A stretch of DNA of 64,000 nt from Methanocella sp. (GCA_050261115.1 JBLNCY010000010.1:32001-96000), one strand, 5' to 3'; shown: positions 1 to 64,000, numbered from the stretch's first letter. The notes: a model not told the origin generated them from the sequence alone. Made by a program: numbers and translations.

Positions 1-122
1 ACCTTGACGCGTTCCCCATTGAGGTAGTCGTCAAAATCTTCCATAGCCTGAACAATCCAGTAGCCTTCACTTTCTGTCAGAAGCTTCACTTTGTAGAGTC
101 CCTTATAGAAAAAGTCCGACAT
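1..122 (-). CDS. Hypothetical protein, 5' part (runs off window edge)
   Basis: ATG at 122-120 reads MSDFFYKGLYKVKLLTESEGYWIVQAMEDFDDYLNGERVK... open to the edge; TTTATTTA-like TATA upstream. Confidence 0.6.
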   Translation of the reverse strand, partial: MSDFFYKGLYKVKLLTESEGYWIVQAMEDFDDYLNGERVK

Positions 123-187
123 TAAATCCACAATAAACTAGTTCGATGTAACTCTAAATAAAGTTTGGATTTTCCTGGCGCACACAC

Positions 188-1828
188 TTATTTTTTCCCT
201 TGTTTCTTACAGGTATTTGAAATTGTTAGTATTATCGTAGGCATGGTGAAGATGCTAAATACTCTTGTGTATTTTGGTGAACCGGCTTTTCGTATGTCTT
301 CAACGTTTCCGCCGGCCCTGAGGTATCCCTCTATGAAAGCCTCTGCGATGGCTTCTGCCTTAAGGTTGCTTTCGAAGGGTTGTAAATAGTGCCCGCAGTA
401 ATACAAAAAGACCGCAATATCCCACGCTCTGTCACCACCCTGCTGGGCCTGCTCAAAATCTATTAGGAAAACTGTGCCGTCTGGCTTTACTAATACGTTA
501 TCTGGTTTGGTATCGCCTAAAACTACATGTTGGTTGTGCACCAGCGCAAGAGTTTGGCCCACCTGCGCCACGATCCCTAAAACTTTGGCGTTTTCGGCTT
601 CGTCGTTTCCATTTCCGAATTGTTTTATTTGGTTGCTTAAGCTTTCGCCTTCTATATACTCCATGAAAACCAATCGCTCGGCATTACTTGCATAGAGTAT
701 TTTAGGTACATTGAAGCCGTTGCCATAGAGTAATTCGCTTATGGCGCACTCTTTTGCCAGTCTGGCCTGGCCTGAGACAGAAAAAGACCGCGCTCCAAAA
801 GACCACAGCGACAATGGGAACCATTTAAAGCCAGACCAATCCTTGAACCGCTTGGCTAACACTTTTCTTTTACCGGCGGTAATCAGGTATACGTCGTTTA
901 GCATGCCGCCGATTGGTTCCACTTCCACCTCTTGGCTTTGGTCTCTTAACAGGAGTCTTTGTGCATAGCCTTTGATGTCGATTTTGTCGGATAAAGAAAC
1001 CAAGCCCTCGGCGGTTGGGAAAAACACGTATTTTTGGGGGTCAACGAAGCGGCAAGGTTGATCCTGTTGGCGTAACCAATTGATTTTCTGGGTCTTTAGG
1101 AAGGCTCTGGCGTTCTGGCTTACAATACTCATTAATTGAGGAACGACCCCAAACAGCGAGGTAAATAGGGTTCGGGGCATGGTTTTTGCAAGGTTAATTA
1201 TGCGTTTCTTAGGGTTCTGGCAGCTCTCGATGAATTCTTTTGTAATGTAGACATAGCCGTCTTGTTGACGGATTTTATGTTCTGCTTCGAGTTGCTTTAG
1301 CGCTGTAATGTACCCTTGTAGGCTTTTGTCCTCGTTCTGTATTAGGCAACTCGTTAGGTCCGCGACCTCGTAATTTAGTAGTGGAAACACCCTGATGCGA
1401 CTCGAAAAGACTTCATACATGAAGTATTGAGGGAGAATCCGTATGCGTTGAGCAAGTTCTGGAAAGTTTATTACTAGGTTTTCAAGAATTTCAACAATTA
1501 GACGCTGTTTTAGTTCTCTTTCCTTCTCCTGAAGATACTGTCCACCTTCAAAAGCAAAGTACGGAAAAACCAGTTTGCCTGCTATGGCTTCGCCCAGCAA
1601 CCCCCGATCTATATCACGCTCAAAAACCCACTTGTCAACCGCGAAAAAGAAGACAGGTTTGCCCCTGATAAGCTTTAGGTAGCTTAGCAGGCGAGGGGGG
1701 AAGTCATGGAGGATTATCATGACCTCTTTTATCATTCGCTGGTTGGCGGGTCTTTTGGAGTAATCATCCACTTCGGCGATGGCTGCGATTTCTGATTGTC
1801 CAGCAATGTGCCTGGCGAATTCTAGCAT
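188..1828 (-). CDS. Atypical protein/small-molecule kinase (RIO/Bud32/APH-like C-terminal domain) with long N-terminal region, possibly a degenerate nucleotidyltransferase domain
   Basis: VLAKRF (ATP Lys), FMEYIEG hinge, LGDTKPDN catalytic loop, LIDFEQA (DFG-like), WDIAVF. Confidence 0.75.
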   Translation of the reverse strand: MLEFARHIAGQSEIAAIAEVDDYSKRPANQRMIKEVMIILHDFPPRLLSYLKLIRGKPVFFFAVDKWVFERDIDRGLLGEAIAGKLVFPYFAFEGGQYLQEKERELKQRLIVEILENLVINFPELAQRIRILPQYFMYEVFSSRIRVFPLLNYEVADLTSCLIQNEDKSLQGYITALKQLEAEHKIRQQDGYVYITKEFIESCQNPKKRIINLAKTMPRTLFTSLFGVVPQLMSIVSQNARAFLKTQKINWLRQQDQPCRFVDPQKYVFFPTAEGLVSLSDKIDIKGYAQRLLLRDQSQEVEVEPIGGMLNDVYLITAGKRKVLAKRFKDWSGFKWFPLSLWSFGARSFSVSGQARLAKECAISELLYGNGFNVPKILYASNAERLVFMEYIEGESLSNQIKQFGNGNDEAENAKVLGIVAQVGQTLALVHNQHVVLGDTKPDNVLVKPDGTVFLIDFEQAQQGGDRAWDIAVFLYYCGHYLQPFESNLKAEAIAEAFIEGYLRAGGNVEDIRKAGSPKYTRVFSIFTMPTIILTISNTCKKQGKK

Positions 1829-2211
1829 TTCAGCGTAGAGGTCGTCTTTTTTGCTTTTTGCTGGTTTATTTGGCGAAGTTTCCTCTCTCCTTATGGTACT
1901 GATTATATGGGGCGGTATTTAAAACAAGATTGTTGGTGGTCAAAGACCATCGAGGTAAGGTGGGTTATTAAGAATCAGCAAGAGCCTAATCTTGCCTGCT
2001 ACTGGGATATTTCAACTGGAATTTACCTGTATAAAATACATCTTTATTCGGACAATCTCTGAATGCTGACTATTATTACCTAGCTGATAAAGTCTCTGCA
2101 TACCCCAAGCTCAAAACATAACCCCAAAACCGCGCCCCCACAAAAACAACATAAGCTAAATAAACCCAACCATCCCCCCATACACCAAACAACCCCAAAA
2201 AGGAAAAAAGC

Positions 2212-2301
2212 ATGTCCGAAACCTACAAAAAAGAAATTGTACAACACATAATCAAAAACCTACTAGACATCCTGATAGGACAACTCAGCGAAAAAAACTA
2301 A
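2212..2301 (+). pseudogene. Truncated PadR-like regulator N-terminal stub (29 aa)
   Basis: MSETYKKEIVQHIIKNLLDILIGQLSEKN* resembles the first helix of archaeal PadR proteins; AGGA upstream; stops before the wHTH. Confidence 0.4.
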
Positions 2302-2409
2302 ACATACCATCCAAGCTTGCTCGTTTTAGGCTCGGTCGATTGCCAAGCGGTGGGCTTGTGGGAAAAGCTTTTATCTTCAGCGCCCCTGAGAGAAAACTGA
2401 GGAATTAAA

Positions 2410-3078
2410 GTGACCTTTGAATCAAGCAAAACATTAAGTGGACTCGGCGCGCTTCTTCTCTTTATCTCAGCGATTGTGCTATTTGTATTGCCAACGGCGG
2501 CGCTAGTTGTCGGTATAGCGGGACTTTTAATGCTACTTGTCGGTCTAAACGGCTTAGCTGGTTACTATAAGGAACGCGGGATCTTCAACAACGCTTTATT
2601 CAGCGTAATTATCGCAGTGGTCGGTGCAGTGCTCGTCTTTGTCATAGCCGTATACGTTACTCTATCAAGCATAACGCCAATTATAAACGAGCTATATCCT
2701 GGCTGGAACGGTGACTGGACATCTCTACCAAACATGACACCAAACCCCGACGCTTTTACCTCAGGTGACATCAGCACAATATTACCCTTTTTAACTGGTT
2801 TAGCGGCAATCTGGGTAATAACGTGGGTAGTCGCGATAATCTCAAGCTTCTTTGCTAGACGAGCCTTAAATGCGATAGGTGAAAAATCAGGCACAGGTTT
2901 ATTTGGCACAGCAGGTCTGGTGATTTTGATCGGTGCATTCCTTGGCGTTGTCTTCTTCGGTTATCTTCTACTATGGATAGGTTTGTTGCTCGCTGCGATT
3001 GCATTCTTCCAACTTCGCCCCTCTGCTCCTCTTGAGCCAACATATACTGCAGCGCCCCCAGAGCCAACAACCCTCTAG
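2410..3078 (+). CDS. DUF996 family membrane protein
   Basis: Multiple TM helices; SKTLSGLGALL, LAGYYKERGIF, SGTGLFGTAG, LLAAIAFFQL motifs; GAGGA SD. Confidence 0.8.
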   Translation: MTFESSKTLSGLGALLLFISAIVLFVLPTAALVVGIAGLLMLLVGLNGLAGYYKERGIFNNALFSVIIAVVGAVLVFVIAVYVTLSSITPIINELYPGWNGDWTSLPNMTPNPDAFTSGDISTILPFLTGLAAIWVITWVVAIISSFFARRALNAIGEKSGTGLFGTAGLVILIGAFLGVVFFGYLLLWIGLLLAAIAFFQLRPSAPLEPTYTAAPPEPTTL

Positions 3079-3081
3079 CCA

Positions 3082-3103
3082 TTTTTTCTTTCTTTTTTAT
3101 TTT
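3082..3103 (+). terminator. Oligo-T archaeal terminator
   Basis: TTTTTTCTTTCTTTTTTATTTT directly after the stop at 3078. Confidence 0.6.
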
Positions 3104-3197
3104 CGCTAACTTCAAAGACTGGTAAGTATGCCGTCGTTCATGATTAGGCACAGCTTATATCCATAGCGACACATCTTAATTCAGGTTCAGACTCGTC

Positions 3198-4382
3198 ATG
3201 GCAAAGTTCCGCTTAGCTGTCTTCAACACTCAACCCCCCCACCGTTACTACGGCGGAGTAGAGCGGCGCATAATAGAGGTTACCGGTCGCCTGCAAAGCG
3301 AAGCGGACATAACCGTCTATAGCGGAAGTAAAGCCGGCTTCAAAACACCCCTCACCCTTAACGGCGTATGCTTTGTTCCCGCCAAATCAACCGACTTAGT
3401 TTTTCCACTAGATAACTGGACATACAACCGAAGCATAAACAAAACCCCCTCGGTGTTTGAAGTCGATGTTTTTGAAGCACACAACAACAGTGCCTACAGC
3501 CTACCCAAAACTCTGTTCAAGCGAGCCGTAAATAAGCCCTTCATACACATTATCCATGGCACCTTAGCCGACGAGTATGAACAGGGAAAAAAAGGACCCC
3601 AATCACTAAGAAGCAGACTAGCCAATGCCTACATGAAGCATCAAGCACAACAAGAAAAAAACATGGCCAAACACGCTACCGTCATAGTTACAATAAGCAA
3701 ATACTCAAAAACAAAAATAATCGAACACTATGGCGTCGATGAAGAGAAAATCCGCATTGTCCCAAACGGTGTGGACACAGAGAAATTCCGACCCACCAAC
3801 CAAGCGGCCGCCAAACAAGAACTCAAACTGGACGCGGCGCCAACGGTTCTTTTTATGGGCAGCTTAGTTCCTCGCAAGGGCTTACTTTATCTGGTTGAAG
3901 CCGCCAAAACGGTAGTCAAGCAGGAGACAGACGCGCGGTTCCTTATCGTTGGTAGCGGTCCGCAGAAGGAACAAATAACGGCAGCGGTAGCTTCAGCAGG
4001 CTTAAGCGGTAACTTTGTTTTTCTTGGCAACCTCCCAGAAAATCAGTTGGTGGCAGCGTATAATGCGGCTGACGTATTTGTTTTGCCTTCGGTGCAGGAG
4101 GGTCAGGGGATTGTATTGCTTGAGGCCCAGGCGTGCGGCAAGCCGGTGGCTGCTTTTGGCATAGGTGGAGTCAACGAGGTTGTCCGCGGCGGTGAAACGG
4201 GTTTCTTGTCAAGCCCCGGCGACATTGCAGGTTTAGCGGAGGCCTTAATGAGGATGTTAGGTGATGGGTCGTTGCGTGGCCGTATGGGGGCTGCAGGTCG
4301 CAGATTTGTGGAGGAAAACTACACTTGGGACCTCTGTGCTCAACGAATGTTAGCCACCTATAAGGCTGCTTTAGCAGAGTGA
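3198..4382 (+). CDS. Glycosyltransferase family 4 (GT-B, retaining)
   Basis: GGVERR, VPNGVD, GSLVPRKG, EGQGIVLLEAQACGKPV motifs. Confidence 0.92.
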   Translation: MAKFRLAVFNTQPPHRYYGGVERRIIEVTGRLQSEADITVYSGSKAGFKTPLTLNGVCFVPAKSTDLVFPLDNWTYNRSINKTPSVFEVDVFEAHNNSAYSLPKTLFKRAVNKPFIHIIHGTLADEYEQGKKGPQSLRSRLANAYMKHQAQQEKNMAKHATVIVTISKYSKTKIIEHYGVDEEKIRIVPNGVDTEKFRPTNQAAAKQELKLDAAPTVLFMGSLVPRKGLLYLVEAAKTVVKQETDARFLIVGSGPQKEQITAAVASAGLSGNFVFLGNLPENQLVAAYNAADVFVLPSVQEGQGIVLLEAQACGKPVAAFGIGGVNEVVRGGETGFLSSPGDIAGLAEALMRMLGDGSLRGRMGAAGRRFVEENYTWDLCAQRMLATYKAALAE

Positions 4383-4901
4383 CACATTAACTGATTGGGC
4401 AAGGCGCCTAAACTCTTCCTCACTCATCCATTCAGTTCGGAGGTAGTGGCGTATGCGTTCGTCGCTTAGGCCCAACCGTTTGGCTTCTGCAACACAGTAA
4501 CGGTAGGCTTCGATTTCTGTGGGACGATCGACATATGCGTAGCGGGGATCGAATAGTTCTTTGCCATCCATGAATTGCTTCACATGGTATAACTCGTGGA
4601 TTAAATCAAGGTAAATGTCGACTCTGTTGCCAGTGTTAAGATAGCCTTTGCTCACGACCAAATGTCCGTCAGAGCCGTCCACGTACATGTAACCGTTAAG
4701 CCAGCTTAACTCAACAATTAAGTCGCCAAGCACATCCGTTGTTTTTTCTCCAAAGATGCCCTGAACCGCCGCTACCTTATCAAAGCCCTTGAAGTATTGA
4801 AGAAAAGTCGTTTTCTGGTTGCCGATGCTTAGGGGGTTAATTGGGAACCTGCGGAGCATACGCATTAACCTAAACAGGACAAATTCTATACTACCTGGCA
4901 A
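4371..4901 (-). CDS. Hypothetical zincin-like metalloprotein
   Basis: HELYH (HExxH) followed by RPTEIEAY third-ligand Glu. Confidence 0.6.
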   Translation of the reverse strand: MPGSIEFVLFRLMRMLRRFPINPLSIGNQKTTFLQYFKGFDKVAAVQGIFGEKTTDVLGDLIVELSWLNGYMYVDGSDGHLVVSKGYLNTGNRVDIYLDLIHELYHVKQFMDGKELFDPRYAYVDRPTEIEAYRYCVAEAKRLGLSDERIRHYLRTEWMSEEEFRRLAQSVNVSLC

Positions 4902-4913
4902 CTATACTCCCCC

Positions 4914-6275
4914 CTACTTATATGCGGATAAATATTCAAGCCTCATCCCCCGACGCGCCAAATCAGACAAGTCCTCAACTGAACCTATACTGGCATCAAC
5001 GTTTCGATGGATTGGGTGACTCCAGAGACCCTCAGGCGATAGGTTGAATTGCAAGGGAACCCGTATGTTAAGGTGGTACTTCTCGTTTAAGCCCTTAATT
5101 AAATTGCCCTTACTGCATGCGGCGCGTGCATTAACGTAGCTTTGCAGCAGCTGCGAGGCTCCCCATGCGCCGACGCCATGCCAAATTGCGGCGTCCTCGG
5201 GTGAAGCTAAAGAGTAGAGGAAAAATTGCGGCGATGAGGGTGTATCAGCGAAGTTGTAATCAGACAACCTGTCGCCTGAGACAGTGAATTTATCGTCACA
5301 TACGGCAACCGCTACATCCTCGGGGTCTATTGCGTTGGGGTAGAGCGGGGTAGTTTTGTAGGTTACGGTTGCATCGTGGAATTTGCTGTTCTCAAAGTGC
5401 AGTTTGCCCCGGGCGGCGCGTTTTGAGCCATAGCCCTTCTTAGAGTGGGGTACCGTAAGGAGGGTGGTGCGGTTTTTCATGCTTCTGCCCATGCATTTGT
5501 ATGCTTCTTCGACTGAGTTGTAGTCTTGGTTGCTTTCGCTTATGATGTAGTGAAGTAGGCCTTCTTTGTTTTCGGCTCTTAATGTAGAAAGCGGCATACG
5601 TAACGAGTGCAGCATTAGGTCCATGCTGAAGAACTCTGAGAGATCCTTTAGCTGGATGTACTTTATGGTGTCGCAGAAGTCGAGGTAGTTGCCGTTGCTT
5701 TCTCTAAGCTGTTCTGTGATGAGTTCAGTCTCTTTTTTTGAGATCATCGAGCCATCGTATTTTTTGGCGTATTCCTCATCAACCCTTAAGCTTGCGGTGG
5801 TGACGTTGGCAACGGGGAACGCGCTTTGCCCGCTTTCAACTATGGATCGCTTTAGGGGATTCATGGAGTAGCGGTCTGCTTCCACGTCGTCAGTGTTGAG
5901 AAGAAACGGTACAATGTATCCTTCTGAGGGTTTCTTTAGCAACTCCCACAGTGCCGCTATATCGTCTGGGGTTGGTTCATGTAAGCCGCGTTCAAGGAAA
6001 TAGTTCGCGGCGGTTGCAAACAGTTTGGTTCCGATTATACCTTGAACTTCCTCAACGGTTAACTGCGGATTAGTGTACTCAACGGAGCTACGAAGATAAA
6101 ACCGGTCATCCACAAATGGCACACTCACCTTTTGACCATTAACCAAGCGGAACAGGGTTACTTTGCGGTTGGATGATTGATTCTTCGAATTGGCGGCGCC
6201 TTGGCAGAGAACCTTTACCGCTTGAAAGGAGGTCTTTAAGAAGTCCTCTAACAGTAGCCTGCAGTAATCTTCCAT
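4914..6275 (-). CDS. Hypothetical protein (453 aa, soluble)
   Basis: Long ORF tightly spaced with neighbours (3 and 12 nt gaps); no recognisable motif. Confidence 0.75.
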   Translation of the reverse strand: MEDYCRLLLEDFLKTSFQAVKVLCQGAANSKNQSSNRKVTLFRLVNGQKVSVPFVDDRFYLRSSVEYTNPQLTVEEVQGIIGTKLFATAANYFLERGLHEPTPDDIAALWELLKKPSEGYIVPFLLNTDDVEADRYSMNPLKRSIVESGQSAFPVANVTTASLRVDEEYAKKYDGSMISKKETELITEQLRESNGNYLDFCDTIKYIQLKDLSEFFSMDLMLHSLRMPLSTLRAENKEGLLHYIISESNQDYNSVEEAYKCMGRSMKNRTTLLTVPHSKKGYGSKRAARGKLHFENSKFHDATVTYKTTPLYPNAIDPEDVAVAVCDDKFTVSGDRLSDYNFADTPSSPQFFLYSLASPEDAAIWHGVGAWGASQLLQSYVNARAACSKGNLIKGLNEKYHLNIRVPLQFNLSPEGLWSHPIHRNVDASIGSVEDLSDLARRGMRLEYLSAYK

Positions 6276-6278
6276 AAA

Positions 6279-7118
6279 TTATCCTCGCTCTAATGATTCA
6301 GCCAGATATATACAATTTTTTGCCTCAAAATTGCCTAAAAACATGCGAGTAACCGTAAACTCTTCCTTAAAGCCAATGCTTGCGAGCATATCAAGCAGAA
6401 CGCTGTCAGATTTTGAGGCGACCATGTAGACCCTTCTGTCGGTGGCTTTTGCGAGGGCGGAGGCTATCAGTTTACCTGCAACGTCATATCTTGAGGGATG
6501 ACAAATTAGTGGTCCTACCCATGCCATCGAGGCATAAATCGTTGCTGCCACATAACCAGCAACATGCCCCCGCTCAGAAATATAGTACCCTACATTGCCA
6601 TCTTCAAGAACTATTGATTCAAGCAGACGACTGCGATCGCCACCGAAAAAAAAGTTATCAAATTTGGCGATTCTTGGAAGGTTTTCTTTATCTATCCGGT
6701 GTACTCCGGCAAACTCTACTGGAGCAATCCTATCGGCGCATAGCAAAACAAAATCCTGTTCAGCGTTAAAGCCAAGCTTGTTATAGAAACCTCTGAGTTG
6801 GGGATAAGCATACAGCCCAACTGTCTCTATGCCGCTATCACGCAAGTAGTTTACGGCGTGATTTACAAGCATGCTTCCTGCGCCTTTTCTTCGCCATCTG
6901 GGGTCTACGATGAGGTTTCCGAACCAACCCAGTTTGCCGTAGCTTATACAGGTAGCTATACCAATCGGTTTTGTGTCTTCGAGGAGCAGAAAGCTGCCGT
7001 GGGGTTCAAGTGAAGCCATGAATGTGAAGTCTTCGGGCGCCATGTTCCAATCCATGGTGTTAGCAAGCTTTACTGCGAAGTCGAAGTTACTTGGCTTTAA
7101 GGGTTTAATGTGGAACAT
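6279..7118 (-). CDS. Tandem GNAT N-acetyltransferase
   Basis: VDPRWRRKGAGSML acetyl-CoA motif, FYNKLGF; second degenerate GNAT domain. Confidence 0.88.
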   Translation of the reverse strand: MFHIKPLKPSNFDFAVKLANTMDWNMAPEDFTFMASLEPHGSFLLLEDTKPIGIATCISYGKLGWFGNLIVDPRWRRKGAGSMLVNHAVNYLRDSGIETVGLYAYPQLRGFYNKLGFNAEQDFVLLCADRIAPVEFAGVHRIDKENLPRIAKFDNFFFGGDRSRLLESIVLEDGNVGYYISERGHVAGYVAATIYASMAWVGPLICHPSRYDVAGKLIASALAKATDRRVYMVASKSDSVLLDMLASIGFKEEFTVTRMFLGNFEAKNCIYLAESLERG

Positions 7119-7257
7119 ACAGAGAATACTTGGGGAACAGAGAATTAAAGTCTGCTAAAGCTGTGATGTTGGCCTGTTACAACAAACGATTTTATTTTCC
7201 GCAACGTATTGAGGCATGATACGTTCTGCAGAATAGAATATAAATGCTCTAATTATT

Positions 7258-8046
7258 TTGGCAGGGAGTAGAATTTTGGTTTTTAGGGTTAGACATCGAG
7301 GTCTTCTTTTAGTAATAGTGTGGGTACTGGTGATGCTAACCGCGTTTTCAGCCTTAACATTCCTTGAGGGCACATTCTATGCGTTGCCAGATAGCCACGT
7401 GATCGTCAGTGTTGGCTGGGCAGGTTACGTTGTTAGTAGCAGCTTCAACCAACGGCAGGATATTACCGCTGTGAGTGCCTCATGGATTGTACCCGAAGTA
7501 GACGCCTCGGCAGGCGAGGGGCATTCATCGACTTGGATAGGTATAGGTGGACAGGAAGATAAGACGCTTATTCAGGTGGGAACCGAGCAGGACGTTGTGG
7601 GGGATAACGTGTATTATCACGCGTGGTATGAGATGCTGCCGGATTATGCAATAAAAATCGAGGGGCTAACAGTAGAGCCAGGGCACCATATTACAGCAAC
7701 CATTAGACTATTCGACTCGGAGTCTAACGAATGGAATATTCAATTAATTAACGATGACAATGGTCAGAGTTTTAACAGGAATTTTGTTTACAACTCTACC
7801 CGGTCCTCTGGAGAATGGGTAATGGAGCGGCCAACAATAGGGGGCCAAATCAGCACCCTTGCAGCGTTTGGGGCGGTTACATTCACTGAGTGCACTGTAA
7901 CGGTGGGTAATCAAACGGGGGGAATTAGCGACTTTTCGTATTCTGTAGTGCATATGACAAATCAACAGTATGGCAGGTTAGCAACCACTCTAGAATTAAA
8001 TGAAGATGGAAGAAGCTTCTCAGTCGTTTATGACAGTAGTAGCTAA
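7258..8046 (+). CDS. Secreted glutamic peptidase, family G1 (eqolisin/peptidase A4)
   Basis: N-terminal TM/signal; WAGY, SSTWIGIGG, LIQVGTEQ (catalytic Gln), AWYEMLP, EWVMERP (catalytic Glu). Confidence 0.88.
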   Translation: MAGSRILVFRVRHRGLLLVIVWVLVMLTAFSALTFLEGTFYALPDSHVIVSVGWAGYVVSSSFNQRQDITAVSASWIVPEVDASAGEGHSSTWIGIGGQEDKTLIQVGTEQDVVGDNVYYHAWYEMLPDYAIKIEGLTVEPGHHITATIRLFDSESNEWNIQLINDDNGQSFNRNFVYNSTRSSGEWVMERPTIGGQISTLAAFGAVTFTECTVTVGNQTGGISDFSYSVVHMTNQQYGRLATTLELNEDGRSFSVVYDSSS

Positions 8047-8047
8047 C

Positions 8048-8352
8048 CTATTTTCCGGTGCCTATTGATAGCGTAGCAGATAATGCTTCGGAGCTTTTTT
8101 GTATCTCTTTTGTGAAGCTTGAGAGTAACTGATTTTCGGCGGTTACTTGGAGAAGCGCGATCTTGTTGATTACTAATTCGTCGACTAAGTTCATGAGTTT
8201 ATCTAGTTGGTCAAATTTGACCCGGACAGTTTTCGTTTGGGTTTTTACGGCGACTTTTGTGATCGATTTGTTTTCTATGTGATGCTGTATACTTTTGCTT
8301 CTTCTATGAACAATTCTCTGTATTGATCGTTCTCAAGCGACACTAATTTCAT
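8048..8352 (-). pseudogene. cheA: Collapsed relic of chemotaxis kinase CheA
   Basis: Frame 1 MKLVSLENDQYRELFIEEAK (Hpt start) then TAG at 8277-8275; shifted frame TVRVKFDQLDKLMNLVDELVINKI (P3 dimerisation motif) to TAG at 8050-8048. Confidence 0.7.
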
Positions 8353-8453
8353 CCTCGAATTGACTAGGCGATTAATTAGGGGAAATAGCGGCAGAATATG
8401 TATTTTGCTCGAGTGCGTCATAAGAGATACACCAAAAAAACGACATGTGTGAG

Positions 8454-9062
8454 TTACCATGGGTCTCTTTTGGAGGCGTGTTCTTTGCGGTTTTGCTCAG
8501 CTATTTTTTGATAGAGTTCCTGTTCGTCGGGCAGTATGATTCGGAAGGCGCCATCAATCTTTCTTACCAGCGGTACCTTGACGTAGCGGTCTTCTCTACG
8601 CACAGGTAAATAAGACAATACAACATACTGTGAGGCATGCGTCATCACTTCGCCTGACTGCCACTTCTCGTCTAAATCCACCTTAATCACATGCTCACCT
8701 GGAGAGATACCTGTCATGTCCATGGTAATTGGGAACTCTAACTCGTCGCTTAACAGTCTACTGGGCGGTATCGCGATCAAGTATGAATTCACCTTATTGT
8801 TATCGAAGAATAAGTCTAGTACAAGGTTAGAGAAATGCATTCTTGACGGCATTAGATGGAAGTTTACTTTTAGTTCCAGTTCAGCTTCTTTTAGAATATG
8901 GCTAAGCTGGAGCGATATTGATTTCTGGGGTTTTGGCGCTCTTGGGGTTTCGGTGGTCTTGGGCAGATTATCGAAGGTTGCCTGTTTAGCTCTGTTGATG
9001 TCTACTTTTGTTTTTTCTCTTAACCGCTGCTTATTCAAACCTAAACACCAACGGAAGGGCAC
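8454..9062 (-). CDS. Hypothetical protein (possible Ig-like beta domain)
   Basis: 202-aa ORF with beta-rich core (ISPGEHVIKVDL). Confidence 0.65.
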   Translation of the reverse strand: MPFRWCLGLNKQRLREKTKVDINRAKQATFDNLPKTTETPRAPKPQKSISLQLSHILKEAELELKVNFHLMPSRMHFSNLVLDLFFDNNKVNSYLIAIPPSRLLSDELEFPITMDMTGISPGEHVIKVDLDEKWQSGEVMTHASQYVVLSYLPVRREDRYVKVPLVRKIDGAFRIILPDEQELYQKIAEQNRKEHASKRDPW

Positions 9063-9342
9063 TCTTCTGGTTGTATAGCAGATACAAACACTAAAAAGCG
9101 TTTATATCAACAGGAAACGGGTAAGCCTAAACTTAGGTGCCTAACGGTTAGCTATGAAAAATTAAATCTATCGGTTCTGGGTCTGCTTGACTGCCCCAAA
9201 AAGATACAGGCAGGGTATAGTGCAAACTCTTTTTAGACTCAGCACATATCTTTGACAAAAGAGAGGGCGCCCCATCACTCAAACAAGCAACACTAACTCA
9301 CTACAGCGACGGCAAAGCTTTGTCCAAAAGCAAAAGTATTAC

Positions 9343-10908
9343 TTGGGGCTGCTAGCTTTTCTGGTAGTCTTCGTAGTGGCGTCTACTTACATGCTTGGAT
9401 ACATGTCTGTGCAGTGGGATGAGATGCCCCACCTGTTTGGCGCCACGCTGCTTAGCCGCGGCCAATTCTGGGACTACATGACTACCTACGCGTATTATCC
9501 GCCTGTTTTTGATGCAGTTACAACCGGTTACTTCCTGCTTTTTGGAGTTAATGAAGTGGCGGGGCGACTGGTTGCGGTTACCTTTGCGTCGCTGGGCATT
9601 TGGCTGATATTCGAATTCACAAAACGCGTCTATGGCACCAAGCATGCGTTGGTGGCGGCGGTTCTGTTGGGTACCATGCCGGGAATTTTTTGGCTTAGTC
9701 GGGTCACTATGCTTGAGACTATGCTGATTTTCTTTTTTACGCTGGTTATTTTTGCGTTCTATATCTGGTTAAGCAACCCCCAAAGCAACCGGGCCTTAGT
9801 CTTTAGTGGTTTAGCACTTGCCATCGGCATATTGGCGAAGTACCAGATCGTCGTGGCGGGTTTAGCTATGCTGCTTAGCATCGTCTTTCTTTCCCGCAAG
9901 CACCTGGGAGCCAACCTTAAACGGTTCCTTATAATTGCCTTGGTAGTGCTTGTTGTCATAGCTCCTTGGTTCTACGCTATTTACCATTACAACGGCATGA
10001 CCAAATTCGAAACCATCCAATACGTCATGAGCGAAGGAGGCCAAGACCGACCCGCATACAGCAACCGTTTCCAACCCCTCCCCGTATTCTACATAACCGA
10101 AATGACTTGGCCCTTCAAAGACATCCCCGTGCATCCAGTGTCGCTACCGATTTTTATCTTAGGGCTAGCTGGGCTAGGTCTGTTTGCATACCGCCGAAGC
10201 CGGCAGGATATTTTTCTCCTAACTTGGTTTTTGGTTGTGTATGTATTCTTTACCCTTATAAGCAATCGACAGTGGCGTTATGTGACTCCGCTGTTTCCGA
10301 TTCTGGCGATTTCAGCCGCTTCGTTTATTATGTTCCTTTATGGTAAAGTCGAGCGTTGGCAGCCGCCTCCCATGCGGTTTAGGGCTGTGACAATTAAGAA
10401 GGTTGCCTCGGCGGCGTTTATTGCAGTTATCGTTGGCGCCATCGCTTACAGCGCATATAACGCCTATGAGATGACAGAACGCGACCAGATCCATATCCCC
10501 ATTAAAGAAGCCACCGTATACCTCTCAAACAATCTAAATACTAATCAGTCAGCTGTGCTTGTGTGCGCCTATAACTTGCTTAGCCAAGACATGTTCCGCT
10601 TCTACCTGCCAGCAAACATGTCAAGTAGCCAAATCTGGCAGTATCCCGCCAACGCCGTAGACGCCTTTACCCCTGACTTTGAAATTGACGAGTTTGTAGA
10701 GTTATGCCGTGAACGCAGCGTAAAATACATCATACTCTACGACTACGGTGTAAACACAGAATTCTTTAACACAACCCTTGACTACACCCAAATCAAAGCC
10801 ATGATAGCTCAATCAGGGCTTTTTGGCGACCCAGACGATCAACCGTTCTTTGGCGAGTACTACGGTTGGTATGGCTACCGCATCTTTCTGGTGCGCTTTT
10901 TAGGTTAG
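9343..10908 (+). CDS. GT39/PMT-ArnT-like (GT-C) membrane glycosyltransferase; true start possibly ATC at 9274
   Basis: QWDEMPH (DE motif), YYPPVF, GILAKY, WRYVTPLFP; about 12 TM helices. Confidence 0.85.
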   Translation: MGLLAFLVVFVVASTYMLGYMSVQWDEMPHLFGATLLSRGQFWDYMTTYAYYPPVFDAVTTGYFLLFGVNEVAGRLVAVTFASLGIWLIFEFTKRVYGTKHALVAAVLLGTMPGIFWLSRVTMLETMLIFFFTLVIFAFYIWLSNPQSNRALVFSGLALAIGILAKYQIVVAGLAMLLSIVFLSRKHLGANLKRFLIIALVVLVVIAPWFYAIYHYNGMTKFETIQYVMSEGGQDRPAYSNRFQPLPVFYITEMTWPFKDIPVHPVSLPIFILGLAGLGLFAYRRSRQDIFLLTWFLVVYVFFTLISNRQWRYVTPLFPILAISAASFIMFLYGKVERWQPPPMRFRAVTIKKVASAAFIAVIVGAIAYSAYNAYEMTERDQIHIPIKEATVYLSNNLNTNQSAVLVCAYNLLSQDMFRFYLPANMSSSQIWQYPANAVDAFTPDFEIDEFVELCRERSVKYIILYDYGVNTEFFNTTLDYTQIKAMIAQSGLFGDPDDQPFFGEYYGWYGYRIFLVRFLG

Positions 10909-11366
10909 CACTCTAGCATTTCAAACCCAGTTTCTTTGTCTTTTATGCGCTTTGCTGCGGTGCCGATTAATTCGAAGATGACTACTTCGCCTATCTGCCA
11001 GACCTGGACTCCTGCACGCATACATCCGGTGACGGCGTTTGCGACGGCGTCGTTTCTGCCAAAGCTTCCATGCATATGGAGTTTAGGTTGACCTGCCTCG
11101 TTTTCAAAAATTGTGCCGACACCTAGGCCCTCATGGACGCCTTTTAGTGCGGTAAGCATGATCTGGGGTGGCATGGTATTGCCGTCTTGGGGTCCAACGA
11201 CAAGTTTGGATTTGTCGTTTGCTCCGCCGAGGAAGAAGCACATGGCATGTTTGATCTGCTTTTCCTTAGCAAACGTCTCTATGACTTCATGAACTGTTTC
11301 GTTTTGGTGTAGCCTTAGGATAAAAATCCGGTTTAGGGTTGCTTCTGTATATTCCATGCAGGTCAT
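10905..11366 (-). CDS. PPC/DUF296 domain protein
   Basis: LRLHQNE, FLGG, GVGTIF, KLHMHGSFG motifs. Confidence 0.85.
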   Translation of the reverse strand: MTCMEYTEATLNRIFILRLHQNETVHEVIETFAKEKQIKHAMCFFLGGANDKSKLVVGPQDGNTMPPQIMLTALKGVHEGLGVGTIFENEAGQPKLHMHGSFGRNDAVANAVTGCMRAGVQVWQIGEVVIFELIGTAAKRIKDKETGFEMLEC

Positions 11367-11455
11367 CTCATGCTTAGAGGGATGAGAGCCAGCTATAAAA
11401 GATTAATATCGAGAATAAATGCCTTGAAAGGTCTTCTCTAAAAGACAGGTGCGCC

Positions 11456-11496
11456 AAAAAAAATATTTTTTTTTGCTAAACAAAAATAGAAAGGGG
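11456..11496 (-). terminator. Pyrimidine/oligo-T terminator after tuf (A8-TA-T9, potentially bidirectional)
   Basis: CCCCTTTCTATTTTTG and T-run on the minus strand just downstream of the tuf stop. Confidence 0.5.
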
Positions 11497-11497
11497 T

Positions 11498-12811
11498 TTA
11501 TGGACCCTTCTTGGTGACTTCTTTAACTGCGCCTGCTGCAACAGTTGTGCCCATGTCTCGGATTGCGAATCTGCCGAGTTCTGGGAAATCAGTGAATGCT
11601 TCGATAGCGATTGGGTGGAGTGGTTCCATGCGTACCCAAGCTGCGTCTCCAGTCTTTAGGAATCCTGGGTTCTCTTCTGATACTTGGCCTGTGCGTGGGT
11701 CAATCTTTTTGATTAGCTGTGTGAATTTGACTGCGATTTGGCCTGTGTGGTAGTGTAGGACTGGTGTGTAGCCTGCTGCGATTGCGGTTGGGTGGTAGAT
11801 TACGATGATTTGGCCAATGAATTCTTTTGCTACGGTTGGTGGGTTGTCGACTGGGCCTGCAACATCTCCGCGGTGGACATCAGTTTTTGCGATGCCTCTT
11901 ACGTTCATGCCGATGTTGTCGCCTGGTTCTGCTAGTGGGATGCTTGTGTGGTGCATTTCGATTGATTTGACTTCAGCGGTCTTGTTGGATGGCATGAAAA
12001 TTAGGTTTGTTCCTGGTTTGAGGGTGCCTGTTTCGACTCTGCCGACTGGAACCGTGCCGATACCAGTGATTGTGTAGACATCTTGGATTGGTACGCGGAG
12101 TGGTTTGTTTGTTGGTTTTGCTGGAACTTCAAGTAAGTCGAATGCTTCCATTAAAGTTGGGCCATTGTACCATGGCATGTTTTCGCTCTTCTTGAGGAGG
12201 TTGTCTCCTTTGATGCCTGAGACTGGTACGAAGTTGATTTTTTCTAGTTTATAGCCCACCATCTTGAGCATTCTTGAAATTTCGTTCTTCATTTCCTCAT
12301 AGCGTTCTTTGCTCCAGTTAACTGTGCTGTCGTCCATCTTGTTGATTGCAACAACTAACTGGCGGATGCCTAAGGTGAATGCTAAGAATGCGTGTTCGCG
12401 TGTTTGACCGCCTGCGCCAATACCTGCCTCGAACTCGCCTTTCTTGGCTGAGCTGAAGAGGACTGCTGCGTCGGCTTGGCTTGCGCCAGTGATCATGTTT
12501 TTGATAAAGTCTCTGTGGCCTGGCGCGTCGATAACGGTCATGTTGTATTTCTTGGTTGGGAATTGGAGGAATCGTAAGTCGATGGTGACACCGCGTTCAC
12601 GTTCTTCCTTTAGGTTGTCGAGAACCCAAGCGAAGTGGAAAGTGCCTTTGCCCAGTTGCTCTGCCTGCTGCTTGTAAGCATCGATGGTTCTTTGGTCGAT
12701 AACGCCTGCTAGGTACAGTAAGTGGCCGGTAGTGGTGGATTTACCGTTGTCAACGTGCCCCATGATGATGATGTTTAGGTGGGGTTTTCCTTCTTGTTTG
12801 CTCATTTTCAT
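11498..12811 (-). CDS. tuf: Translation elongation factor aEF-1alpha
   Basis: [55 protein letters not shown]. Confidence 0.98.
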
Positions 12812-13095
12812 TCCTTCTATTATTTTTACCTAAATATTGAAATTCGTTAACACATCAGTCCTCCAATTATTTTAAGTTTATGATAACGGTGTTCCGTTTA
12901 CTTACCGTTGACGCAAGCAAGAGAACCACCTCTTGATAACCCAAAACACCCCTTACGAAACTAAGAAATACAAAACCGCCCCCCAGAAAACCTAAACTCA
13001 TGTTTGCTCTTTGCTTCCACTCACTGCCTCAAATGTTGGCTGGCTGATATGTATTCGTTTAAAAACCGGTGCGTTGTAGTTGTGGCTAGGTCTGA

Positions 13096-13608
13096 TTACT
13101 GGATCGTTCCCATGCTTCTGTTTTTCTGCAGGCGTGTGAGAGGCAGATGCTTGTAGCCCTCTAAGAGGAGGAACACGGCATCAAACGGGATATAGATTGA
13201 AGCCGCCACCATCCAAGACGTTACTGCTTGGTGGTGAAGCCTAAGTTTAGGGTGAATATGCGTGTGTGCTGTGGGATGAGCCATAGATTGTAGTATTATG
13301 CTAAGTCTATTTGGTTGCCCATGAGGTAGCTTACTAAGCTATAGAAGGCGTCGTTCATTACGGTGTTAGTAGGCCTAAGCCGAGGGTGGGTTTTTAGGCT
13401 TTGGGGTTTACTATTGAGAGGAGGGCATAGGGCATGAATACATGAAGGTTAACCATAGGGTTAGCCGCTTATGGCGCCTCCGTTTGTGATTATGTCAATG
13501 TAGTTGATGAAAATTAAGCCGTAGAATACGGCGAAGAGACAGAGGGCGAGTGTTTTTTTGCTTCTACTTGCGGGTTATGTGGTGTTTGAGGGTTTGGTCT
13601 GTTGCCAA
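13096..13608 (-). pseudogene. Decayed multi-TM membrane protein gene
   Basis: Hydrophobic fragments (LALCLFAVFYGLIFINYIDII; LWLTFM; MNDAFYSLV; YYNLWLIP; SWMVAASIY) across shifting frames with stops at 13463, 13396, 13298. Confidence 0.6.
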
Positions 13609-13824
13609 CGGAGGGACGCAGTAGCTCTCAAGTGAACAATAATAAGGGTTGTCTATCAGTATACAGACTGCTTGAAGCATATGTTGAAGCGTTTTTAACT
13701 GAAAAGCGATTGTTTAAAACAAATAGGCGCTTAGTTAGTTAATTTATTGATGTTTGTTCGGTTTTTATTTATGTTTTGAGTAACATTATTAATAGCAGAT
13801 TCCGCTGTAACTTGGAGAAGGGAC

Positions 13825-16377
13825 ATGTTAACCGAAATAAAACTCGACGGCCTCTGGAGATTCAAAGGCTATACCGGCCTCAACGGCAAAGAACAAGGAG
13901 CCCACACCGCAGCTTGCCCCCTCGAAGGTTGGCTGCTTGCAGAAGCTCCCCTAACAGCCCATACCAATCTCATGGATCACAAGCTCATACCTGACCCCTT
14001 CAAGGGCTGTAACGAAAGGGAAGTCCAATGGGTAAGCGAAAACGAGTGGTGGTACCGCAAAGAAATCGAACTCACCGAAGAAGTCACAAGCAAAGACGCG
14101 GTGGAACTCTACTTTGGCGGCCTAGACACATTTGCCACTATATGGTTAAACGATGTCCAGATCGGCGAAGCCAACAACATGTTCACGCCTTGGCGCTTTA
14201 ACATAAAAAGCATCGTAAAGCCCGGGAAAAACATCTTGGCAATACGCTTTAGACCTGTCTGCAAAGTTGCCAGTGAACTCGAAGCCCAGCATAGGCACAA
14301 GTATGCCTGTCTAAGCGCCGAAAACTTTAGCGCACGCCCCTACGTTCGCAAGGCGCAGTACTCGTTTGGCTGGGATTGGGGCCCAACTTTACCGACGGCG
14401 GGGATATGGCGGCAGGCAAAAATCTATGCCTACAACAAGGCGCGGCTGGGCTATGTGGCGTCGACGCCGCTTGACGTTTCAGCGGAAAAGGCCACCGTTA
14501 AACTGACTGCAGAACTACACGCAGTAGCTGAAACCGAGCTATGCCTAAATTTCTTACTTAGCGGTTATGGGCAGCGTTTTGAGGATGAGGTTTTAGTGAA
14601 GGTTTCGCCAGGAAGAAACTTTGCCGAATGCACTTTTGAGGTGCCCAAGCCAAGGTTGTGGTGGCCCCGAGGCTACGGCGAGGCTGCACTCTATGACGCA
14701 AAAGTCGAAGTCTACAGCGAGGCCGAACTCTTAGATACTGCCGCTGTCAAGGTGGGGATTCGCTCCGTCAAACTTATCCAGGAGCCTGACGAGGAGGGCA
14801 AATCTTTCATTTTCCAAATCAACGGTCAAAACGTCTTCTGCAAAGGCGCCAACTGGATTCCTGCAGACTCTTTTCTGCCCAAAGTTAACTATCAACAATA
14901 CAACAAACTCCTAACCTACGCGGCAGAAGCTAACTTTAACATGCTGCGCGTCTGGGGCGGCGGAGTCTATGAAGCCGACGAATTCTACGATCTCTGTGAT
15001 GCGTTGGGGATTATGGTTTGGCAGGATTTCATGTATGTCTGCGCAGGGTACCCTGAAGAGGAATGGTTCCTAAGGGAAGCTGAGCGGGAAGCGATGGAAG
15101 CGATTTTGCGGTTACGAGGACACCCATGCATCGTTGTCTGGTGCGGCAATAACGAAAATCAATGGCTACATAACGTGCTCTGGCGGCAACGAGACAAAGT
15201 GGAGCGTCTCTACGGCTCAACCATCTATGAGTCACTACTGTCAAGAATATGCCAAAGCCTCGATCCCACAAGACCTTATCGCCCCAGCTCACCGTTTGGA
15301 GGCGAAGACGCCGCGGGTAGACATGAGGGGGATCGGCATAACTGGGAAGTCTGGAGCCAAGGCGTCGACTACCCAGGCTACTTAGCGGATAACGGCCGCT
15401 TTATCTCAGAGTTCGGTTGGCAAGCGCCCCCCACCATGGAGCTGCTCGAAGCATACCTAGCGCGGGAAGATTTGACGCCCTACTCCTATGCTTTCCGAGC
15501 CCATGAAAAACAAACCGGCGGCTTAGAGCTGATGCGGGCGCTGTTAGCGATTCATTATCCTGTGCCAGATGATCTGCGGCTCTTTGTACTCTACAGTCAA
15601 CTCAATCAAGGCGACGCGCTTAAAATGGCTGTCACCTATTGGCGTAGCCGCATGTTTAGAACCAGTGGATGCCTCATTTGGCAGCTTAACGATTGCTGGC
15701 CCGTGATTAGCTGGTCGCTAATCGACTATGGCTTAAACCCCAAAGCCGCATACTACTACGTCAAAAGAACCTGCCAACCAATAATCGCACCCATAATCGT
15801 CAAAGAAGGCCAAGCCCAAATCCACATAATCAACGAAACAAACACACCGCTAAGCGCAAGGCTAAAACTCCAAGTCATGACCTTCGGCGGTGAGGTCCTG
15901 TTTGATGAGGTGGTGGAGAAGCAGGTTCCAGCTTACACTTCAATGCTTGGCATAGCAAAGATGATGGATGATTTGCCTCTTAATAGCAATTACATACTTG
16001 TATCTACCCTGACGAACAAAGATGAAGTGCTCTATGTTGACTCAAGAACGGTTGCAGAGCCCAAGGCCCTAAAACTGCCCCCGTCCAAGGTTCAATCAAC
16101 GGTCAGTCAAGTTGACGATAAAACCTTTGAAGTAACGCTTACATCGGACATCTATGCCAAAGCCCTAAAACTAGACGCGGCTGACTTGAAAGCCAAGTGG
16201 AGCGACAACTTTTTTGATCTTCTACCCGCCCAGCCAAAAACCATAACCTGCCGCCTAGAGCAGGCTATTAGCCTTCAGCAGTTTGAGACAGCCTTGAAGT
16301 GGCAGTCGTACCCATACAAAGAAACAGAGCAAGCGACCCTAAAGCCCGCTACGGCTTCTTTAGCATCAAAACGTTAG
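13825..16377 (+). CDS. Beta-mannosidase, glycoside hydrolase family 2
   Basis: RKAQYSFGWDWGP, KGANWIP, NMLRVWGGG, WCGNNE (acid/base), RFISEFG (nucleophile), WQLNDCWP. Confidence 0.95.
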   Translation: MLTEIKLDGLWRFKGYTGLNGKEQGAHTAACPLEGWLLAEAPLTAHTNLMDHKLIPDPFKGCNEREVQWVSENEWWYRKEIELTEEVTSKDAVELYFGGLDTFATIWLNDVQIGEANNMFTPWRFNIKSIVKPGKNILAIRFRPVCKVASELEAQHRHKYACLSAENFSARPYVRKAQYSFGWDWGPTLPTAGIWRQAKIYAYNKARLGYVASTPLDVSAEKATVKLTAELHAVAETELCLNFLLSGYGQRFEDEVLVKVSPGRNFAECTFEVPKPRLWWPRGYGEAALYDAKVEVYSEAELLDTAAVKVGIRSVKLIQEPDEEGKSFIFQINGQNVFCKGANWIPADSFLPKVNYQQYNKLLTYAAEANFNMLRVWGGGVYEADEFYDLCDALGIMVWQDFMYVCAGYPEEEWFLREAEREAMEAILRLRGHPCIVVWCGNNENQWLHNVLWRQRDKVERLYGSTIYESLLSRICQSLDPTRPYRPSSPFGGEDAAGRHEGDRHNWEVWSQGVDYPGYLADNGRFISEFGWQAPPTMELLEAYLAREDLTPYSYAFRAHEKQTGGLELMRALLAIHYPVPDDLRLFVLYSQLNQGDALKMAVTYWRSRMFRTSGCLIWQLNDCWPVISWSLIDYGLNPKAAYYYVKRTCQPIIAPIIVKEGQAQIHIINETNTPLSARLKLQVMTFGGEVLFDEVVEKQVPAYTSMLGIAKMMDDLPLNSNYILVSTLTNKDEVLYVDSRTVAEPKALKLPPSKVQSTVSQVDDKTFEVTLTSDIYAKALKLDAADLKAKWSDNFFDLLPAQPKTITCRLEQAISLQQFETALKWQSYPYKETEQATLKPATASLASKR

Positions 16378-17428
16378 CTATTCCGCTTTTGAGCAGGGAT
16401 TTAGCTCCAATCCAATTTACCAGCGCATAACCCACCAATATTTGAGACCAAAAAGTCAGCAGGCGAACGATGGTTGTGGCTGCGGCGGCTGTAACTATTG
16501 GAACACCATAAACCGCGAAAAGGTTCACCATGGTGACTTCGACGGCGCCCACAGGGATACCGGCTGTGATGGTCTCCACTGTGGTAACTATACAGTATAC
16601 GGTGGCTAAGTTAACCAGCGATATAGCGGTGAAGTCCAGCGAGTAGAAAATCATCAAGTAAACAACCAAGTTAAATATCCAGGAGATTATGGCGTAGATT
16701 GTGGGTTTTATAAGTTGTCGGGGCTGTTTTTTGAAGGTTTTAAAAACGTCGCTAAAGGAATGCAGGCTATTGTGCAGCTTTGCTTCGATGGATTGTTGTT
16801 TCTCGGGGTTTTTTATGATTTTCTTGGCGGCCCACATTGTAGCGGTGACTAACTTGTCTGCTACGCTAGCCTTGAAGGCCACTGCGAACACGCATAGCAG
16901 CATGACGGCGGTGCCAGCAACTACCAGCACTACGGGCGTTACAAGGTAGAGCGGCAACTGGTTAGTAAAGAGCAGCAGCACAAACGCCACCAGCAGTCCC
17001 CCGGAGTACACGAAGGTGCTTATGATGCGGGAGCCAAGGACTGTTGCGGCAGCTATGCCCGTGTCGTTTTTGGTTTCTTTTTGGGCTAAGGCGATGCGGG
17101 CGACTTCTCCGCCGACTGTGGCAGCGGGGATTATGAGTTCTACAAAGTTGCCGATCCAGTTGTAGAGCACCAGCTTTCGAAGCTTTACTTTAACTGAAAG
17201 CGACTTTAGCAGTGAATCCCAGATTAATGAGTCAAAGATGACCGCGGCAAATAATGCTGCAACGGCTAACCCGATAAAGAGTGAGTATTGGTAGATGTTT
17301 ATTTGGCTTAAAAGCATGAATAAGCCGTCAAAGCCGACGAAAAGCCACAAGTAGAGGACAAACGCCACCAACCCTAACGTCATAAACCCAATGGTTTTTC
17401 GTCCAAGCAACCCCAGTCTAACTCTCAC
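16349..17428 (-). CDS. Lysylphosphatidylglycerol-synthase-TM / flippase-like (UPF0104) membrane protein
   Basis: GGEVAR, GAVEVTM, VRLLTFW motifs; start near GTG 17428/CTG 17416/TTG 17410 more plausible than 17602. Confidence 0.82.
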   Translation of the reverse strand: MRVRLGLLGRKTIGFMTLGLVAFVLYLWLFVGFDGLFMLLSQINIYQYSLFIGLAVAALFAAVIFDSLIWDSLLKSLSVKVKLRKLVLYNWIGNFVELIIPAATVGGEVARIALAQKETKNDTGIAAATVLGSRIISTFVYSGGLLVAFVLLLFTNQLPLYLVTPVVLVVAGTAVMLLCVFAVAFKASVADKLVTATMWAAKKIIKNPEKQQSIEAKLHNSLHSFSDVFKTFKKQPRQLIKPTIYAIISWIFNLVVYLMIFYSLDFTAISLVNLATVYCIVTTVETITAGIPVGAVEVTMVNLFAVYGVPIVTAAAATTIVRLLTFWSQILVGYALVNWIGAKSLLKSGIANVLMLKKP

Positions 17429-17717
17429 CTTCCCTTGTTTACTGCCGGTTAGCAGAAAAATCGCCGTCGTCGAGGATGGTTCGAGGCGTTTTTCTGGCTT
17501 AACTAAAAGGTACCTGTTCCCTAGTTTTCGATTACAGTTTGCATAGAAATTCATGTTTGAGTATTTATTAATCAAGTGGCAAGCAAAACAGGTTTCATCC
17601 AAGCATTATGTATTATTTAAGGTGGCAAGTTAGCGATAATGCAACATTGTGTGCTGGGATCGGTTTACCAAAAAATATAACTTCCTCACTACGCATTAGC
17701 TAGTTTGGGATTTTGTT

Positions 17718-18152
17718 TTGTCTTCAGATTCTAATATGCTCAAGAACTTATTACTCACTCTAAAAACTAAGTCGTTAACTTCTGAGAATGTTTTCAGGCG
17801 GGAAACAAAAGAAGTTGATGACATGTTTATGGATCTGCTTAGTGTGTTCCAGCGCTACTATGATAAGGCCCCTGACAGCGATAAGCAGCTCTTAAGAAGC
17901 ATGCAAGACCTCATCATTCTACTTTCTGAGCAAGTGCACACTTCCCATCACCAAGCAGAAAACGCATTGGCCGACTATAAAGTCTACATCACCGCATTGG
18001 AGGGCAGCTACAAGAGCATGGATGGCGACTTTGAGAAAACCGTAGCCCGCCCAGCAGAGGAAGAGGCAAAAGAGAAGGATCAAGAGGAAGAGGAACGCGC
18101 CAAAGCCATCGAGGAATACAGCAAACGCGCCAGACCCCGATTCTATGAATAA
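17718..18152 (+). CDS. Hypothetical helical protein
   Basis: 144-aa ORF, acidic coiled-coil C-terminus, AATATAA box upstream. Confidence 0.6.
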   Translation: MSSDSNMLKNLLLTLKTKSLTSENVFRRETKEVDDMFMDLLSVFQRYYDKAPDSDKQLLRSMQDLIILLSEQVHTSHHQAENALADYKVYITALEGSYKSMDGDFEKTVARPAEEEAKEKDQEEEERAKAIEEYSKRARPRFYE

Positions 18153-19001
18153 TCAGCCGCGTTCTACAAGTTCGACCGGGGTGCCGTCGGGGTCCGCGAC
18201 GAAGGCTACAGTCGTGTATTCGTTGAATTTGTAGGGTTCCTCTGTTATTGTTATGCCGTCTTTTTTCATGGCGGCGATGGTTCTGTTTATGTCTGGTACA
18301 TCAAAGCCAATGTGGTCAAAATGGCTTTTCTTGATTGTTGCTTGTTGGGCTTGTGGTTGGTTGCGGTGGTGGGTGAGTTCGAGGGTGCAGCCTTTGCCTT
18401 GCGGGTCCTGAAGGAAAGCAAGCTCGGCTTTGTCTAGGGTGATTCGGCGTTTGACTTGTAAACCGAAATATTTCTGGTAAAAGTCAATTGACCGCTGCAA
18501 ATCGCTTGCTGGGATGCTGACATGCAAAAACAACCCCGCCAAGACACCCTGAGTGGCGTTGTTGGCTGTTTTTGGTTGCCGTGGCTTTCGGGCTTGCTCA
18601 TCTAACGCTTTGTTTACTAGTGCGTCGGCCATGCTGATTTTAGGGTGCTCCCGCGGAACATTAACAAAGCCCACCTTTTTGAAGCCACCTTGTAAATCTT
18701 TGACTTGCACAAAGAGCTTATGGAGTTCCTCATTTCGCACGGCATATTGGCCTTTAAGTTGCCTTGCCACTAACTCGCTGTCAAGGTGACAGATGACTTC
18801 GGGCACCTTTAATTCCAATGCGTACTGGAGCGCCATGAGTAGCGCGTGGTATTCGGCTTGGTTGTTGGTGCGGATGCCTAGGTATTGCGAATCGGTCTTT
18901 AGTGTCACGCCTGCTTCGTTGGTGGCTATGAAGGCCGCGGCTGCGGGTCCGGGGTTTCCTCTTGCGCCGCCATCAGAATAAAGGAGTAGTTTCTGGATCA
19001 T
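18153..19001 (-). CDS. rnhA: Ribonuclease HI fused to C-terminal VOC/glyoxalase-I-like domain
   Basis: YSDGGARGNPG, TNNQAEY, HLDSELV, ADAL; then FLHVSI, TLELT, FDHIGF, FVADPDGTPVELVE. Confidence 0.88.
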   Translation of the reverse strand: MIQKLLLYSDGGARGNPGPAAAAFIATNEAGVTLKTDSQYLGIRTNNQAEYHALLMALQYALELKVPEVICHLDSELVARQLKGQYAVRNEELHKLFVQVKDLQGGFKKVGFVNVPREHPKISMADALVNKALDEQARKPRQPKTANNATQGVLAGLFLHVSIPASDLQRSIDFYQKYFGLQVKRRITLDKAELAFLQDPQGKGCTLELTHHRNQPQAQQATIKKSHFDHIGFDVPDINRTIAAMKKDGITITEEPYKFNEYTTVAFVADPDGTPVELVERG

Positions 19002-19141
19002 CTTTTGTGGTTCCCATCCACCTTTAGATGGAGCAGCCTATTTAAGCCCTATAGGCAATCGGTTGTTTGTGGTTGCTGGATTACAGTCACATTGTTTTAT
19101 GAGCAAAAACGCCTACCTGTTTTGGTCGAGAGGACTTCAAA

Positions 19142-19483
19142 TTGACAAGTAGCACTCAAGAGAAAGCTAAGCTGAAAGTTCACACACTTCAGCTCACACT
19201 GCTCAAGCACGCACATGAACATAGCAACATTAAGGGTCAACGAAGAGGTAAACTCGATATCGTCGCCGAGATTTTACTCTTCTGTGACCAGCAGAGAACA
19301 AAAACCAGCATAATGTACAACACCAACCTCAACTATAGCCAACTAAAAGGTCACATGAACTCCTTGATTGCACAAGGGTTACTTGCAAAACAAGCAAACA
19401 AGTACGTGACAACCACAAAAGGCTACCGCTTCCTGGAGCTGTTTGCGCAGTTAAACGATTTGATGGATGGCTTTACGCCTTAG
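19142..19483 (+). CDS. Winged-helix (HTH_45-like) transcriptional regulator
   Basis: RRGKLDIVAEIL, KTSIMYNTNLNY, YVTTTKG. Confidence 0.85.
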   Translation: MTSSTQEKAKLKVHTLQLTLLKHAHEHSNIKGQRRGKLDIVAEILLFCDQQRTKTSIMYNTNLNYSQLKGHMNSLIAQGLLAKQANKYVTTTKGYRFLELFAQLNDLMDGFTP

Positions 19484-19751
19484 ATGTCGCCTTTTGGTAG
19501 GCTGCTTTTAGTTCGCTGACGAAAGTATCCTCATCTTGGACTAGGCGCTGTTTTACTTTTCTCCATACAGCGGGGCAGTCGCTCTCTTCGCCGACGAGGC
19601 TTTGGATTATGCAGCCGATTTGTTTGCGGTTTTCTTTAGTTAGAGTAATGTCGGCTTTGGCTAATACAAGTCCCAAGTGACGCAGATAACAGGTCAAGTT
19701 TTCACCACCCCATCTATGCTTGTTGGGGTTTCTATAATTATCGATTGCCAT
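19473..19751 (-). CDS. Small hypothetical protein
   Basis: TCYLRHL...DCPAVWRKVK; start may be internal TTG. Confidence 0.6.
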   Translation of the reverse strand: MAIDNYRNPNKHRWGGENLTCYLRHLGLVLAKADITLTKENRKQIGCIIQSLVGEESDCPAVWRKVKQRLVQDEDTFVSELKAAYQKATSKA

Positions 19752-19790
19752 TTATGTTTGGCTTACACTTCTGCAGCAGTCTACCGCCTA

Positions 19791-19853
19791 TTTCAAGCGC
19801 TGGTTCAACCCGAGGTTGACTCTATATAAGAGGGGGTCTCAGTGAGAGCAACA
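19791..19853 (+). repeat. Dispersed intergenic repeat, copy 1
   Basis: TTTCAAG..TGGTTCAACC-CGA-GGTTGACTCTATATAAGAGGGGGTCTC...GAGAGCAACA. Confidence 0.75.
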
Positions 19854-19863
19854 TAAGAAAGCC

Positions 19864-21648
19864 TTACAGATAAGCTTCAGTCACATACCTGCGCATCATA
19901 CGGTGACTGTTAAAGTAGTATGCAACTTTGCCAATCGAGTTCTTCATCAGCCTGATCCATTCGTCTTGGTGGTCATAGAATGTTGGCATGATAACGTACT
20001 CGAGTTTATTGTAGAGGTCGTCAAGCTCCTTACGCAACACCGCTGCGTCGTCAAGAACCTCTTTTGGTTGTGGTCCGATTGCCCAGCCAGTGATGCCCTC
20101 AATCCAGCCTTCAATCCACCAGCCATCCAACACACTAAAGTTGATCACACCGTTATGCGCTGCTTTCATACCGCTGGTGCCCGAAGCCTCCAAAGGACGC
20201 ATGGGGTTATTGAGCCACACATCAACGCCGCCCACCATCTTCGAAGCGATGTCCATGTCATAGTTCTCAAGGTACACAACTTCGATGTCGCCTTTGAGTT
20301 GACGTCCGTAGCTGTAGATTTGCTCGATTAGATGTTTGCCGCCTACATCTCGGGGGTGCGCTTTGCCTGCGAATATGGCTTGGAGTTTAGCTTTTTGGCC
20401 GATGCTACGTAAGCGCTCAAGATTTGAGAACAGCAGGGTAGCGCGTTTGTATTCGGTTGTGCGTCTAGCAAACCCTAGCGTGAAAACATTGGGGTCAAGG
20501 TTGGCGTTAGCGGCTTTGTTGGCGTAGTCGATGAGGGTTTGTTTCTGTTGCTGGTGCGCTTGCCAGATTTCTCCGTCGGGGATCAGGTCTACTTTTGCGA
20601 GGATCTCTGGCTCTATGGCCCAGCCCGGCAGGTACTTATCGAATAGTTTCCGGAAGGCCATGCCAGTCCAAGTGTATGAGTGGACACCATTTGTGACGGC
20701 GTGAATTTGGTAACCGGTGAACATTTTAGCCGAGATTTCTTGATGCCGCTTTGCCACTCCGTTAACATAGTTGCTTAAATTAAGCGCCAACCGCGTCATG
20801 TTAAGGACATCTTGGCCGCCATATTTTTTCAGAACATCCACATCTACGGTGTCAAGCGTCTCCCTTACCAGGTCATAGTGGAACTTATCATGCCCCGCCT
20901 CAACGGGAGTGTGGGTGGTAAAGACGCAGAGTTCCCGGACTTTCTCTACGCAGTAATCATACTTCCGTAGTAACTCAACTGCCAAAAAGCTTGAGTGCCC
21001 CTCGTTCATGTGGTATTTACGTACACTAAACCCTAACGCATCAAGCATTCGCACGCCGCCAAATCCCAGAACGGCTTCCTGTTTTATGCGGTAGCGTTCG
21101 TCTCCGCCGTAGAGGTAATAGGAGATTTCTCGGTCCTGAGGCGCATTGACCTCAAAATCAGTGTCTAAAAAGAGAACGGGAACGATTCCGCCGCCTATGC
21201 TTTGGTACTTGTAGAGCCAAGCTTTAACCTTCACTGTCCGGCCTTCAATGTGCACATTAACCTCGTTAGGCAGAAGCGTCAGTTGATTCTCAGGCGACCA
21301 TAGGTTCTGTAGCTCAATCTGGTGACCGTTTTGGTCGAGTTTCTGCTTAAAATAGTTCCGTCTGCTAATTAAGGTGACTGCAACAAGCGGAAGCTTGAGA
21401 TCGGCGCTTGAGCGTATAGCATCCCCAGCTAACGTGCCTAATCCCCCCGCGTATGTTGGGATTGTGTGGGTTAATCCTACCTCCATCGAGAAATACGCGA
21501 TTTTATGCCCTTTCAGTAAACCCTGTAACTCACTCAACCTATATTCCCTCAAAGCCCTGTAGGATTTGTCCATCGCATAGTTTGTGGCTAAGCGTCTTTC
21601 CCTTTGGATTGGGCTGGGTTTAATATCTACCTTTGGGTGACTATCCAA
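19864..21648 (-). CDS. glgP: Alpha-glucan (glycogen/maltodextrin) phosphorylase
   Basis: YFSMEVG, YAGGLG, HMNEGH, FTTHTP, VTNGVH, EYKR, EASGTSGMK (PLP Lys). Confidence 0.95.
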   Translation of the reverse strand: MDSHPKVDIKPSPIQRERRLATNYAMDKSYRALREYRLSELQGLLKGHKIAYFSMEVGLTHTIPTYAGGLGTLAGDAIRSSADLKLPLVAVTLISRRNYFKQKLDQNGHQIELQNLWSPENQLTLLPNEVNVHIEGRTVKVKAWLYKYQSIGGGIVPVLFLDTDFEVNAPQDREISYYLYGGDERYRIKQEAVLGFGGVRMLDALGFSVRKYHMNEGHSSFLAVELLRKYDYCVEKVRELCVFTTHTPVEAGHDKFHYDLVRETLDTVDVDVLKKYGGQDVLNMTRLALNLSNYVNGVAKRHQEISAKMFTGYQIHAVTNGVHSYTWTGMAFRKLFDKYLPGWAIEPEILAKVDLIPDGEIWQAHQQQKQTLIDYANKAANANLDPNVFTLGFARRTTEYKRATLLFSNLERLRSIGQKAKLQAIFAGKAHPRDVGGKHLIEQIYSYGRQLKGDIEVVYLENYDMDIASKMVGGVDVWLNNPMRPLEASGTSGMKAAHNGVINFSVLDGWWIEGWIEGITGWAIGPQPKEVLDDAAVLRKELDDLYNKLEYVIMPTFYDHQDEWIRLMKNSIGKVAYYFNSHRMMRRYVTEAYL

Positions 21649-21655
21649 AAATAGA

Positions 21656-22798
21656 TTAAGTTAGCGGAGGACGTTCACGTAGCGTGACTTCTACATCAAT
21701 CACTTCGCCGCCTCGCACAACCGTAACTCTTATGACATCACCTGGCAACGTATTTGCTTCAAGGTAGCTTGCGAGGTCATCGTTACTCTTTATTGTTTGA
21801 CCATTTAGGGCGATGATTATGTCGCCGACTTGGATTCTGCCTGCACTTGGGCCCCCACGGACCACTGAAGCGATTTTCCAACCATACGTGACGCTATCGC
21901 CGTTTGCCATAGCTATATCATAGTTCATGTCTCTTCCAGTAACCCCCAGGTAGGAGTGTCCCCGGTATGTACCTGTGGTAATTAAGGAACCGATTTCTCG
22001 CAGAATGGTGCTTGAGGGTATGGCAAAGCCTAGACCCTGTGAATTGCTGACTATGGCGGTGGTTATGCCGACGACGTTGCCCATGGCGTTTAAGAGTAAG
22101 CCGCCAGAGTTGCCGGGGTTAATGGCTGTGTTGGTTTGGATGACGTTTGCAATCGAGTACCCGCCGGTGGTTTCCTCAGTTATGCTCCTTCCGACTGCGC
22201 TAACGATGCCTGTTGTCATGGAACCGACAAGGCCATAGGGGTTTCCGATTGCTATTACCGTTTCACCTACCCGCAGGTTTGAAGAGCTAACAATGGTTAT
22301 GGGTACAAATTCTGAGTCCGGCGCTTGGGGAACGGAAAGAACCGCTAGGTCCGCGTATGGATCGGCGCCTAGTATTGTGGCGTAGTAGCCTCTGCCGTTT
22401 GCAAAGGTGACACTTAGGCTTGTGGTGTCGTCGACTACGTGGTTGTTGGTTATTATGACGTTTTGTCCTTGATAGTTATAGACAAACCCTGATCCCTGTA
22501 CGCTTCTCCCATCGTTGCTTTGACCTTTTATCAAGACAACTGAATCTTTCACCATAGCATACAAATCCGCTAATGATGTTCCGTTCTCTGGGATTATGGT
22601 GATGTTTTGGTAGGTGGCATTACTTGTGCCCTCTAAAACTGAAACAGCGGTTTTTAACTCAGATACTTGGGTACCCAGAGTGGTTATCTGCCGATAGTTA
22701 ACATAGAACATCAGCAATCCGCCAACCATTAATCCCGTGACAAACAGCAAAATCAGGATGCTAGCGGATGTCTTCTTAGCAGATTCAGACGCATACAT
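21656..22798 (-). CDS. HtrA/DegP-like membrane-anchored serine protease with PDZ domain
   Basis: TNNHVV, DLAVL, NPGNSGG triad; C-terminal PDZ (GDIIIALNG). Confidence 0.93.
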   Translation of the reverse strand: MYASESAKKTSASILILLFVTGLMVGGLLMFYVNYRQITTLGTQVSELKTAVSVLEGTSNATYQNITIIPENGTSLADLYAMVKDSVVLIKGQSNDGRSVQGSGFVYNYQGQNVIITNNHVVDDTTSLSVTFANGRGYYATILGADPYADLAVLSVPQAPDSEFVPITIVSSSNLRVGETVIAIGNPYGLVGSMTTGIVSAVGRSITEETTGGYSIANVIQTNTAINPGNSGGLLLNAMGNVVGITTAIVSNSQGLGFAIPSSTILREIGSLITTGTYRGHSYLGVTGRDMNYDIAMANGDSVTYGWKIASVVRGGPSAGRIQVGDIIIALNGQTIKSNDDLASYLEANTLPGDVIRVTVVRGGEVIDVEVTLRERPPLT

Positions 22799-22848
22799 AG
22801 AGTCATGCCTTAAAAGAGGATAAAAGAAAAAGAAAATAAAAGTTCCTA

Positions 22849-23850
22849 TTATCGGCGATCGATAAGGTCTAACGCTTCAGGACCAGTTCCAATCAAGGTA
22901 ACCGGTACACCGGTTCGTTTTTCAACTTCTTTTATGAAGTCTTTAGCGTCCGTCGTCAAATCATCGAACTTGCGGGCACCCTTTATGCTGGGGAACAACA
23001 CATCAAGCTTTGTAAGCGCCGCTTGTGTTGCACCGTTAATTTTTGCGGTTTTCTTTGCTAAGTCAAAGTCAAAGGGGGCAGAGCGACGGTCGCGACCTGT
23101 GCCTGCGGCGGTCTCAAACCAGCCGCGCTTCTGAGCTTCTTCTTTGCTGATTTCACCAGGCAAGGGGCCTCCGCCTACACGGGTAATGAATGACTTGTAA
23201 ACAATTATGACGTCGTCAACTCTTGTGGGGCCTACACCTGCTTCGGAGGCAATGGCTGATGCGCCTGTGTCGCGGCCGGTAACATAGGGGTAGCCGCCGC
23301 TTAGGAATAGTGAAAGCATGAAGCCTTGGGTGCCTTCCAATATGACGCTTTTTCCCTCATCTAGGCCGTCGTTGACTTCTTGGATGCCGTCACAGAGAAA
23401 CGCTTTAAGTTCCGGCATGTCTTTTGCGAGTTTAGCGGTGCGCCTGACGCGTTCCTCGAGTGCGGGTCCAACGCCCCATCCTGTGGTGCCGATGCCTTTG
23501 TTGACTGCTGAGGCTTTATCTTGGTCACTGTGCTTCTGCTCAATAATGGAAGCGTTTTGGTCTATGCCGACACGTTTAGGGTCGACTTTGGTGAGTTCCA
23601 TTTCTTTTTGGAATTGACCGATGTGAACGTTTGAACCTGCCGCGACCAGTAGCCGGGTCTTTGGGTTTATGAAACCAGCGGGCACCATGTGAAGAGCATA
23701 TTTTTGGCCTTCATACCAAACGGTGTGGGCTGCGTTTACTGATCCAGTTCTTACACAAAAATCAAGGTTATCTTTGAGGGCTAGATATGAGATTATTTTT
23801 CCTTTGCCTTCGTCTCCCCAGAAGGCGCCGACGATTACTGAACAAGGCAT
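22849..23850 (-). CDS. purA: Adenylosuccinate synthetase (short archaeal form)
   Basis: WGDEGKGK, GTTGWGVGP, EGTQG, YPYVT, TKLDVL. Confidence 0.96.
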   Translation of the reverse strand: MPCSVIVGAFWGDEGKGKIISYLALKDNLDFCVRTGSVNAAHTVWYEGQKYALHMVPAGFINPKTRLLVAAGSNVHIGQFQKEMELTKVDPKRVGIDQNASIIEQKHSDQDKASAVNKGIGTTGWGVGPALEERVRRTAKLAKDMPELKAFLCDGIQEVNDGLDEGKSVILEGTQGFMLSLFLSGGYPYVTGRDTGASAIASEAGVGPTRVDDVIIVYKSFITRVGGGPLPGEISKEEAQKRGWFETAAGTGRDRRSAPFDFDLAKKTAKINGATQAALTKLDVLFPSIKGARKFDDLTTDAKDFIKEVEKRTGVPVTLIGTGPEALDLIDRR

Positions 23851-23874
23851 GACTATTACCCTCTACAAGTCATC

Positions 23875-24087
23875 TTAGGGCTTATTTAAAGTTGTAGATT
23901 TAGAAAGGCTGGTCTTTGTGCTGGTATCTTGACTTATCAGTTCAGCTAATCGGTAGGTTATGAAGCCTGAGAAGCTTCGTATGCCCCGTTTTATGGTGTA
24001 CTCCTCTTTTACCCTTAACCATTCATCAAAGAAATATTGGTAAACTTCAGTCTTTACAGTAATTGTTTTGAACCCTTTTTTTGGCGT
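23875..24087 (-). CDS. Small ribbon-helix-helix-like protein with probable ACG start (not in ORF track)
   Basis: (M)PKKGFKTITVKTEVYQYFFDEWLRVKEEYTIKRGIRSFSGFITYRLAELI...; AGAGGGG SD and TATA upstream; no in-frame ATG/GTG/TTG. Confidence 0.65.
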   Translation of the reverse strand, partial: TPKKGFKTITVKTEVYQYFFDEWLRVKEEYTIKRGIRSFSGFITYRLAELISQDTSTKTSLSKSTTLNKP

Positions 24088-24255
24088 GCAATGTTCCCCT
24101 CTATGGATAGTAACCGAGGGTACGTTTATTTAAGGTTTAACAGGGTTTGCTGTACTTTACGGGAATCTCGATTTACCGTTAATTATATATTCCAATAAGT
24201 ACCGTACTGTACGGAAGAAGATTAAAGCAAACAACGCCCCCTTGGAGTCGAGCAA

Positions 24256-24423
24256 ATGCCGATTCGCATAATTCAAAGTAACGACCGCGCCGCGGAAGTA
24301 CAATACGTATGCGATCACTGCGGCAAACCCATCAAAACTAGTGTAATCTCTAAAAAAGAAGCAGAACAACAAAAAAACCAGCCAGTGTCCTGCTGGCAAT
24401 GCAAACAAGCAAAAACAAAATAA
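24256..24423 (+). CDS. 55-aa zinc-finger microprotein (not in ORF track)
   Basis: MPIRIIQSNDRAAEVQYVCDHCGKPIK...PVSCWQCKQAKTK*; CxxC...CxxC; GGAG SD. Confidence 0.7.
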   Translation: MPIRIIQSNDRAAEVQYVCDHCGKPIKTSVISKKEAEQQKNQPVSCWQCKQAKTK

Positions 24424-24427
24424 TAAC

Positions 24428-24805
24428 TCAACGACGCTGGGCAGCTTCGGTATCGATTACTTCAAGAAGTCGAACCACCCGCTTACCCTTGACAATTTTT
24501 TCCTGCTCAGTGATGGTGTTAGCTGCTTCACAAATTGAATCTATCACCACACCCTTATCTTCATCAACGATAACCGGATAAACACGGCAGCCAGAGGGTC
24601 GAGAAAGGTACACACTACACCTGTTGCTGGCTCGGTCGTAGAAGACGCAGTAGCCTTCGCGGTTTCTCAGAAACGCGTAGCCATACTTGTCATAGCGCAC
24701 GAACTGCTTTTTACGGTATCCCCTGTCCTTTAAGCGCTTGATGTCCTTTTTTGAGAGGAGCATCTCCGTTTCTGTACAGCATACACCGCAATGTGAGCAA
24801 TCCAT
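24428..24805 (-). CDS. YkgJ family cysteine-cluster protein
   Basis: CSHCGVCC, CVFYD, CSVYLSRPSGCRVYP. Confidence 0.9.
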   Translation of the reverse strand: MDCSHCGVCCTETEMLLSKKDIKRLKDRGYRKKQFVRYDKYGYAFLRNREGYCVFYDRASNRCSVYLSRPSGCRVYPVIVDEDKGVVIDSICEAANTITEQEKIVKGKRVVRLLEVIDTEAAQRR

Positions 24806-24856
24806 AGTCGCTGATAATCAGTGGCGCTATTTCTACATTTATATCCGATCACGCGG

Positions 24857-25093
24857 TTAGACCATGATTTTCATGATGTTAGCGTTTAGCATTTCAGCGT
24901 ATGCTATGCTCTTTAGCGGTATCCGGATTGCCTTTCGGTTGCCTAGGCTGTACTCGATTTGGTTGTTGTTTTTGCCCGCACATTTGCATAGCTTTGTTAG
25001 TTGAACGTTTACGATTACTGCGCCGTCCTTTAGGTGAAGGTTTACTTTTTTTCCGATGTAGGATTTTGCGCTGTTGGCGCTGAAGCTCTCCAT
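24857..25093 (-). CDS. Small hypothetical protein (Sm/LSm-like beta fold possible)
   Basis: YIGKKVNLHLKDGAVIVNV; ATG at 25093 immediately after the upstream stop. Confidence 0.65.
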   Translation of the reverse strand: MESFSANSAKSYIGKKVNLHLKDGAVIVNVQLTKLCKCAGKNNNQIEYSLGNRKAIRIPLKSIAYAEMLNANIMKIMV

Positions 25094-25094
25094 T

Positions 25095-25226
25095 TCACCA
25101 GTCCTCATCTGCGATTTTGATCCAGCATTGCTGGCATATCGGTAGGTTTTGGCCTTTCATTTGGATGTATAGTTTTATGTCTTCGCTTTTGCAGCCGTCC
25201 TTCCATGGATTTCTACAATGTTCCAT
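25095..25226 (-). CDS. 43-aa Cys-rich zinc-finger microprotein (not in ORF track)
   Basis: MEHCRNPWKDGCKSEDIKLYIQMKGQNLPICQQCWIKIADEDW*; GGTGA SD. Confidence 0.7.
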   Translation of the reverse strand: MEHCRNPWKDGCKSEDIKLYIQMKGQNLPICQQCWIKIADEDW

Positions 25227-25342
25227 ATTTTGTCACCAGGTTGAGGTGTAGCGTTTTCTGCTTTTAAGGCGGAGGCTAAAGCTACATTGGGGTGCTGGGG
25301 AGGGGTGACTGAAAGTAAACCTTAAAAGATGTAGGCGCTAAA

Positions 25343-25801
25343 ATGTTAGTAGTGGTTTTTATGGACATTTATACAATAATAGGCACAGCAAGCCTGATTA
25401 TCCAAATCATCGTTTTTGCTATGCTTCTTTTAGGCTACGGCTATAAACGTAGCTTCAAGTTCCGAAAGCACGGTGTCATCATGGCGGGCGCTGTCTTTCT
25501 ACATTTGGTGACCATTCTTGTGATTATGATTCCGTCGTTTGCTTTGGCGGTTCTGCCAGAATTCATAATCCCCGAACCGCTCATGACTATTTCTCTGGTA
25601 GGCTTGATTCATGGAATTACTGGTGTATTGGCGGTTGTGTTGGGACTCTATTTGGTGGCCGCATGGGGCTTCCGCGCTGACGTTAAAGGTTGCTATCGCC
25701 GAAAACAAACTATGCGCTTAACATTAATTGTATGGCTGATCTCTTTGATTCTAGGCGTCGTACTTTATGCTTTGTTCTATGGACCTCTTTTAATTGGCTA
25801 G
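25343..25801 (+). CDS. DUF420-like four-TM membrane protein
   Basis: Four TM helices with His residues (RKHG, FLHL, LIHG). Confidence 0.7.
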   Translation: MLVVVFMDIYTIIGTASLIIQIIVFAMLLLGYGYKRSFKFRKHGVIMAGAVFLHLVTILVIMIPSFALAVLPEFIIPEPLMTISLVGLIHGITGVLAVVLGLYLVAAWGFRADVKGCYRRKQTMRLTLIVWLISLILGVVLYALFYGPLLIG

Positions 25802-26358
25802 ATTTCTATGATTTCTGGCTCAATCGCGGCTCTGGTGATTTTTAGAACACCCACCGAGGTCTTGCCCAAAGGCGACGCAGGAACAGTGGCGCTGCCTGGA
25901 TTAATGTAGAGCGTCTTACCCTCCCATTTAATGTCTGCCACATGCGTGTGGCCATATACGAAAACGTCAAAGCCATGTTCCTTAACCAATTCACGCATCT
26001 TGGTTAAGCCAAATGCGATGTCAGGGTCATGCATTACTCCAATTTTCCAATCAAACACCTTCAGGGTGTTTAACCGTGGTAGCGCGCCTACGATGTCTAT
26101 TCCGTCCATGTTGCCATGAACCGCCAGAACCGGCGCAAGCGTTTCAAGCTCCTCGACCACCGCTAGCTCCACGAGGTCCCCTGCATGAATAATGAAGTTT
26201 ACGCTCATGTCCTTGAATACTTCAAGTACTTTTGGCGGAAGGCTATACACTTTTTTGGGGACATGGGTGTCAGAGATTAAGCCGACCATTTTTGTGGGGT
26301 TGAGGTTGGGTGGCTCTTTTGCTACTAAATTGGTGGTTCCAGCAAACATTATGTGCAT
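25798..26358 (-). CDS. Metallophosphoesterase (YfcE/MJ0936 family)
   Basis: ISDTH, HAGD, VHGNMD, YGHTH, INPGS. Confidence 0.92.
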   Translation of the reverse strand: MHIMFAGTTNLVAKEPPNLNPTKMVGLISDTHVPKKVYSLPPKVLEVFKDMSVNFIIHAGDLVELAVVEELETLAPVLAVHGNMDGIDIVGALPRLNTLKVFDWKIGVMHDPDIAFGLTKMRELVKEHGFDVFVYGHTHVADIKWEGKTLYINPGSATVPASPLGKTSVGVLKITRAAIEPEIIEI

Positions 26359-26432
26359 CTCGACGAGCGATTGCCTGAACTCATAGAGAGATGTGTGTGT
26401 ATATAAAAATAGATTGTTCCTAAGCATAGTGC

Positions 26433-27809
26433 TTAGGTTAGAAAGCGTTTTACGGCTTCATAGAGTACGCTTGTGCCCCAAACTAGGTTCTCGATGGTTA
26501 TCCGTTCGTCTATGCCATGCATGCGTTTCTCGAGTAAATGGACGGGTTCGTCAGGGCGCATTGGGTGAAAGCCATAGGCTATGCTTCCCATGTCACGGAA
26601 GAAGTGTGAGTCGGTGCCGCCGGTTATCATGCTGGGGGCGATGCCGCAGTCTGGCTCTAATTCGCGTAGTACGCTGGTGATGGCGCTGTATAGTGGGGTG
26701 TTGGTGGTGGATTCGTTGCCGTCGTGCATCTGGAGGATTTCGAAGCTTAACTTGTCTAAGCCGACCTCTTTGAGTAGGTCTTTGATTGTTGCTAGGGTTT
26801 CTTCTACGCTTTGGCCTGGTAGTACTCGGCAGTCAAATGTGACTTCGCATTCGGAGGGTATGATGTTTTCTTTGCATCCGCCGCTAGCTATAGTGGGAGT
26901 TATAGTTGTTCTTGTTCTCGGTCGGATTTCTTCTGCTAAGGGTTTGTCTTTTTTTGCGATTCTGTCAAGGATTTGGTCGCTTCCTTCGGGGTTATTTAGC
27001 AGGTCCGTGAGGTCTTCGCGGAGGTTGGGGTTTATGCGGGCTACTTCTGCTAGGTATTCTTTTAGTGTTGGTACGTAGACGGTTTGGGGTTTGTAGGCGT
27101 CTAGTTTAGCTATGACTTTGCTTATGCGTAGGATGGCGTTGTCGGCTGTGTTGGGCATAGAGCCGTGTCCAGGGGAGCCTTTTGCTTTGATTTTCAGCCA
27201 CAGAATCCCTTTTTCGGCGGTCTGGATGGGGTAGACGTTTACGTTGTTTTGGGGCATGGCTAAGCCGCCGCCCTCGTTTATGATGTAGGGGCACCAGACT
27301 TTGTCTTTGTGATGCTTTAGTAGCCATTCTGCGCCCTGTGCACCGCCTTTTTCTTCGTCTGCGGTTGCTGCGAGTACTATGTCGCCTTTTATGGGGATGT
27401 TATTTTTCTTGAGAAGTTTTAAGGTGAATACTTCGATTGCGGTCATGCCTTTCATGTCGTAGGCTCCTCGGCCATAGACGTAGCCGTCTTTTACTAAGCC
27501 ATCAAAGGGCGGAACGGACCATTCGGCGGGGTTGGCGGCGACTACGTCTAGGTGGGATAGTAGTAGGAGGTTGGGTTTTTCGCCTGTGCCTTTGAGTCGG
27601 GTTATTATGCTGCCTCGTCCGGGGCTAGATTCTAAGATTTCTGATTCGAAACCGTCTTTTGCTAGGTATTGGGCTAGGTATTTGGCTGCGGCGGTTTCGT
27701 TGCCGGGAGGGTTGGTTGTGTTTATACGTATTAATTCTGATAGGAATGTTGTAATGTCTGATTCAATTTCTTCCAATATTTTAATGGTCAAGATATGTCT
27801 GCTCCACAA
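26433..27809 (-). CDS. M20 family metallopeptidase/deacylase
   Basis: SHLDVV, GRGAYDMKG, DEEKGG, GHGSMP, GGTDS, HGIDER. Confidence 0.93.
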   Translation of the reverse strand: MWSRHILTIKILEEIESDITTFLSELIRINTTNPPGNETAAAKYLAQYLAKDGFESEILESSPGRGSIITRLKGTGEKPNLLLLSHLDVVAANPAEWSVPPFDGLVKDGYVYGRGAYDMKGMTAIEVFTLKLLKKNNIPIKGDIVLAATADEEKGGAQGAEWLLKHHKDKVWCPYIINEGGGLAMPQNNVNVYPIQTAEKGILWLKIKAKGSPGHGSMPNTADNAILRISKVIAKLDAYKPQTVYVPTLKEYLAEVARINPNLREDLTDLLNNPEGSDQILDRIAKKDKPLAEEIRPRTRTTITPTIASGGCKENIIPSECEVTFDCRVLPGQSVEETLATIKDLLKEVGLDKLSFEILQMHDGNESTTNTPLYSAITSVLRELEPDCGIAPSMITGGTDSHFFRDMGSIAYGFHPMRPDEPVHLLEKRMHGIDERITIENLVWGTSVLYEAVKRFLT

Positions 27810-27940
27810 GTCTTTTATTTTATTTATTATTTCTTATCTTGTTGCTGATGCCTGCTGAATTAGGGTAGTTTTTTGATAATTAAACATGTAGGTTTAAATA
27901 GTATCGCAAAAATTGCTAATGAACAAAAAATATTCATGAG

Positions 27941-28465
27941 TTGAGTACTATGAAAGAGCTAAAACCAATTGACTACAAGATTCTGTTCGAGCTCATGAAA
28001 GACTCTCACAGAAGCGACCGCCAACTAGCTAAAGCCTTAGGAGTCTCTCAGCCAACGGTAACCCGAAGACGTGCCATGCTTGAAGAAAACTTTATCGAAG
28101 GTTACACTGTGATCCCCAAATTTGGCCAAATCGGGTTTGAGATTGCAGCCATCACTTTTCTTAAAAGTAAACTAAAGTATGAAACCGGCGAGGGTAGAGC
28201 AAAGGCATTACAGAAAATGAAAGAATGGTACATGAAGCAAACCAACGTCATTATGGTTATCGATGGCAGAGGTATGGGTTATGATGCATGCTGCATCTCT
28301 CTGCATGAAAACTTTGCTAGCTTCGCCGACTTTATTAGGGCACATGACTCAGAACTATCTGAATTTGTTGTTGAGAGCCAAACCTTTAATGCTGACCTTA
28401 AAGGCGGCATAGTCATAAAGCCCTTCCACCTCAAATACCTCGCCGCTTCTCAGAAACAGCAATAA
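27941..28465 (+). CDS. Lrp/AsnC family transcriptional regulator
   Basis: DYKILFELMKDSHRSDRQLAKALGVSQPTVTRRR HTH; IEGYTVIP. Confidence 0.9.
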   Translation: MSTMKELKPIDYKILFELMKDSHRSDRQLAKALGVSQPTVTRRRAMLEENFIEGYTVIPKFGQIGFEIAAITFLKSKLKYETGEGRAKALQKMKEWYMKQTNVIMVIDGRGMGYDACCISLHENFASFADFIRAHDSELSEFVVESQTFNADLKGGIVIKPFHLKYLAASQKQQ

Positions 28466-28670
28466 GCCGCTTAAATCCCCATTATCCTTTTTTGTATTCT
28501 CATACCCATTGCTAAAGTGGTTTTTTTGGTTTAGGCTTGGTTTGAGCCTTTTTGGGTGTTTCTTGGGTAGCTTGGTTTCTCTACATTGGTCGCATCTACA
28601 GCCATAGCTAGCCAAAAAGTCGCTTTTGATACTATAAAATAAGATTAGATGTTAGAGGTATGTTGGGTGC

Positions 28671-29105
28671 TTATTTCTTTTTCCAGCTTTTGCCCCATTT
28701 AAAGAAGCTAGTAGGAGTTATCTTGATGATTGGGACATCATCCGTGTCTTTCCATCCACCCGCTTCTGTGCGGTACTCTGGGTACTTTTCTTTTAGAAGC
28801 TCATGTGCATAGCTGTATTCTTTGCCGCTGCTAAGTATCTCGGCTTCGCCTTGGATGCGGATGCCTCTAATGTTTGACCAGTTGTTTGGGTCGTAGTCGT
28901 CGATGACTAAGGATACTTGTGGGTTGGATTCGATGTGTTCTAGCTTGGGGGTATCTGGGTCGGATGCAAAGTAGAAGTAGACGCCGTCGAAGACTGGCCA
29001 GACTGGTCGCACTACGGGTTCGCAATCCTCCGTCGCTGTTGCTAGACGTCCTACTGGCAATTCGGAGATGAATGTTTTATCGGATTTGGATAGTTTTATT
29101 CCCAT
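28671..29105 (-). CDS. Pyridoxamine 5'-phosphate oxidase-like (FMN/F420 split-barrel) protein
   Basis: VGRLATA, PVVRPVW, KLEHIESNPQVSLVID, GIRIQGEA. Confidence 0.88.
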   Translation of the reverse strand: MGIKLSKSDKTFISELPVGRLATATEDCEPVVRPVWPVFDGVYFYFASDPDTPKLEHIESNPQVSLVIDDYDPNNWSNIRGIRIQGEAEILSSGKEYSYAHELLKEKYPEYRTEAGGWKDTDDVPIIKITPTSFFKWGKSWKKK

Positions 29106-29249
29106 TTAACCACACACTGGGTTTTTGAACCTGTCTGAATAGTTTACAGGTCTTCCTTTTAAAACTTAATGCTTCAAAGAAACAGGGTTACGTGGCTGAG
29201 GAGCTGATGAAAAGCCGATGTTTTAGGCAGCAAGAAGAGGAGATAGTCG

Positions 29250-30020
29250 TTATTTCGGGTTAAAGTATTGTATCAGTAGGTCTTCCATGGAGTAGAATCC
29301 TTTTTCTCTACCCATGAGGTTGATTGCTGCGAACAATGCGCCGTTTCCAAAGGCTTCTCGCTGTATTGATTCATGAATTAACCTTACCGTCTGGTATGGG
29401 AAGCCGAAAATGATTTCATGGCGACCTACAATGCCGCCTGCCCTGACCGATTTTATATTTGCCTTAGGCAGATCCAATACTTCGGTTATTTTTATGGCCG
29501 TGCCAGAAGTCTCTTGTTTATTCTTGAAGTGCTCCTCGATGATTTCTATATCCGTGTAGGGTGCGATGTTTTTTAGGGTTTTAGCTGCTAGCATCAAAAA
29601 GTTTATTCCGATTGTTATGTTAGGTGACCATAGTACTCTTGTTTTTTGTGATAGTTCTTTTAAGTATTCGATTGTTTGTGGCGGGTATGCTGATATTGCA
29701 GTGACTATGGCTATGCCTCTTTTAGCTGCTTCTTCCCCGTAATAATATATGGCCTCAGAACAGGAAAAATCTATTATGGCATCAACCGGGTGCTTGTCAA
29801 GTAATTGTTGGGGCGTCCATTCATCTTTTGGGCATATTAATCCTTGACAGCTTCCCGCTTCCTTTTCTCTTATGCCTAGAAACTCGGATACTGAACGGTG
29901 TTCTAAACACTTCGTTTTCCTAATTACCCAACAAAGGTAAACTCGCTCGTTTTGCAGAAGCACAGTTGCGACTGCTTTGCCAGCTCTACCAAATCCAAAA
30001 AGCCCTACTCTCATTTCCAA
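29250..30020 (-). CDS. dapB: 4-hydroxy-tetrahydrodipicolinate reductase-like protein
   Basis: GLFGFGRAG Rossmann, IIDFS, WSPNITIG, EEHFKNKQETSGTA, VRAGGIVGRHEI, REAFGNGAL. Confidence 0.8.
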   Translation of the reverse strand: MEMRVGLFGFGRAGKAVATVLLQNERVYLCWVIRKTKCLEHRSVSEFLGIREKEAGSCQGLICPKDEWTPQQLLDKHPVDAIIDFSCSEAIYYYGEEAAKRGIAIVTAISAYPPQTIEYLKELSQKTRVLWSPNITIGINFLMLAAKTLKNIAPYTDIEIIEEHFKNKQETSGTAIKITEVLDLPKANIKSVRAGGIVGRHEIIFGFPYQTVRLIHESIQREAFGNGALFAAINLMGREKGFYSMEDLLIQYFNPK

Positions 30021-30272
30021 TCGACTGCTTTATACACCTGATATTTTTTAAATCTAGCGGATTCCAGCCATTAGCGCCCAAAGATACCAAGCATAGTATT
30101 CTTGAAGCACGTAAATTGCCTGTTAAACAAAATAAAGCAACGCTACGTCTTTATTACTACAACATTTCCATGCACTGAAGCGCTCTTTCAACTATTCATG
30201 ACGTTATTCTCATAGCACTATAAGCCACCAAAATAGCGGGAAAGAGTACTTTTTCGAGGGTTTATGGGTGCC

Positions 30273-30340
30273 TTTAAGATAGGGTTTAACCCGTGGTTGA
30301 CTCTATATGTAATGGAGGGGTGTCTATAGCATAGCATCAG
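30273..30340 (+). repeat. Dispersed intergenic repeat, copy 2
   Basis: TTTAAG..AGGGTTTAACC-CGT-GGTTGACTCTATATGTAATGGAGGGGTGTCT..AGCATAGCATCAG. Confidence 0.75.
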
Positions 30341-30451
30341 GTCTGCTCAATCACGCCATCAAATAGGCAAACAAACCCCCTACACATAACAACTAAAAAC
30401 GGGACAAGGCATCTCTTGCCATGACTTACACTGCAACCTCATCCGTTATTC

Positions 30452-30458
30452 TTATAAA
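30452..30458 (+). promoter_or_regulatory. TATA box upstream of tRNA-Ile
   Basis: TTATAAA about 40 nt upstream of the tRNA 5' end. Confidence 0.45.
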
Positions 30459-30497
30459 CCCTTCATAGTATTTAGTTCAGTCACGCACAAAAAATGG

Positions 30498-30575
30498 GGG
30501 CCGGTAGCTCAGCACGGCTGGAGCGTTCGACTGATAATCGAAAGGTCGGCAGTTCAAATCCGCCTCGGCCCACCA
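30498..30575 (+). tRNA. tRNA-Ile(GAU), intronless, CCA encoded
   Basis: Acceptor GGGCCGG/TCGGCCC, anticodon arm TTCGA-CTGATAA-TCGAA, T loop TTCAAAT, ACCA end. Confidence 0.96.
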
Positions 30576-30623
30576 TCCAACCACCCTGTGCACGCTGCTT
30601 TGCTGTCTTCTAAAATGCCTGTT

Positions 30624-31772
30624 TCAGTCAGTTTTTTCTTCGTCTTTTTTGCGCTTCTTTGGCGCTTTATACCTAATGCTAAACAGGACTTGCCCCTGCT
30701 CTTTACCGGGCTTAGGTTCATGCAGCTCCGCAGGTTCTGTGGGGGGATTTGGCGGCGTCTCTTCTAAGATCGTCTCGCGGTGACCCATCTCTTTAACTAT
30801 CTCCTTATCCGGTTGCCCCCTAGCCTCATCTAACCTAACCACATCCTCCTTAACTGTCCCTTCCAACCGTTCGCCTGCCCTCTGTAGCGGCGCGATAATC
30901 CGTTGTACCGTCTGTGGCAACTGCGGTCTAGAATGAGTGCAAACTGTCTAGGCGTAAACTCTGGAAACCTCAGCGCCATAGAGCACAATCTGATTTAGCA
31001 CAAAAATCCACAAAAGAATAATTAACAAAGCTCCCGCTGCGCCGCCGACCGTCGTCACTACGAACGTTTGGATGTAGAATCCAAAGATATAGTTTGTAAC
31101 GGTGAATGCGATGGCTGTAATGACCGCGGCTAAGGCTACGTCTTGCCAGTGGACTTTGGCTTCGGGGATTAACTTGTAAATTATCGCTAACAGCATCAGC
31201 GCCAAACCAAAAGACGCTATGATCTGCGCCGTCTCCAACGCTAAAAACGTTAGGAACTCGTTTACTGCAAAGCCGGCGATTGCGTTCAGTACGCTGCCTG
31301 TGGCGCTAGACCAAGCAATGACGATTAGCCCCGTGGCCGAAACCAAAAAGAAGGGCACGATCTTTTGGCGGGCCCTCTTCCATAAGGGTTGGCCCTTGGG
31401 TAGTTTAACTTCCCAGATGCAATCCATCGTGTCCCGCAACACCGCAAAGACCCCGATTGTTCCCCCGACTGAGAATCCAATGACAACAATCGCAGTCCAG
31501 AGATCCGTTAAGGGGGAGGAAGAGCTTGCCAGAATCTCCCCAAACAAATCCGCCACCGATGGCCCCGCAACAGCTGCTATATGCTGTACCAGTATTTGGA
31601 GTGCTTGGGCTTCGCCCAAAGAAGCGCTAAAAACTGCCAAGACAATAAGCAGCAGCGTTGGCAGAGGGATAATGATGAAGAAGGTTAAGGCGGCGGCTCG
31701 CAGGACGGCGTTGTCTTCTAGAAAGTCTTTGAATGCAGTTTTGAATATGCCGTATAGTTGGGTGCGGTTCAT
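30624..31772 (-). CDS. YihY/BrkB family membrane protein with in-frame TAG at 30950-30948 separating the TM core from a hydrophilic tail
   Basis: AAALTFF, IYKLIP, GGAAGALLIILLWIF, LYGAE; the same frame continues 107 sense codons past the TAG to TGA at 30626-30624. Confidence 0.8.
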
Positions 31773-31930
31773 AATCTAGCCCTGGCTTAGGGTTTGTATG
31801 GTTGGAGCACATTTTCTGACTCTCGATGCCTCCTACCTCCTAATATGGGTTTGTTGTCGCACCCCAACAGTTACAGCGGTTAGCGACAATAGTTTTTTAA
31901 ACCGATGGCGTCTGCTTTACTAGTTAGAAG

Positions 31931-32323
31931 TTGAATGTTTTGACTAAAGAAGATGAAATGTTAGCGGAACTTAAAAAAATTCGTGAAGCAGTCGAAAAGG
32001 CACCCCCACCGGCGCCGCCAAAGGGCTTCTGGAACGAATTCAAGGACTTCCTAAGTAAATACAAGGTTCTGGGTCTAGCTATCGGTTTCGTGTTAGGTTT
32101 GTACTTGGGTACTTTGGTTCAGTCGGTTGTCACTGGCTTAATCATGCCAGTAATCGGCTTGGCTCTTGGTCCCGGTTTAGGTAACTTGGCGGATGCTACA
32201 TTCGAATTAGGCGGGCAGTCTTTCCTGTGGGGCAGCGTAATAGCCGCATTGATTACGTTTGTGATAGTGGCGTTAATTGCGTTCGTGGTCGTTAAAGTAG
32301 CAAATCGCTGGAAAATTGAGTAG
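31931..32323 (+). CDS. mscL: Large-conductance mechanosensitive channel
   Basis: FWNEFKDFL, VLGLAIGFVLG, LIMPVIG, GSVIAALITFVI. Confidence 0.88.
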   Translation: MNVLTKEDEMLAELKKIREAVEKAPPPAPPKGFWNEFKDFLSKYKVLGLAIGFVLGLYLGTLVQSVVTGLIMPVIGLALGPGLGNLADATFELGGQSFLWGSVIAALITFVIVALIAFVVVKVANRWKIE

Positions 32324-32543
32324 TTAAAACCCGATTTCTTCACGGATTGGGGCTACGGGTGCCGGTAGCATGATTGCTGCTGCATCTGTAGTCTTTACTG
32401 CCTTTTTTTGATTCTGGGCGGCATATTCTTTTAAGCCAAGTGCGATTAGGTGTTCGATGAAGGTGCTTCTTTTTTCTCTTCCGCGCATGTTTCGAGTTCT
32501 CGGAAAAGTTTTTGGTAACGGTTATGCTTATGTTATGCTTCAA
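32324..32543 (-). pseudogene. Frameshifted ribbon-helix-helix (CopG-like) gene
   Basis: MKHNISITV / QKLFRELE / MRGREKRSTFIEHLIALGLKEY... join into an RHH protein if two single bases are restored near 32516 and 32490. Confidence 0.55.
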
Positions 32544-32620
32544 CCTGAACCAAAAATTATACATAATATACTTGGTATACAAAAAAAGCGTTACTACACA
32601 AAATATCCTGCGGGAAACCT

Positions 32621-33058
32621 ATGAAACCCCTCCGCGTATCCGACGATGCCCACCAAAAACTCACCGCTATGCTAGGTGAAATAACCGCCCAAACCATGAG
32701 AATCCAAACCTACACCGACGCCATCGAAAACCTCCTCTCCACAAGTGTTAACCTCCCCCCCGAACTCCTCAACGAAACCCAAACCTTTATCGAAAACAAC
32801 CGCAATCTCGGCTACACCAGTCGCGAAGAATTCATCCGAGACGCCATCCGCACGCAACTCAAATACAAAAAATACCAATACACCTGCCTCGAAATCCCCA
32901 CCGAAGACTACGAACGAATGCAGCAAGCACTCCAAGACTTAGGCTCCGACTACTTGAGCGTAGAGGACTTTATCAACCACCAAATACGCACCCTACTCAC
33001 AAGATACCAAGAAATGCTCAAAGAGAACGAAACATACGAACGTAAAAAATCCCGATAA
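32621..33058 (+). CDS. Multi-ribbon-helix-helix DNA-binding protein
   Basis: SVNLPPELL...GYTSREEFIRDAIR and LEIPTEDY...YLSVEDFINHQIR RHH-like repeats. Confidence 0.75.
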   Translation: MKPLRVSDDAHQKLTAMLGEITAQTMRIQTYTDAIENLLSTSVNLPPELLNETQTFIENNRNLGYTSREEFIRDAIRTQLKYKKYQYTCLEIPTEDYERMQQALQDLGSDYLSVEDFINHQIRTLLTRYQEMLKENETYERKKSR

Positions 33059-33075
33059 CCGTCCTGCTGATTAGT

Positions 33076-33149
33076 GGGCGCTGTTGTTTTGCCGGGAGAC
33101 CCGTCGTTTATATATAGAGTCAACCATGGGTTCAAACCATCCTTGAAAT
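33076..33149 (-). repeat. Dispersed intergenic repeat, copy 3
   Basis: Minus strand ATTTCAAGGATGGTTTGAACC-CAT-GGTTGACTCTATATATAAACGACGGGTCTCCCGGCAAAACAACAGCGCCC. Confidence 0.75.
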
Positions 33150-33411
33150 CAGCCATGCTGGCTATATCGCTTGGGTGTGCTTCTATCTTGTATGTCTAAA
33201 TGCAGGTTGTGCTGTTCGTTTTTTGGTGGTGTGGTTTTTGCTGTTTTGGTAACTGGGGGTTTGTTCTGTTCTTAGTCAAGGTTGATTTACTGGTTATAAT
33301 TAAATGCAATATTGCTATTCAATACATGGAACGTGCGGTTTCTTTAGCTAAGATTTTATATACAGACTAGCGCTTACTCCCAAATGCCACATTATCCATG
33401 GGCTGATTCGA

Positions 33412-36087
33412 ATGAATAACAAAAAACCCATTGTATTTACCCTCATCTGCCTGTTAACCTTCACAGGTACCCTAAGTCTGCTCAACCCCACTCAAGCAGA
33501 AACCTGGACAGATATACCACTTCCATACACCATTACCCAGAGCGGCAACTACCGCATCTCTGGCGCCTTCAACGTAACCGGAACAGCATTATCCATAAAC
33601 GCAAGTAACGTAGTCGTCGACGGCCAGAACCACTTAATTTCTCTCAATCAAAGTGAAGGCGACACCGCAATCGCCATAGCGAAAAACAGCAAAAACGTGC
33701 TGCTGAAAAACATTAACGCAACAGGCGCAGACTACGGCGTCTACTCCAGAGAAGGCAACTTTACCCTTACCGATTCACTTTTCACCAATAACACCTCAAC
33801 CGGCGTCTTCGCCTTTAACGCGACAGGTTTCACAGTTCAAAACTCAAGAACAAGCGAGAGCGCCTACGGCATAGTCGCCATCGACTGCAGCAATTTCCTC
33901 ATAAACGACTGTCACATAAAAAATAACCTAAAAGGCATAGTCGCTGTTCTAAGTAGCGGTTTAAGTATTCAAGGAACCCACTTTAACGGCAACGGTGAAG
34001 CTGTATCGGTTCAGAATTGCACAAACGTAAAAATCGACAGCTCTATGCTAGTTGAAAATGAAGCTGCAATAAACGCCACCTATACCACACTTAGCGCTTT
34101 TAACGTAAACGCTTCAAATAACATTGTCTTCGCATTTTACCTCTCAAACAGTACCTTCAACGCAGCTAATTGTACATGTACTAACAATGCAGCAGGCTTG
34201 TATGCTATGTTCAGCAACTACACCATAACTAACTCGTCATTTTCAAATAACCTTTTAGCAGGAGCATACTCTGGCTACAGCAACGGAACACTACTTCATT
34301 GCGCAGTAGAGAACAATACGTACGGCGAATTTTCGGTCATGAATAATGCCACAATTATAGATGACTGCAGTGTTAAAAACAACGAATATGGTCTAGTAAT
34401 TCTCGCCAGCCAAACTATGATAGTTAAAGACTCTTTGTTCTTCAACAACACCCTCGCTGGATTATGGGATCAACAGAGCAGCAGCTCCATACTATCCCGC
34501 AATAACTTTACTCAAAACGGCTTCTCCAACGAAAGCCAGGAATACGGCGGAGGTGCATTATTTCAGGTAGAAAGCAACAGTACAGTCACAGATAATACAT
34601 TCAAGAACAACTATGAGGCCCTACTCATAGGCGGATTCGAAGATGAAACAATAAACACAATAGTTTACAATTACAACAAGTTTGAGAACAACAGCTACAC
34701 CTTCGACTTCAACTATAATCTCCCAAGCAACAGTTCAAACCTCGAGATCCACTTCTACAACAACTACGTCAACGACACAGCCTACATTAGCCCACTAAGC
34801 TTCATAAACGAAGGAATGACTGTACCATCTGCGAACGTTCTTTTCCTCAACACTACACTCCAAGCTGGCAAAAGAGTCACGCTTGACGGCGCACGCATGA
34901 TCGGCGGCAACTACTGGGCACACCCAAACGGCACAGGCTTTAGCCAAACCGCAGCTGACACCAATACCGACGGCTTTGCTGATGATGCCTTTGACCTCTT
35001 TGGCGACGGCACAGTCTATGATTACCTACCCTACACCTCAAGCTACGTCGAAAAAGTAGCAGCTTTAGAAATTACACCCCAGACCCCCATAGTAAAGGCG
35101 GGTGAACCAGTGACCTTTGGTGCCACTGCATATGACGAGTACGGTAACGCATGGAACGCCACCGCCTCATACACCATCGAAGGCAATGAATTCAACGGCA
35201 CCATAACCGCCTACAGCGTAGGCGCATACTATGTGGAAGCAACCTACGGCGGTAAAAGCGCAAACACCACCCTGACCATAGTTCCCAACGAGGTAGACCG
35301 CTATGTCATCTTAACGCCAAATAGCGCCAAAGCCAACATGTCCTTCACCATCAGAATCCTAGCAGTAGACGCCTACAACAACATAGTGACCGACTATTCT
35401 GGTAAGGTAACCTTGAGCCTAAACGCCACCAACATCAGCCCCCGAGAAACTGGCGACTTCACCTACGGCTCTTGGATGGGAACCGTAACCATAACCGACA
35501 CAGGAACCTTCACAATAACCGCCAAAGACAGCAACGGAAAAACAGGCACTAGCAACGCTCTCACCATTGAGCAAGAAACCGCCATACCCACTACTCCACC
35601 GCCCCCTCCCTCAACTGATAGCGTTCAGGCAACCAAAGAAGACGGCACAAAAGTAACCTTATCCCTCGATGGTAACATAACAAGCTCACAGATAACCAAC
35701 ATGACAATCACAACCAACCAAACTGATCGCACAACAATGATATCTTTCACCATTACGGGTCCTGCGGGTGGCAATGGTTTCTGTAATATCACAATCGCTA
35801 AAAGCTCAATAGCCTTTGGCTCAATTCCCATAGTGCTAATTGATGGGCAGACAGTAGCAAACCAAGGCTTCACTGAAGACAATCAAAATTTCTATGTATG
35901 GTTCACTACAAGCTTTAGTACTCATCGAGTAGAAATCCAATTTAACGAGAGGACACAACCGACTAGTCCTCCAACTGAAAATGACTCAAATTGGTGGGTT
36001 ACTCCTGTTGCCCTCATAGTGGGTTTAGCAATTGTTTCGGTTGCGCTGGTGTTCGTCTTTAGCAGAAGAACAAGGCTGCACCGTTAA
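33412..36087 (+). CDS. Cell-surface protein: signal peptide, right-handed beta-helix (NosD-like) repeats, Ig-like domains, C-terminal TM anchor
   Basis: Asn-rich NN..G repeats, GGNYW..P.G.GFS, Pro/Thr linker, TM followed by RRTRLHR. Confidence 0.85.
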   Translation: MNNKKPIVFTLICLLTFTGTLSLLNPTQAETWTDIPLPYTITQSGNYRISGAFNVTGTALSINASNVVVDGQNHLISLNQSEGDTAIAIAKNSKNVLLKNINATGADYGVYSREGNFTLTDSLFTNNTSTGVFAFNATGFTVQNSRTSESAYGIVAIDCSNFLINDCHIKNNLKGIVAVLSSGLSIQGTHFNGNGEAVSVQNCTNVKIDSSMLVENEAAINATYTTLSAFNVNASNNIVFAFYLSNSTFNAANCTCTNNAAGLYAMFSNYTITNSSFSNNLLAGAYSGYSNGTLLHCAVENNTYGEFSVMNNATIIDDCSVKNNEYGLVILASQTMIVKDSLFFNNTLAGLWDQQSSSSILSRNNFTQNGFSNESQEYGGGALFQVESNSTVTDNTFKNNYEALLIGGFEDETINTIVYNYNKFENNSYTFDFNYNLPSNSSNLEIHFYNNYVNDTAYISPLSFINEGMTVPSANVLFLNTTLQAGKRVTLDGARMIGGNYWAHPNGTGFSQTAADTNTDGFADDAFDLFGDGTVYDYLPYTSSYVEKVAALEITPQTPIVKAGEPVTFGATAYDEYGNAWNATASYTIEGNEFNGTITAYSVGAYYVEATYGGKSANTTLTIVPNEVDRYVILTPNSAKANMSFTIRILAVDAYNNIVTDYSGKVTLSLNATNISPRETGDFTYGSWMGTVTITDTGTFTITAKDSNGKTGTSNALTIEQETAIPTTPPPPPSTDSVQATKEDGTKVTLSLDGNITSSQITNMTITTNQTDRTTMISFTITGPAGGNGFCNITIAKSSIAFGSIPIVLIDGQTVANQGFTEDNQNFYVWFTTSFSTHRVEIQFNERTQPTSPPTENDSNWWVTPVALIVGLAIVSVALVFVFSRRTRLHR

Positions 36088-36112
36088 CCCCTTTTTCTTC
36101 TCCTCTTTTTTT
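36088..36112 (+). terminator. Pyrimidine/oligo-T terminator
   Basis: CCCCTTTTTCTTCTCCTCTTTTTTT after the stop. Confidence 0.6.
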
Positions 36113-36234
36113 AGAAATTTTTATGCTTGATTGGTTGAGGTTTTGGCGCTTAAGTATTTTAGAGGTGCCGCGAACGGTACGGTTTATATCAAACATACAA
36201 CTAAAAATAAACTGGATTTATAGAGGAATTATCT

Positions 36235-36558
36235 ATGAGCACTGAACCATTCCACTTAACCGACTCCAATTTTGAAGAAACCCTAAAAACAAACAAGATC
36301 GTGCTGGTGGATTTCTGGGCAAATTGGTGTGGCCCCTGCCGAGCACTGGCGCCAACTATCGCGGATTTAGCAAAAGAATACAGCGGAAAAGTACTAATCA
36401 GCAAACTCGACGTGGATGAAAACCCCCAGACCGCCGAGAAATTCCAGGTATTCAGTATCCCCACAATGATTCTCTTCAAAGATGGCCAAGAAGTCGAGCG
36501 CCTAGTTGGCTTATGCCCAAGAAACAGAATCACTGACACAATAGCAAAGCACCAGTAA
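36235..36558 (+). CDS. trxA: Thioredoxin
   Basis: VDFWANWCGPC, SIPT, FKDG. Confidence 0.96.
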   Translation: MSTEPFHLTDSNFEETLKTNKIVLVDFWANWCGPCRALAPTIADLAKEYSGKVLISKLDVDENPQTAEKFQVFSIPTMILFKDGQEVERLVGLCPRNRITDTIAKHQ

Positions 36559-36575
36559 GAACGCCCTAAGCGTTT

Positions 36576-37196
36576 CTACTTCATCTTTTCATACATTTTC
36601 TCAAGAGTCCAGCGTACGCTCGACTTAAGTTCCTTTAAGCGTTCCTCATCCACGTTTTTGATAATTATTTCACGGATTAAGTCGCCCTCGCGGACAATGT
36701 TGTAGCTAAACATCTTATCAGGCGAAAGCTGCCCCAACCGAACGAGTTCCTTGTCCTTTTCCTGCATCTTGGCAAAAACTTTCTCAACTAAAAAGTTGCC
36801 AAAGGGCGGAGTATTGACGCTGAACTTCTTGCTCTCATCAGGCATAATATGAATTTGCTGCTTCTCAAAATACATCAACGCGAGGGGTTCTTCAGCCATC
36901 GTTTTGAGTGGTATAACGGTTTCTTGCTCAACAGGCAAGGCCGCGGCAGTGGGCACTTCGGGTTTCGCTGGTTCTGCTGCTGGTTGGGGTAAGATAACCT
37001 CCTTCATAGCGGGAGGCGCCTGAGTTGAGGCGTCTTTTACATCTCCGCGCTTGAAGCCCACCTGCAGTAGTACATTGTTAATGATGTCTAGGGTTGCTTG
37101 GGTTTCTTTAACTTCAGCGTTTAATTTTTCTAGCTGGTCCTCTAGCCGCTTCTTGAAAGCGAGTACTGCCTTCATTTTCTCTGGGTCTTGGGCCAA
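36576..37196 (-). CDS. Conserved hypothetical protein with N-terminal coiled coil
   Basis: 206-aa ORF, AGGTG SD; TPPF..FLVEKV, SVRWTLEKM. Confidence 0.75.
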   Translation of the reverse strand: MAQDPEKMKAVLAFKKRLEDQLEKLNAEVKETQATLDIINNVLLQVGFKRGDVKDASTQAPPAMKEVILPQPAAEPAKPEVPTAAALPVEQETVIPLKTMAEEPLALMYFEKQQIHIMPDESKKFSVNTPPFGNFLVEKVFAKMQEKDKELVRLGQLSPDKMFSYNIVREGDLIREIIIKNVDEERLKELKSSVRWTLEKMYEKMK

Positions 37197-37347
37197 ACCT
37201 GCTGCACCTTTACGCTATTTACGCAATTACTTGTTTATCAGTTTAACCCTTATCGGCATCTAAGAAATAAAATAGCGTCCCCTTTTGCCAAGCGCGTAAA
37301 AACAATTTAAATAAGGACGCTGCTAAACGATTGTTGGAGACTAAACT

Positions 37348-39042
37348 TTGCCAGAGAAAGTTCTCGTAACATCCGCTTGGCCATACATTAACGCCACACC
37401 ACACTTAGGCAATCTCGTCGGCTCAGTCCTCTCAGCAGACGTAACCGCCCGCTACTATAGACTCAAAGGCGCCCAAACCCTAATGGTCAGCGGTTCAGAC
37501 ACACATGGCACCCCCATGGAAGTCGCCGCCCTAAAAGAAGGGATAACACCGAAGGCGCTTACGGAGCGCAACCACAAAAAAGTCGCCGATCTCTTCCAAA
37601 GATGGGATGCCTCATTTGATAATTACACAAGCACCGAGAGCCCAGTTCACAAGGAATTTGTCCAAAAAACCCTACTTGAAATCCAGCAGAATGGCTACAT
37701 ATTTGAGCAGGACACCCAGATGCTCTACTGCGCGCACGATCAACGCTTCTTACCTGACCGGTTTGTGGAGGGTACCTGCCCATGCTGTGGCGCCGAGAAT
37801 GCACGCGGCGACCAATGCGATGTGTGCGGCAAACTTCTTGAGCCCGCATTGCTTGTTGAGCCCTACTGTATCCTTTGCAAAAACAAACCGATCGTGAAAA
37901 CCACAAGGCACTGGTACATCGATTTAACGAAACTTGAAAAACCCCTCATAGAATACATCGAGGGTAACAAGCAGCTACCCGCGAATAGCAAGGGCTTTAG
38001 TCTCAACTGGATTAAGGAGGGCCTCAAACCCCGTGCAGTTACCCGCGATGTCGAATGGGGTATACCTGCCCCGTTTAAGGGAGCGGAGGGCAAAACCATC
38101 TATGTCTGGGTGGAAGCTGTGCTGGGCTATGTCTCCGCAACCATCGAGTACAGCCAGAGGGCTGGTAAACCTGACCTTTGGAAAGAATACTGGCTTAACA
38201 AAGACGCCAAGACTCTCTACTTCGTGGGGAAAGACAACATCCCCTTCCACACCATCATCCTCCCAGCGCTCCTTTTAGCTTCAGGGCAAGGGTATAATCT
38301 GCCCTACAACGTATCCGCAACTGAGTTCCTACAGTTCAAGGGGCAAAAAGCGTCCAAAAGCAAAAAAGTGGGCATCTGGATCGATGAAGCACTCGAAATG
38401 TTCCCCGTCGACTACTGGCGTTTCTTCCTCATCGCTACCCGTCCCGAGAGCAAAGACACCAACTTTACCTGGAGCGGGTTTGCAGACAAAATCAACGCTG
38501 ATCTAAACGACACGTTTGGGAACTTTATCCACCGCACCCTCTCCTTTATCAACAGCAAATTCGAAGCAATCATCCCCCCACCAACAAAACTTGACCAAGA
38601 CGACCAAGCCGTGCTGGATGCAGTTAAGGAAAAAGTGGCGCAGGCCGCCAGGGAAATTGAGGATGGCTGGCTACAATCCGCCGCCAACAGCCTAATCGCC
38701 CTAAGCCGGATCGGCAACCAATACCTAAACACTAAGGAACCCTGGAACCTCATTAAAACCGACAGGGAAAAAGCCGGCACCGTCTTTTATGTCTCAACCC
38801 AAGTCGTCAAAGCCATAACCGTAGCCTCAGAGCCATTTATGCCCCAGACCGCACAGCAACTCTGGCAAATCCTCAACCTACCCGGAACCGTACATCAATG
38901 CAACTGGGCAGAAGCGACTGTCCCCCTGGAGGCGGGACATAAAATCCAAAAGCCACAACCGCTCTTTCACAAAGTCGACACCAACGAAGACACCTTCGAC
39001 GAGCAACTTGCAGCCATACGCGCCAAAGCAGGAGCAAAATAG
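37348..39042 (+). CDS. metG: Methionine--tRNA ligase (no C-terminal tRNA-binding OB domain)
   Basis: SAWPYIN..PHLGN, Zn knuckles, RDVEWG, GKDNIPFH, KASKS. Confidence 0.97.
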   Translation: MPEKVLVTSAWPYINATPHLGNLVGSVLSADVTARYYRLKGAQTLMVSGSDTHGTPMEVAALKEGITPKALTERNHKKVADLFQRWDASFDNYTSTESPVHKEFVQKTLLEIQQNGYIFEQDTQMLYCAHDQRFLPDRFVEGTCPCCGAENARGDQCDVCGKLLEPALLVEPYCILCKNKPIVKTTRHWYIDLTKLEKPLIEYIEGNKQLPANSKGFSLNWIKEGLKPRAVTRDVEWGIPAPFKGAEGKTIYVWVEAVLGYVSATIEYSQRAGKPDLWKEYWLNKDAKTLYFVGKDNIPFHTIILPALLLASGQGYNLPYNVSATEFLQFKGQKASKSKKVGIWIDEALEMFPVDYWRFFLIATRPESKDTNFTWSGFADKINADLNDTFGNFIHRTLSFINSKFEAIIPPPTKLDQDDQAVLDAVKEKVAQAAREIEDGWLQSAANSLIALSRIGNQYLNTKEPWNLIKTDREKAGTVFYVSTQVVKAITVASEPFMPQTAQQLWQILNLPGTVHQCNWAEATVPLEAGHKIQKPQPLFHKVDTNEDTFDEQLAAIRAKAGAK

Positions 39043-39045
39043 CCG

Positions 39046-39750
39046 TTGCTAATCCGCGCCGACCTCCATGTACACACAATCTACTCAAGCGACTCACTAA
39101 TAACCCCCCAAGACCTCGTCTACTACTCCAAAAAGCGCGGATTAAATGCCTGTGCAGTCACCGACCACAACTACCTAGACAGCGCCTACAAAATCGCCCG
39201 GGAAACCGATTTCCTAATCATCCCCGGTATGGAGGTGTCTAGCGCCGACGGGCACATAGTGGCCCTAAACGTTCATGAGCTTATCCCTCAAGGCTTAAGC
39301 GCAGTCGAGACAGTCAAGCGGATTCACGCCGTGGGGGGAGTGGCAATCGCATGTCACCCCTATGTTTTCTTCAAGGGCTGCTTACGCGATAATGTGTGTG
39401 AAGCGTTTGATGCTATTGAGGTTATTAATGCGCGGGCGTTTCCCTTCAAGAGCAGCGTTAAGAAAGCAGAGGCCGCCGCGGAGTGCTATAAGCTGTCTCG
39501 TGTTGCTGGAACTGACTCGCATTATGGGCCCCAGATCGGTTATGCCTACACAGAGATTGAAGTTTCTGAGCCAACTGTGGAGGCTATAGCTAAAGCCATT
39601 GTTGACGGACATTGCACTCCTCATGGGCAGCCTGTTCCGATAGCAACAAACCTCAATTTAACGGTGCAGCGGCTCAAGCGTTTAGTGAAAAAGTTTGCGT
39701 TTGCAAACCGGGATTCGCGCTTTCCGAACTGCATTCGACAAAATTGTTAG
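39046..39750 (+). CDS. PHP-domain metal-dependent phosphoesterase
   Basis: DLHVHT, VTDHN, PGMEVS, CHPY, GTDSH. Confidence 0.9.
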   Translation: MLIRADLHVHTIYSSDSLITPQDLVYYSKKRGLNACAVTDHNYLDSAYKIARETDFLIIPGMEVSSADGHIVALNVHELIPQGLSAVETVKRIHAVGGVAIACHPYVFFKGCLRDNVCEAFDAIEVINARAFPFKSSVKKAEAAAECYKLSRVAGTDSHYGPQIGYAYTEIEVSEPTVEAIAKAIVDGHCTPHGQPVPIATNLNLTVQRLKRLVKKFAFANRDSRFPNCIRQNC

Positions 39751-39859
39751 GTGCACTCTGCAGGTTTGTGAAGGCTCAAGGGCTAAACAAGCGAATTCTA
39801 CTTTCTAAAAAGCATTACTACCAAAAGTGGGCAAGTGAGTTTTACAGTGATGAAATAGA

Positions 39860-40082
39860 TTGAGTCAAGAAAAAAAAAGATCACAACAAAGCCCAATTCA
39901 AAAAAAGATGCCGATCTTTACCTGCTCATGCGGAAAACAAATCCTAATCGTTCCAGACCTTAAAATAATGAACAAAGCTACGAGACGCATGTGACGAGCA
40001 TAGGCGGCTAACAGCGCAGCGCATCACCGAAGACAAGATAGTCGATAGAATTATGGCTGTTTTGAGCCAAAATTTTTTCTAG
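39860..40082 (+). pseudogene. Frameshifted small CxC...H...H zinc-binding protein
   Basis: MPIFTCSCGKQILIVPDLKIMNKA / ETHV / DEHRRLTAQRITEDKIVDRIMAVLSQNFF* over three frames. Confidence 0.5.
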
Positions 40083-40191
40083 CCTATGGGGAACCTTTCC
40101 CGATTGCACCTCAAGTAACCGGCACAACCGCTAATGCCACAAGAACCGTCAAGGCAATAACGAGAACAGCCCGACTCTCAATAAATTCTGG
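40080..40191 (-). pseudogene. Orphan PEF-type C-terminal membrane anchor fragment abutting tRNA-Leu 3' end
   Basis: CCA GAA TTT... = PEFIESRAVLVIALTVLVALAVV, then shifted GYLRCNRER; no upstream gene body. Confidence 0.4.
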
Positions 40192-40276
40192 TGCAGAGGG
40201 TGGGATTCGAACCCACGAACCCCTACGGGATAGGCTCCTGAAGCCTACGCCTTTGACCTGGCTCGGCGACCTCTGC
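40189..40276 (-). tRNA. tRNA-Leu(CAG), intronless, CCA encoded
   Basis: GCAGAGG...CCTCTGC-ACCA acceptor, TAGGC-TTCAGGA-GCCTA anticodon arm, long variable arm CCCGTAGGGG, GTGGGTTCGAATCCCAC T arm. Confidence 0.97.
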
Positions 40277-40521
40277 ACAATTTGCTCTAATCAAAATAAT
40301 CCTGACTGATAAATATATTCACTGAGCCAAACGTAAAGCATACCAAACCAACCGCAAAAAATAATCGCTAAGGTAGCAACGCCTTAATCCAAAAAAAGCA
40401 TCTGGTTGTCCATGCTGTTTCTTGCTTGCAGCTTTACCTACCGCTCAAAAATGGCGTCGCTGTACAATAAATTTATATCCAAAAGCAAACGCAAAGGTTG
40501 ACACCTAAGAAGAAACAGACA

Positions 40522-41809
40522 ATGGCCGAAATAGACACAGTAATACAAGCAACCGTAACAATATGCATACTGGTCTTCTCGGCAAAAATTCTAGGCGAAA
40601 TATTTTCCTGGCGAAAAATCCCCGCCGTACTAGGCGAACTTGTCGCTGGCATGATTCTTGGACCGTTTGCGTTAGGCGCTTTCCTAGTCATAAACGGCGT
40701 GCAACTCATTCAGATAAACGAAATTGTAAATGCCTTTGGCGAAATCGGCGGTATTCTTATCCTCTTTGCAGCGGGGTTAGAGATGACTTTTCAGGATTTT
40801 CGAAAAGTTGGAACAGCGGGCTTTCTCATCGGCACCCTTGGCGTTATCATTCCATTCGTAATGGGCTACGGCTTAGCACTCATCATGGGATACAGCACAG
40901 TTGTAGGCTTAGTTATTGGCGCCGCTCTTGTCGCAACCAGCATATCCATCACTTCGTTGGTGCTATGTGAGATTAATAAAACACGAAGCCCCGAAGCACG
41001 CTTGATGGTAAGCGCCGCCGTAGTTGATGACGTGTTAGGATTAGCTATCCTAGGTGTCATTGTTTCCTTTATATCATCTACTTCATCCATCACCGCGTTA
41101 GGCGTAGCCGAAGTAATCTTGTGGTCACTTGCGCTATGGCTTTGCTTAACAGTATTCTTAGCCATCATTCTGCCCCGCATAATTAATTTCCTCTCTAAAG
41201 GCAGATCTGATGGACCTATCGAAGCTGCAGCGACGGCCGCGTGTTTTGGAGCCTCCGCACTAGCCGCCTCATTGGGTTTATCTGCAATCGTGGGGGCTTT
41301 TGCAGCAGGCATGGCTATCGCCAGCTCCCGTATGATTGAAAAAATCCGAGACTATATTAAAAAAATCAGTACCATATTTTCGCGTCTTCTTCGCATTAGC
41401 CGGCGCTCAGTTTAATATCCAAAGCTTCCTCACTACAGACGGGATGTTTTACTTCTTCTTCATAGCGCTTGTTATAGTTGCGGTTCTAAGCAAGATTATT
41501 GGATGCGGTTTACCAGCGACATTTTTCCTTAAAGACCGCAAGAAGGGTCTCCAAGTAGGTTACGGCATGATTTCCCGCGGAGAAGTGGGGCTCATCGTGG
41601 CAGGAGTAGCCATCTCTGCGGGCGCTATCCAACAAGACGTTTACTCAGCAATCTTAGGCATGATTATCATAACAACGATAATTGCACCATTGCTACTGCG
41701 AAAATCTTACGATAAAGAGGCTGTAGAAGCGGGAGAAACCGTATGCACATGGGATAGAAGTGACCCGCCAGATTTCATTCCGACTTACCCGTTACCAGAC
41801 GAAAAATAG
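40522..41809 (+). CDS. CPA2 cation:proton antiporter (NapA/Kef-like), frameshifted near 41383 (pseudogene or sequencing error)
   Basis: GELVAG, LFAAGLE, ATSISI, AAVVDD, GAFAAG in frame 1; VFFALAG, SKIIGC, MISRGEVG in frame 2. Confidence 0.85.
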
Positions 41810-41950
41810 GCCCTTATTCGGGGGAACATTAGGTTTGGGCGGTAGCGGCGATTCCATTAAACTGCTCAATAAAAAAAACCACACACGCAACCATACACAC
41901 GTAAACCTTATAACACCACGAACCGTCTTTGCCCTCAATAGGCGAATACC

Positions 41951-42865
41951 ATGAAATTAGGCACCTTAACCTTCCAACCTCAAAAACCCCGAGGCTTCGA
42001 CTTTCATGTTTACCGAGTAAAACCCGAAACCGGGCTCCGTTTAACACCCCAAGCGGACATGGCCCACAACATCGCCGTCTTTGCCGACACACAGACCGGG
42101 CAACTCCACCCCGACTGGATCTCGCAGTCGCCGCTTGGACCAGCAAAATTTGGAAACAACAACTTTAACATCTACTGGAGCGTACTCTGCCCCACCCAAC
42201 CCGAATACCGCGAAGAACAACTCAAGTACATAGCCGAAGTAGACCGACAATCAAAACACGGCATATGGCTAAACAGCCACTACTTCGCCGACCACAGCCA
42301 CTGCACCTGCCCACGCTGCCAAGAACTCCAGCAAAAAAGCGGCTTAGGCATTATCCAGTGGCGCAGAAAAGTAGTAACAGACTACCTTGAACAAATAAGA
42401 AGCGCCGTCAAAAACGAGTTGGTTCTGTCAGTTCAACCCGACCCTGTAAGCTCACTTGAGCGCTACGGCGTCGACTTTGATGATGCCGCCAAATATGCCG
42501 ACCGCTTCAACGTAGTCATGTTCAGCAAAAACTATGCGACGCCCTGGTACTGGGAAATGCTTGCCCGCGCTTTCAAAAAGCTACTAACAAAACCCATGTA
42601 CATCAACTTTTATGTTTACGGCCCAGGCGACATGCCCCAAGATGTACCGCCACCCGCAGAAATCCTAACCGTCACCGTAAGATGCGCACGCGTCGGGGGA
42701 ATCGACGGGTTCGTATACTTAACCGACGGAGAAAAAGAAATGATTGACTTCCAAAAAGCAGCCGTTGAAAACACAGCGTTGCGTCAGAAGCTGCGTAGCT
42801 TTGGAGGCGAACCAGTCCAGCAGTATCTCGATGCCGTGGCAAACTGGGAAAAAATCATCCAATAA
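41951..42865 (+). CDS. Hypothetical TIM-barrel glycoside-hydrolase-like protein with CxCxxC site
   Basis: LCPTQPEYREE, GIWLN, HCTCPRCQ, WRRKVVTDY, YGVDFD resemble GHL/GH42-like barrels. Confidence 0.55.
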   Translation: MKLGTLTFQPQKPRGFDFHVYRVKPETGLRLTPQADMAHNIAVFADTQTGQLHPDWISQSPLGPAKFGNNNFNIYWSVLCPTQPEYREEQLKYIAEVDRQSKHGIWLNSHYFADHSHCTCPRCQELQQKSGLGIIQWRRKVVTDYLEQIRSAVKNELVLSVQPDPVSSLERYGVDFDDAAKYADRFNVVMFSKNYATPWYWEMLARAFKKLLTKPMYINFYVYGPGDMPQDVPPPAEILTVTVRCARVGGIDGFVYLTDGEKEMIDFQKAAVENTALRQKLRSFGGEPVQQYLDAVANWEKIIQ

Positions 42866-42911
42866 CTTTTCTTTTCCACTACATTTTTATCGTAAAGCAC
42901 GCTAGGGTTTA

Positions 42912-43526
42912 TTGTGGTTTTTTACGGTTGACGCATTAGCAGACCTTTTTCGAGCATCCATTGCGCTTTTCATCATCGTTGACCCCTTCGGTAATATACC
43001 GATCTTCATAGGTTTAACAGAAAAGGTTGAGCCGGCTCAACGACGGAAAGTCTACAACATCGCCATACTCGTGGGGTTTGTGTTGCTTCTCTCTTTTGCA
43101 TTTTTGGGGCAGGAGATCCTGCAGATTTTTGGCTTATCGATTTATGCTTTTCAAATCGCAGGCGGCCTAATGTTACTAATCGTTGCGATTCGGATTTTAG
43201 TGACTGGAAATATGCATGAAAACGCGGAGTCACCTGAAAGTTTGGGCGCTGTTCCGATTGCGATGCCCCTGCTGGTAGGCCCAGGCGCCATCACCACAAC
43301 CATTTTCAACCTCCAAGCGTATGGCACAATAATTTCCATCCTATCCGTGTTGATTGTGCTGTCGATTACTTGGGTTATTTTGCGGTTTATTAATGTGGTT
43401 TATCGGTTTTTGGGTAAGACAGGGTCGCTTGTTATTGCCAGGGTTATGGCGCTGTTGATTGCTGCCATTGCCGTTCAATATATTTTATCGGGCGCCACCT
43501 ACTTTATCGACACAGGGCAAATATAA
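42912..43526 (+). CDS. MarC family membrane protein
   Basis: IVDPFGNIPIF, FQIAGG, VPIAMPLLVGPGAIT, RVMALLIAAIAVQ. Confidence 0.93.
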   Translation: MWFFTVDALADLFRASIALFIIVDPFGNIPIFIGLTEKVEPAQRRKVYNIAILVGFVLLLSFAFLGQEILQIFGLSIYAFQIAGGLMLLIVAIRILVTGNMHENAESPESLGAVPIAMPLLVGPGAITTTIFNLQAYGTIISILSVLIVLSITWVILRFINVVYRFLGKTGSLVIARVMALLIAAIAVQYILSGATYFIDTGQI

Positions 43527-43578
43527 CGCCAAACAAGCGGCAAAAGAGCGCCACCCATAAACAAGCACATTTCTATCT

Positions 43579-43735
43579 GGACGCATTTGCGCAGCCCGAC
43601 ATCTAACCCACCCCTGCAGCCGTACAGCCTCCATCAACAAAGAAACTGCAACCACCCAGACCTGTCCTGTTATTATTTGCAGGGGTTGAGTCTATATATA
43701 AGGGAGGGGGTAGGTCGGCAGAGCAACAGAGACCC
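43579..43735 (+). repeat. Dispersed intergenic repeat, copy 4 (long form)
   Basis: Core GGTTGAGTCTATATATAAGGGAGGGGGTAGGTCGGCAGAGCAACAG; colinear with 49613-49763 over about 150 bp. Confidence 0.75.
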
Positions 43736-43748
43736 ATTTTGATTTACG

Positions 43749-44303
43749 CTAGACGGGGAAGTGCATTTCACCCACAGAATAATGCACAATTTCGCCCCGC
43801 CGATTAGTAACAGCCAAAATAAGCTCCTTCTTCTGAGTCTGACACTTCGAAAGCGCATCAGCCAAATCATCAATCGGCAACGGCTTACCTTCCTGCGTAA
43901 CCAAAATCAAGTAAGGCGCAGTGTCTTTGCCGTAAGAGCCACGCTCATAAATACGGAAATCAATACCTGCACCGAAGCCCTCACGAACCACATAGCCCCG
44001 GCTGCGCAGGTCACGGTAGACAAGGTAATTAACCCACGCGTTCTCATTCTTTGCCTCATAGCAATGCAGTAGTTGCTGGAAGTCTACTGTTGCGTTGTCA
44101 GCTGTTTTTGTTTCCAGCATGCCTTTGTCTTGGAGGTAGAGTGCTTCAAAGAAGGCTAAGGTGAAGGTTTTGCCTTCGAGGGTGCCGTATCCGCGGCTGC
44201 TGAGTTGGTCGATGCTGCTCTGCTCTGAGATGATGACGCCTTTGTCGGTTAAGGTGCCGCTTGTTTTGAATTCGACGGGTGCCTTCTTTTGGGTTTCACT
44301 CAT
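43749..44303 (-). CDS. tRNA-splicing endonuclease, structural (beta) subunit
   Basis: FEALYL, YLVYRDLRSRGYVVREGFG, DFRIY; lacks the catalytic His (KDTAPY). Confidence 0.85.
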   Translation of the reverse strand: MSETQKKAPVEFKTSGTLTDKGVIISEQSSIDQLSSRGYGTLEGKTFTLAFFEALYLQDKGMLETKTADNATVDFQQLLHCYEAKNENAWVNYLVYRDLRSRGYVVREGFGAGIDFRIYERGSYGKDTAPYLILVTQEGKPLPIDDLADALSKCQTQKKELILAVTNRRGEIVHYSVGEMHFPV

Positions 44304-44583
44304 TAGGATCAGCTTTACTAGCTTTGATTTGAGGTTTTTGGGTTCTTTAACGTTGCGATGGGTTTAGGGGTTTAATCTATAATGTGACTGAATGTTAGGA
44401 TTGTTTCTAATTCGATACCCACATAGCCTCTATCAGCGCCTGAAAAAACATGAACCAGACAGAGCACTCTGTTTTTACGAAACAACTCTTGCAATCTTGA
44501 GTCATTAATATGCATCCGGCTAAACCTGCACACAACATTTTAATGCATAAGTCAGCCTACAAGGATAAGACAGGTAATCACAA

Positions 44584-46356
44584 TTGAGCAATGAAGCTAA
44601 ATGCAGCAAACCGCAATGCGACAAATTCGTCGCAATCAACGAACTTGCTAAACGCCGAGGCTTCTTCTGGCCTTCCTTTGAAATATACGGCGGAAGCGGC
44701 GGTTTTGTAACTTACGGCCCACTGGGCGCACGTCTAAAACAAAACATCGAATCACGCCTCAGAGACTTGATAGTTAAGAAACTCGGTATTTATGAGATGG
44801 AATCCTCAGTTATCACGCCCGGCAAAGTGTTTGAGGCATCAGGACACGTGGCACATTTCAAGGAGCCTATGGTGGAATGCCAGAATTGCCACACACGCTT
44901 CCGAGCAGACCACCTACTCGAAGACAAGGGCATTAGCCCTGCTGAAGCAGAAAAAATGAGCTTAGAAGAAATCAAAGCCGAAATAGAACGTCACAACATC
45001 ATCTGCCCAGACTGCAAAGGCAAATTCGGAGAACCCACACGATACCTAACCATGTTCGAAACTACCATAGGCCCCTACAGCGGCGCAGTGGGCTACGGCA
45101 GACCCGAAGCGGCACAGAACATCTTTGTCGAATTCAACCGACTCTACAACGTAGCCAGAGAACGCCTACCCTTTGGCTGCATAAACATCGGCAAGGCACT
45201 CAGAAACGAAATCAGCCCACGCCAAGGTCTAATCCGCCTACGAGAATTCACCATCGCCGACTTAGAGTTCTTCTTTGACCCTGAAGAGCCATCATGCGAC
45301 CGCATAGCTGAAGTCGAAAACGAAACCCTCCCCATTCTGCTCTGTGAAACCCGAGAAAAAGACTGCGAAACCGTAACCACCTTTACCGTCCGAGAAGCCC
45401 TCGAAAAAGGCATCATCAAAAATCAGTGGCAAGCATTCTTTATGGCTCAAGCCAAACGTCTACTAACTGACCTTGGCGTACCCGAAACCAAACAGCGATT
45501 CTTAGAAAAGTTCACTTGGGAAAAAGCCCACTATAGCACCCAGAGCTTCGACCAAGAAGTCCTTGTCGACCGCTGGGGCTGGATGGAAGTATCAGGTCAC
45601 GCTTACCGTAGCGACTACGACTTATCCTGCCACATGAAAGCCAGCGGCGTAGACATGACCGTTTACAAAGAATTTCCCAACCCAGTAGAAACCGAGGAAC
45701 TCACAGTTAAGCCGCTTATGGCAAAACTCGGCCCAGTCTACAAGGGCGATGCAGCCAAAGTAGCTGAGGCCTTAGCAAAAATCCCCGCAGAGCAAGTGGC
45801 GGATGCCATGGCTAAAGACGGCAGCATCGTAGTAGATGGTTACCAAGTCTTCAAAGAGCAAGTCGAAATAAGTAAGCAGAAAACCGCCATACGAGGCAAA
45901 CGATTCGTTCCCCATGTGGTGGAGCCAAGTTTTGGCTGCGACCGCCTATTCTACATAGCCTTAGAATACGCATACAGCGTTAAAGACGACCGCGTAGTGC
46001 TTAGCTTCCCAAGAAACATTGCCCCCATTCAAGTCGGAATCTACCCACTGATGAGCAAAGACAGCATGGACACTAAAGCTAAAGAAATCCAAAAACAGCT
46101 CGCCTGCGAGGGCTTCATGACTGACTATGACGAAACCGGCAGCATCGGCAGACGCTATGCCAGAGCAGACGAAGCAGGCATACAACTCGGTATAACCGTC
46201 GACTATGACACTCTAGAGAAGGGCACCGTTACTATACGTGACCGCGACAGTTGGAAGCAAGTCCTCGTCACCATCGCTGACCTACCCAAACTGCTACACC
46301 AATACTTCGAGGGTAAAATAAACTTCACAGACTTAGGGAGCCAAATCGAAACTTAA
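44584..46356 (+). CDS. glyS: Glycine--tRNA ligase (alpha2, archaeal/eukaryotic type)
   Basis: RRGFFWPSFEIYGG, RPEAAQ, RNEISPRQGLIRLREF, PHVVEPSFGCDR, SIGRRYARADE. Confidence 0.97.
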   Translation: MSNEAKCSKPQCDKFVAINELAKRRGFFWPSFEIYGGSGGFVTYGPLGARLKQNIESRLRDLIVKKLGIYEMESSVITPGKVFEASGHVAHFKEPMVECQNCHTRFRADHLLEDKGISPAEAEKMSLEEIKAEIERHNIICPDCKGKFGEPTRYLTMFETTIGPYSGAVGYGRPEAAQNIFVEFNRLYNVARERLPFGCINIGKALRNEISPRQGLIRLREFTIADLEFFFDPEEPSCDRIAEVENETLPILLCETREKDCETVTTFTVREALEKGIIKNQWQAFFMAQAKRLLTDLGVPETKQRFLEKFTWEKAHYSTQSFDQEVLVDRWGWMEVSGHAYRSDYDLSCHMKASGVDMTVYKEFPNPVETEELTVKPLMAKLGPVYKGDAAKVAEALAKIPAEQVADAMAKDGSIVVDGYQVFKEQVEISKQKTAIRGKRFVPHVVEPSFGCDRLFYIALEYAYSVKDDRVVLSFPRNIAPIQVGIYPLMSKDSMDTKAKEIQKQLACEGFMTDYDETGSIGRRYARADEAGIQLGITVDYDTLEKGTVTIRDRDSWKQVLVTIADLPKLLHQYFEGKINFTDLGSQIET

Positions 46357-46429
46357 GTAGCTACCTTTTTTAATACTCAGGTGTTAACTTAATGATCAAT
46401 CCACGGATGATTATAGCGGGGGAAAAAGA

Positions 46430-47089
46430 ATAGTCCTTCCATCAGAAACAGAAGAGCGCGTGAAGAGGCGCGCACTCAACGCATGCCAAGAAAACCTACG
46501 GAAAGTAGTCGACGTAACCAGAAAAATCCCTCAACTCGTCGAGTACTTCGCAAGCGGAGACAAAGAGAACGTTCGCCGACTGTTCAGCGAAATTAAAACA
46601 GGCGAAGAAGAAGTCACCAAGGCAAGACGCATGGTCAGCCAAGAACTCGCAGAAATCGGCGCCATACTCTACGCAAGAGAAGACTTTCTACGATTCACTA
46701 ACCTCTCAAGCGAAATCGCAGATTTCAGCGAGGGCATCGCATATTATCTGGTTGAAATCATGGAACACAACTGGGTAGTCCCACCTGAAATCAAAAAAGA
46801 CCTTTTAAAACTCAGCTTAGCCGTACTTGACTCAACCCTCAAACTGCGAGAAACAATGATGGTCCTAAACTATGGGTCACAAAAAACCCTTGAACGAGCA
46901 AAGGACGTCGAGATTGCTGAGCGTATAGTAGACGAGCAGTATCGCGCTTTGACTATCAAGGTTTTGAGTTCTAAACTTGACACCCCTGTTATGCTGCTAC
47001 TAAGAGACGTGTTGCAGTTGCTTGAGAACTCAGCGGATAAAGCTGAAGATGCAGCAGACGCGGCACGTATGGTTTCAATGATAATGTAG
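46430..47089 (+). CDS. DUF47/PhoU-like helical protein, probable ATA start at 46430
   Basis: REDFLRF, EIAERIVDEQYR, LENSADKAEDAAD; GCGGGGG SD 7 nt before ATA. Confidence 0.8.
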   Translation: MVLPSETEERVKRRALNACQENLRKVVDVTRKIPQLVEYFASGDKENVRRLFSEIKTGEEEVTKARRMVSQELAEIGAILYAREDFLRFTNLSSEIADFSEGIAYYLVEIMEHNWVVPPEIKKDLLKLSLAVLDSTLKLRETMMVLNYGSQKTLERAKDVEIAERIVDEQYRALTIKVLSSKLDTPVMLLLRDVLQLLENSADKAEDAADAARMVSMIM

Positions 47090-47101
47090 CAGGCGAGCCA
47101 G

Positions 47102-47656
47102 ATGCCACAGATAAGAGTGGAACTCATCGAAAACTTTCTAGTCGTATGGAACCCCACTGAGGGCTCCCAACTCTACAAAACCGCCTATTATGGCAAACCC
47201 ATCGGGATCCCCAAACCAAAAATTCCCGAATTCGACGTACCGCTCATTTTAGACTTAATGGAAGGCCTCTACTTAGCGGAAACAGGAAAAATCGACATAT
47301 ACGAGGACCCTGACGAAGAAAAGGTCAGCTTAGAAAAACTTCGAGACAAGGCTAAAGAGCTCTATGATGAATTCGAGGAAAAATATGCAGTTTATCAAGA
47401 CATGCGGAACAGCGGCTTAATTGTAACCCCCGGTATAAAGTTTGGCTGTGACTTCGCAGTTTACAAGTATGGCCCCGGCGTGGAACATGCACCCTACATG
47501 GTTACCGTAAAAAGGGCTGGTTCAACGATTTCTGCTACGGAGATTGTAAAAAACGGGCGGCTTGCAACCACTGTGCGAAAACGTTTCATTATTGCTGTTC
47601 CCGATTTAGAGACACAGCAAATAAAATATTTGATGTTTAAGTGGTTTAAGGCTTAG
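47102..47656 (+). CDS. endA: tRNA-splicing endonuclease, catalytic (alpha) subunit
   Basis: PGIKFGCDFAVY (Tyr), EHAPY (His), ATTVRK (Lys). Confidence 0.93.
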   Translation: MPQIRVELIENFLVVWNPTEGSQLYKTAYYGKPIGIPKPKIPEFDVPLILDLMEGLYLAETGKIDIYEDPDEEKVSLEKLRDKAKELYDEFEEKYAVYQDMRNSGLIVTPGIKFGCDFAVYKYGPGVEHAPYMVTVKRAGSTISATEIVKNGRLATTVRKRFIIAVPDLETQQIKYLMFKWFKA

Positions 47657-47658
47657 GC

Positions 47659-48954
47659 TTAATTGGCGATTATGGTTTGGTTTTGGAATTCGCCTCTGAC
47701 CTGTTGATGGGGGTAAACTTTTGTTGCAACCAAATTACAGCCAGCATCTAAAGCTACATCGTCTGCTACTACGCTTACCGAAGTGATTTTTGTGGGCTTG
47801 CTGCAGCTAGAGTTAACCGCTACGTGCCTGCCGATTATGCTGTCATAGATTTCTGCGTTATCACCTATTATTACTCGGTCTAGGATCGCCGAGTTAACAA
47901 TGGTCACGTTTTTACCAATGCGAGTAAAGTTGTCTATGCATGAGTTTACTATGCGTGCGCCATCTTCGATTTCACAGTGGCGACCGATCAGTACTGCACC
48001 TTCGAATGTGATTTTCTTTTGCTTGATTTTCTGGATGATGTCTTGGCGTCGTTTCTCGGAGTCGTCGCTTTCGCCTTGTAAGAATATCAATGCATCGTCG
48101 GATAATTTGCCGCCAAAGTCTTTGAGTGTTGAGAAGCCGCCGTGCAGCAGGTTTTTCATGGCTTCTAGATAATTCTTCGGGGTGCCGACATCAAACCAGT
48201 TGCCTTTAAGCGTGTAGCCATAGACTGGACGACCCGTCGAAATCACATAGGGTATGAAGTCATAGCCGAAGTCTAGGCGGTTTTTCTCTTTGATGATTTG
48301 CTGTACGCCTTTCTCTTTGAAGATCTTACGGATCTCAGGAGACATAAGGTACAGCCCGGTATTGGCTAGGTTGCTTGGGGCGTCCTTGGGCTCGGGTTTT
48401 TCGACGAATTTTCTGATTCTACCACAGCTATCGATGTCAGCTATACCTAAACCTTCAACGCAATCGACTTCACGAAGAACTATCGTTAGACAAGCGTCAT
48501 TCTTTCTATGGAAATCGAATAGGTTCTTGACGTTTATGTCAAAGATGTTATCGCCCTGAACCGCGAAAATTGGGTTGTTTAGGTCATAATACTCCATGTT
48601 TATGCGTGCAGAATCCGCGCTGCCCAAGTCGGGAACGTTCGGTTGATACTTTATGTGGATCTGCGGGCGGATATCATAGTTCGCCGAGAATCCGGCACCT
48701 GACTCAAAATAATCGTATAGATCACGGTAATTTGTGTAGCCTTTTACTCCGAAGATGAAATTTCTTATTCCTTGGCTTGCGAGCGATAAGAGTGAGAACT
48801 CTACTAGAGGTCTGTTAAGTAGGCGTATGCAGGCTTTGCTGGTTTCAGCCGTGAGAGGCAGGAGCCTTGTTGCTTTTCCGCCTACTGGAATGATTACTCT
48901 GATTTTGTCTGGTGAATAGTTATCGCCTACTAGAGGTGCGTATCTATCGCTCAA
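47659..48954 (-). CDS. NDP-sugar pyrophosphorylase with C-terminal left-handed beta-helix (GlgC/mannose-1-P guanylyltransferase-like)
   Basis: GGKATRLLPLT..SK, QGDN, FVEKP, NTGLY, WFDVGT, hexapeptide repeats. Confidence 0.88.
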   Translation of the reverse strand: MSDRYAPLVGDNYSPDKIRVIIPVGGKATRLLPLTAETSKACIRLLNRPLVEFSLLSLASQGIRNFIFGVKGYTNYRDLYDYFESGAGFSANYDIRPQIHIKYQPNVPDLGSADSARINMEYYDLNNPIFAVQGDNIFDINVKNLFDFHRKNDACLTIVLREVDCVEGLGIADIDSCGRIRKFVEKPEPKDAPSNLANTGLYLMSPEIRKIFKEKGVQQIIKEKNRLDFGYDFIPYVISTGRPVYGYTLKGNWFDVGTPKNYLEAMKNLLHGGFSTLKDFGGKLSDDALIFLQGESDDSEKRRQDIIQKIKQKKITFEGAVLIGRHCEIEDGARIVNSCIDNFTRIGKNVTIVNSAILDRVIIGDNAEIYDSIIGRHVAVNSSCSKPTKITSVSVVADDVALDAGCNLVATKVYPHQQVRGEFQNQTIIAN

Positions 48955-49027
48955 AACCCATCAACCTTGACTTTAAAGAGAGCAATTAATCCTTTTAATG
49001 TTTGTCATATGATCGGTAACTGGGCTG

Positions 49028-49450
49028 CTACATTGCCTTCTTAAAAGTGGGTAACCTAACCAAATGCACAGTAACACCCGCAGCCACACACAACAAAATG
49101 ACCTGGACCAATAGTAATTCGTTAAAAATGAAAAGTGCCGAAAACGCAATCGAGCCCCAAAGAACAGTGAGGGCTAATATCTTGGTTTTCATTGGTATAC
49201 CTTTGCCGGCCTGATAGTTTTTGATGTATTCTCCAAACCAGCGGTTGTTGATGAGCCACTTATGCATCCGCTCCGAACTACGCATATAGCACGCCGCTGC
49301 CAATAGGAGAAAAGGCGTTGTGGGCAGAACAGGTAAAAAGATGCCAATGGCGCCTAAACATAAGCATATGGTGCCGGCCGCTATGAGTAAGGCTCTGACA
49401 ACTCTTTGCTTTTTTACCTTTGAAACTGGAACGTCAGGTTGTGCTGTCAT
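49028..49450 (-). CDS. YbaN/DUF454 family membrane protein
   Basis: LGAIGIFLPVLPTTPFLLLAAACYMRSS; start at ATG 49450 rather than 49570. Confidence 0.9.
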   Translation of the reverse strand: MTAQPDVPVSKVKKQRVVRALLIAAGTICLCLGAIGIFLPVLPTTPFLLLAAACYMRSSERMHKWLINNRWFGEYIKNYQAGKGIPMKTKILALTVLWGSIAFSALFIFNELLLVQVILLCVAAGVTVHLVRLPTFKKAM

Positions 49451-49612
49451 CCATTTTCCCTTTCTCCATCGTTTTTCAATAATAAAAAGGCTATGCAAAT
49501 AGGCATGGTTCTGTGTGTGGGTGTTAGTTGACCTGTTTTGGATTGGTAAGCTTGTTGGTTGTTCATGCAAATAATTTATCGGGAATTCTAAGAAGACGTC
49601 GCTTTGTTTTGA

Positions 49613-49763
49613 GGGTCTGCTGCTTTGCTAACCTATCCTCTCCCTATATATAGATTCAACAACCGCCGACAATAACCAAATACACCTGGGCGTTTGCAGG
49701 TTCATGGGGTTGAGGGCTGTATGAATGTGGGATGGGTTGATTGTTGGCTGCACAACCGCATCC
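49613..49763 (-). repeat. Dispersed intergenic repeat, copy 5 (long form)
   Basis: Minus-strand core GTTGAATCTATATATAGGGAGAGGATAGGTTAGCAAAGCAGCAGACCC; colinear with copy 4. Confidence 0.75.
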
Positions 49764-49868
49764 GCCTGTGCCACGATGACCTCTCTTTTATAATCTCTTT
49801 CGCCTTGATGTGTTTTTGGAAAGCCATATAGCTTAGAAACCCAACCCATTCACACTTAAAGGATAAAA

Positions 49869-50534
49869 ATGTTAGTTGCCGGCGTTGACGAAGCGGGAAG
49901 AGGCTGCGTGATAGGTCCCCTAGTCGTCGCTGGCATCGCGGTAAAGACAGAAAACCTGCCTCTAATCGTCGGATTAGGCGTCAAAGACTCCAAACTCCTA
50001 ACCCCTAAAAAACGTGAAGCGCTCTACCCTGAAATTCTGAAACTTGTCCAAAGCTATCATATCATAAAAGTCCTGCCCTACGTTATCGATAAAGCGGTGC
50101 GGTCTACGCAGACAAACTTTAAGCTTAATCGGCTTGAGGCTCGGACGATGGCAAAGGTGATTGAGACCTTAAAACCCGACGAAGCCTATGTGGATGCGGC
50201 TGACGTTTTGCAGGATCGATTCGGCGAATACATCAAAGAATACCTCACCATAAAACCCAACATTATCTCAAGACACAAAGCTGATGTAACCTATCCAGTA
50301 GTTTCCGCCGCATCAATCATTGCTAAGGTCGAACGTGACCACGAACTTGAGACAATAAAAGAGAAGTATGGCGACTGCGGCACCGGTTACTTGGGTGATG
50401 ACAAAACCACAGTATTTCTTAGGCGTATGCTAGAGGAAAATGGCGGTAGCTATCCGAGTTGTGTTAGGAAATCTTGGGCGCCCGCTAAACGTGTAAAGGC
50501 GGAGCATGGAAGCGTCCAAAAAACCCTTCGTTAA
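49869..50534 (+). CDS. rnhB: Ribonuclease HII
   Basis: GVDEAGRGCVIGP, VKDSK, YVDAAD, HKAD..YPVVSAASIIAKV. Confidence 0.96.
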   Translation: MLVAGVDEAGRGCVIGPLVVAGIAVKTENLPLIVGLGVKDSKLLTPKKREALYPEILKLVQSYHIIKVLPYVIDKAVRSTQTNFKLNRLEARTMAKVIETLKPDEAYVDAADVLQDRFGEYIKEYLTIKPNIISRHKADVTYPVVSAASIIAKVERDHELETIKEKYGDCGTGYLGDDKTTVFLRRMLEENGGSYPSCVRKSWAPAKRVKAEHGSVQKTLR

Positions 50535-50552
50535 GTTTCTAAATTATTGCAT

Positions 50553-50583
50553 TTTGTAACATACAAACGATACAATTTATTAA
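50553..50583 (+). promoter_or_regulatory. Palindrome TTTGTA-ACA-TACAAA plus TATA-like TTTATTAA upstream of the TrmB regulator
   Basis: Perfect 6-3-6 inverted repeat at 50553-50567; TATA-like element at 50576-50583. Confidence 0.45.
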
Positions 50584-50635
50584 GCCCCTTATAATAATCT
50601 GAATACATAGACAAACGAATTTTGGGCGGCAAGGC

Positions 50636-53084
<2,449 letters not shown>

Positions 53085-53091
53085 ATCTGCC

Positions 53092-53973
53092 TTGAAGGTT
53101 GAACCCGAATGCGCATCCTGCCTACTTAGCCGGGCACAAATCCAGACTTATCAAGCCACCACTAACCCCGCACTACGCTTCCGCTGCCTAGCCGAAATTA
53201 TCAAGCTTCTTAACAGAGAGTTTAAGCCCACTTCTTGCGCCGCAGTAATCGGCACTAAACGCGACCGAATCATCCGCAAACTCACAGACTGCGACGACCC
53301 CTACAAGTACAATAAGAAACTAGCCAACCAAAAAGCCCTCAAAATGCGCTCACATGCTAAGAAGATGGTGGAGTCCGGCTACAATCAGCAGGAACGCTTC
53401 AAAAAAGCGGTGCTCTGCGCCATTGTAGGCAACATCATGGAGTTTGACATTCCCGGTCACAGATTTACCTTAAACAGTCTTGCGACCGTAATGCGGGAAG
53501 CAGCAAAAGACCTCGTCATCGACGACATCGACAAGGCATACGAGTTGGCTAAGAAGGCGCAGAGTGTCCTGTTTTTGGCTGATAACGCGGGGGAAATCGT
53601 GTTTGACACTTTGCTAGTTGAGCAACTCAAAAACATGGGGCTCAAGGTAATCTATGCAGTTAAGGGCGGCCCAGTAATTAATGACGCCACCATGGAGGAC
53701 GCCGAAATCTCCGACATGGATAAGCTTGCCGATGACGTCATAACTACAGGCGCCGATGCGGTGGGTCTGCAGAAAGAGGAGTGCTCAGCAGAGTTCCTCA
53801 AAGTCTATGAGGACGCGGAACTTGTCTTTGCCAAGGGGATGGGCTACGCAGAAACCCTGACCGAATACAAATTAACCAAGCCACACTTCTTGATGTTTAG
53901 AACAAAATGCACGCCTGTGGCGAACTATTTTTGCGTTCCAAGGGACAAAAACGTAGCAAAACTGTTGACTTAG
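53092..53973 (+). CDS. ARMT1/DUF89 damage-control phosphatase
   Basis: ECASC, DPYK, LADNAGEIVFD, INDAT, FAKGMGYAE; TTG start at 53092 avoids overlap with tpiA. Confidence 0.9.
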   Translation: MKVEPECASCLLSRAQIQTYQATTNPALRFRCLAEIIKLLNREFKPTSCAAVIGTKRDRIIRKLTDCDDPYKYNKKLANQKALKMRSHAKKMVESGYNQQERFKKAVLCAIVGNIMEFDIPGHRFTLNSLATVMREAAKDLVIDDIDKAYELAKKAQSVLFLADNAGEIVFDTLLVEQLKNMGLKVIYAVKGGPVINDATMEDAEISDMDKLADDVITTGADAVGLQKEECSAEFLKVYEDAELVFAKGMGYAETLTEYKLTKPHFLMFRTKCTPVANYFCVPRDKNVAKLLT

Positions 53974-53974
53974 C

Positions 53975-56038
53975 ATGAAAAACTTTCCTGCGCTTACCAT
54001 AAAAAAGGAGCAGCTTTCGCGGTTTAGCGAGGTTATTGCGCAGGAGTGGCTAATCACCAATGGATTAGGTGGTTATGCCTCCTCCTCGGTTCTGGGCATC
54101 AACACACGAAAGTATCATGGGTTGCTGGTTGCTGCGCTCGATCCGCCGGGGGGGCGCACCGTTTGTCTCGCTAAAGTCGACGAGGATCTCTTAGTTGGCG
54201 ACGGCATCTTTCGGTTGGGCTCTAACGAGTTCGCTGACATCACTTTTCCCCAAGGGTACACGTTTATCGAGGAGTTCAAGCTAAACCCCCACCCCACATA
54301 CCGATACCAAACCGGCAACATAGCCATAGAAAAAACGGTCTTTATGCCCAGGCACAAAAACGCCGTTGCAGTCCTCTATCAAGTCACCAATCACAACAAC
54401 ACCGACGCCGCAATTCGTCTCTATCCACTGCTGAACTGCCGCTACTACCATAACGTCACCGATAACCAGCGCGCACTCCTGCAGTTCACCCAACAAGCCC
54501 GCCAGCAATCAACGAAGATAACCTTCCAGAATCCATCGGCAACCATCCTCTGCAAGGTCACGGAGGGCCGCTTTGTGCAGGGGATTAATTGGGTTAGGCG
54601 GCTGCATTACCGTGATGAGTCGTCGCGGGGGGAGGCAGCGTTTGATGACTGCTTCCAGCCAGGGTACTTCGAGTCGGTGTTGCCCGCGCAGTCTACAAAG
54701 AGTTTTGCCATAACCTGTTCGGTGGATAGATTAGAATCTGGAGCGGAGGCGGATTTGCAATCTCTGGGAGCCACAACCCAAGAAACCCAAAGCGCATTTG
54801 CAAATGAAGTGAAGCGGGTAGAGGCGCTGTTAACTGGCTTTTACAAGTCTCATCCGGGTGTTTCTCGTAGTGACTGGCTAGATTGGGTGTTGTATGCGTC
54901 GGATTCGTTTGTGGTTAAAAATCGTCATGGAGGGCCTGATGTTATTGCGGGTTATCACTGGTTTGAGCCGTGGGGCCGTGACACTTTCATTTCGCTGCCG
55001 GGGCTGTTGCTGGTAACGGGCCGGTTTGGTGAGGCTAAGGAGATTTTCCGCAGCTTCATCAGCGCCCTGAAAGGTGGCTTGATTCCCAACTTTATAGCTG
55101 ACAAAACCGGCGACTATGCCTACAACACCGTCGACGGAACGCTGTGGTACATCAACGCCGTTTTGCAGTACATAAAATACACTGGCGACTTAACGTTTGT
55201 CCGCTCGGAGCTGTGGAGCGACTTGCAGGCGATTATTGAACATCATCGGCGTGGCACCATGTTTGGTATTCGGGTCGACGAGGACGGGTTGCTTCTGCAT
55301 GGTCCCCAATTGACGTGGATGGATGCGTCTGTGGACGGCGTAGAAGTCACGCCCCGAGCGGGCAAGGCGGTGGAGATACAGGCGCTCTGGTACAACGCTT
55401 TATGCGTCATGGAGCGGCTTGCCGGAGAGTTTGGCGAGGAAACCATGCGGTCGGAGTACGCCGAATTAGCGCAGCAAGCCCGCCGCAGCTTCAACAACAG
55501 ACTCTGGAACCCCATCCGCGGCTGCCTCTTTGACGTGCTTGAACCCAAAGCCATCGACGCCTCACTCCGCCCCAATCAAATCCTAGCCGTGTCCCTGGAT
55601 TATTCCATGCTTAATTCGGAGTCAAGCCGTAAAGTCGTCGAAGTCGTAAAGCAGGATCTCGTAACGTCATATGGTCTGCGGACGCTGTCGCTTGATGACC
55701 CCAAATTCGTCGGCAAATGCCACGGCGACCGCCGCAGCCGAGACGCCGCCTACCACAACGGCACAATCTGGCCTTGGCTACTGGGCCCCTACATATCAGC
55801 ATACCTAAAAGTCAACGACTACACAAAAGAAGCCCGCCAAGAAGTCCAAGAAAAACTCGTCCTCCCCTTCTTCACGGAAGGCATCAGACGAGGCGGGTTG
55901 GGCACCATCAACGAAATCTACGACTGCGACCCGCCCAACGAGCCACGCGGCTGCATCTCCCAAGCCTGGAGCATAGCCGAACCCCTGCGAGCCTACATCG
56001 AGGATGTTTTGCTATTTAAGCCGAAATTTACTGTTTGA
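53975..56038 (+). CDS. Amylo-alpha-1,6-glucosidase (glycogen debranching enzyme, GH133)
   Basis: EWLITNGLGGY, IAGYHWF..WGRDT, QLTWMD, LRPNQ, YHNGTIWPWL, QAWS. Confidence 0.94.
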   Translation: MKNFPALTIKKEQLSRFSEVIAQEWLITNGLGGYASSSVLGINTRKYHGLLVAALDPPGGRTVCLAKVDEDLLVGDGIFRLGSNEFADITFPQGYTFIEEFKLNPHPTYRYQTGNIAIEKTVFMPRHKNAVAVLYQVTNHNNTDAAIRLYPLLNCRYYHNVTDNQRALLQFTQQARQQSTKITFQNPSATILCKVTEGRFVQGINWVRRLHYRDESSRGEAAFDDCFQPGYFESVLPAQSTKSFAITCSVDRLESGAEADLQSLGATTQETQSAFANEVKRVEALLTGFYKSHPGVSRSDWLDWVLYASDSFVVKNRHGGPDVIAGYHWFEPWGRDTFISLPGLLLVTGRFGEAKEIFRSFISALKGGLIPNFIADKTGDYAYNTVDGTLWYINAVLQYIKYTGDLTFVRSELWSDLQAIIEHHRRGTMFGIRVDEDGLLLHGPQLTWMDASVDGVEVTPRAGKAVEIQALWYNALCVMERLAGEFGEETMRSEYAELAQQARRSFNNRLWNPIRGCLFDVLEPKAIDASLRPNQILAVSLDYSMLNSESSRKVVEVVKQDLVTSYGLRTLSLDDPKFVGKCHGDRRSRDAAYHNGTIWPWLLGPYISAYLKVNDYTKEARQEVQEKLVLPFFTEGIRRGGLGTINEIYDCDPPNEPRGCISQAWSIAEPLRAYIEDVLLFKPKFTV

Positions 56039-57059
56039 TTGCCCTCTTGAGCGCTTCTGCGGCTGATTCAGGCAGAACAGTATTGATGTAGACGCCTGTG
56101 CTCTTTTCGAACCCAGCCCAGGTTGCCAGCTTGGGGTAAACCTCTAAATGCCAATGATACCCATCCTCGGCTATGGATTGGTGAATGCCAAAGTTGTATG
56201 GTGGATCGTTCACTACCTCTTTTAGCGCTCCTAACCCTGCCTTAAGCGCCATGGCAAAAGATGTCACCTCGGCCGGGGTGAGGTCGGCTATGTTTGCGGC
56301 GTGCCGCTTGGGAACAATCCAGAACTCCATCGGATTCACACTCGCATAGGGCGCAAATGCGACAAAGTCGCTGTTTTGGTAGATGCCCCGCTGGGTTATG
56401 ATTTCCCGTTGGGCTATGTCGCAAAAGACGCATCTGCCATGCGCCTGCTGGTAGGCTTGGGCGGCTTGCTGCTCCTCAGCCACTATGGCGGGTACCATCG
56501 GGGTGGCGATGATTTGGCTATGGGCATGCACCAATGAAGCGCCTGCTTCTAAGCCGTAGTTGCGGAAAATCGACACATACTTCACGTAGGATTTGCCGCT
56601 AAGCACCCTAAACCGCTCAATGTAGGCGTTAATTACCCGCTCCATCTGGGACAATTCAACGTCGGCCAAGTTTTCGTTGTGGTTTGGGGTTTCGACTAGT
56701 ACTTCGTGGTAGCCGATGGCGTAGCCGAATTCTGGGCTGACAAAAATCTGGCCGGTGTCTTTTGATCGCTGTGGCGGGGAGAAGGCTGGGTAGAGGTTTG
56801 GGAAGGCGCGTATGAGCCAGTTTTGGGGGCGTTTGCCCTCTGGGGGATCTTTGCCCTTGGTAATTGTGTCGCCGTTCTTCTGGTAGAGTAGAACAGCCGG
56901 GGGCGTCATGTATTCATGTCCAACGCAGAGAGGGCAATTTGGGTTTTTGGCTGCTTCTGGTCGAGTTTTTGCAAGGTCGGTGGGTCGTTTGCTGCGTTCT
57001 TTTGCGATTACGACCCAGCGGTTAAGCAGGTAATCTTTTCTAAGTTCATTGTAAGGCAT
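56028..57059 (-). CDS. galT: GalT-family (HIT) sugar-1-phosphate nucleotidyltransferase
   Basis: ERSKRP, CPLC, NLYPA, GASLVHAHSQ, YHWHLEVYP, AGFEK. Confidence 0.88.
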   Translation of the reverse strand: MPYNELRKDYLLNRWVVIAKERSKRPTDLAKTRPEAAKNPNCPLCVGHEYMTPPAVLLYQKNGDTITKGKDPPEGKRPQNWLIRAFPNLYPAFSPPQRSKDTGQIFVSPEFGYAIGYHEVLVETPNHNENLADVELSQMERVINAYIERFRVLSGKSYVKYVSIFRNYGLEAGASLVHAHSQIIATPMVPAIVAEEQQAAQAYQQAHGRCVFCDIAQREIITQRGIYQNSDFVAFAPYASVNPMEFWIVPKRHAANIADLTPAEVTSFAMALKAGLGALKEVVNDPPYNFGIHQSIAEDGYHWHLEVYPKLATWAGFEKSTGVYINTVLPESAAEALKRAIKQ

Positions 57060-57188
57060 TGTGGGCGCCAGTATACTTTGGTCGGTTGATTATATTTTAG
57101 GTTTACCAAGGGTTCCGAAGTCCTTATGGCTTGATGATTGCTTGGGGCTTAGGACCAAAGGATTGGTTAGCTTTTTATACTTACCCCT

Positions 57189-58823
57189 ATGGTAATATTT
57201 TTGGGGGCTGTCACCTCTCTGGGAACCATCCAAAAAACATGGTTCACTCTAAGGAAGGCGGCGCTTAACAAGTGGCGGTTGGCATTCGCCGCCTTTGCTT
57301 TAGCCTACACACTAATTCTCTTCAGCAACTTTTTACGGTGGCCACTTGTCTGGGATGAAGTTGTCCACCTCAATGCAGGCAGTTTCCTCTCTTGGGGGCT
57401 CATTGACAAATTCGTATTAAATGCCTTCTACCCGCCCCTCTTTGACTGTCTAATCTTTCTATCCTTTGAAACATTCGGGGTATGCCTCTTTGCAGCTAGA
57501 CTAATTCCTGTACTTTTTTCTGTTCTTGCTCTATGGTTAACCTTTGAGTTAGCACAAAGCATGTATGGTGGAAAAGTCGGTTTGCTCTCCGCAGTAGTAT
57601 TGGGGGTGATGCCTGGGTATTTCTGGGTCTCGCAGTCGGCGCTGCTTGAATCGTCGCTGGTGTTTTTTGTGGTGGCTTCCCTGTTGTTCTTCTATCGCTG
57701 GCTGGTCACTCGGCAAGACCGCATGCTAGTATTTACGGGATTAGCGGTTGGTTTAGGCTTTCTGACTAAGTACCAAATTATTGTTGCAGGCATAATCCTT
57801 GCCATTAGCATCCTTTTCCTGGCAAAGGACCAACTAAAGCTGGCATACAAGAAATTCATGATAACCTTTGTAACCGCTGTTTTAGTGGTGACGCCCTGGA
57901 TTCTTATAGTCTACGATATTTATGCGGATAATTTTTTGCAGCAATGGCTCTATGCCGTTCAAGTGGGCAATCCTGAACGCTCTGTCTATAGTGAGCGCTT
58001 CTTTGCGCCAGTCTTCTATCTAGTAGACGTTGTCTGGCCCTATGATACGGTTCATCCCATCTCAGTATTCATCTATATCGCGGGATTAGTGGGGCTGACG
58101 TTTTTTGCTTTGCGACGCAAGACACAGGATAAGTATGTTCTGATATGGTTTGTTTGCATCTATGTGTTCTTTACGTTGATTTCCAATAAGTCTTGGCGGT
58201 ATGTACTGCCCCTGTTTCCTGCTTTGGCGATTTCTGCCTCAGTTATCTTTGTGGAAGCATATGGGAAGCTGCATAGTTGCTGGCGGCAGGGCATCGGTAC
58301 CCCACAGCAAAGACGCCTCTACAAGGTTGCAGGAGGTTTACTTGTTGTCTTTGTTGCAGGCTCAATTGCTTACAGCGTTTATGACTGCTACGGGATAGCT
58401 GCTCCTCACGATATAGACATCCCGATTGAGCAGGCAACAAACTATGCCTATCGCAACATTGACTACAATAAATCAATCATGGTGCTCTGCCCCTTTGACT
58501 TGTTTAACCGCGAAATGGTTCGCTTCTACCTCTGGCAAGACGGCGACAACGACATCCCTGTATTCCAGTACCCCCGCCACGCAGTCGACAGCTATGCACC
58601 TGACTTTAACATAACCGAACTCGTCAGACTGTGCAAGGTGCTAAACGTGCATTACCTTTTCACCTATGAGTACGGTGGAACAGTTCCCTACTTCAATTCT
58701 ACGCTTAACTTGCAGCAGATATATCAGCAGCTCTACGCGTCAGGCAACTTTACGCAGATAAATGATGAAGCTACGTTTGGCGAGAGTCCCCGAAGGATAT
58801 TCGTGCTAGAATTCATTGGGTAG
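57189..58823 (+). CDS. GT39/PMT-ArnT-like (GT-C) membrane glycosyltransferase, paralog of 9343-10908
   Basis: VWDEVVH, FYPPLF, FLTKY, WRYVLPLFP. Confidence 0.85.
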   Translation: MVIFLGAVTSLGTIQKTWFTLRKAALNKWRLAFAAFALAYTLILFSNFLRWPLVWDEVVHLNAGSFLSWGLIDKFVLNAFYPPLFDCLIFLSFETFGVCLFAARLIPVLFSVLALWLTFELAQSMYGGKVGLLSAVVLGVMPGYFWVSQSALLESSLVFFVVASLLFFYRWLVTRQDRMLVFTGLAVGLGFLTKYQIIVAGIILAISILFLAKDQLKLAYKKFMITFVTAVLVVTPWILIVYDIYADNFLQQWLYAVQVGNPERSVYSERFFAPVFYLVDVVWPYDTVHPISVFIYIAGLVGLTFFALRRKTQDKYVLIWFVCIYVFFTLISNKSWRYVLPLFPALAISASVIFVEAYGKLHSCWRQGIGTPQQRRLYKVAGGLLVVFVAGSIAYSVYDCYGIAAPHDIDIPIEQATNYAYRNIDYNKSIMVLCPFDLFNREMVRFYLWQDGDNDIPVFQYPRHAVDSYAPDFNITELVRLCKVLNVHYLFTYEYGGTVPYFNSTLNLQQIYQQLYASGNFTQINDEATFGESPRRIFVLEFIG

Positions 58824-58948
58824 CTATTGAATGGCTAATATGAATGAATCTATTTTTAGCCTTTATTCTACAGAACTCACAAAGCATAATATCGGTTTAT
58901 AGCAAGCTTTTAATTTTTAACCACAGCTATAACGGAGAAGGGATTGTT

Positions 58949-59050
58949 ATGGAAAAGAAGTGTGCAATCTGCAAAAAAACCTACACTACCTTTGATGCTA
59001 AATCGAAATACTGTAGTAGTGCCTGCGCGAAAAAAGGCGGCAAAAAATAG
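58949..59050 (+). CDS. 33-aa basic zinc-finger microprotein
   Basis: MEKKCAICKKTYTTFDAKSKYCSSACAKKGGKK*; GGAGAAGGGA SD. Confidence 0.7.
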   Translation: MEKKCAICKKTYTTFDAKSKYCSSACAKKGGKK

Positions 59051-59130
59051 AGACACGCACGCGATTATCCACTAACCCCACCTCTATTTTATAGAAACCC
59101 CTAGTCCGTGGAGCTTCTACAGAACTGGGG

Positions 59131-60156
59131 TTAGAGGGGAAATTTAGGGCCGAACTTGGCAAAGTCCCTCTTCTTATAAACGCCGCTCTCTGTTATGATG
59201 CCACTGACGTACTTTAGCGGTGTCGCGTCAAAAGCGGGGTTATAGACTGCTATGCCGTCGGGGGCTGTCTGCTGGCAACCCACATGCGTAACCTCCTCGA
59301 TTTTGCGTTCCTCGATTTCCACGTCGGCGGCTTTGCGGGTTAAGTCAAAGGTGGATTTCGGCGCCGCTACATAAAACGGAATATCATGCTCATGCGCCAA
59401 GACAGCAACACCGTAAGTGCCGATTTTGTTAAACACCGCATCCTGCACGATGCGGTCAGCCCCTACAATAACCTTGTTAACAAGTCCCTTGCTCATGACA
59501 TGTGCTGCCATGTTGTCGGTGATTAATGTAACGGGGATGCCATCACGCTTCAACTCATAAGCCGTGAGGCGTGCGCCTTGCAGTAGCGGGCGGGTTTCGT
59601 CTGCTATAACCTTGATTTTTTTGCCCTCTTCCCAAGCAGCACGGATTACTCCAAGAGCGGTGCCATATTCTACGGTTGCTAATTCTCCAGCATTGCAGTG
59701 GGTTAAGATGGTGTCGCCGTCTTCAATGAGTTTAGCTCCGTGTTTACCTATGGCATGGTTCTGCTGAGCATCTTCATCCGCGATGGCCTGGGCTTCCTCG
59801 ACGACGACCGCTTTAAGCTGCCCTACGCTCCCTTGGGCGGCTTTGGCTTTGTTCAAAACTCGATCAACGCCCCAGAACAAATTAACCGCAGTGGGCCGTT
59901 GGCGTTTTATTAGGTTACCCGCCGCTTCTATTTCTCTGTAGAACTGGGCGGCAGTTTTAGCTTTGCTGTTATACGCCGCTATGGCTACACCGAATGCCGC
60001 TGCTGCGCCAAGTAGGGGTGCGCCTCTTACTCGTAGCGTCTTGATTGCTTCTGCCATTTGCTCTACAGTTTTGATTTCTAGGGTGACTTCTTGGAGGGGG
60101 AGTTTGGTTTGGTCGGGGGTGATTACTGTGCCGTTTTGCCACTTTATCATCCGCAT
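59131..60156 (-). CDS. mtnA: S-methyl-5-thioribose-1-phosphate isomerase (eIF2B-like family)
   Basis: DQTKLP, VRGAP, RPTAVNL, LTHCNAG.LAT, DETRPLLQGARLTA, GADRI, NKIGT, NPAFD. Confidence 0.93.
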   Translation of the reverse strand: MRMIKWQNGTVITPDQTKLPLQEVTLEIKTVEQMAEAIKTLRVRGAPLLGAAAAFGVAIAAYNSKAKTAAQFYREIEAAGNLIKRQRPTAVNLFWGVDRVLNKAKAAQGSVGQLKAVVVEEAQAIADEDAQQNHAIGKHGAKLIEDGDTILTHCNAGELATVEYGTALGVIRAAWEEGKKIKVIADETRPLLQGARLTAYELKRDGIPVTLITDNMAAHVMSKGLVNKVIVGADRIVQDAVFNKIGTYGVAVLAHEHDIPFYVAAPKSTFDLTRKAADVEIEERKIEEVTHVGCQQTAPDGIAVYNPAFDATPLKYVSGIITESGVYKKRDFAKFGPKFPL

Positions 60157-60273
60157 GTATGGTGCCTTCTAATTGGCTTAGTATTTGTGTGCTTAGTTAA
60201 AGTTTTTCTGCCCGCATGGGCGCTTTGTTGCGCTAAGCGCCTGTCCAATAGTTCCAAAGACAAAAAGATAAGA

Positions 60274-61026
60274 TTAAGAGGAGTTGTCAAGCGGGGACTT
60301 GAGGTTTGTCACAACCTCAACAGGATTATCAGCGGTGCTTTTTAGACGCTTCTTCCATTCTTCGCCCACCGCAATCAGCGAAAAGATACCTGAGACCTCT
60401 GCTTTAGACTTCTTGACAAGGTTCACAAGGGCTTCTTGGGTATCTCCACTTTTTATCATGTCATCAACGATTAGGACGCTGTCGCGTTTCTTGATGGATT
60501 CTTTGGGGATATAGATTGTGACTGTTACGCCGCTGTCACGTCCTAGGATGTAGGTTTCTTCAAGGAAGGCTTTGACGCCGACTTCTTTGTTGCGTTTCGC
60601 GACGATTAGGTTAACGCCCAACGCGTTTGCAACCATGGTGGCAAGTGGGATGCCATCAGTTGCTGCGGTTAGAACTTTGGTGACGCGTTTGCCGGCGAAG
60701 TTGGCGAGTGCGTGGTTGGCGGCTTGCTGGAGGATGTTGTAGTCGCCGACGATTTCGGTGTTGTCAAAGTAGCCGATGTCGTCGAACTTGATTCGGCTGC
60801 GCAGTTCGGCTTCTAGCCCTACAAGTTTGGTGAGTACGCGCCAGAGCTGTTTTGCGCGTGTGGTGTTTGGGAGTACGTGGCCTTTTGCGTATCGGCTTAG
60901 TACGGTTACGGGTAAGCCTGTTTTGGTGGCTAACTCGCGGTAGGTGATGTTTCTTTTGTACTTTGCAGTACGTAGTAGTTCGATGGTCATTAATCTTAGT
61001 TTAAGGTCTTCTGCGTGGGTGCTCAA
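60274..61026 (-). CDS. HTH-fused purine phosphoribosyltransferase (PurR-like architecture)
   Basis: TYRELATKTGLPVTVLSRYAKGHVLP HTH; VLIVDDMIKSGDT PRPP motif. Confidence 0.85.
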   Translation of the reverse strand: MSTHAEDLKLRLMTIELLRTAKYKRNITYRELATKTGLPVTVLSRYAKGHVLPNTTRAKQLWRVLTKLVGLEAELRSRIKFDDIGYFDNTEIVGDYNILQQAANHALANFAGKRVTKVLTAATDGIPLATMVANALGVNLIVAKRNKEVGVKAFLEETYILGRDSGVTVTIYIPKESIKKRDSVLIVDDMIKSGDTQEALVNLVKKSKAEVSGIFSLIAVGEEWKKRLKSTADNPVEVVTNLKSPLDNSS

Positions 61027-61035
61027 TTCCCTGTT

Positions 61036-61091
61036 ACTCCCGGATTTACATTTCTAAGTCAAATCTTAAATGTATTGCTATTATCCGGAGT
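61036..61091. promoter_or_regulatory. Nested inverted repeat in the promoter/leader of the HTH-PRTase gene
   Basis: ACTCCCGGAT(61036-45)/ATCCGGAGT(61083-91) and TACATTT(61047-53)/AAATGTA(61068-74); minus-strand TTATAAA at 61104-61098. Confidence 0.5.
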
Positions 61092-61255
61092 TGGAGATTT
61101 ATAACTTTCCGTTACAACATTTAGAAGAACAAATCAGTAAAGGACAGAAGGTTTCCCTTCATATCGAGGTCTCTTGACTAGGTCTTTGAAGATGCCGCGA
61201 ATGATATGTTTTTTAGCCTGAAAGTCGACTCCTATACAAAAGGGGGACCGACAGA

Positions 61256-61810
61256 ACGCAGAAGCTCCAGCGACTATTCATAATCGCCTTATTCGGTGCC
61301 ATAATATTTGTCGGTAACCTGTTCCTTCCTCCACCGCTCAACTACCTCATGATGGTCGTTCAATCCGTCTTGCTTGCATTAGCATCCCTATTCATCCACA
61401 AAGTCGGCGCATCATATGTAGGTGCAATTGGCGGACTCTTAACAGCGCTTGCCAGCCCCTCACTTGGACCCTTTACCTTTCTCTTTGCCCTACTCTACGG
61501 CGTATACGTTGACATATTTATGGCTGTTTTCAAGGTTAGAGGATCCCGGGAAGGTGTAGACCGGAACCGCTTAATGGCAGCCATGACCTTTAGCACCCTA
61601 TTAATCGCCCTATCTAGCTATTCAGCGTTTGCCGTTTTCCCTGATTTCTTCTCAGCACAGGGCCTATCCTACTTTAGCCTATTTTTGCAGAGAAGCGCTA
61701 TGCTAGACGCGATGGTACTCTTTATGGGCCCCGCCACAGGCGTCACCGCGGGCTACGCCTCTGCTTACCTCTGGAACAGGTACCTCCGCCACATCAGCCT
61801 AACTAAATAA
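61256..61810 (+). CDS. ECF-transporter S-component-like membrane protein, probable ACG start at 61256
   Basis: Frame open upstream of ATG 61349 encodes TM1 RLFIIALFGAIIFV; GASYVGAIGGLL; AGGGGGA SD 8 nt before ACG. Confidence 0.7.
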   Translation, partial: TQKLQRLFIIALFGAIIFVGNLFLPPPLNYLMMVVQSVLLALASLFIHKVGASYVGAIGGLLTALASPSLGPFTFLFALLYGVYVDIFMAVFKVRGSREGVDRNRLMAAMTFSTLLIALSSYSAFAVFPDFFSAQGLSYFSLFLQRSAMLDAMVLFMGPATGVTAGYASAYLWNRYLRHISLTK

Positions 61811-62072
61811 AAGTGGCTTTGATTTTCTGGTCAACAACCTTAGCTATCAAAAGGTTAGAAATAAAAACACACTTTACACCCAACAACTCGGCCAACTCAG
61901 CGGGCTTCTGATCCTGCGTAACCAAAAGCAGCCCATATTTGCAGGCATACTCCACTAGCTCACGGTCTTTGACGCTTTTAAGCCCAGCCTCCTGAGCCGT
62001 TACAACCTCATAACCCATGGTCTCAAAGTACTCTTTTAAGCCCGCAAGCATCTCGTCAAGTAAAAGCTTCAT
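61803..62072 (-). CDS. DUF5615/Mut7-C PIN-like protein
   Basis: MKLLLDEML, MGYEV, DRELV, LLVTQD. Confidence 0.85.
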   Translation of the reverse strand: MKLLLDEMLAGLKEYFETMGYEVVTAQEAGLKSVKDRELVEYACKYGLLLVTQDQKPAELAELLGVKCVFISNLLIAKVVDQKIKATFI

Positions 62073-62126
62073 AGCATCCCTCCACTTAAACCATGATAAA
62101 ATATTTAGGGATTCCCAAAAGGGGGG

Positions 62127-62768
62127 CTACTCGATCAGTAGCAGAGCAAATGAGTCTGCGCTTTTGCTGAAAGGGAACTGGTAGTGGATGCCCGCGTTAG
62201 CCGCAGTTTTCTTAACGTTCACTCCAATGGCGTCCTCTGAAATGCGCATGAGTTCGGGGTGGCGACAGATTTTGGTTTCGGTGTTGCATTTCTCGCATAG
62301 CTGACAATGGCCCGAAACAAAAGCCATAGCCAAAGTGTAACCCTGATTCATAGCGGCTTTTTCAAGAGCAACGACGGATTGGAGCATCTTGAGTTTGCTG
62401 TCTTTCCAGCCCTGCCAGAATTTGGCGGCTTTCTCCTTGATGTCTTTTGGAACTTTGGGGTCTGTCTGATAAGTCATGAGGTATGGATAAACTTCGGGGT
62501 CGCAACTGGCCTGGGTGGTGAATTTCATAAACATTGCATAGCTGTATTCGCCAACGATTTTGCGAAACTGCTCCGCTGTGGGTGTGTAGGGTGGGCATGC
62601 GAGGGTTTCGCCGTAGTGGTTGCAGCCGACTTTGCATTTAAGCACCACTCGGTCTTCAATGATGACCTGGCTTGCTGGGATAATTTTGGCGTCTGCTGCA
62701 CCCGACTCGAGGGCAAGTTTAGCAAGGAACTGAAACTTTTCCGTTTCGGAACTGTTCATCTTACTCAC
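62127..62768 (-). CDS. DUF2284 metal-binding protein
   Basis: KCKVGC..YG..LACPP, GHCQLCEKC, CRHP...SEDAIGVNV. Confidence 0.88.
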   Translation of the reverse strand: MSKMNSSETEKFQFLAKLALESGAADAKIIPASQVIIEDRVVLKCKVGCNHYGETLACPPYTPTAEQFRKIVGEYSYAMFMKFTTQASCDPEVYPYLMTYQTDPKVPKDIKEKAAKFWQGWKDSKLKMLQSVVALEKAAMNQGYTLAMAFVSGHCQLCEKCNTETKICRHPELMRISEDAIGVNVKKTAANAGIHYQFPFSKSADSFALLLIE

Positions 62769-62968
62769 GATTCCGGCTGTGTGAGACTCCGAAACTTGAT
62801 ATAATATTTACGGCACGCCTCCTGCGATATCTATGGAGTGAGCCGAACGCTGGAAAGAAAAAACCGTTAGTTCAATAAATAAGCCGACCTTATTTGACCG
62901 AGACTGCTGGTTTATAAAAAAATGCTGAGTGGTTTTCCGCTATTACGCTAGCGGCCACTACCTGTTAG

Positions 62969-63190
62969 TTATTGCCAGTCTTTTCGGCGTCTAGACCATG
63001 CTTGTTGTTCGGTATCAGGTTTTCTTGGGCTTGTCTGGAATGACCTGTTAAATGTTTCTCTTCTAGGGGTTCTATGTTTGGGTAGGCATTCTCTACAGTA
63101 GACTGGTTTATCTGCTTGGGGTTTGAAGGGGACTGTGGCGGTTTTGCCGCAGTCGGAACATTTTATTTGGGTTGATTCGTTTGTTGACAC
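62969..63190 (-). CDS. CxxC-x17-CxxC zinc-ribbon protein
   Basis: KCSDCGKTATVPFKPQADKPVYCREC. Confidence 0.88.
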   Translation of the reverse strand: MSTNESTQIKCSDCGKTATVPFKPQADKPVYCRECLPKHRTPRRETFNRSFQTSPRKPDTEQQAWSRRRKDWQ

Positions 63191-63518
63191 TTATTTTTCC
63201 TGTTAATATGATGCTTGAGATAATCGCAACTTAAATTAACAATGATAGTGTCGTTGGCTTAGACTTAAGTGTTTGGCATAAAACTTGGTTTTTCTCTTGA
63301 GGTTAATTGTTACTGTCGGTTAGCATTACTCTAATATAGTCGCCTTTATACTTGATTGATATTAGAATTCCTTAGAGGAAAGCAACAGTTCAAAAACTGG
63401 TTTTTCTCCAATCATTCTGATCATAGATTGAGGTGGGCTAAAGTTAGAGTTCAAGCAGAAAACCCCTGTGAAAACTTAGCCTTAACTGAAAATTTATAGA
63501 TAAACTGGAACGATAAAC

Positions 63519-64000
63519 ATGTCTGAACTAAATGATAATTGGCCAGAACCCGGCGACCTTGTAATGGCAACTATAAACACCGTGATGGATTATGGTGCAT
63601 ACGCAAACCTTGATGAGTATAACCGTCGCGGGTTCCTTCATATCTCCGAAATTTCAAGCGCCCGCATACGAAACATTCGGGATTTCGTTCGGTCAAATCA
63701 GAAACTGGTTCTGAAAGTCTTACGTGTGGATATCGAAAAAGGTCACATTGACTTATCGTTGAGGCGTGTTAATAGACGTGAGCGAATTGAGAAGATAAAG
63801 TCTTGGAAAGAGGACCGAAAAGCAGATGCCCTTCTTCATGCGGTGGCTGATAAGGCTGGTCTAACATTTGAAGAGGTTAACCAGCAGGTCGGCCTCATAC
63901 TTAGGGAAAAATTCGGTTTATACGCTGGGTTTGAAAAGGCCTCAAAAGAAGGCGCAAGTGTCCTTTCCTCGCTTGGTATACCTGAGAATCTCGCTAACAT
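63519..64000 (+). CDS. eif2a: Translation initiation factor aIF2 alpha subunit, 5' part (runs off window edge)
   Basis: MSELNDNWPEPGDLVMATI..VMDYGAYANLDEY..GFLHISEISS..IRNIRDFV..KVLRVD..KGHIDLSLRRV (S1 domain). Confidence 0.95.
   Translation, partial: MSELNDNWPEPGDLVMATINTVMDYGAYANLDEYNRRGFLHISEISSARIRNIRDFVRSNQKLVLKVLRVDIEKGHIDLSLRRVNRRERIEKIKSWKEDRKADALLHAVADKAGLTFEEVNQQVGLILREKFGLYAGFEKASKEGASVLSSLGIPENLAN

Follow-up and report, generated by a model that had tools for sequence, protein, structure and literature searches.

A dispersed intergenic repeat family with a promoter-like core in some Bathyarchaeia

Five copies in the window and a family in the genome

The window, meaning the whole 64,000-nucleotide stretch of DNA under analysis, contains five copies of a short repeat, in both orientations and with either an A-type or a B-type upstream module (Table 1). 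Copy 4 lies between the convergent genes for MarC and the tRNA-intron endonuclease endA, as the first-pass annotation had described, and copy 5 is sense to a DUF454 gene, its 5' side facing the gene for RNase HII. The tRNA-Ile gene downstream of copy 2 retains a TATA-like box of its own, TCTTATAAAC, ~42 nt upstream. The tail ends of copies 1, 3 and 4, previously placed close to stop codons, lie 10, 23 and 20 nt from the stops of converging genes, the 3' edge of copy 4 being about 14-20 nt from the endA stop.

Table 1. Repeat copies in the window and the genes beside them, with the matches of the motif GTTGANTCTATAT (at most 1 mismatch) and of the covariance model.
Feature	Position	Strand	Motif match	Model match	Remarks
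Copy 1, A-type	19782..19858	+	19815-19827(+)	19782-19858(+)	TTCAAG-N5-GGTTCAACC-N3-GGTTGAC upstream module, then core
Glycogen-phosphorylase-like gene	19864-21648	-			Converges on copy 1
Copy 2, A-type	30262..30343	+	30296-30308(+)	30262-30343(+)	158 nt upstream of tRNA-Ile, sense direction
tRNA-Ile	30498-30575				
RHH-like gene, 145 aa	32621-33058	+			
Copy 3, A-type	33076..33157	-	33112-33124(-)	33076-33157(-)	Antisense into 3' end of the RHH-like gene
MarC	42912-43526	+			
Copy 4, B-type	43569..43735	+	43685-43697(+)	43671-43735(+)	114-nt CA-rich upstream module 43569-43682, then core
Core example, copy 4	43691..43735	+			TATA box TCTATATATAA; G-tract GGGAGGGGGT; variable spacer AGGTCG; GCAGAGCAACAGA, with the predicted initiator and first bases of the transcript
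endA	43749-44303	-			
DUF454 gene	49028-49570	-			
Copy 5, B-type	49611..49765	-	49648-49660(-)	49611-49676(-)	Upstream module 49765..49661, then core
RNase HII	49869-50534	+			

The five motif matches in the window compare with 0.19 expected, and 0 of 100 shuffles reached that number. A covariance model, built on sequence only and run with its filters off, recovered the same five copies at 47-60 bits, while the next-best scores in the window were at most 4.5 bits. The copies, coordinates and orientations of the first-pass annotation are thus confirmed, as are its motif blocks (GTTGA.TCTATAT, a purine tract and a GCA.AGCA.CAG tail). Its limits were right as far as they went, but copies 4 and 5 reach ~110 nt further upstream, and its weak sixth candidate at 59071-59103(-), where GAGGTGGGG follows a TATA-like stretch, has no model match at E<=10 and is not a member.

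The genome assembly of the organism (2.15 Mb, 94.85% complete, 66 contigs; G000 below) contains 35 exact matches to the core, whereas the reversed pattern has none. An nhmmer profile found 98 copies at E<=1e-5, about one per 20 kb, and none in the reversed genome. All but one of them (97/98) are intergenic (p=1.7e-61), in line with the earlier remark that the repeat lies outside real genes. The dispersed intergenic family is genuine. Among the 13 pairs that align over at least 60 nt, identity has a median of 87% and a maximum of 92%, and since near-identical copies are absent there has been no recent burst.

The copies are placed in proportion to the available intergenic space and their orientation is random, with 51 opposite to the neighbouring genes and 41 in the same direction; between tandem genes, 19 copies are co-oriented and 28 anti-oriented (p=0.24). 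Ordinary sense promoters of adjacent genes are rejected on these grounds. Roughly half point towards the 3' end of a gene that converges on them, and where the gene is co-oriented, the distance to its start is mostly 80-280 nt. Co-oriented genes keep a TATA box of their own at the normal rate (16/29 vs 369/838 genome-wide) and orientation is random, so there is no sign that neighbouring genes use the copies. A promoter class for tRNAs and other stable RNAs was also rejected, because a copy lies upstream of only 2/41 tRNAs, at 158 and 193 nt; the profile-hit lists hold no sense-oriented copy at SRP RNA or RNase P RNA. One full and one partial copy occupy the 16S leader of G000, and none occurs within 1.5 kb in the 16S leaders of five relatives, including the copy-rich genome G113. 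The gene families that recur beside copies are radical-SAM, PQQ-repeat, P-type ATPase and histidine-kinase paralogues.

Core layout and transcription

The core common to all copies is GGTTGAnTC-TATATATAA-GGGAGGGGG-(7 variable nt)-GCAGAGCAACAGA. Across the 98 copies, per-column information content peaks over GGTTGA, TCTATATATAA, the G-tract and GCAGAGCAAC; the TATA box TCTATATATAA is nearly invariant, and a 7-nt variable spacer separates the G-tract from GCAGAGCAAC. Conservation falls sharply past CAACAGA and similarity between copies ends within a few bases, at an edge that lies a few bases beyond the start site expected for a TATA box at that position. The flanks downstream are unrelated, with a single 31-nt pair among the 98 copies and no long shared flanks. 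Two alternative upstream modules are joined to this one shared end: the A-type module, whose 5' edge is fuzzy, carries the palindrome GGTTSAACC and a GGTTGAC half-site, with a spacing of about one helical turn, immediately upstream of the TATA box, and the B-type module is CA-rich and fixed at 114 nt. The element core is asymmetric and built round a canonical TATA box.

The conserved layout is that of a complete archaeal promoter, and conservation stops where transcription would be expected to begin. The first-pass annotation had discounted a promoter on account of orientation, rightly as regards ordinary sense promoters of the neighbours, yet the core has the full archaeal arrangement. We put at roughly one half the probability that the family is a lineage-restricted dispersed repeat of some Bathy-6-type Bathyarchaeia, whose conserved core is an outward-firing archaeal promoter with mostly non-coding or antisense output. 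In G000 itself, TATA-like hexamers (including TATATA, ATATAA and TATAAG) are enriched 4-8 fold upstream of genes, with a maximum at -55 to -40 relative to the start codon, and the hexamers of TCTATATATAA are among them.

Weak support for transcription from the copies comes from one RNA fragment and from a base skew like that of sense strands. The RNA evidence consists of assembled, unstranded contigs in four RNA-library sets; at two ordinary genes with a TATA box, contigs begin 11-20 nt after the predicted start. At copy 5, a fragment with adapter at both ends (49471-49613) has its upper end 5-10 nt beyond the predicted start and continues into the DUF454 gene, which is co-oriented. At copy 4, a contig (43708-44040) starts 15 nt upstream of the predicted start and is therefore better read as endA mRNA, and RNA cover over copies 2 and 3 is almost nil in the four sets, which is evidence neither way. 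The 60 nt downstream are A+C-rich on the element strand in 42 of 51 copies with an intergenic flank (p=3.4e-6), whichever way the next gene points (23/29 co-oriented, 19/22 opposed), and third codon positions of G000 genes show a like skew on the sense strand (A.28, C.36, G.18, T.19).

Several observations count against the promoter reading. The A+C skew is weaker in G113 (18/30 copies, unstratified), and the region from the TATA box to the predicted start is G+C-rich, which in archaeal promoters should hinder DNA melting. The conserved GGTTGAnTC upstream of the TATA box is unlike the BRE consensus, which is purine-rich. T-run terminators downstream show no excess and are if anything rarer than in controls; the downstream sequence is unconserved between species, so that no defined RNA product is evident. 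A small conserved downstream ORF was rejected (first ORFs start at +2 to +277, without pattern), as was an extra TFB paralogue tracking the family (4-10 TFIIB-repeat matches in element-rich genomes, 2-14 in others).

If the promoter reading is right, TBP and TFB would bind the TATA box and its flanks, with GGTTGA as a BRE-like upstream contact and the G-tract as a downstream one, and RNA polymerase would initiate at the C-A step of GCAACAGA, ~25 nt beyond the TATA box. Transcription would then cross the sharp 3' edge outward into whatever adjoins. From about half of the copies it would read into the 3' end of a converging gene and give antisense RNA, and from the others into A+C-rich spacer DNA in front of a co-oriented gene with its own promoter. 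In A-type copies, a dimeric regulator could use GGTTSAACC and the GGTTGAC half-site as its operator and so act on many copies together. The family would have dispersed by a putative duplicative route, its copies coinciding with rearrangement breakpoints.

Spread, shared positions and rival readings

Related copies occur in 25 of 100 congeners and were not found in the other 75; outside the genus, one genome of a second genus is the only multi-copy case. The part common to other species is mainly that from the TATA box to CAACAGA. Some positions are common between species and others are absent from relatives. For flanks near a copy in both G000 and G113, position, side and orientation are shared in 15/20 (p=3.8e-6), and at six of these 15 positions the element points into the 3' end of a converging gene. 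Where flanking gene, side and orientation agree, the core is 75% identical between the two genomes and the sequence on either side 47-55%, which is the random level; this constraint on the core favours the promoter reading.

The shared positions would be expected of a host regulon, in which ~100 small non-coding or antisense RNA genes have one regulated promoter, with its operator in the A-type module, and are kept because their transcripts control the neighbours. Copy 2 has same-orientation counterparts upstream of tRNA-Ile in G105 and in G113 (C19:3268-3310, upstream of the tRNA-Ile region C19:3490-3631), and so is found there in three species; copy 3 has a counterpart in G075 at the same place and in the same orientation, and one in G113 ~260 nt further off and in the opposite orientation. 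The palindromic site one helical turn upstream of the TATA box also suits a regulon. The downstream sequence, however, is unconserved even at shared positions, terminator signals and structure are missing, many positions are lineage-specific, and three quarters of the congeners (75/100) appear to do without the family, which makes the regulon improbable. A bolder version is held to be similarly doubtful: a host-maintained genome-wide network of ~100 near-identical core promoters, many under one palindromic operator, that start antisense or read-in transcripts where genes end, with the G+C-rich sequence conserved between TATA and start acting like a bacterial 'discriminator' in a joint response to a global signal (such as growth state, supercoiling or a single regulator). 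If true, an uncultured archaeal lineage would have a layer of transcriptional control that is carried by repeats and independent of orientation.

The positions that are not shared suggest a selfish, non-autonomous mobile element of an unrecognised type, its core with the sharp edge serving as the recognition end for a recombinase or transposase that is either lost or encoded elsewhere, with the TATA box incidental and any transcription a side effect. The patchy spread, with 119 matches in G113, the random orientation, the placement by intergenic space and the two subfamilies with one common end all fit such an element. So do the absence of copy 1 beside the orthologous gene in 6 element-bearing relatives, the rRNA-leader copies confined to G000 among 6 genomes, and empty sites in relatives, where endA and rnhB are adjacent, 8-70 nt apart (G064, G102, L066, L067), and separated by element copies in G000. 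No element occurs within 2.5 kb of endA at 80 related loci, and an exact 25-mer scan of metagenome contigs for strain polymorphism at this site found nothing.

Against a mobile element, the usual marks are missing. When the first 60 nt of the B-type consensus were locally aligned with the reverse complement of its last 75 nt, no terminal inverted repeats emerged (best score 6, 10 columns with 2 mismatches, the chance level). Inspection by eye of the flanks of 23 aligned A-type copies, whose fuzzy 5' edge has no close empty site to fix the ends, showed no target duplication. RNAalifold found 0 pairs on 25 copies, and 0 on 31 B-type copies on either strand, with mean folding z-scores of 0.04 and 0.02. 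Rfam returned two tRNAs alone at gathering score in the window and 0 matches at E<=1 for 20 copies with 200-nt flanks, and the C/D-box pattern occurs in 0/98 copies. A structured RNA is rejected on these results. Searches of the genome for a HUH-, TnpB- or IS110-type gene were likewise negative: the profile for TnpB (PF07282) has no match over the cut-off, those for Y1 (PF01797) and IS110 (PF02371) have none whatever, and that for Y2 (PF04986) has none either, a weak result as the control also had no matches. The sole DDE_Tnp_1 gene (C55:1256-1705) adjoins no copy, and no mobile-type gene family recurs beside copies. Without inverted repeats, hairpin, structure, Rfam match or HUH, TnpB, IS110 or Y2 gene, membership in MITE or REP families and a structured non-coding RNA are unsupported, although an autonomous partner could be missing from an assembly of this completeness. 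The lack of near-identical copies, and conservation in blocks round an unconstrained spacer, which looks like a binding layout and not like uniform decay, also speak against the mobile element, and we consider it rather unlikely, if less so than the regulon. A viral origin was rejected: six viral contigs carry the 19-mer, of which one looks like a family member and five are one unrelated sequence where the 19-mer forms a hairpin followed by a T-run, and phage and plasmid collections hold no matches.

Synteny breaks coincide with copies. One inversion with its ends at copies 4 and 5 would account for the loss of the endA-rnhB adjacency but was rejected, as the predicted MarC-DUF454 and ProRS-endA adjacencies were unseen in the relatives examined; the history must thus be more complex. 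The coincidence with breakpoints would also suit an architectural DNA site (chromosome organisation, segregation or an insulator), bound by a lineage-specific protein and not serving transcription, as would the strictly intergenic, orientation-independent spacing, the strong conservation in blocks and the palindrome in one module. Such a site would not explain an asymmetric core round a canonical TATA box, an edge at the expected start-site distance or a strand-specific base skew downstream, and no candidate protein was identified; it is the least likely of the readings weighed here. Of the classes that the first-pass annotation had offered, the REP/MITE-like element and the structured RNA are unsupported and the repeated protein-binding site survives, the most plainly implied proteins being the basal transcription factors.

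If the copies fire, as the promoter reading proposes, much antisense and read-in transcription would arise from them, and they would provide a natural experiment on the needs of archaeal core promoters, because the TATA box, the G-tract and the start region alone are kept constant. The copies would be a ready candidate for a strong promoter in genetic tools for this lineage, which has almost no cultured members. Active or not, they are useful for reading genome rearrangement, because they mark synteny breakpoints.

Comparison with known repeats and promoters

Dispersed promoter-bearing repeats are already known in bacteria and in one archaeal virus. As far as a full-text literature search, Rfam and the phage and plasmid collections show, a chromosomal archaeal repeat family of this kind has no earlier description, nor has one in Bathyarchaeia, in agreement with the initial view that it is not a recognised element. 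In the available accounts, the Correia repeat-enclosed elements of Neisseria, which belong with similar promoter-carrying intergenic repeats of bacteria, measure ~70-190 bp, number about a hundred intergenic copies, carry promoters that can read outward and give non-coding RNAs and are associated with rearrangement (PMC5039591, PMC9778887); they are also named among promoter-bearing mobile elements (PMC3575422). As so described, they are like the Bathyarchaeia family in short size, ~100 intergenic copies, promoter sequences and the link to rearrangement. Unlike the Bathyarchaeia family, which has no inverted repeats, no visible duplication and an archaeal TATA-type core, Correia elements end in inverted repeats of 26 bp, are flanked by a TA target duplication and carry bacterial sigma-70-type promoter halves.

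The putative mobile promoters of Nijveen, Matus-Garcia and van Passel are presented as highly similar promoters beside unrelated genes within and between genomes, some of them not linked to any known mobile element (PMC3575422). The concept, as outlined there, matches the Bathyarchaeia family; such promoters are, however, defined as upstream regions of genes, whereas about half of the copies here face converging 3' ends and co-oriented genes have their own TATA box. The family also differs in its far higher copy number per genome and its archaeal host. REP/REPIN-RAYT and other IS200/605-derived palindromic elements are portrayed as long-persisting sequence populations (PMC8049555). They are, by that portrayal, intergenic and often right after stop codons, as are the Bathyarchaeia copies, but the Bathyarchaeia family lacks both features that define them, the palindromic hairpin and the linked Y1 (HUH) transposase.

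In the description of halovirus HF2, intergenic repeats of 29 and 58 bp contain AT-rich motifs, every one of the nine tested acted as a promoter, related genomes conserve both their sequence and their position, and counter-transcripts occur (PMC8707807). Compared by description, with no sequence similarity expected, these repeats are likewise archaeal, short and intergenic with AT-rich motifs; they belong to a haloarchaeal virus genome, whereas the Bathyarchaeia family is chromosomal, has ~100 copies and bears a G-rich block between the TATA box and the start.

Family size, anatomy and distribution

The five copies that the first-pass annotation had placed in the window were recovered at the same positions and in the same orientations (table below). 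For the core word GTTGANTCTATAT the window has five matches where 0.19 would be expected, and none of 100 shuffles reached five. From 25 copies a sequence-only model was built; with filters off, it returned on the window exactly these five, at 47-60 bits, with everything else at or below 4.5 bits; the weak sixth candidate of the same annotation, a TATA-like stretch followed by G-rich sequence, is therefore not a family member. In the source genome, G000 (2.15 Mb, 66 contigs, 94.85% complete, with the window on contig C10), which belongs to an organism present in anaerobic-digester communities, the exact word has 35 matches and the reversed control word none. The genome scan proposed with the first annotation came out far above control: with an nhmmer profile of the 77-nt core, 98 copies pass E≤1e-5 and 115 pass E≤1e-3, against none in the reversed genome at E≤10. 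The family is real and large.

Coordinates of the element copies in the window and of related features
Feature	Location	Strand	Type or content
Copy 1	window 19782..19858	+	A-type
Copy 2	window 30262..30343	+	A-type
Copy 3	window 33076..33157	-	A-type
Copy 4	window 43569..43735	+	B-type
Copy 5	window 49611..49765	-	B-type
Weak sixth candidate	window 59071-59103		not a family member
Facing upstream modules	G000:C22:17446-17519		two A-type modules
16S rRNA leader (L148)	G000:C18:67689-69887		one full and one partial copy
Junction in RNA-library contig	window 43686		core start of copy 4
Stretch skipped by RNA-library contigs	window 34537-34607		69 nt

Alignment of the 98 copies gives the consensus TTCAAGC-N5-GGTTsAACCcGT-GGTTGAcTC-TATATATAA-GGGAGGGGGT-(about 7 variable nt)-GCAGAGCAACAGA. 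Within the core, conservation comes in blocks: GGTTGA, GCAGAGCAAC, the TATA stretch and the G-tract are conserved to a very high degree, the spacer hardly at all. Past CAACAGA conservation ends sharply, and the downstream flanks compared among the 98 copies share no common sequence except for one 31-nt pair. Two alternative modules are found upstream. The A-type module consists of a palindrome, GGTT(C/G)AACC, followed at a distance of about one helical turn by a GGTTGAC half-site and preceded, again one turn away, by a TTCAAG word that forms the 5' edge of the module. The B-type module is a fixed, CA-rich sequence of 114 nt with 36 genome occurrences, 34 of which are overlapped by a same-strand core at a near-constant offset, while the remaining two adjoin weak core matches (E 0.011 and 0.0047); among the module matches listed genome-wide, none lies downstream of a core. 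By our own criteria, the 98 cores comprise 46 A-type, 30 B-type and 22 short or other. One site on contig C22 carries two A-type modules facing each other across a single TATATATA (GGTTGAACCCGTGGTTGACTC-TATATATA-GCGTCAACCTTGGGTTCAAC), with neither G-tract nor tail, and looks like a symmetric, possibly bidirectional variant of the element.

The first-pass annotation had suggested a REP/MITE-like element, a structured RNA or a protein-binding site. The absence of terminal inverted repeats speaks against a MITE, and neither a REP/PATE element nor a structured-RNA family agrees with what was found, namely no consensus secondary structure on either strand, no excess in folding energy and no match in Rfam. 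The copies also lack a C/D-box pattern, and a search of the phage and plasmid collections gave no match to the element. A 30.6-kb contig of a viral collection (L146) contains sequence resembling the family (AGTTGAATCTATATATAAGGGAGGGGTCTAGG...); five other matches in that collection are not family members, being an unrelated hairpin followed by a T-run.

The exact word occurs 0-2 times per genome in 40 relatives. Among 100 other genomes of the genus, the model detected the family in 25, the matches listed amounting to at least 42 in G113, 30 in G064, 24 in G090, 18 in G075, 17 in G102 and 15 in G105; a dedicated search of G113 gave 119. In 120 other genomes across the order, multiple copies are confined to genus members, except for one genome (18 matches) that belongs to a second genus of the same family; four others have single matches. 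What the species have in common is mainly the TATA-to-CAACAGA portion, and the upstream module differs (AATTGC..GTTGAACCTGCCGTTGAATC in G113). By single-gene identity, which gives identities and not a tree, element-rich and element-free species are interleaved. In G113 (loci L033, L035, L040 and L056) a second, shorter TATA and G-tract unit (TATTTATTCTTTAAATAAGGGAGGGGTAGGTACC) follows several copies within about 15 nt, and other G113 copies have the common downstream word TATAGGGGATAGGG, so that the G113 subfamilies extend past the edge seen in G000.

Genomic placement, age and rearrangement

All context counts rest on gene calls from a crude codon-usage caller (1811 genes, 77% coding). Overlap with a called gene is absent in 97 of the 98 copies (p=1.7e-61). 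The downstream neighbour opposes the copy in 51 cases, is co-oriented in 41 and is missing in six. Of the 91 classifiable copies, 22 lie in convergent and 22 in divergent regions, and of those in tandem regions 19 are co-oriented and 28 anti-oriented. This follows fairly closely how the usable intergenic space is divided (20% convergent, 27% divergent, 53% tandem), and within tandem regions there is no orientation bias (p=0.24). Of 50 copies that face a converging stop codon, 16 have their 3' edge no more than 30 nt from it, so the nearness of tail to stop codon remarked earlier for copies 1, 3 and 4 is found genome-wide as well. Co-oriented downstream genes mostly start 80-280 nt from the copy and have their own TATA-like box at the normal rate (16/29 vs 369/838 genome-wide). 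Given these retained boxes, the distance and the lack of orientation bias, the copies are not the working promoters of neighbouring genes.

The neighbours in the window are housekeeping genes (phosphorylase, DapB, tRNA-Ile, tRNA-intron endonuclease, a class II aminoacyl-tRNA synthetase that we read as ProRS, RNase HII and DUF454), and the families recurring beside copies genome-wide are ordinary large paralogue families. Within the gene-free 1.1-kb leader of the 16S rRNA gene in G000, one full and one partial copy (CTTTATATAAGGGAGGGGAGGTACC) lie in sense, about 1150 and 750 nt upstream of where the 16S rRNA begins; the gene itself is split between contigs C18 and C24.

Signals of both age and mobility or gain are present. 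Several results point to age. There are no near-identical copies; for the 13 pairs that align over 60 nt or more, identity has a median of 87% and a maximum of 92%. For 30 G113 copies, 49 flanks have a G000 orthologue, and 20 of these lie within 2.5 kb of a G000 copy. In 15 of the 20, side and orientation also agree (25% expected, p=3.8e-6), and six of the 15 have the element directed into a converging gene at its 3' end. In G105 and G113 a same-orientation counterpart of copy 2 is found before tRNA-Ile, and copy 3 has a counterpart in G075. At shared positions the core is 75% identical while both sides are at random level (47-55%), and the similarity between positional counterparts does not exceed that between any two copies (77%). 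It follows that selection or homogenisation, and more than recent descent alone, keeps the core as it is. Gain is indicated by three other results: six element-bearing relatives lack a counterpart of copy 1, no copy lies within 2.5 kb of endA at any of 80 endA loci, and neither 16S-leader copy is present in five relatives.

The surroundings of copies 4 and 5 are rearranged. RNase HII directly follows endA in G064 and G102 (8-65 nt between matched pieces) and at the related loci L066 and L067 (gaps of about 67 and about 190 nt), and the two genes lie within 1.2-3.3 kb in several other relatives. In G000 they are 5.5 kb apart and mutually inverted, with copy 4 abutting the endA stop by its 3' edge and copy 5 turning its 5' side to the start of RNase HII, and the two copies are themselves inverted relative to each other, a layout that exchange between inverted copies predicts. 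The other adjacencies expected from a single inversion were not seen in the relatives examined, so more than one event is needed. At three G113 copies (L051, L054 and L058) the two flanks match the corresponding flanks of two different G000 copies; from these and the endA/RNase HII arrangement, it follows that copies coincide with synteny breakpoints.

The core as a candidate promoter

TATA-like hexamers, including those within TCTATATATAAG, are the most enriched words upstream of G000 genes and peak 40-55 nt before start codons. In archaea the centre of the TATA box lies about 26 nt upstream of the transcription start, and initiation favours a pyrimidine-purine step; on this spacing and preference, transcription would start at the C-A step of GCAACAGA, which lies 5-6 nt before the end of all inter-copy similarity. 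A conserved part ending just past the predicted start is what should be expected of a promoter cassette, whereas a transposon end gives no reason for an edge at that place.

One RNA-library contig set contains a fragment of 143 nt, with adapter at both ends, that extends from window position 49613 into DUF454, a co-oriented gene; this upper end lies 5-10 nt beyond the point where transcription from copy 5 is predicted to start. For two ordinary genes, RNA contigs likewise begin 11-20 nt after predicted starts. Of 51 copies with an intergenic flank, 42 are A+C-rich on the element strand over the 60 nt past the 3' edge (p=3.4e-6), whatever the orientation of the next gene, matching the skew at third codon positions on the sense strands of G000 genes (A.28, C.36, G.18, T.19). 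These sense strands are strongly A+C-rich, and the first 40 nt downstream of stop codons are rich in T (.30). The RNA fragment and the base skew agree, weakly, with the promoter reading. Against it count the G+C-rich stretch to be melted in the core, the weaker A+C skew in G113 (18/30 copies) and the lack of a terminator signal downstream of the copies. The RNA data also speak against it: the contigs carry no strand, RNA cover is all but missing at copies 2 and 3, and at copy 4 the contig begins before the predicted start, so that endA message explains it better.

Another RNA-library contig joins copy 4 at the core start, with 48 unrelated letters before it and a G-tract one base shorter. Its source is probably a different copy or strain, and some copy is therefore covered from upstream in an RNA library. 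Contigs of two RNA-library runs skip 69 nt inside an 891-aa beta-helix (NosD-like) gene, which may be a repeat-unit length variant between strains.

Comparison with described repeats

As far as limited searches show, the family is undescribed; a limited full-text search of the literature gave no relevant paper on Bathyarchaeia repeats or archaeal MITE promoters. We put at about 0.5 the probability that the element is a dispersed repeat with an active, outward-firing promoter as its core. A selfish element with a recombination end as its core is unlikely, and a host sRNA regulon or an architectural site is less likely still. In its working the element would come closest to the promoter-bearing dispersed repeats of bacteria and to the promoter-carrying intergenic repeats of halovirus HF2, but its core is of the archaeal TATA type.
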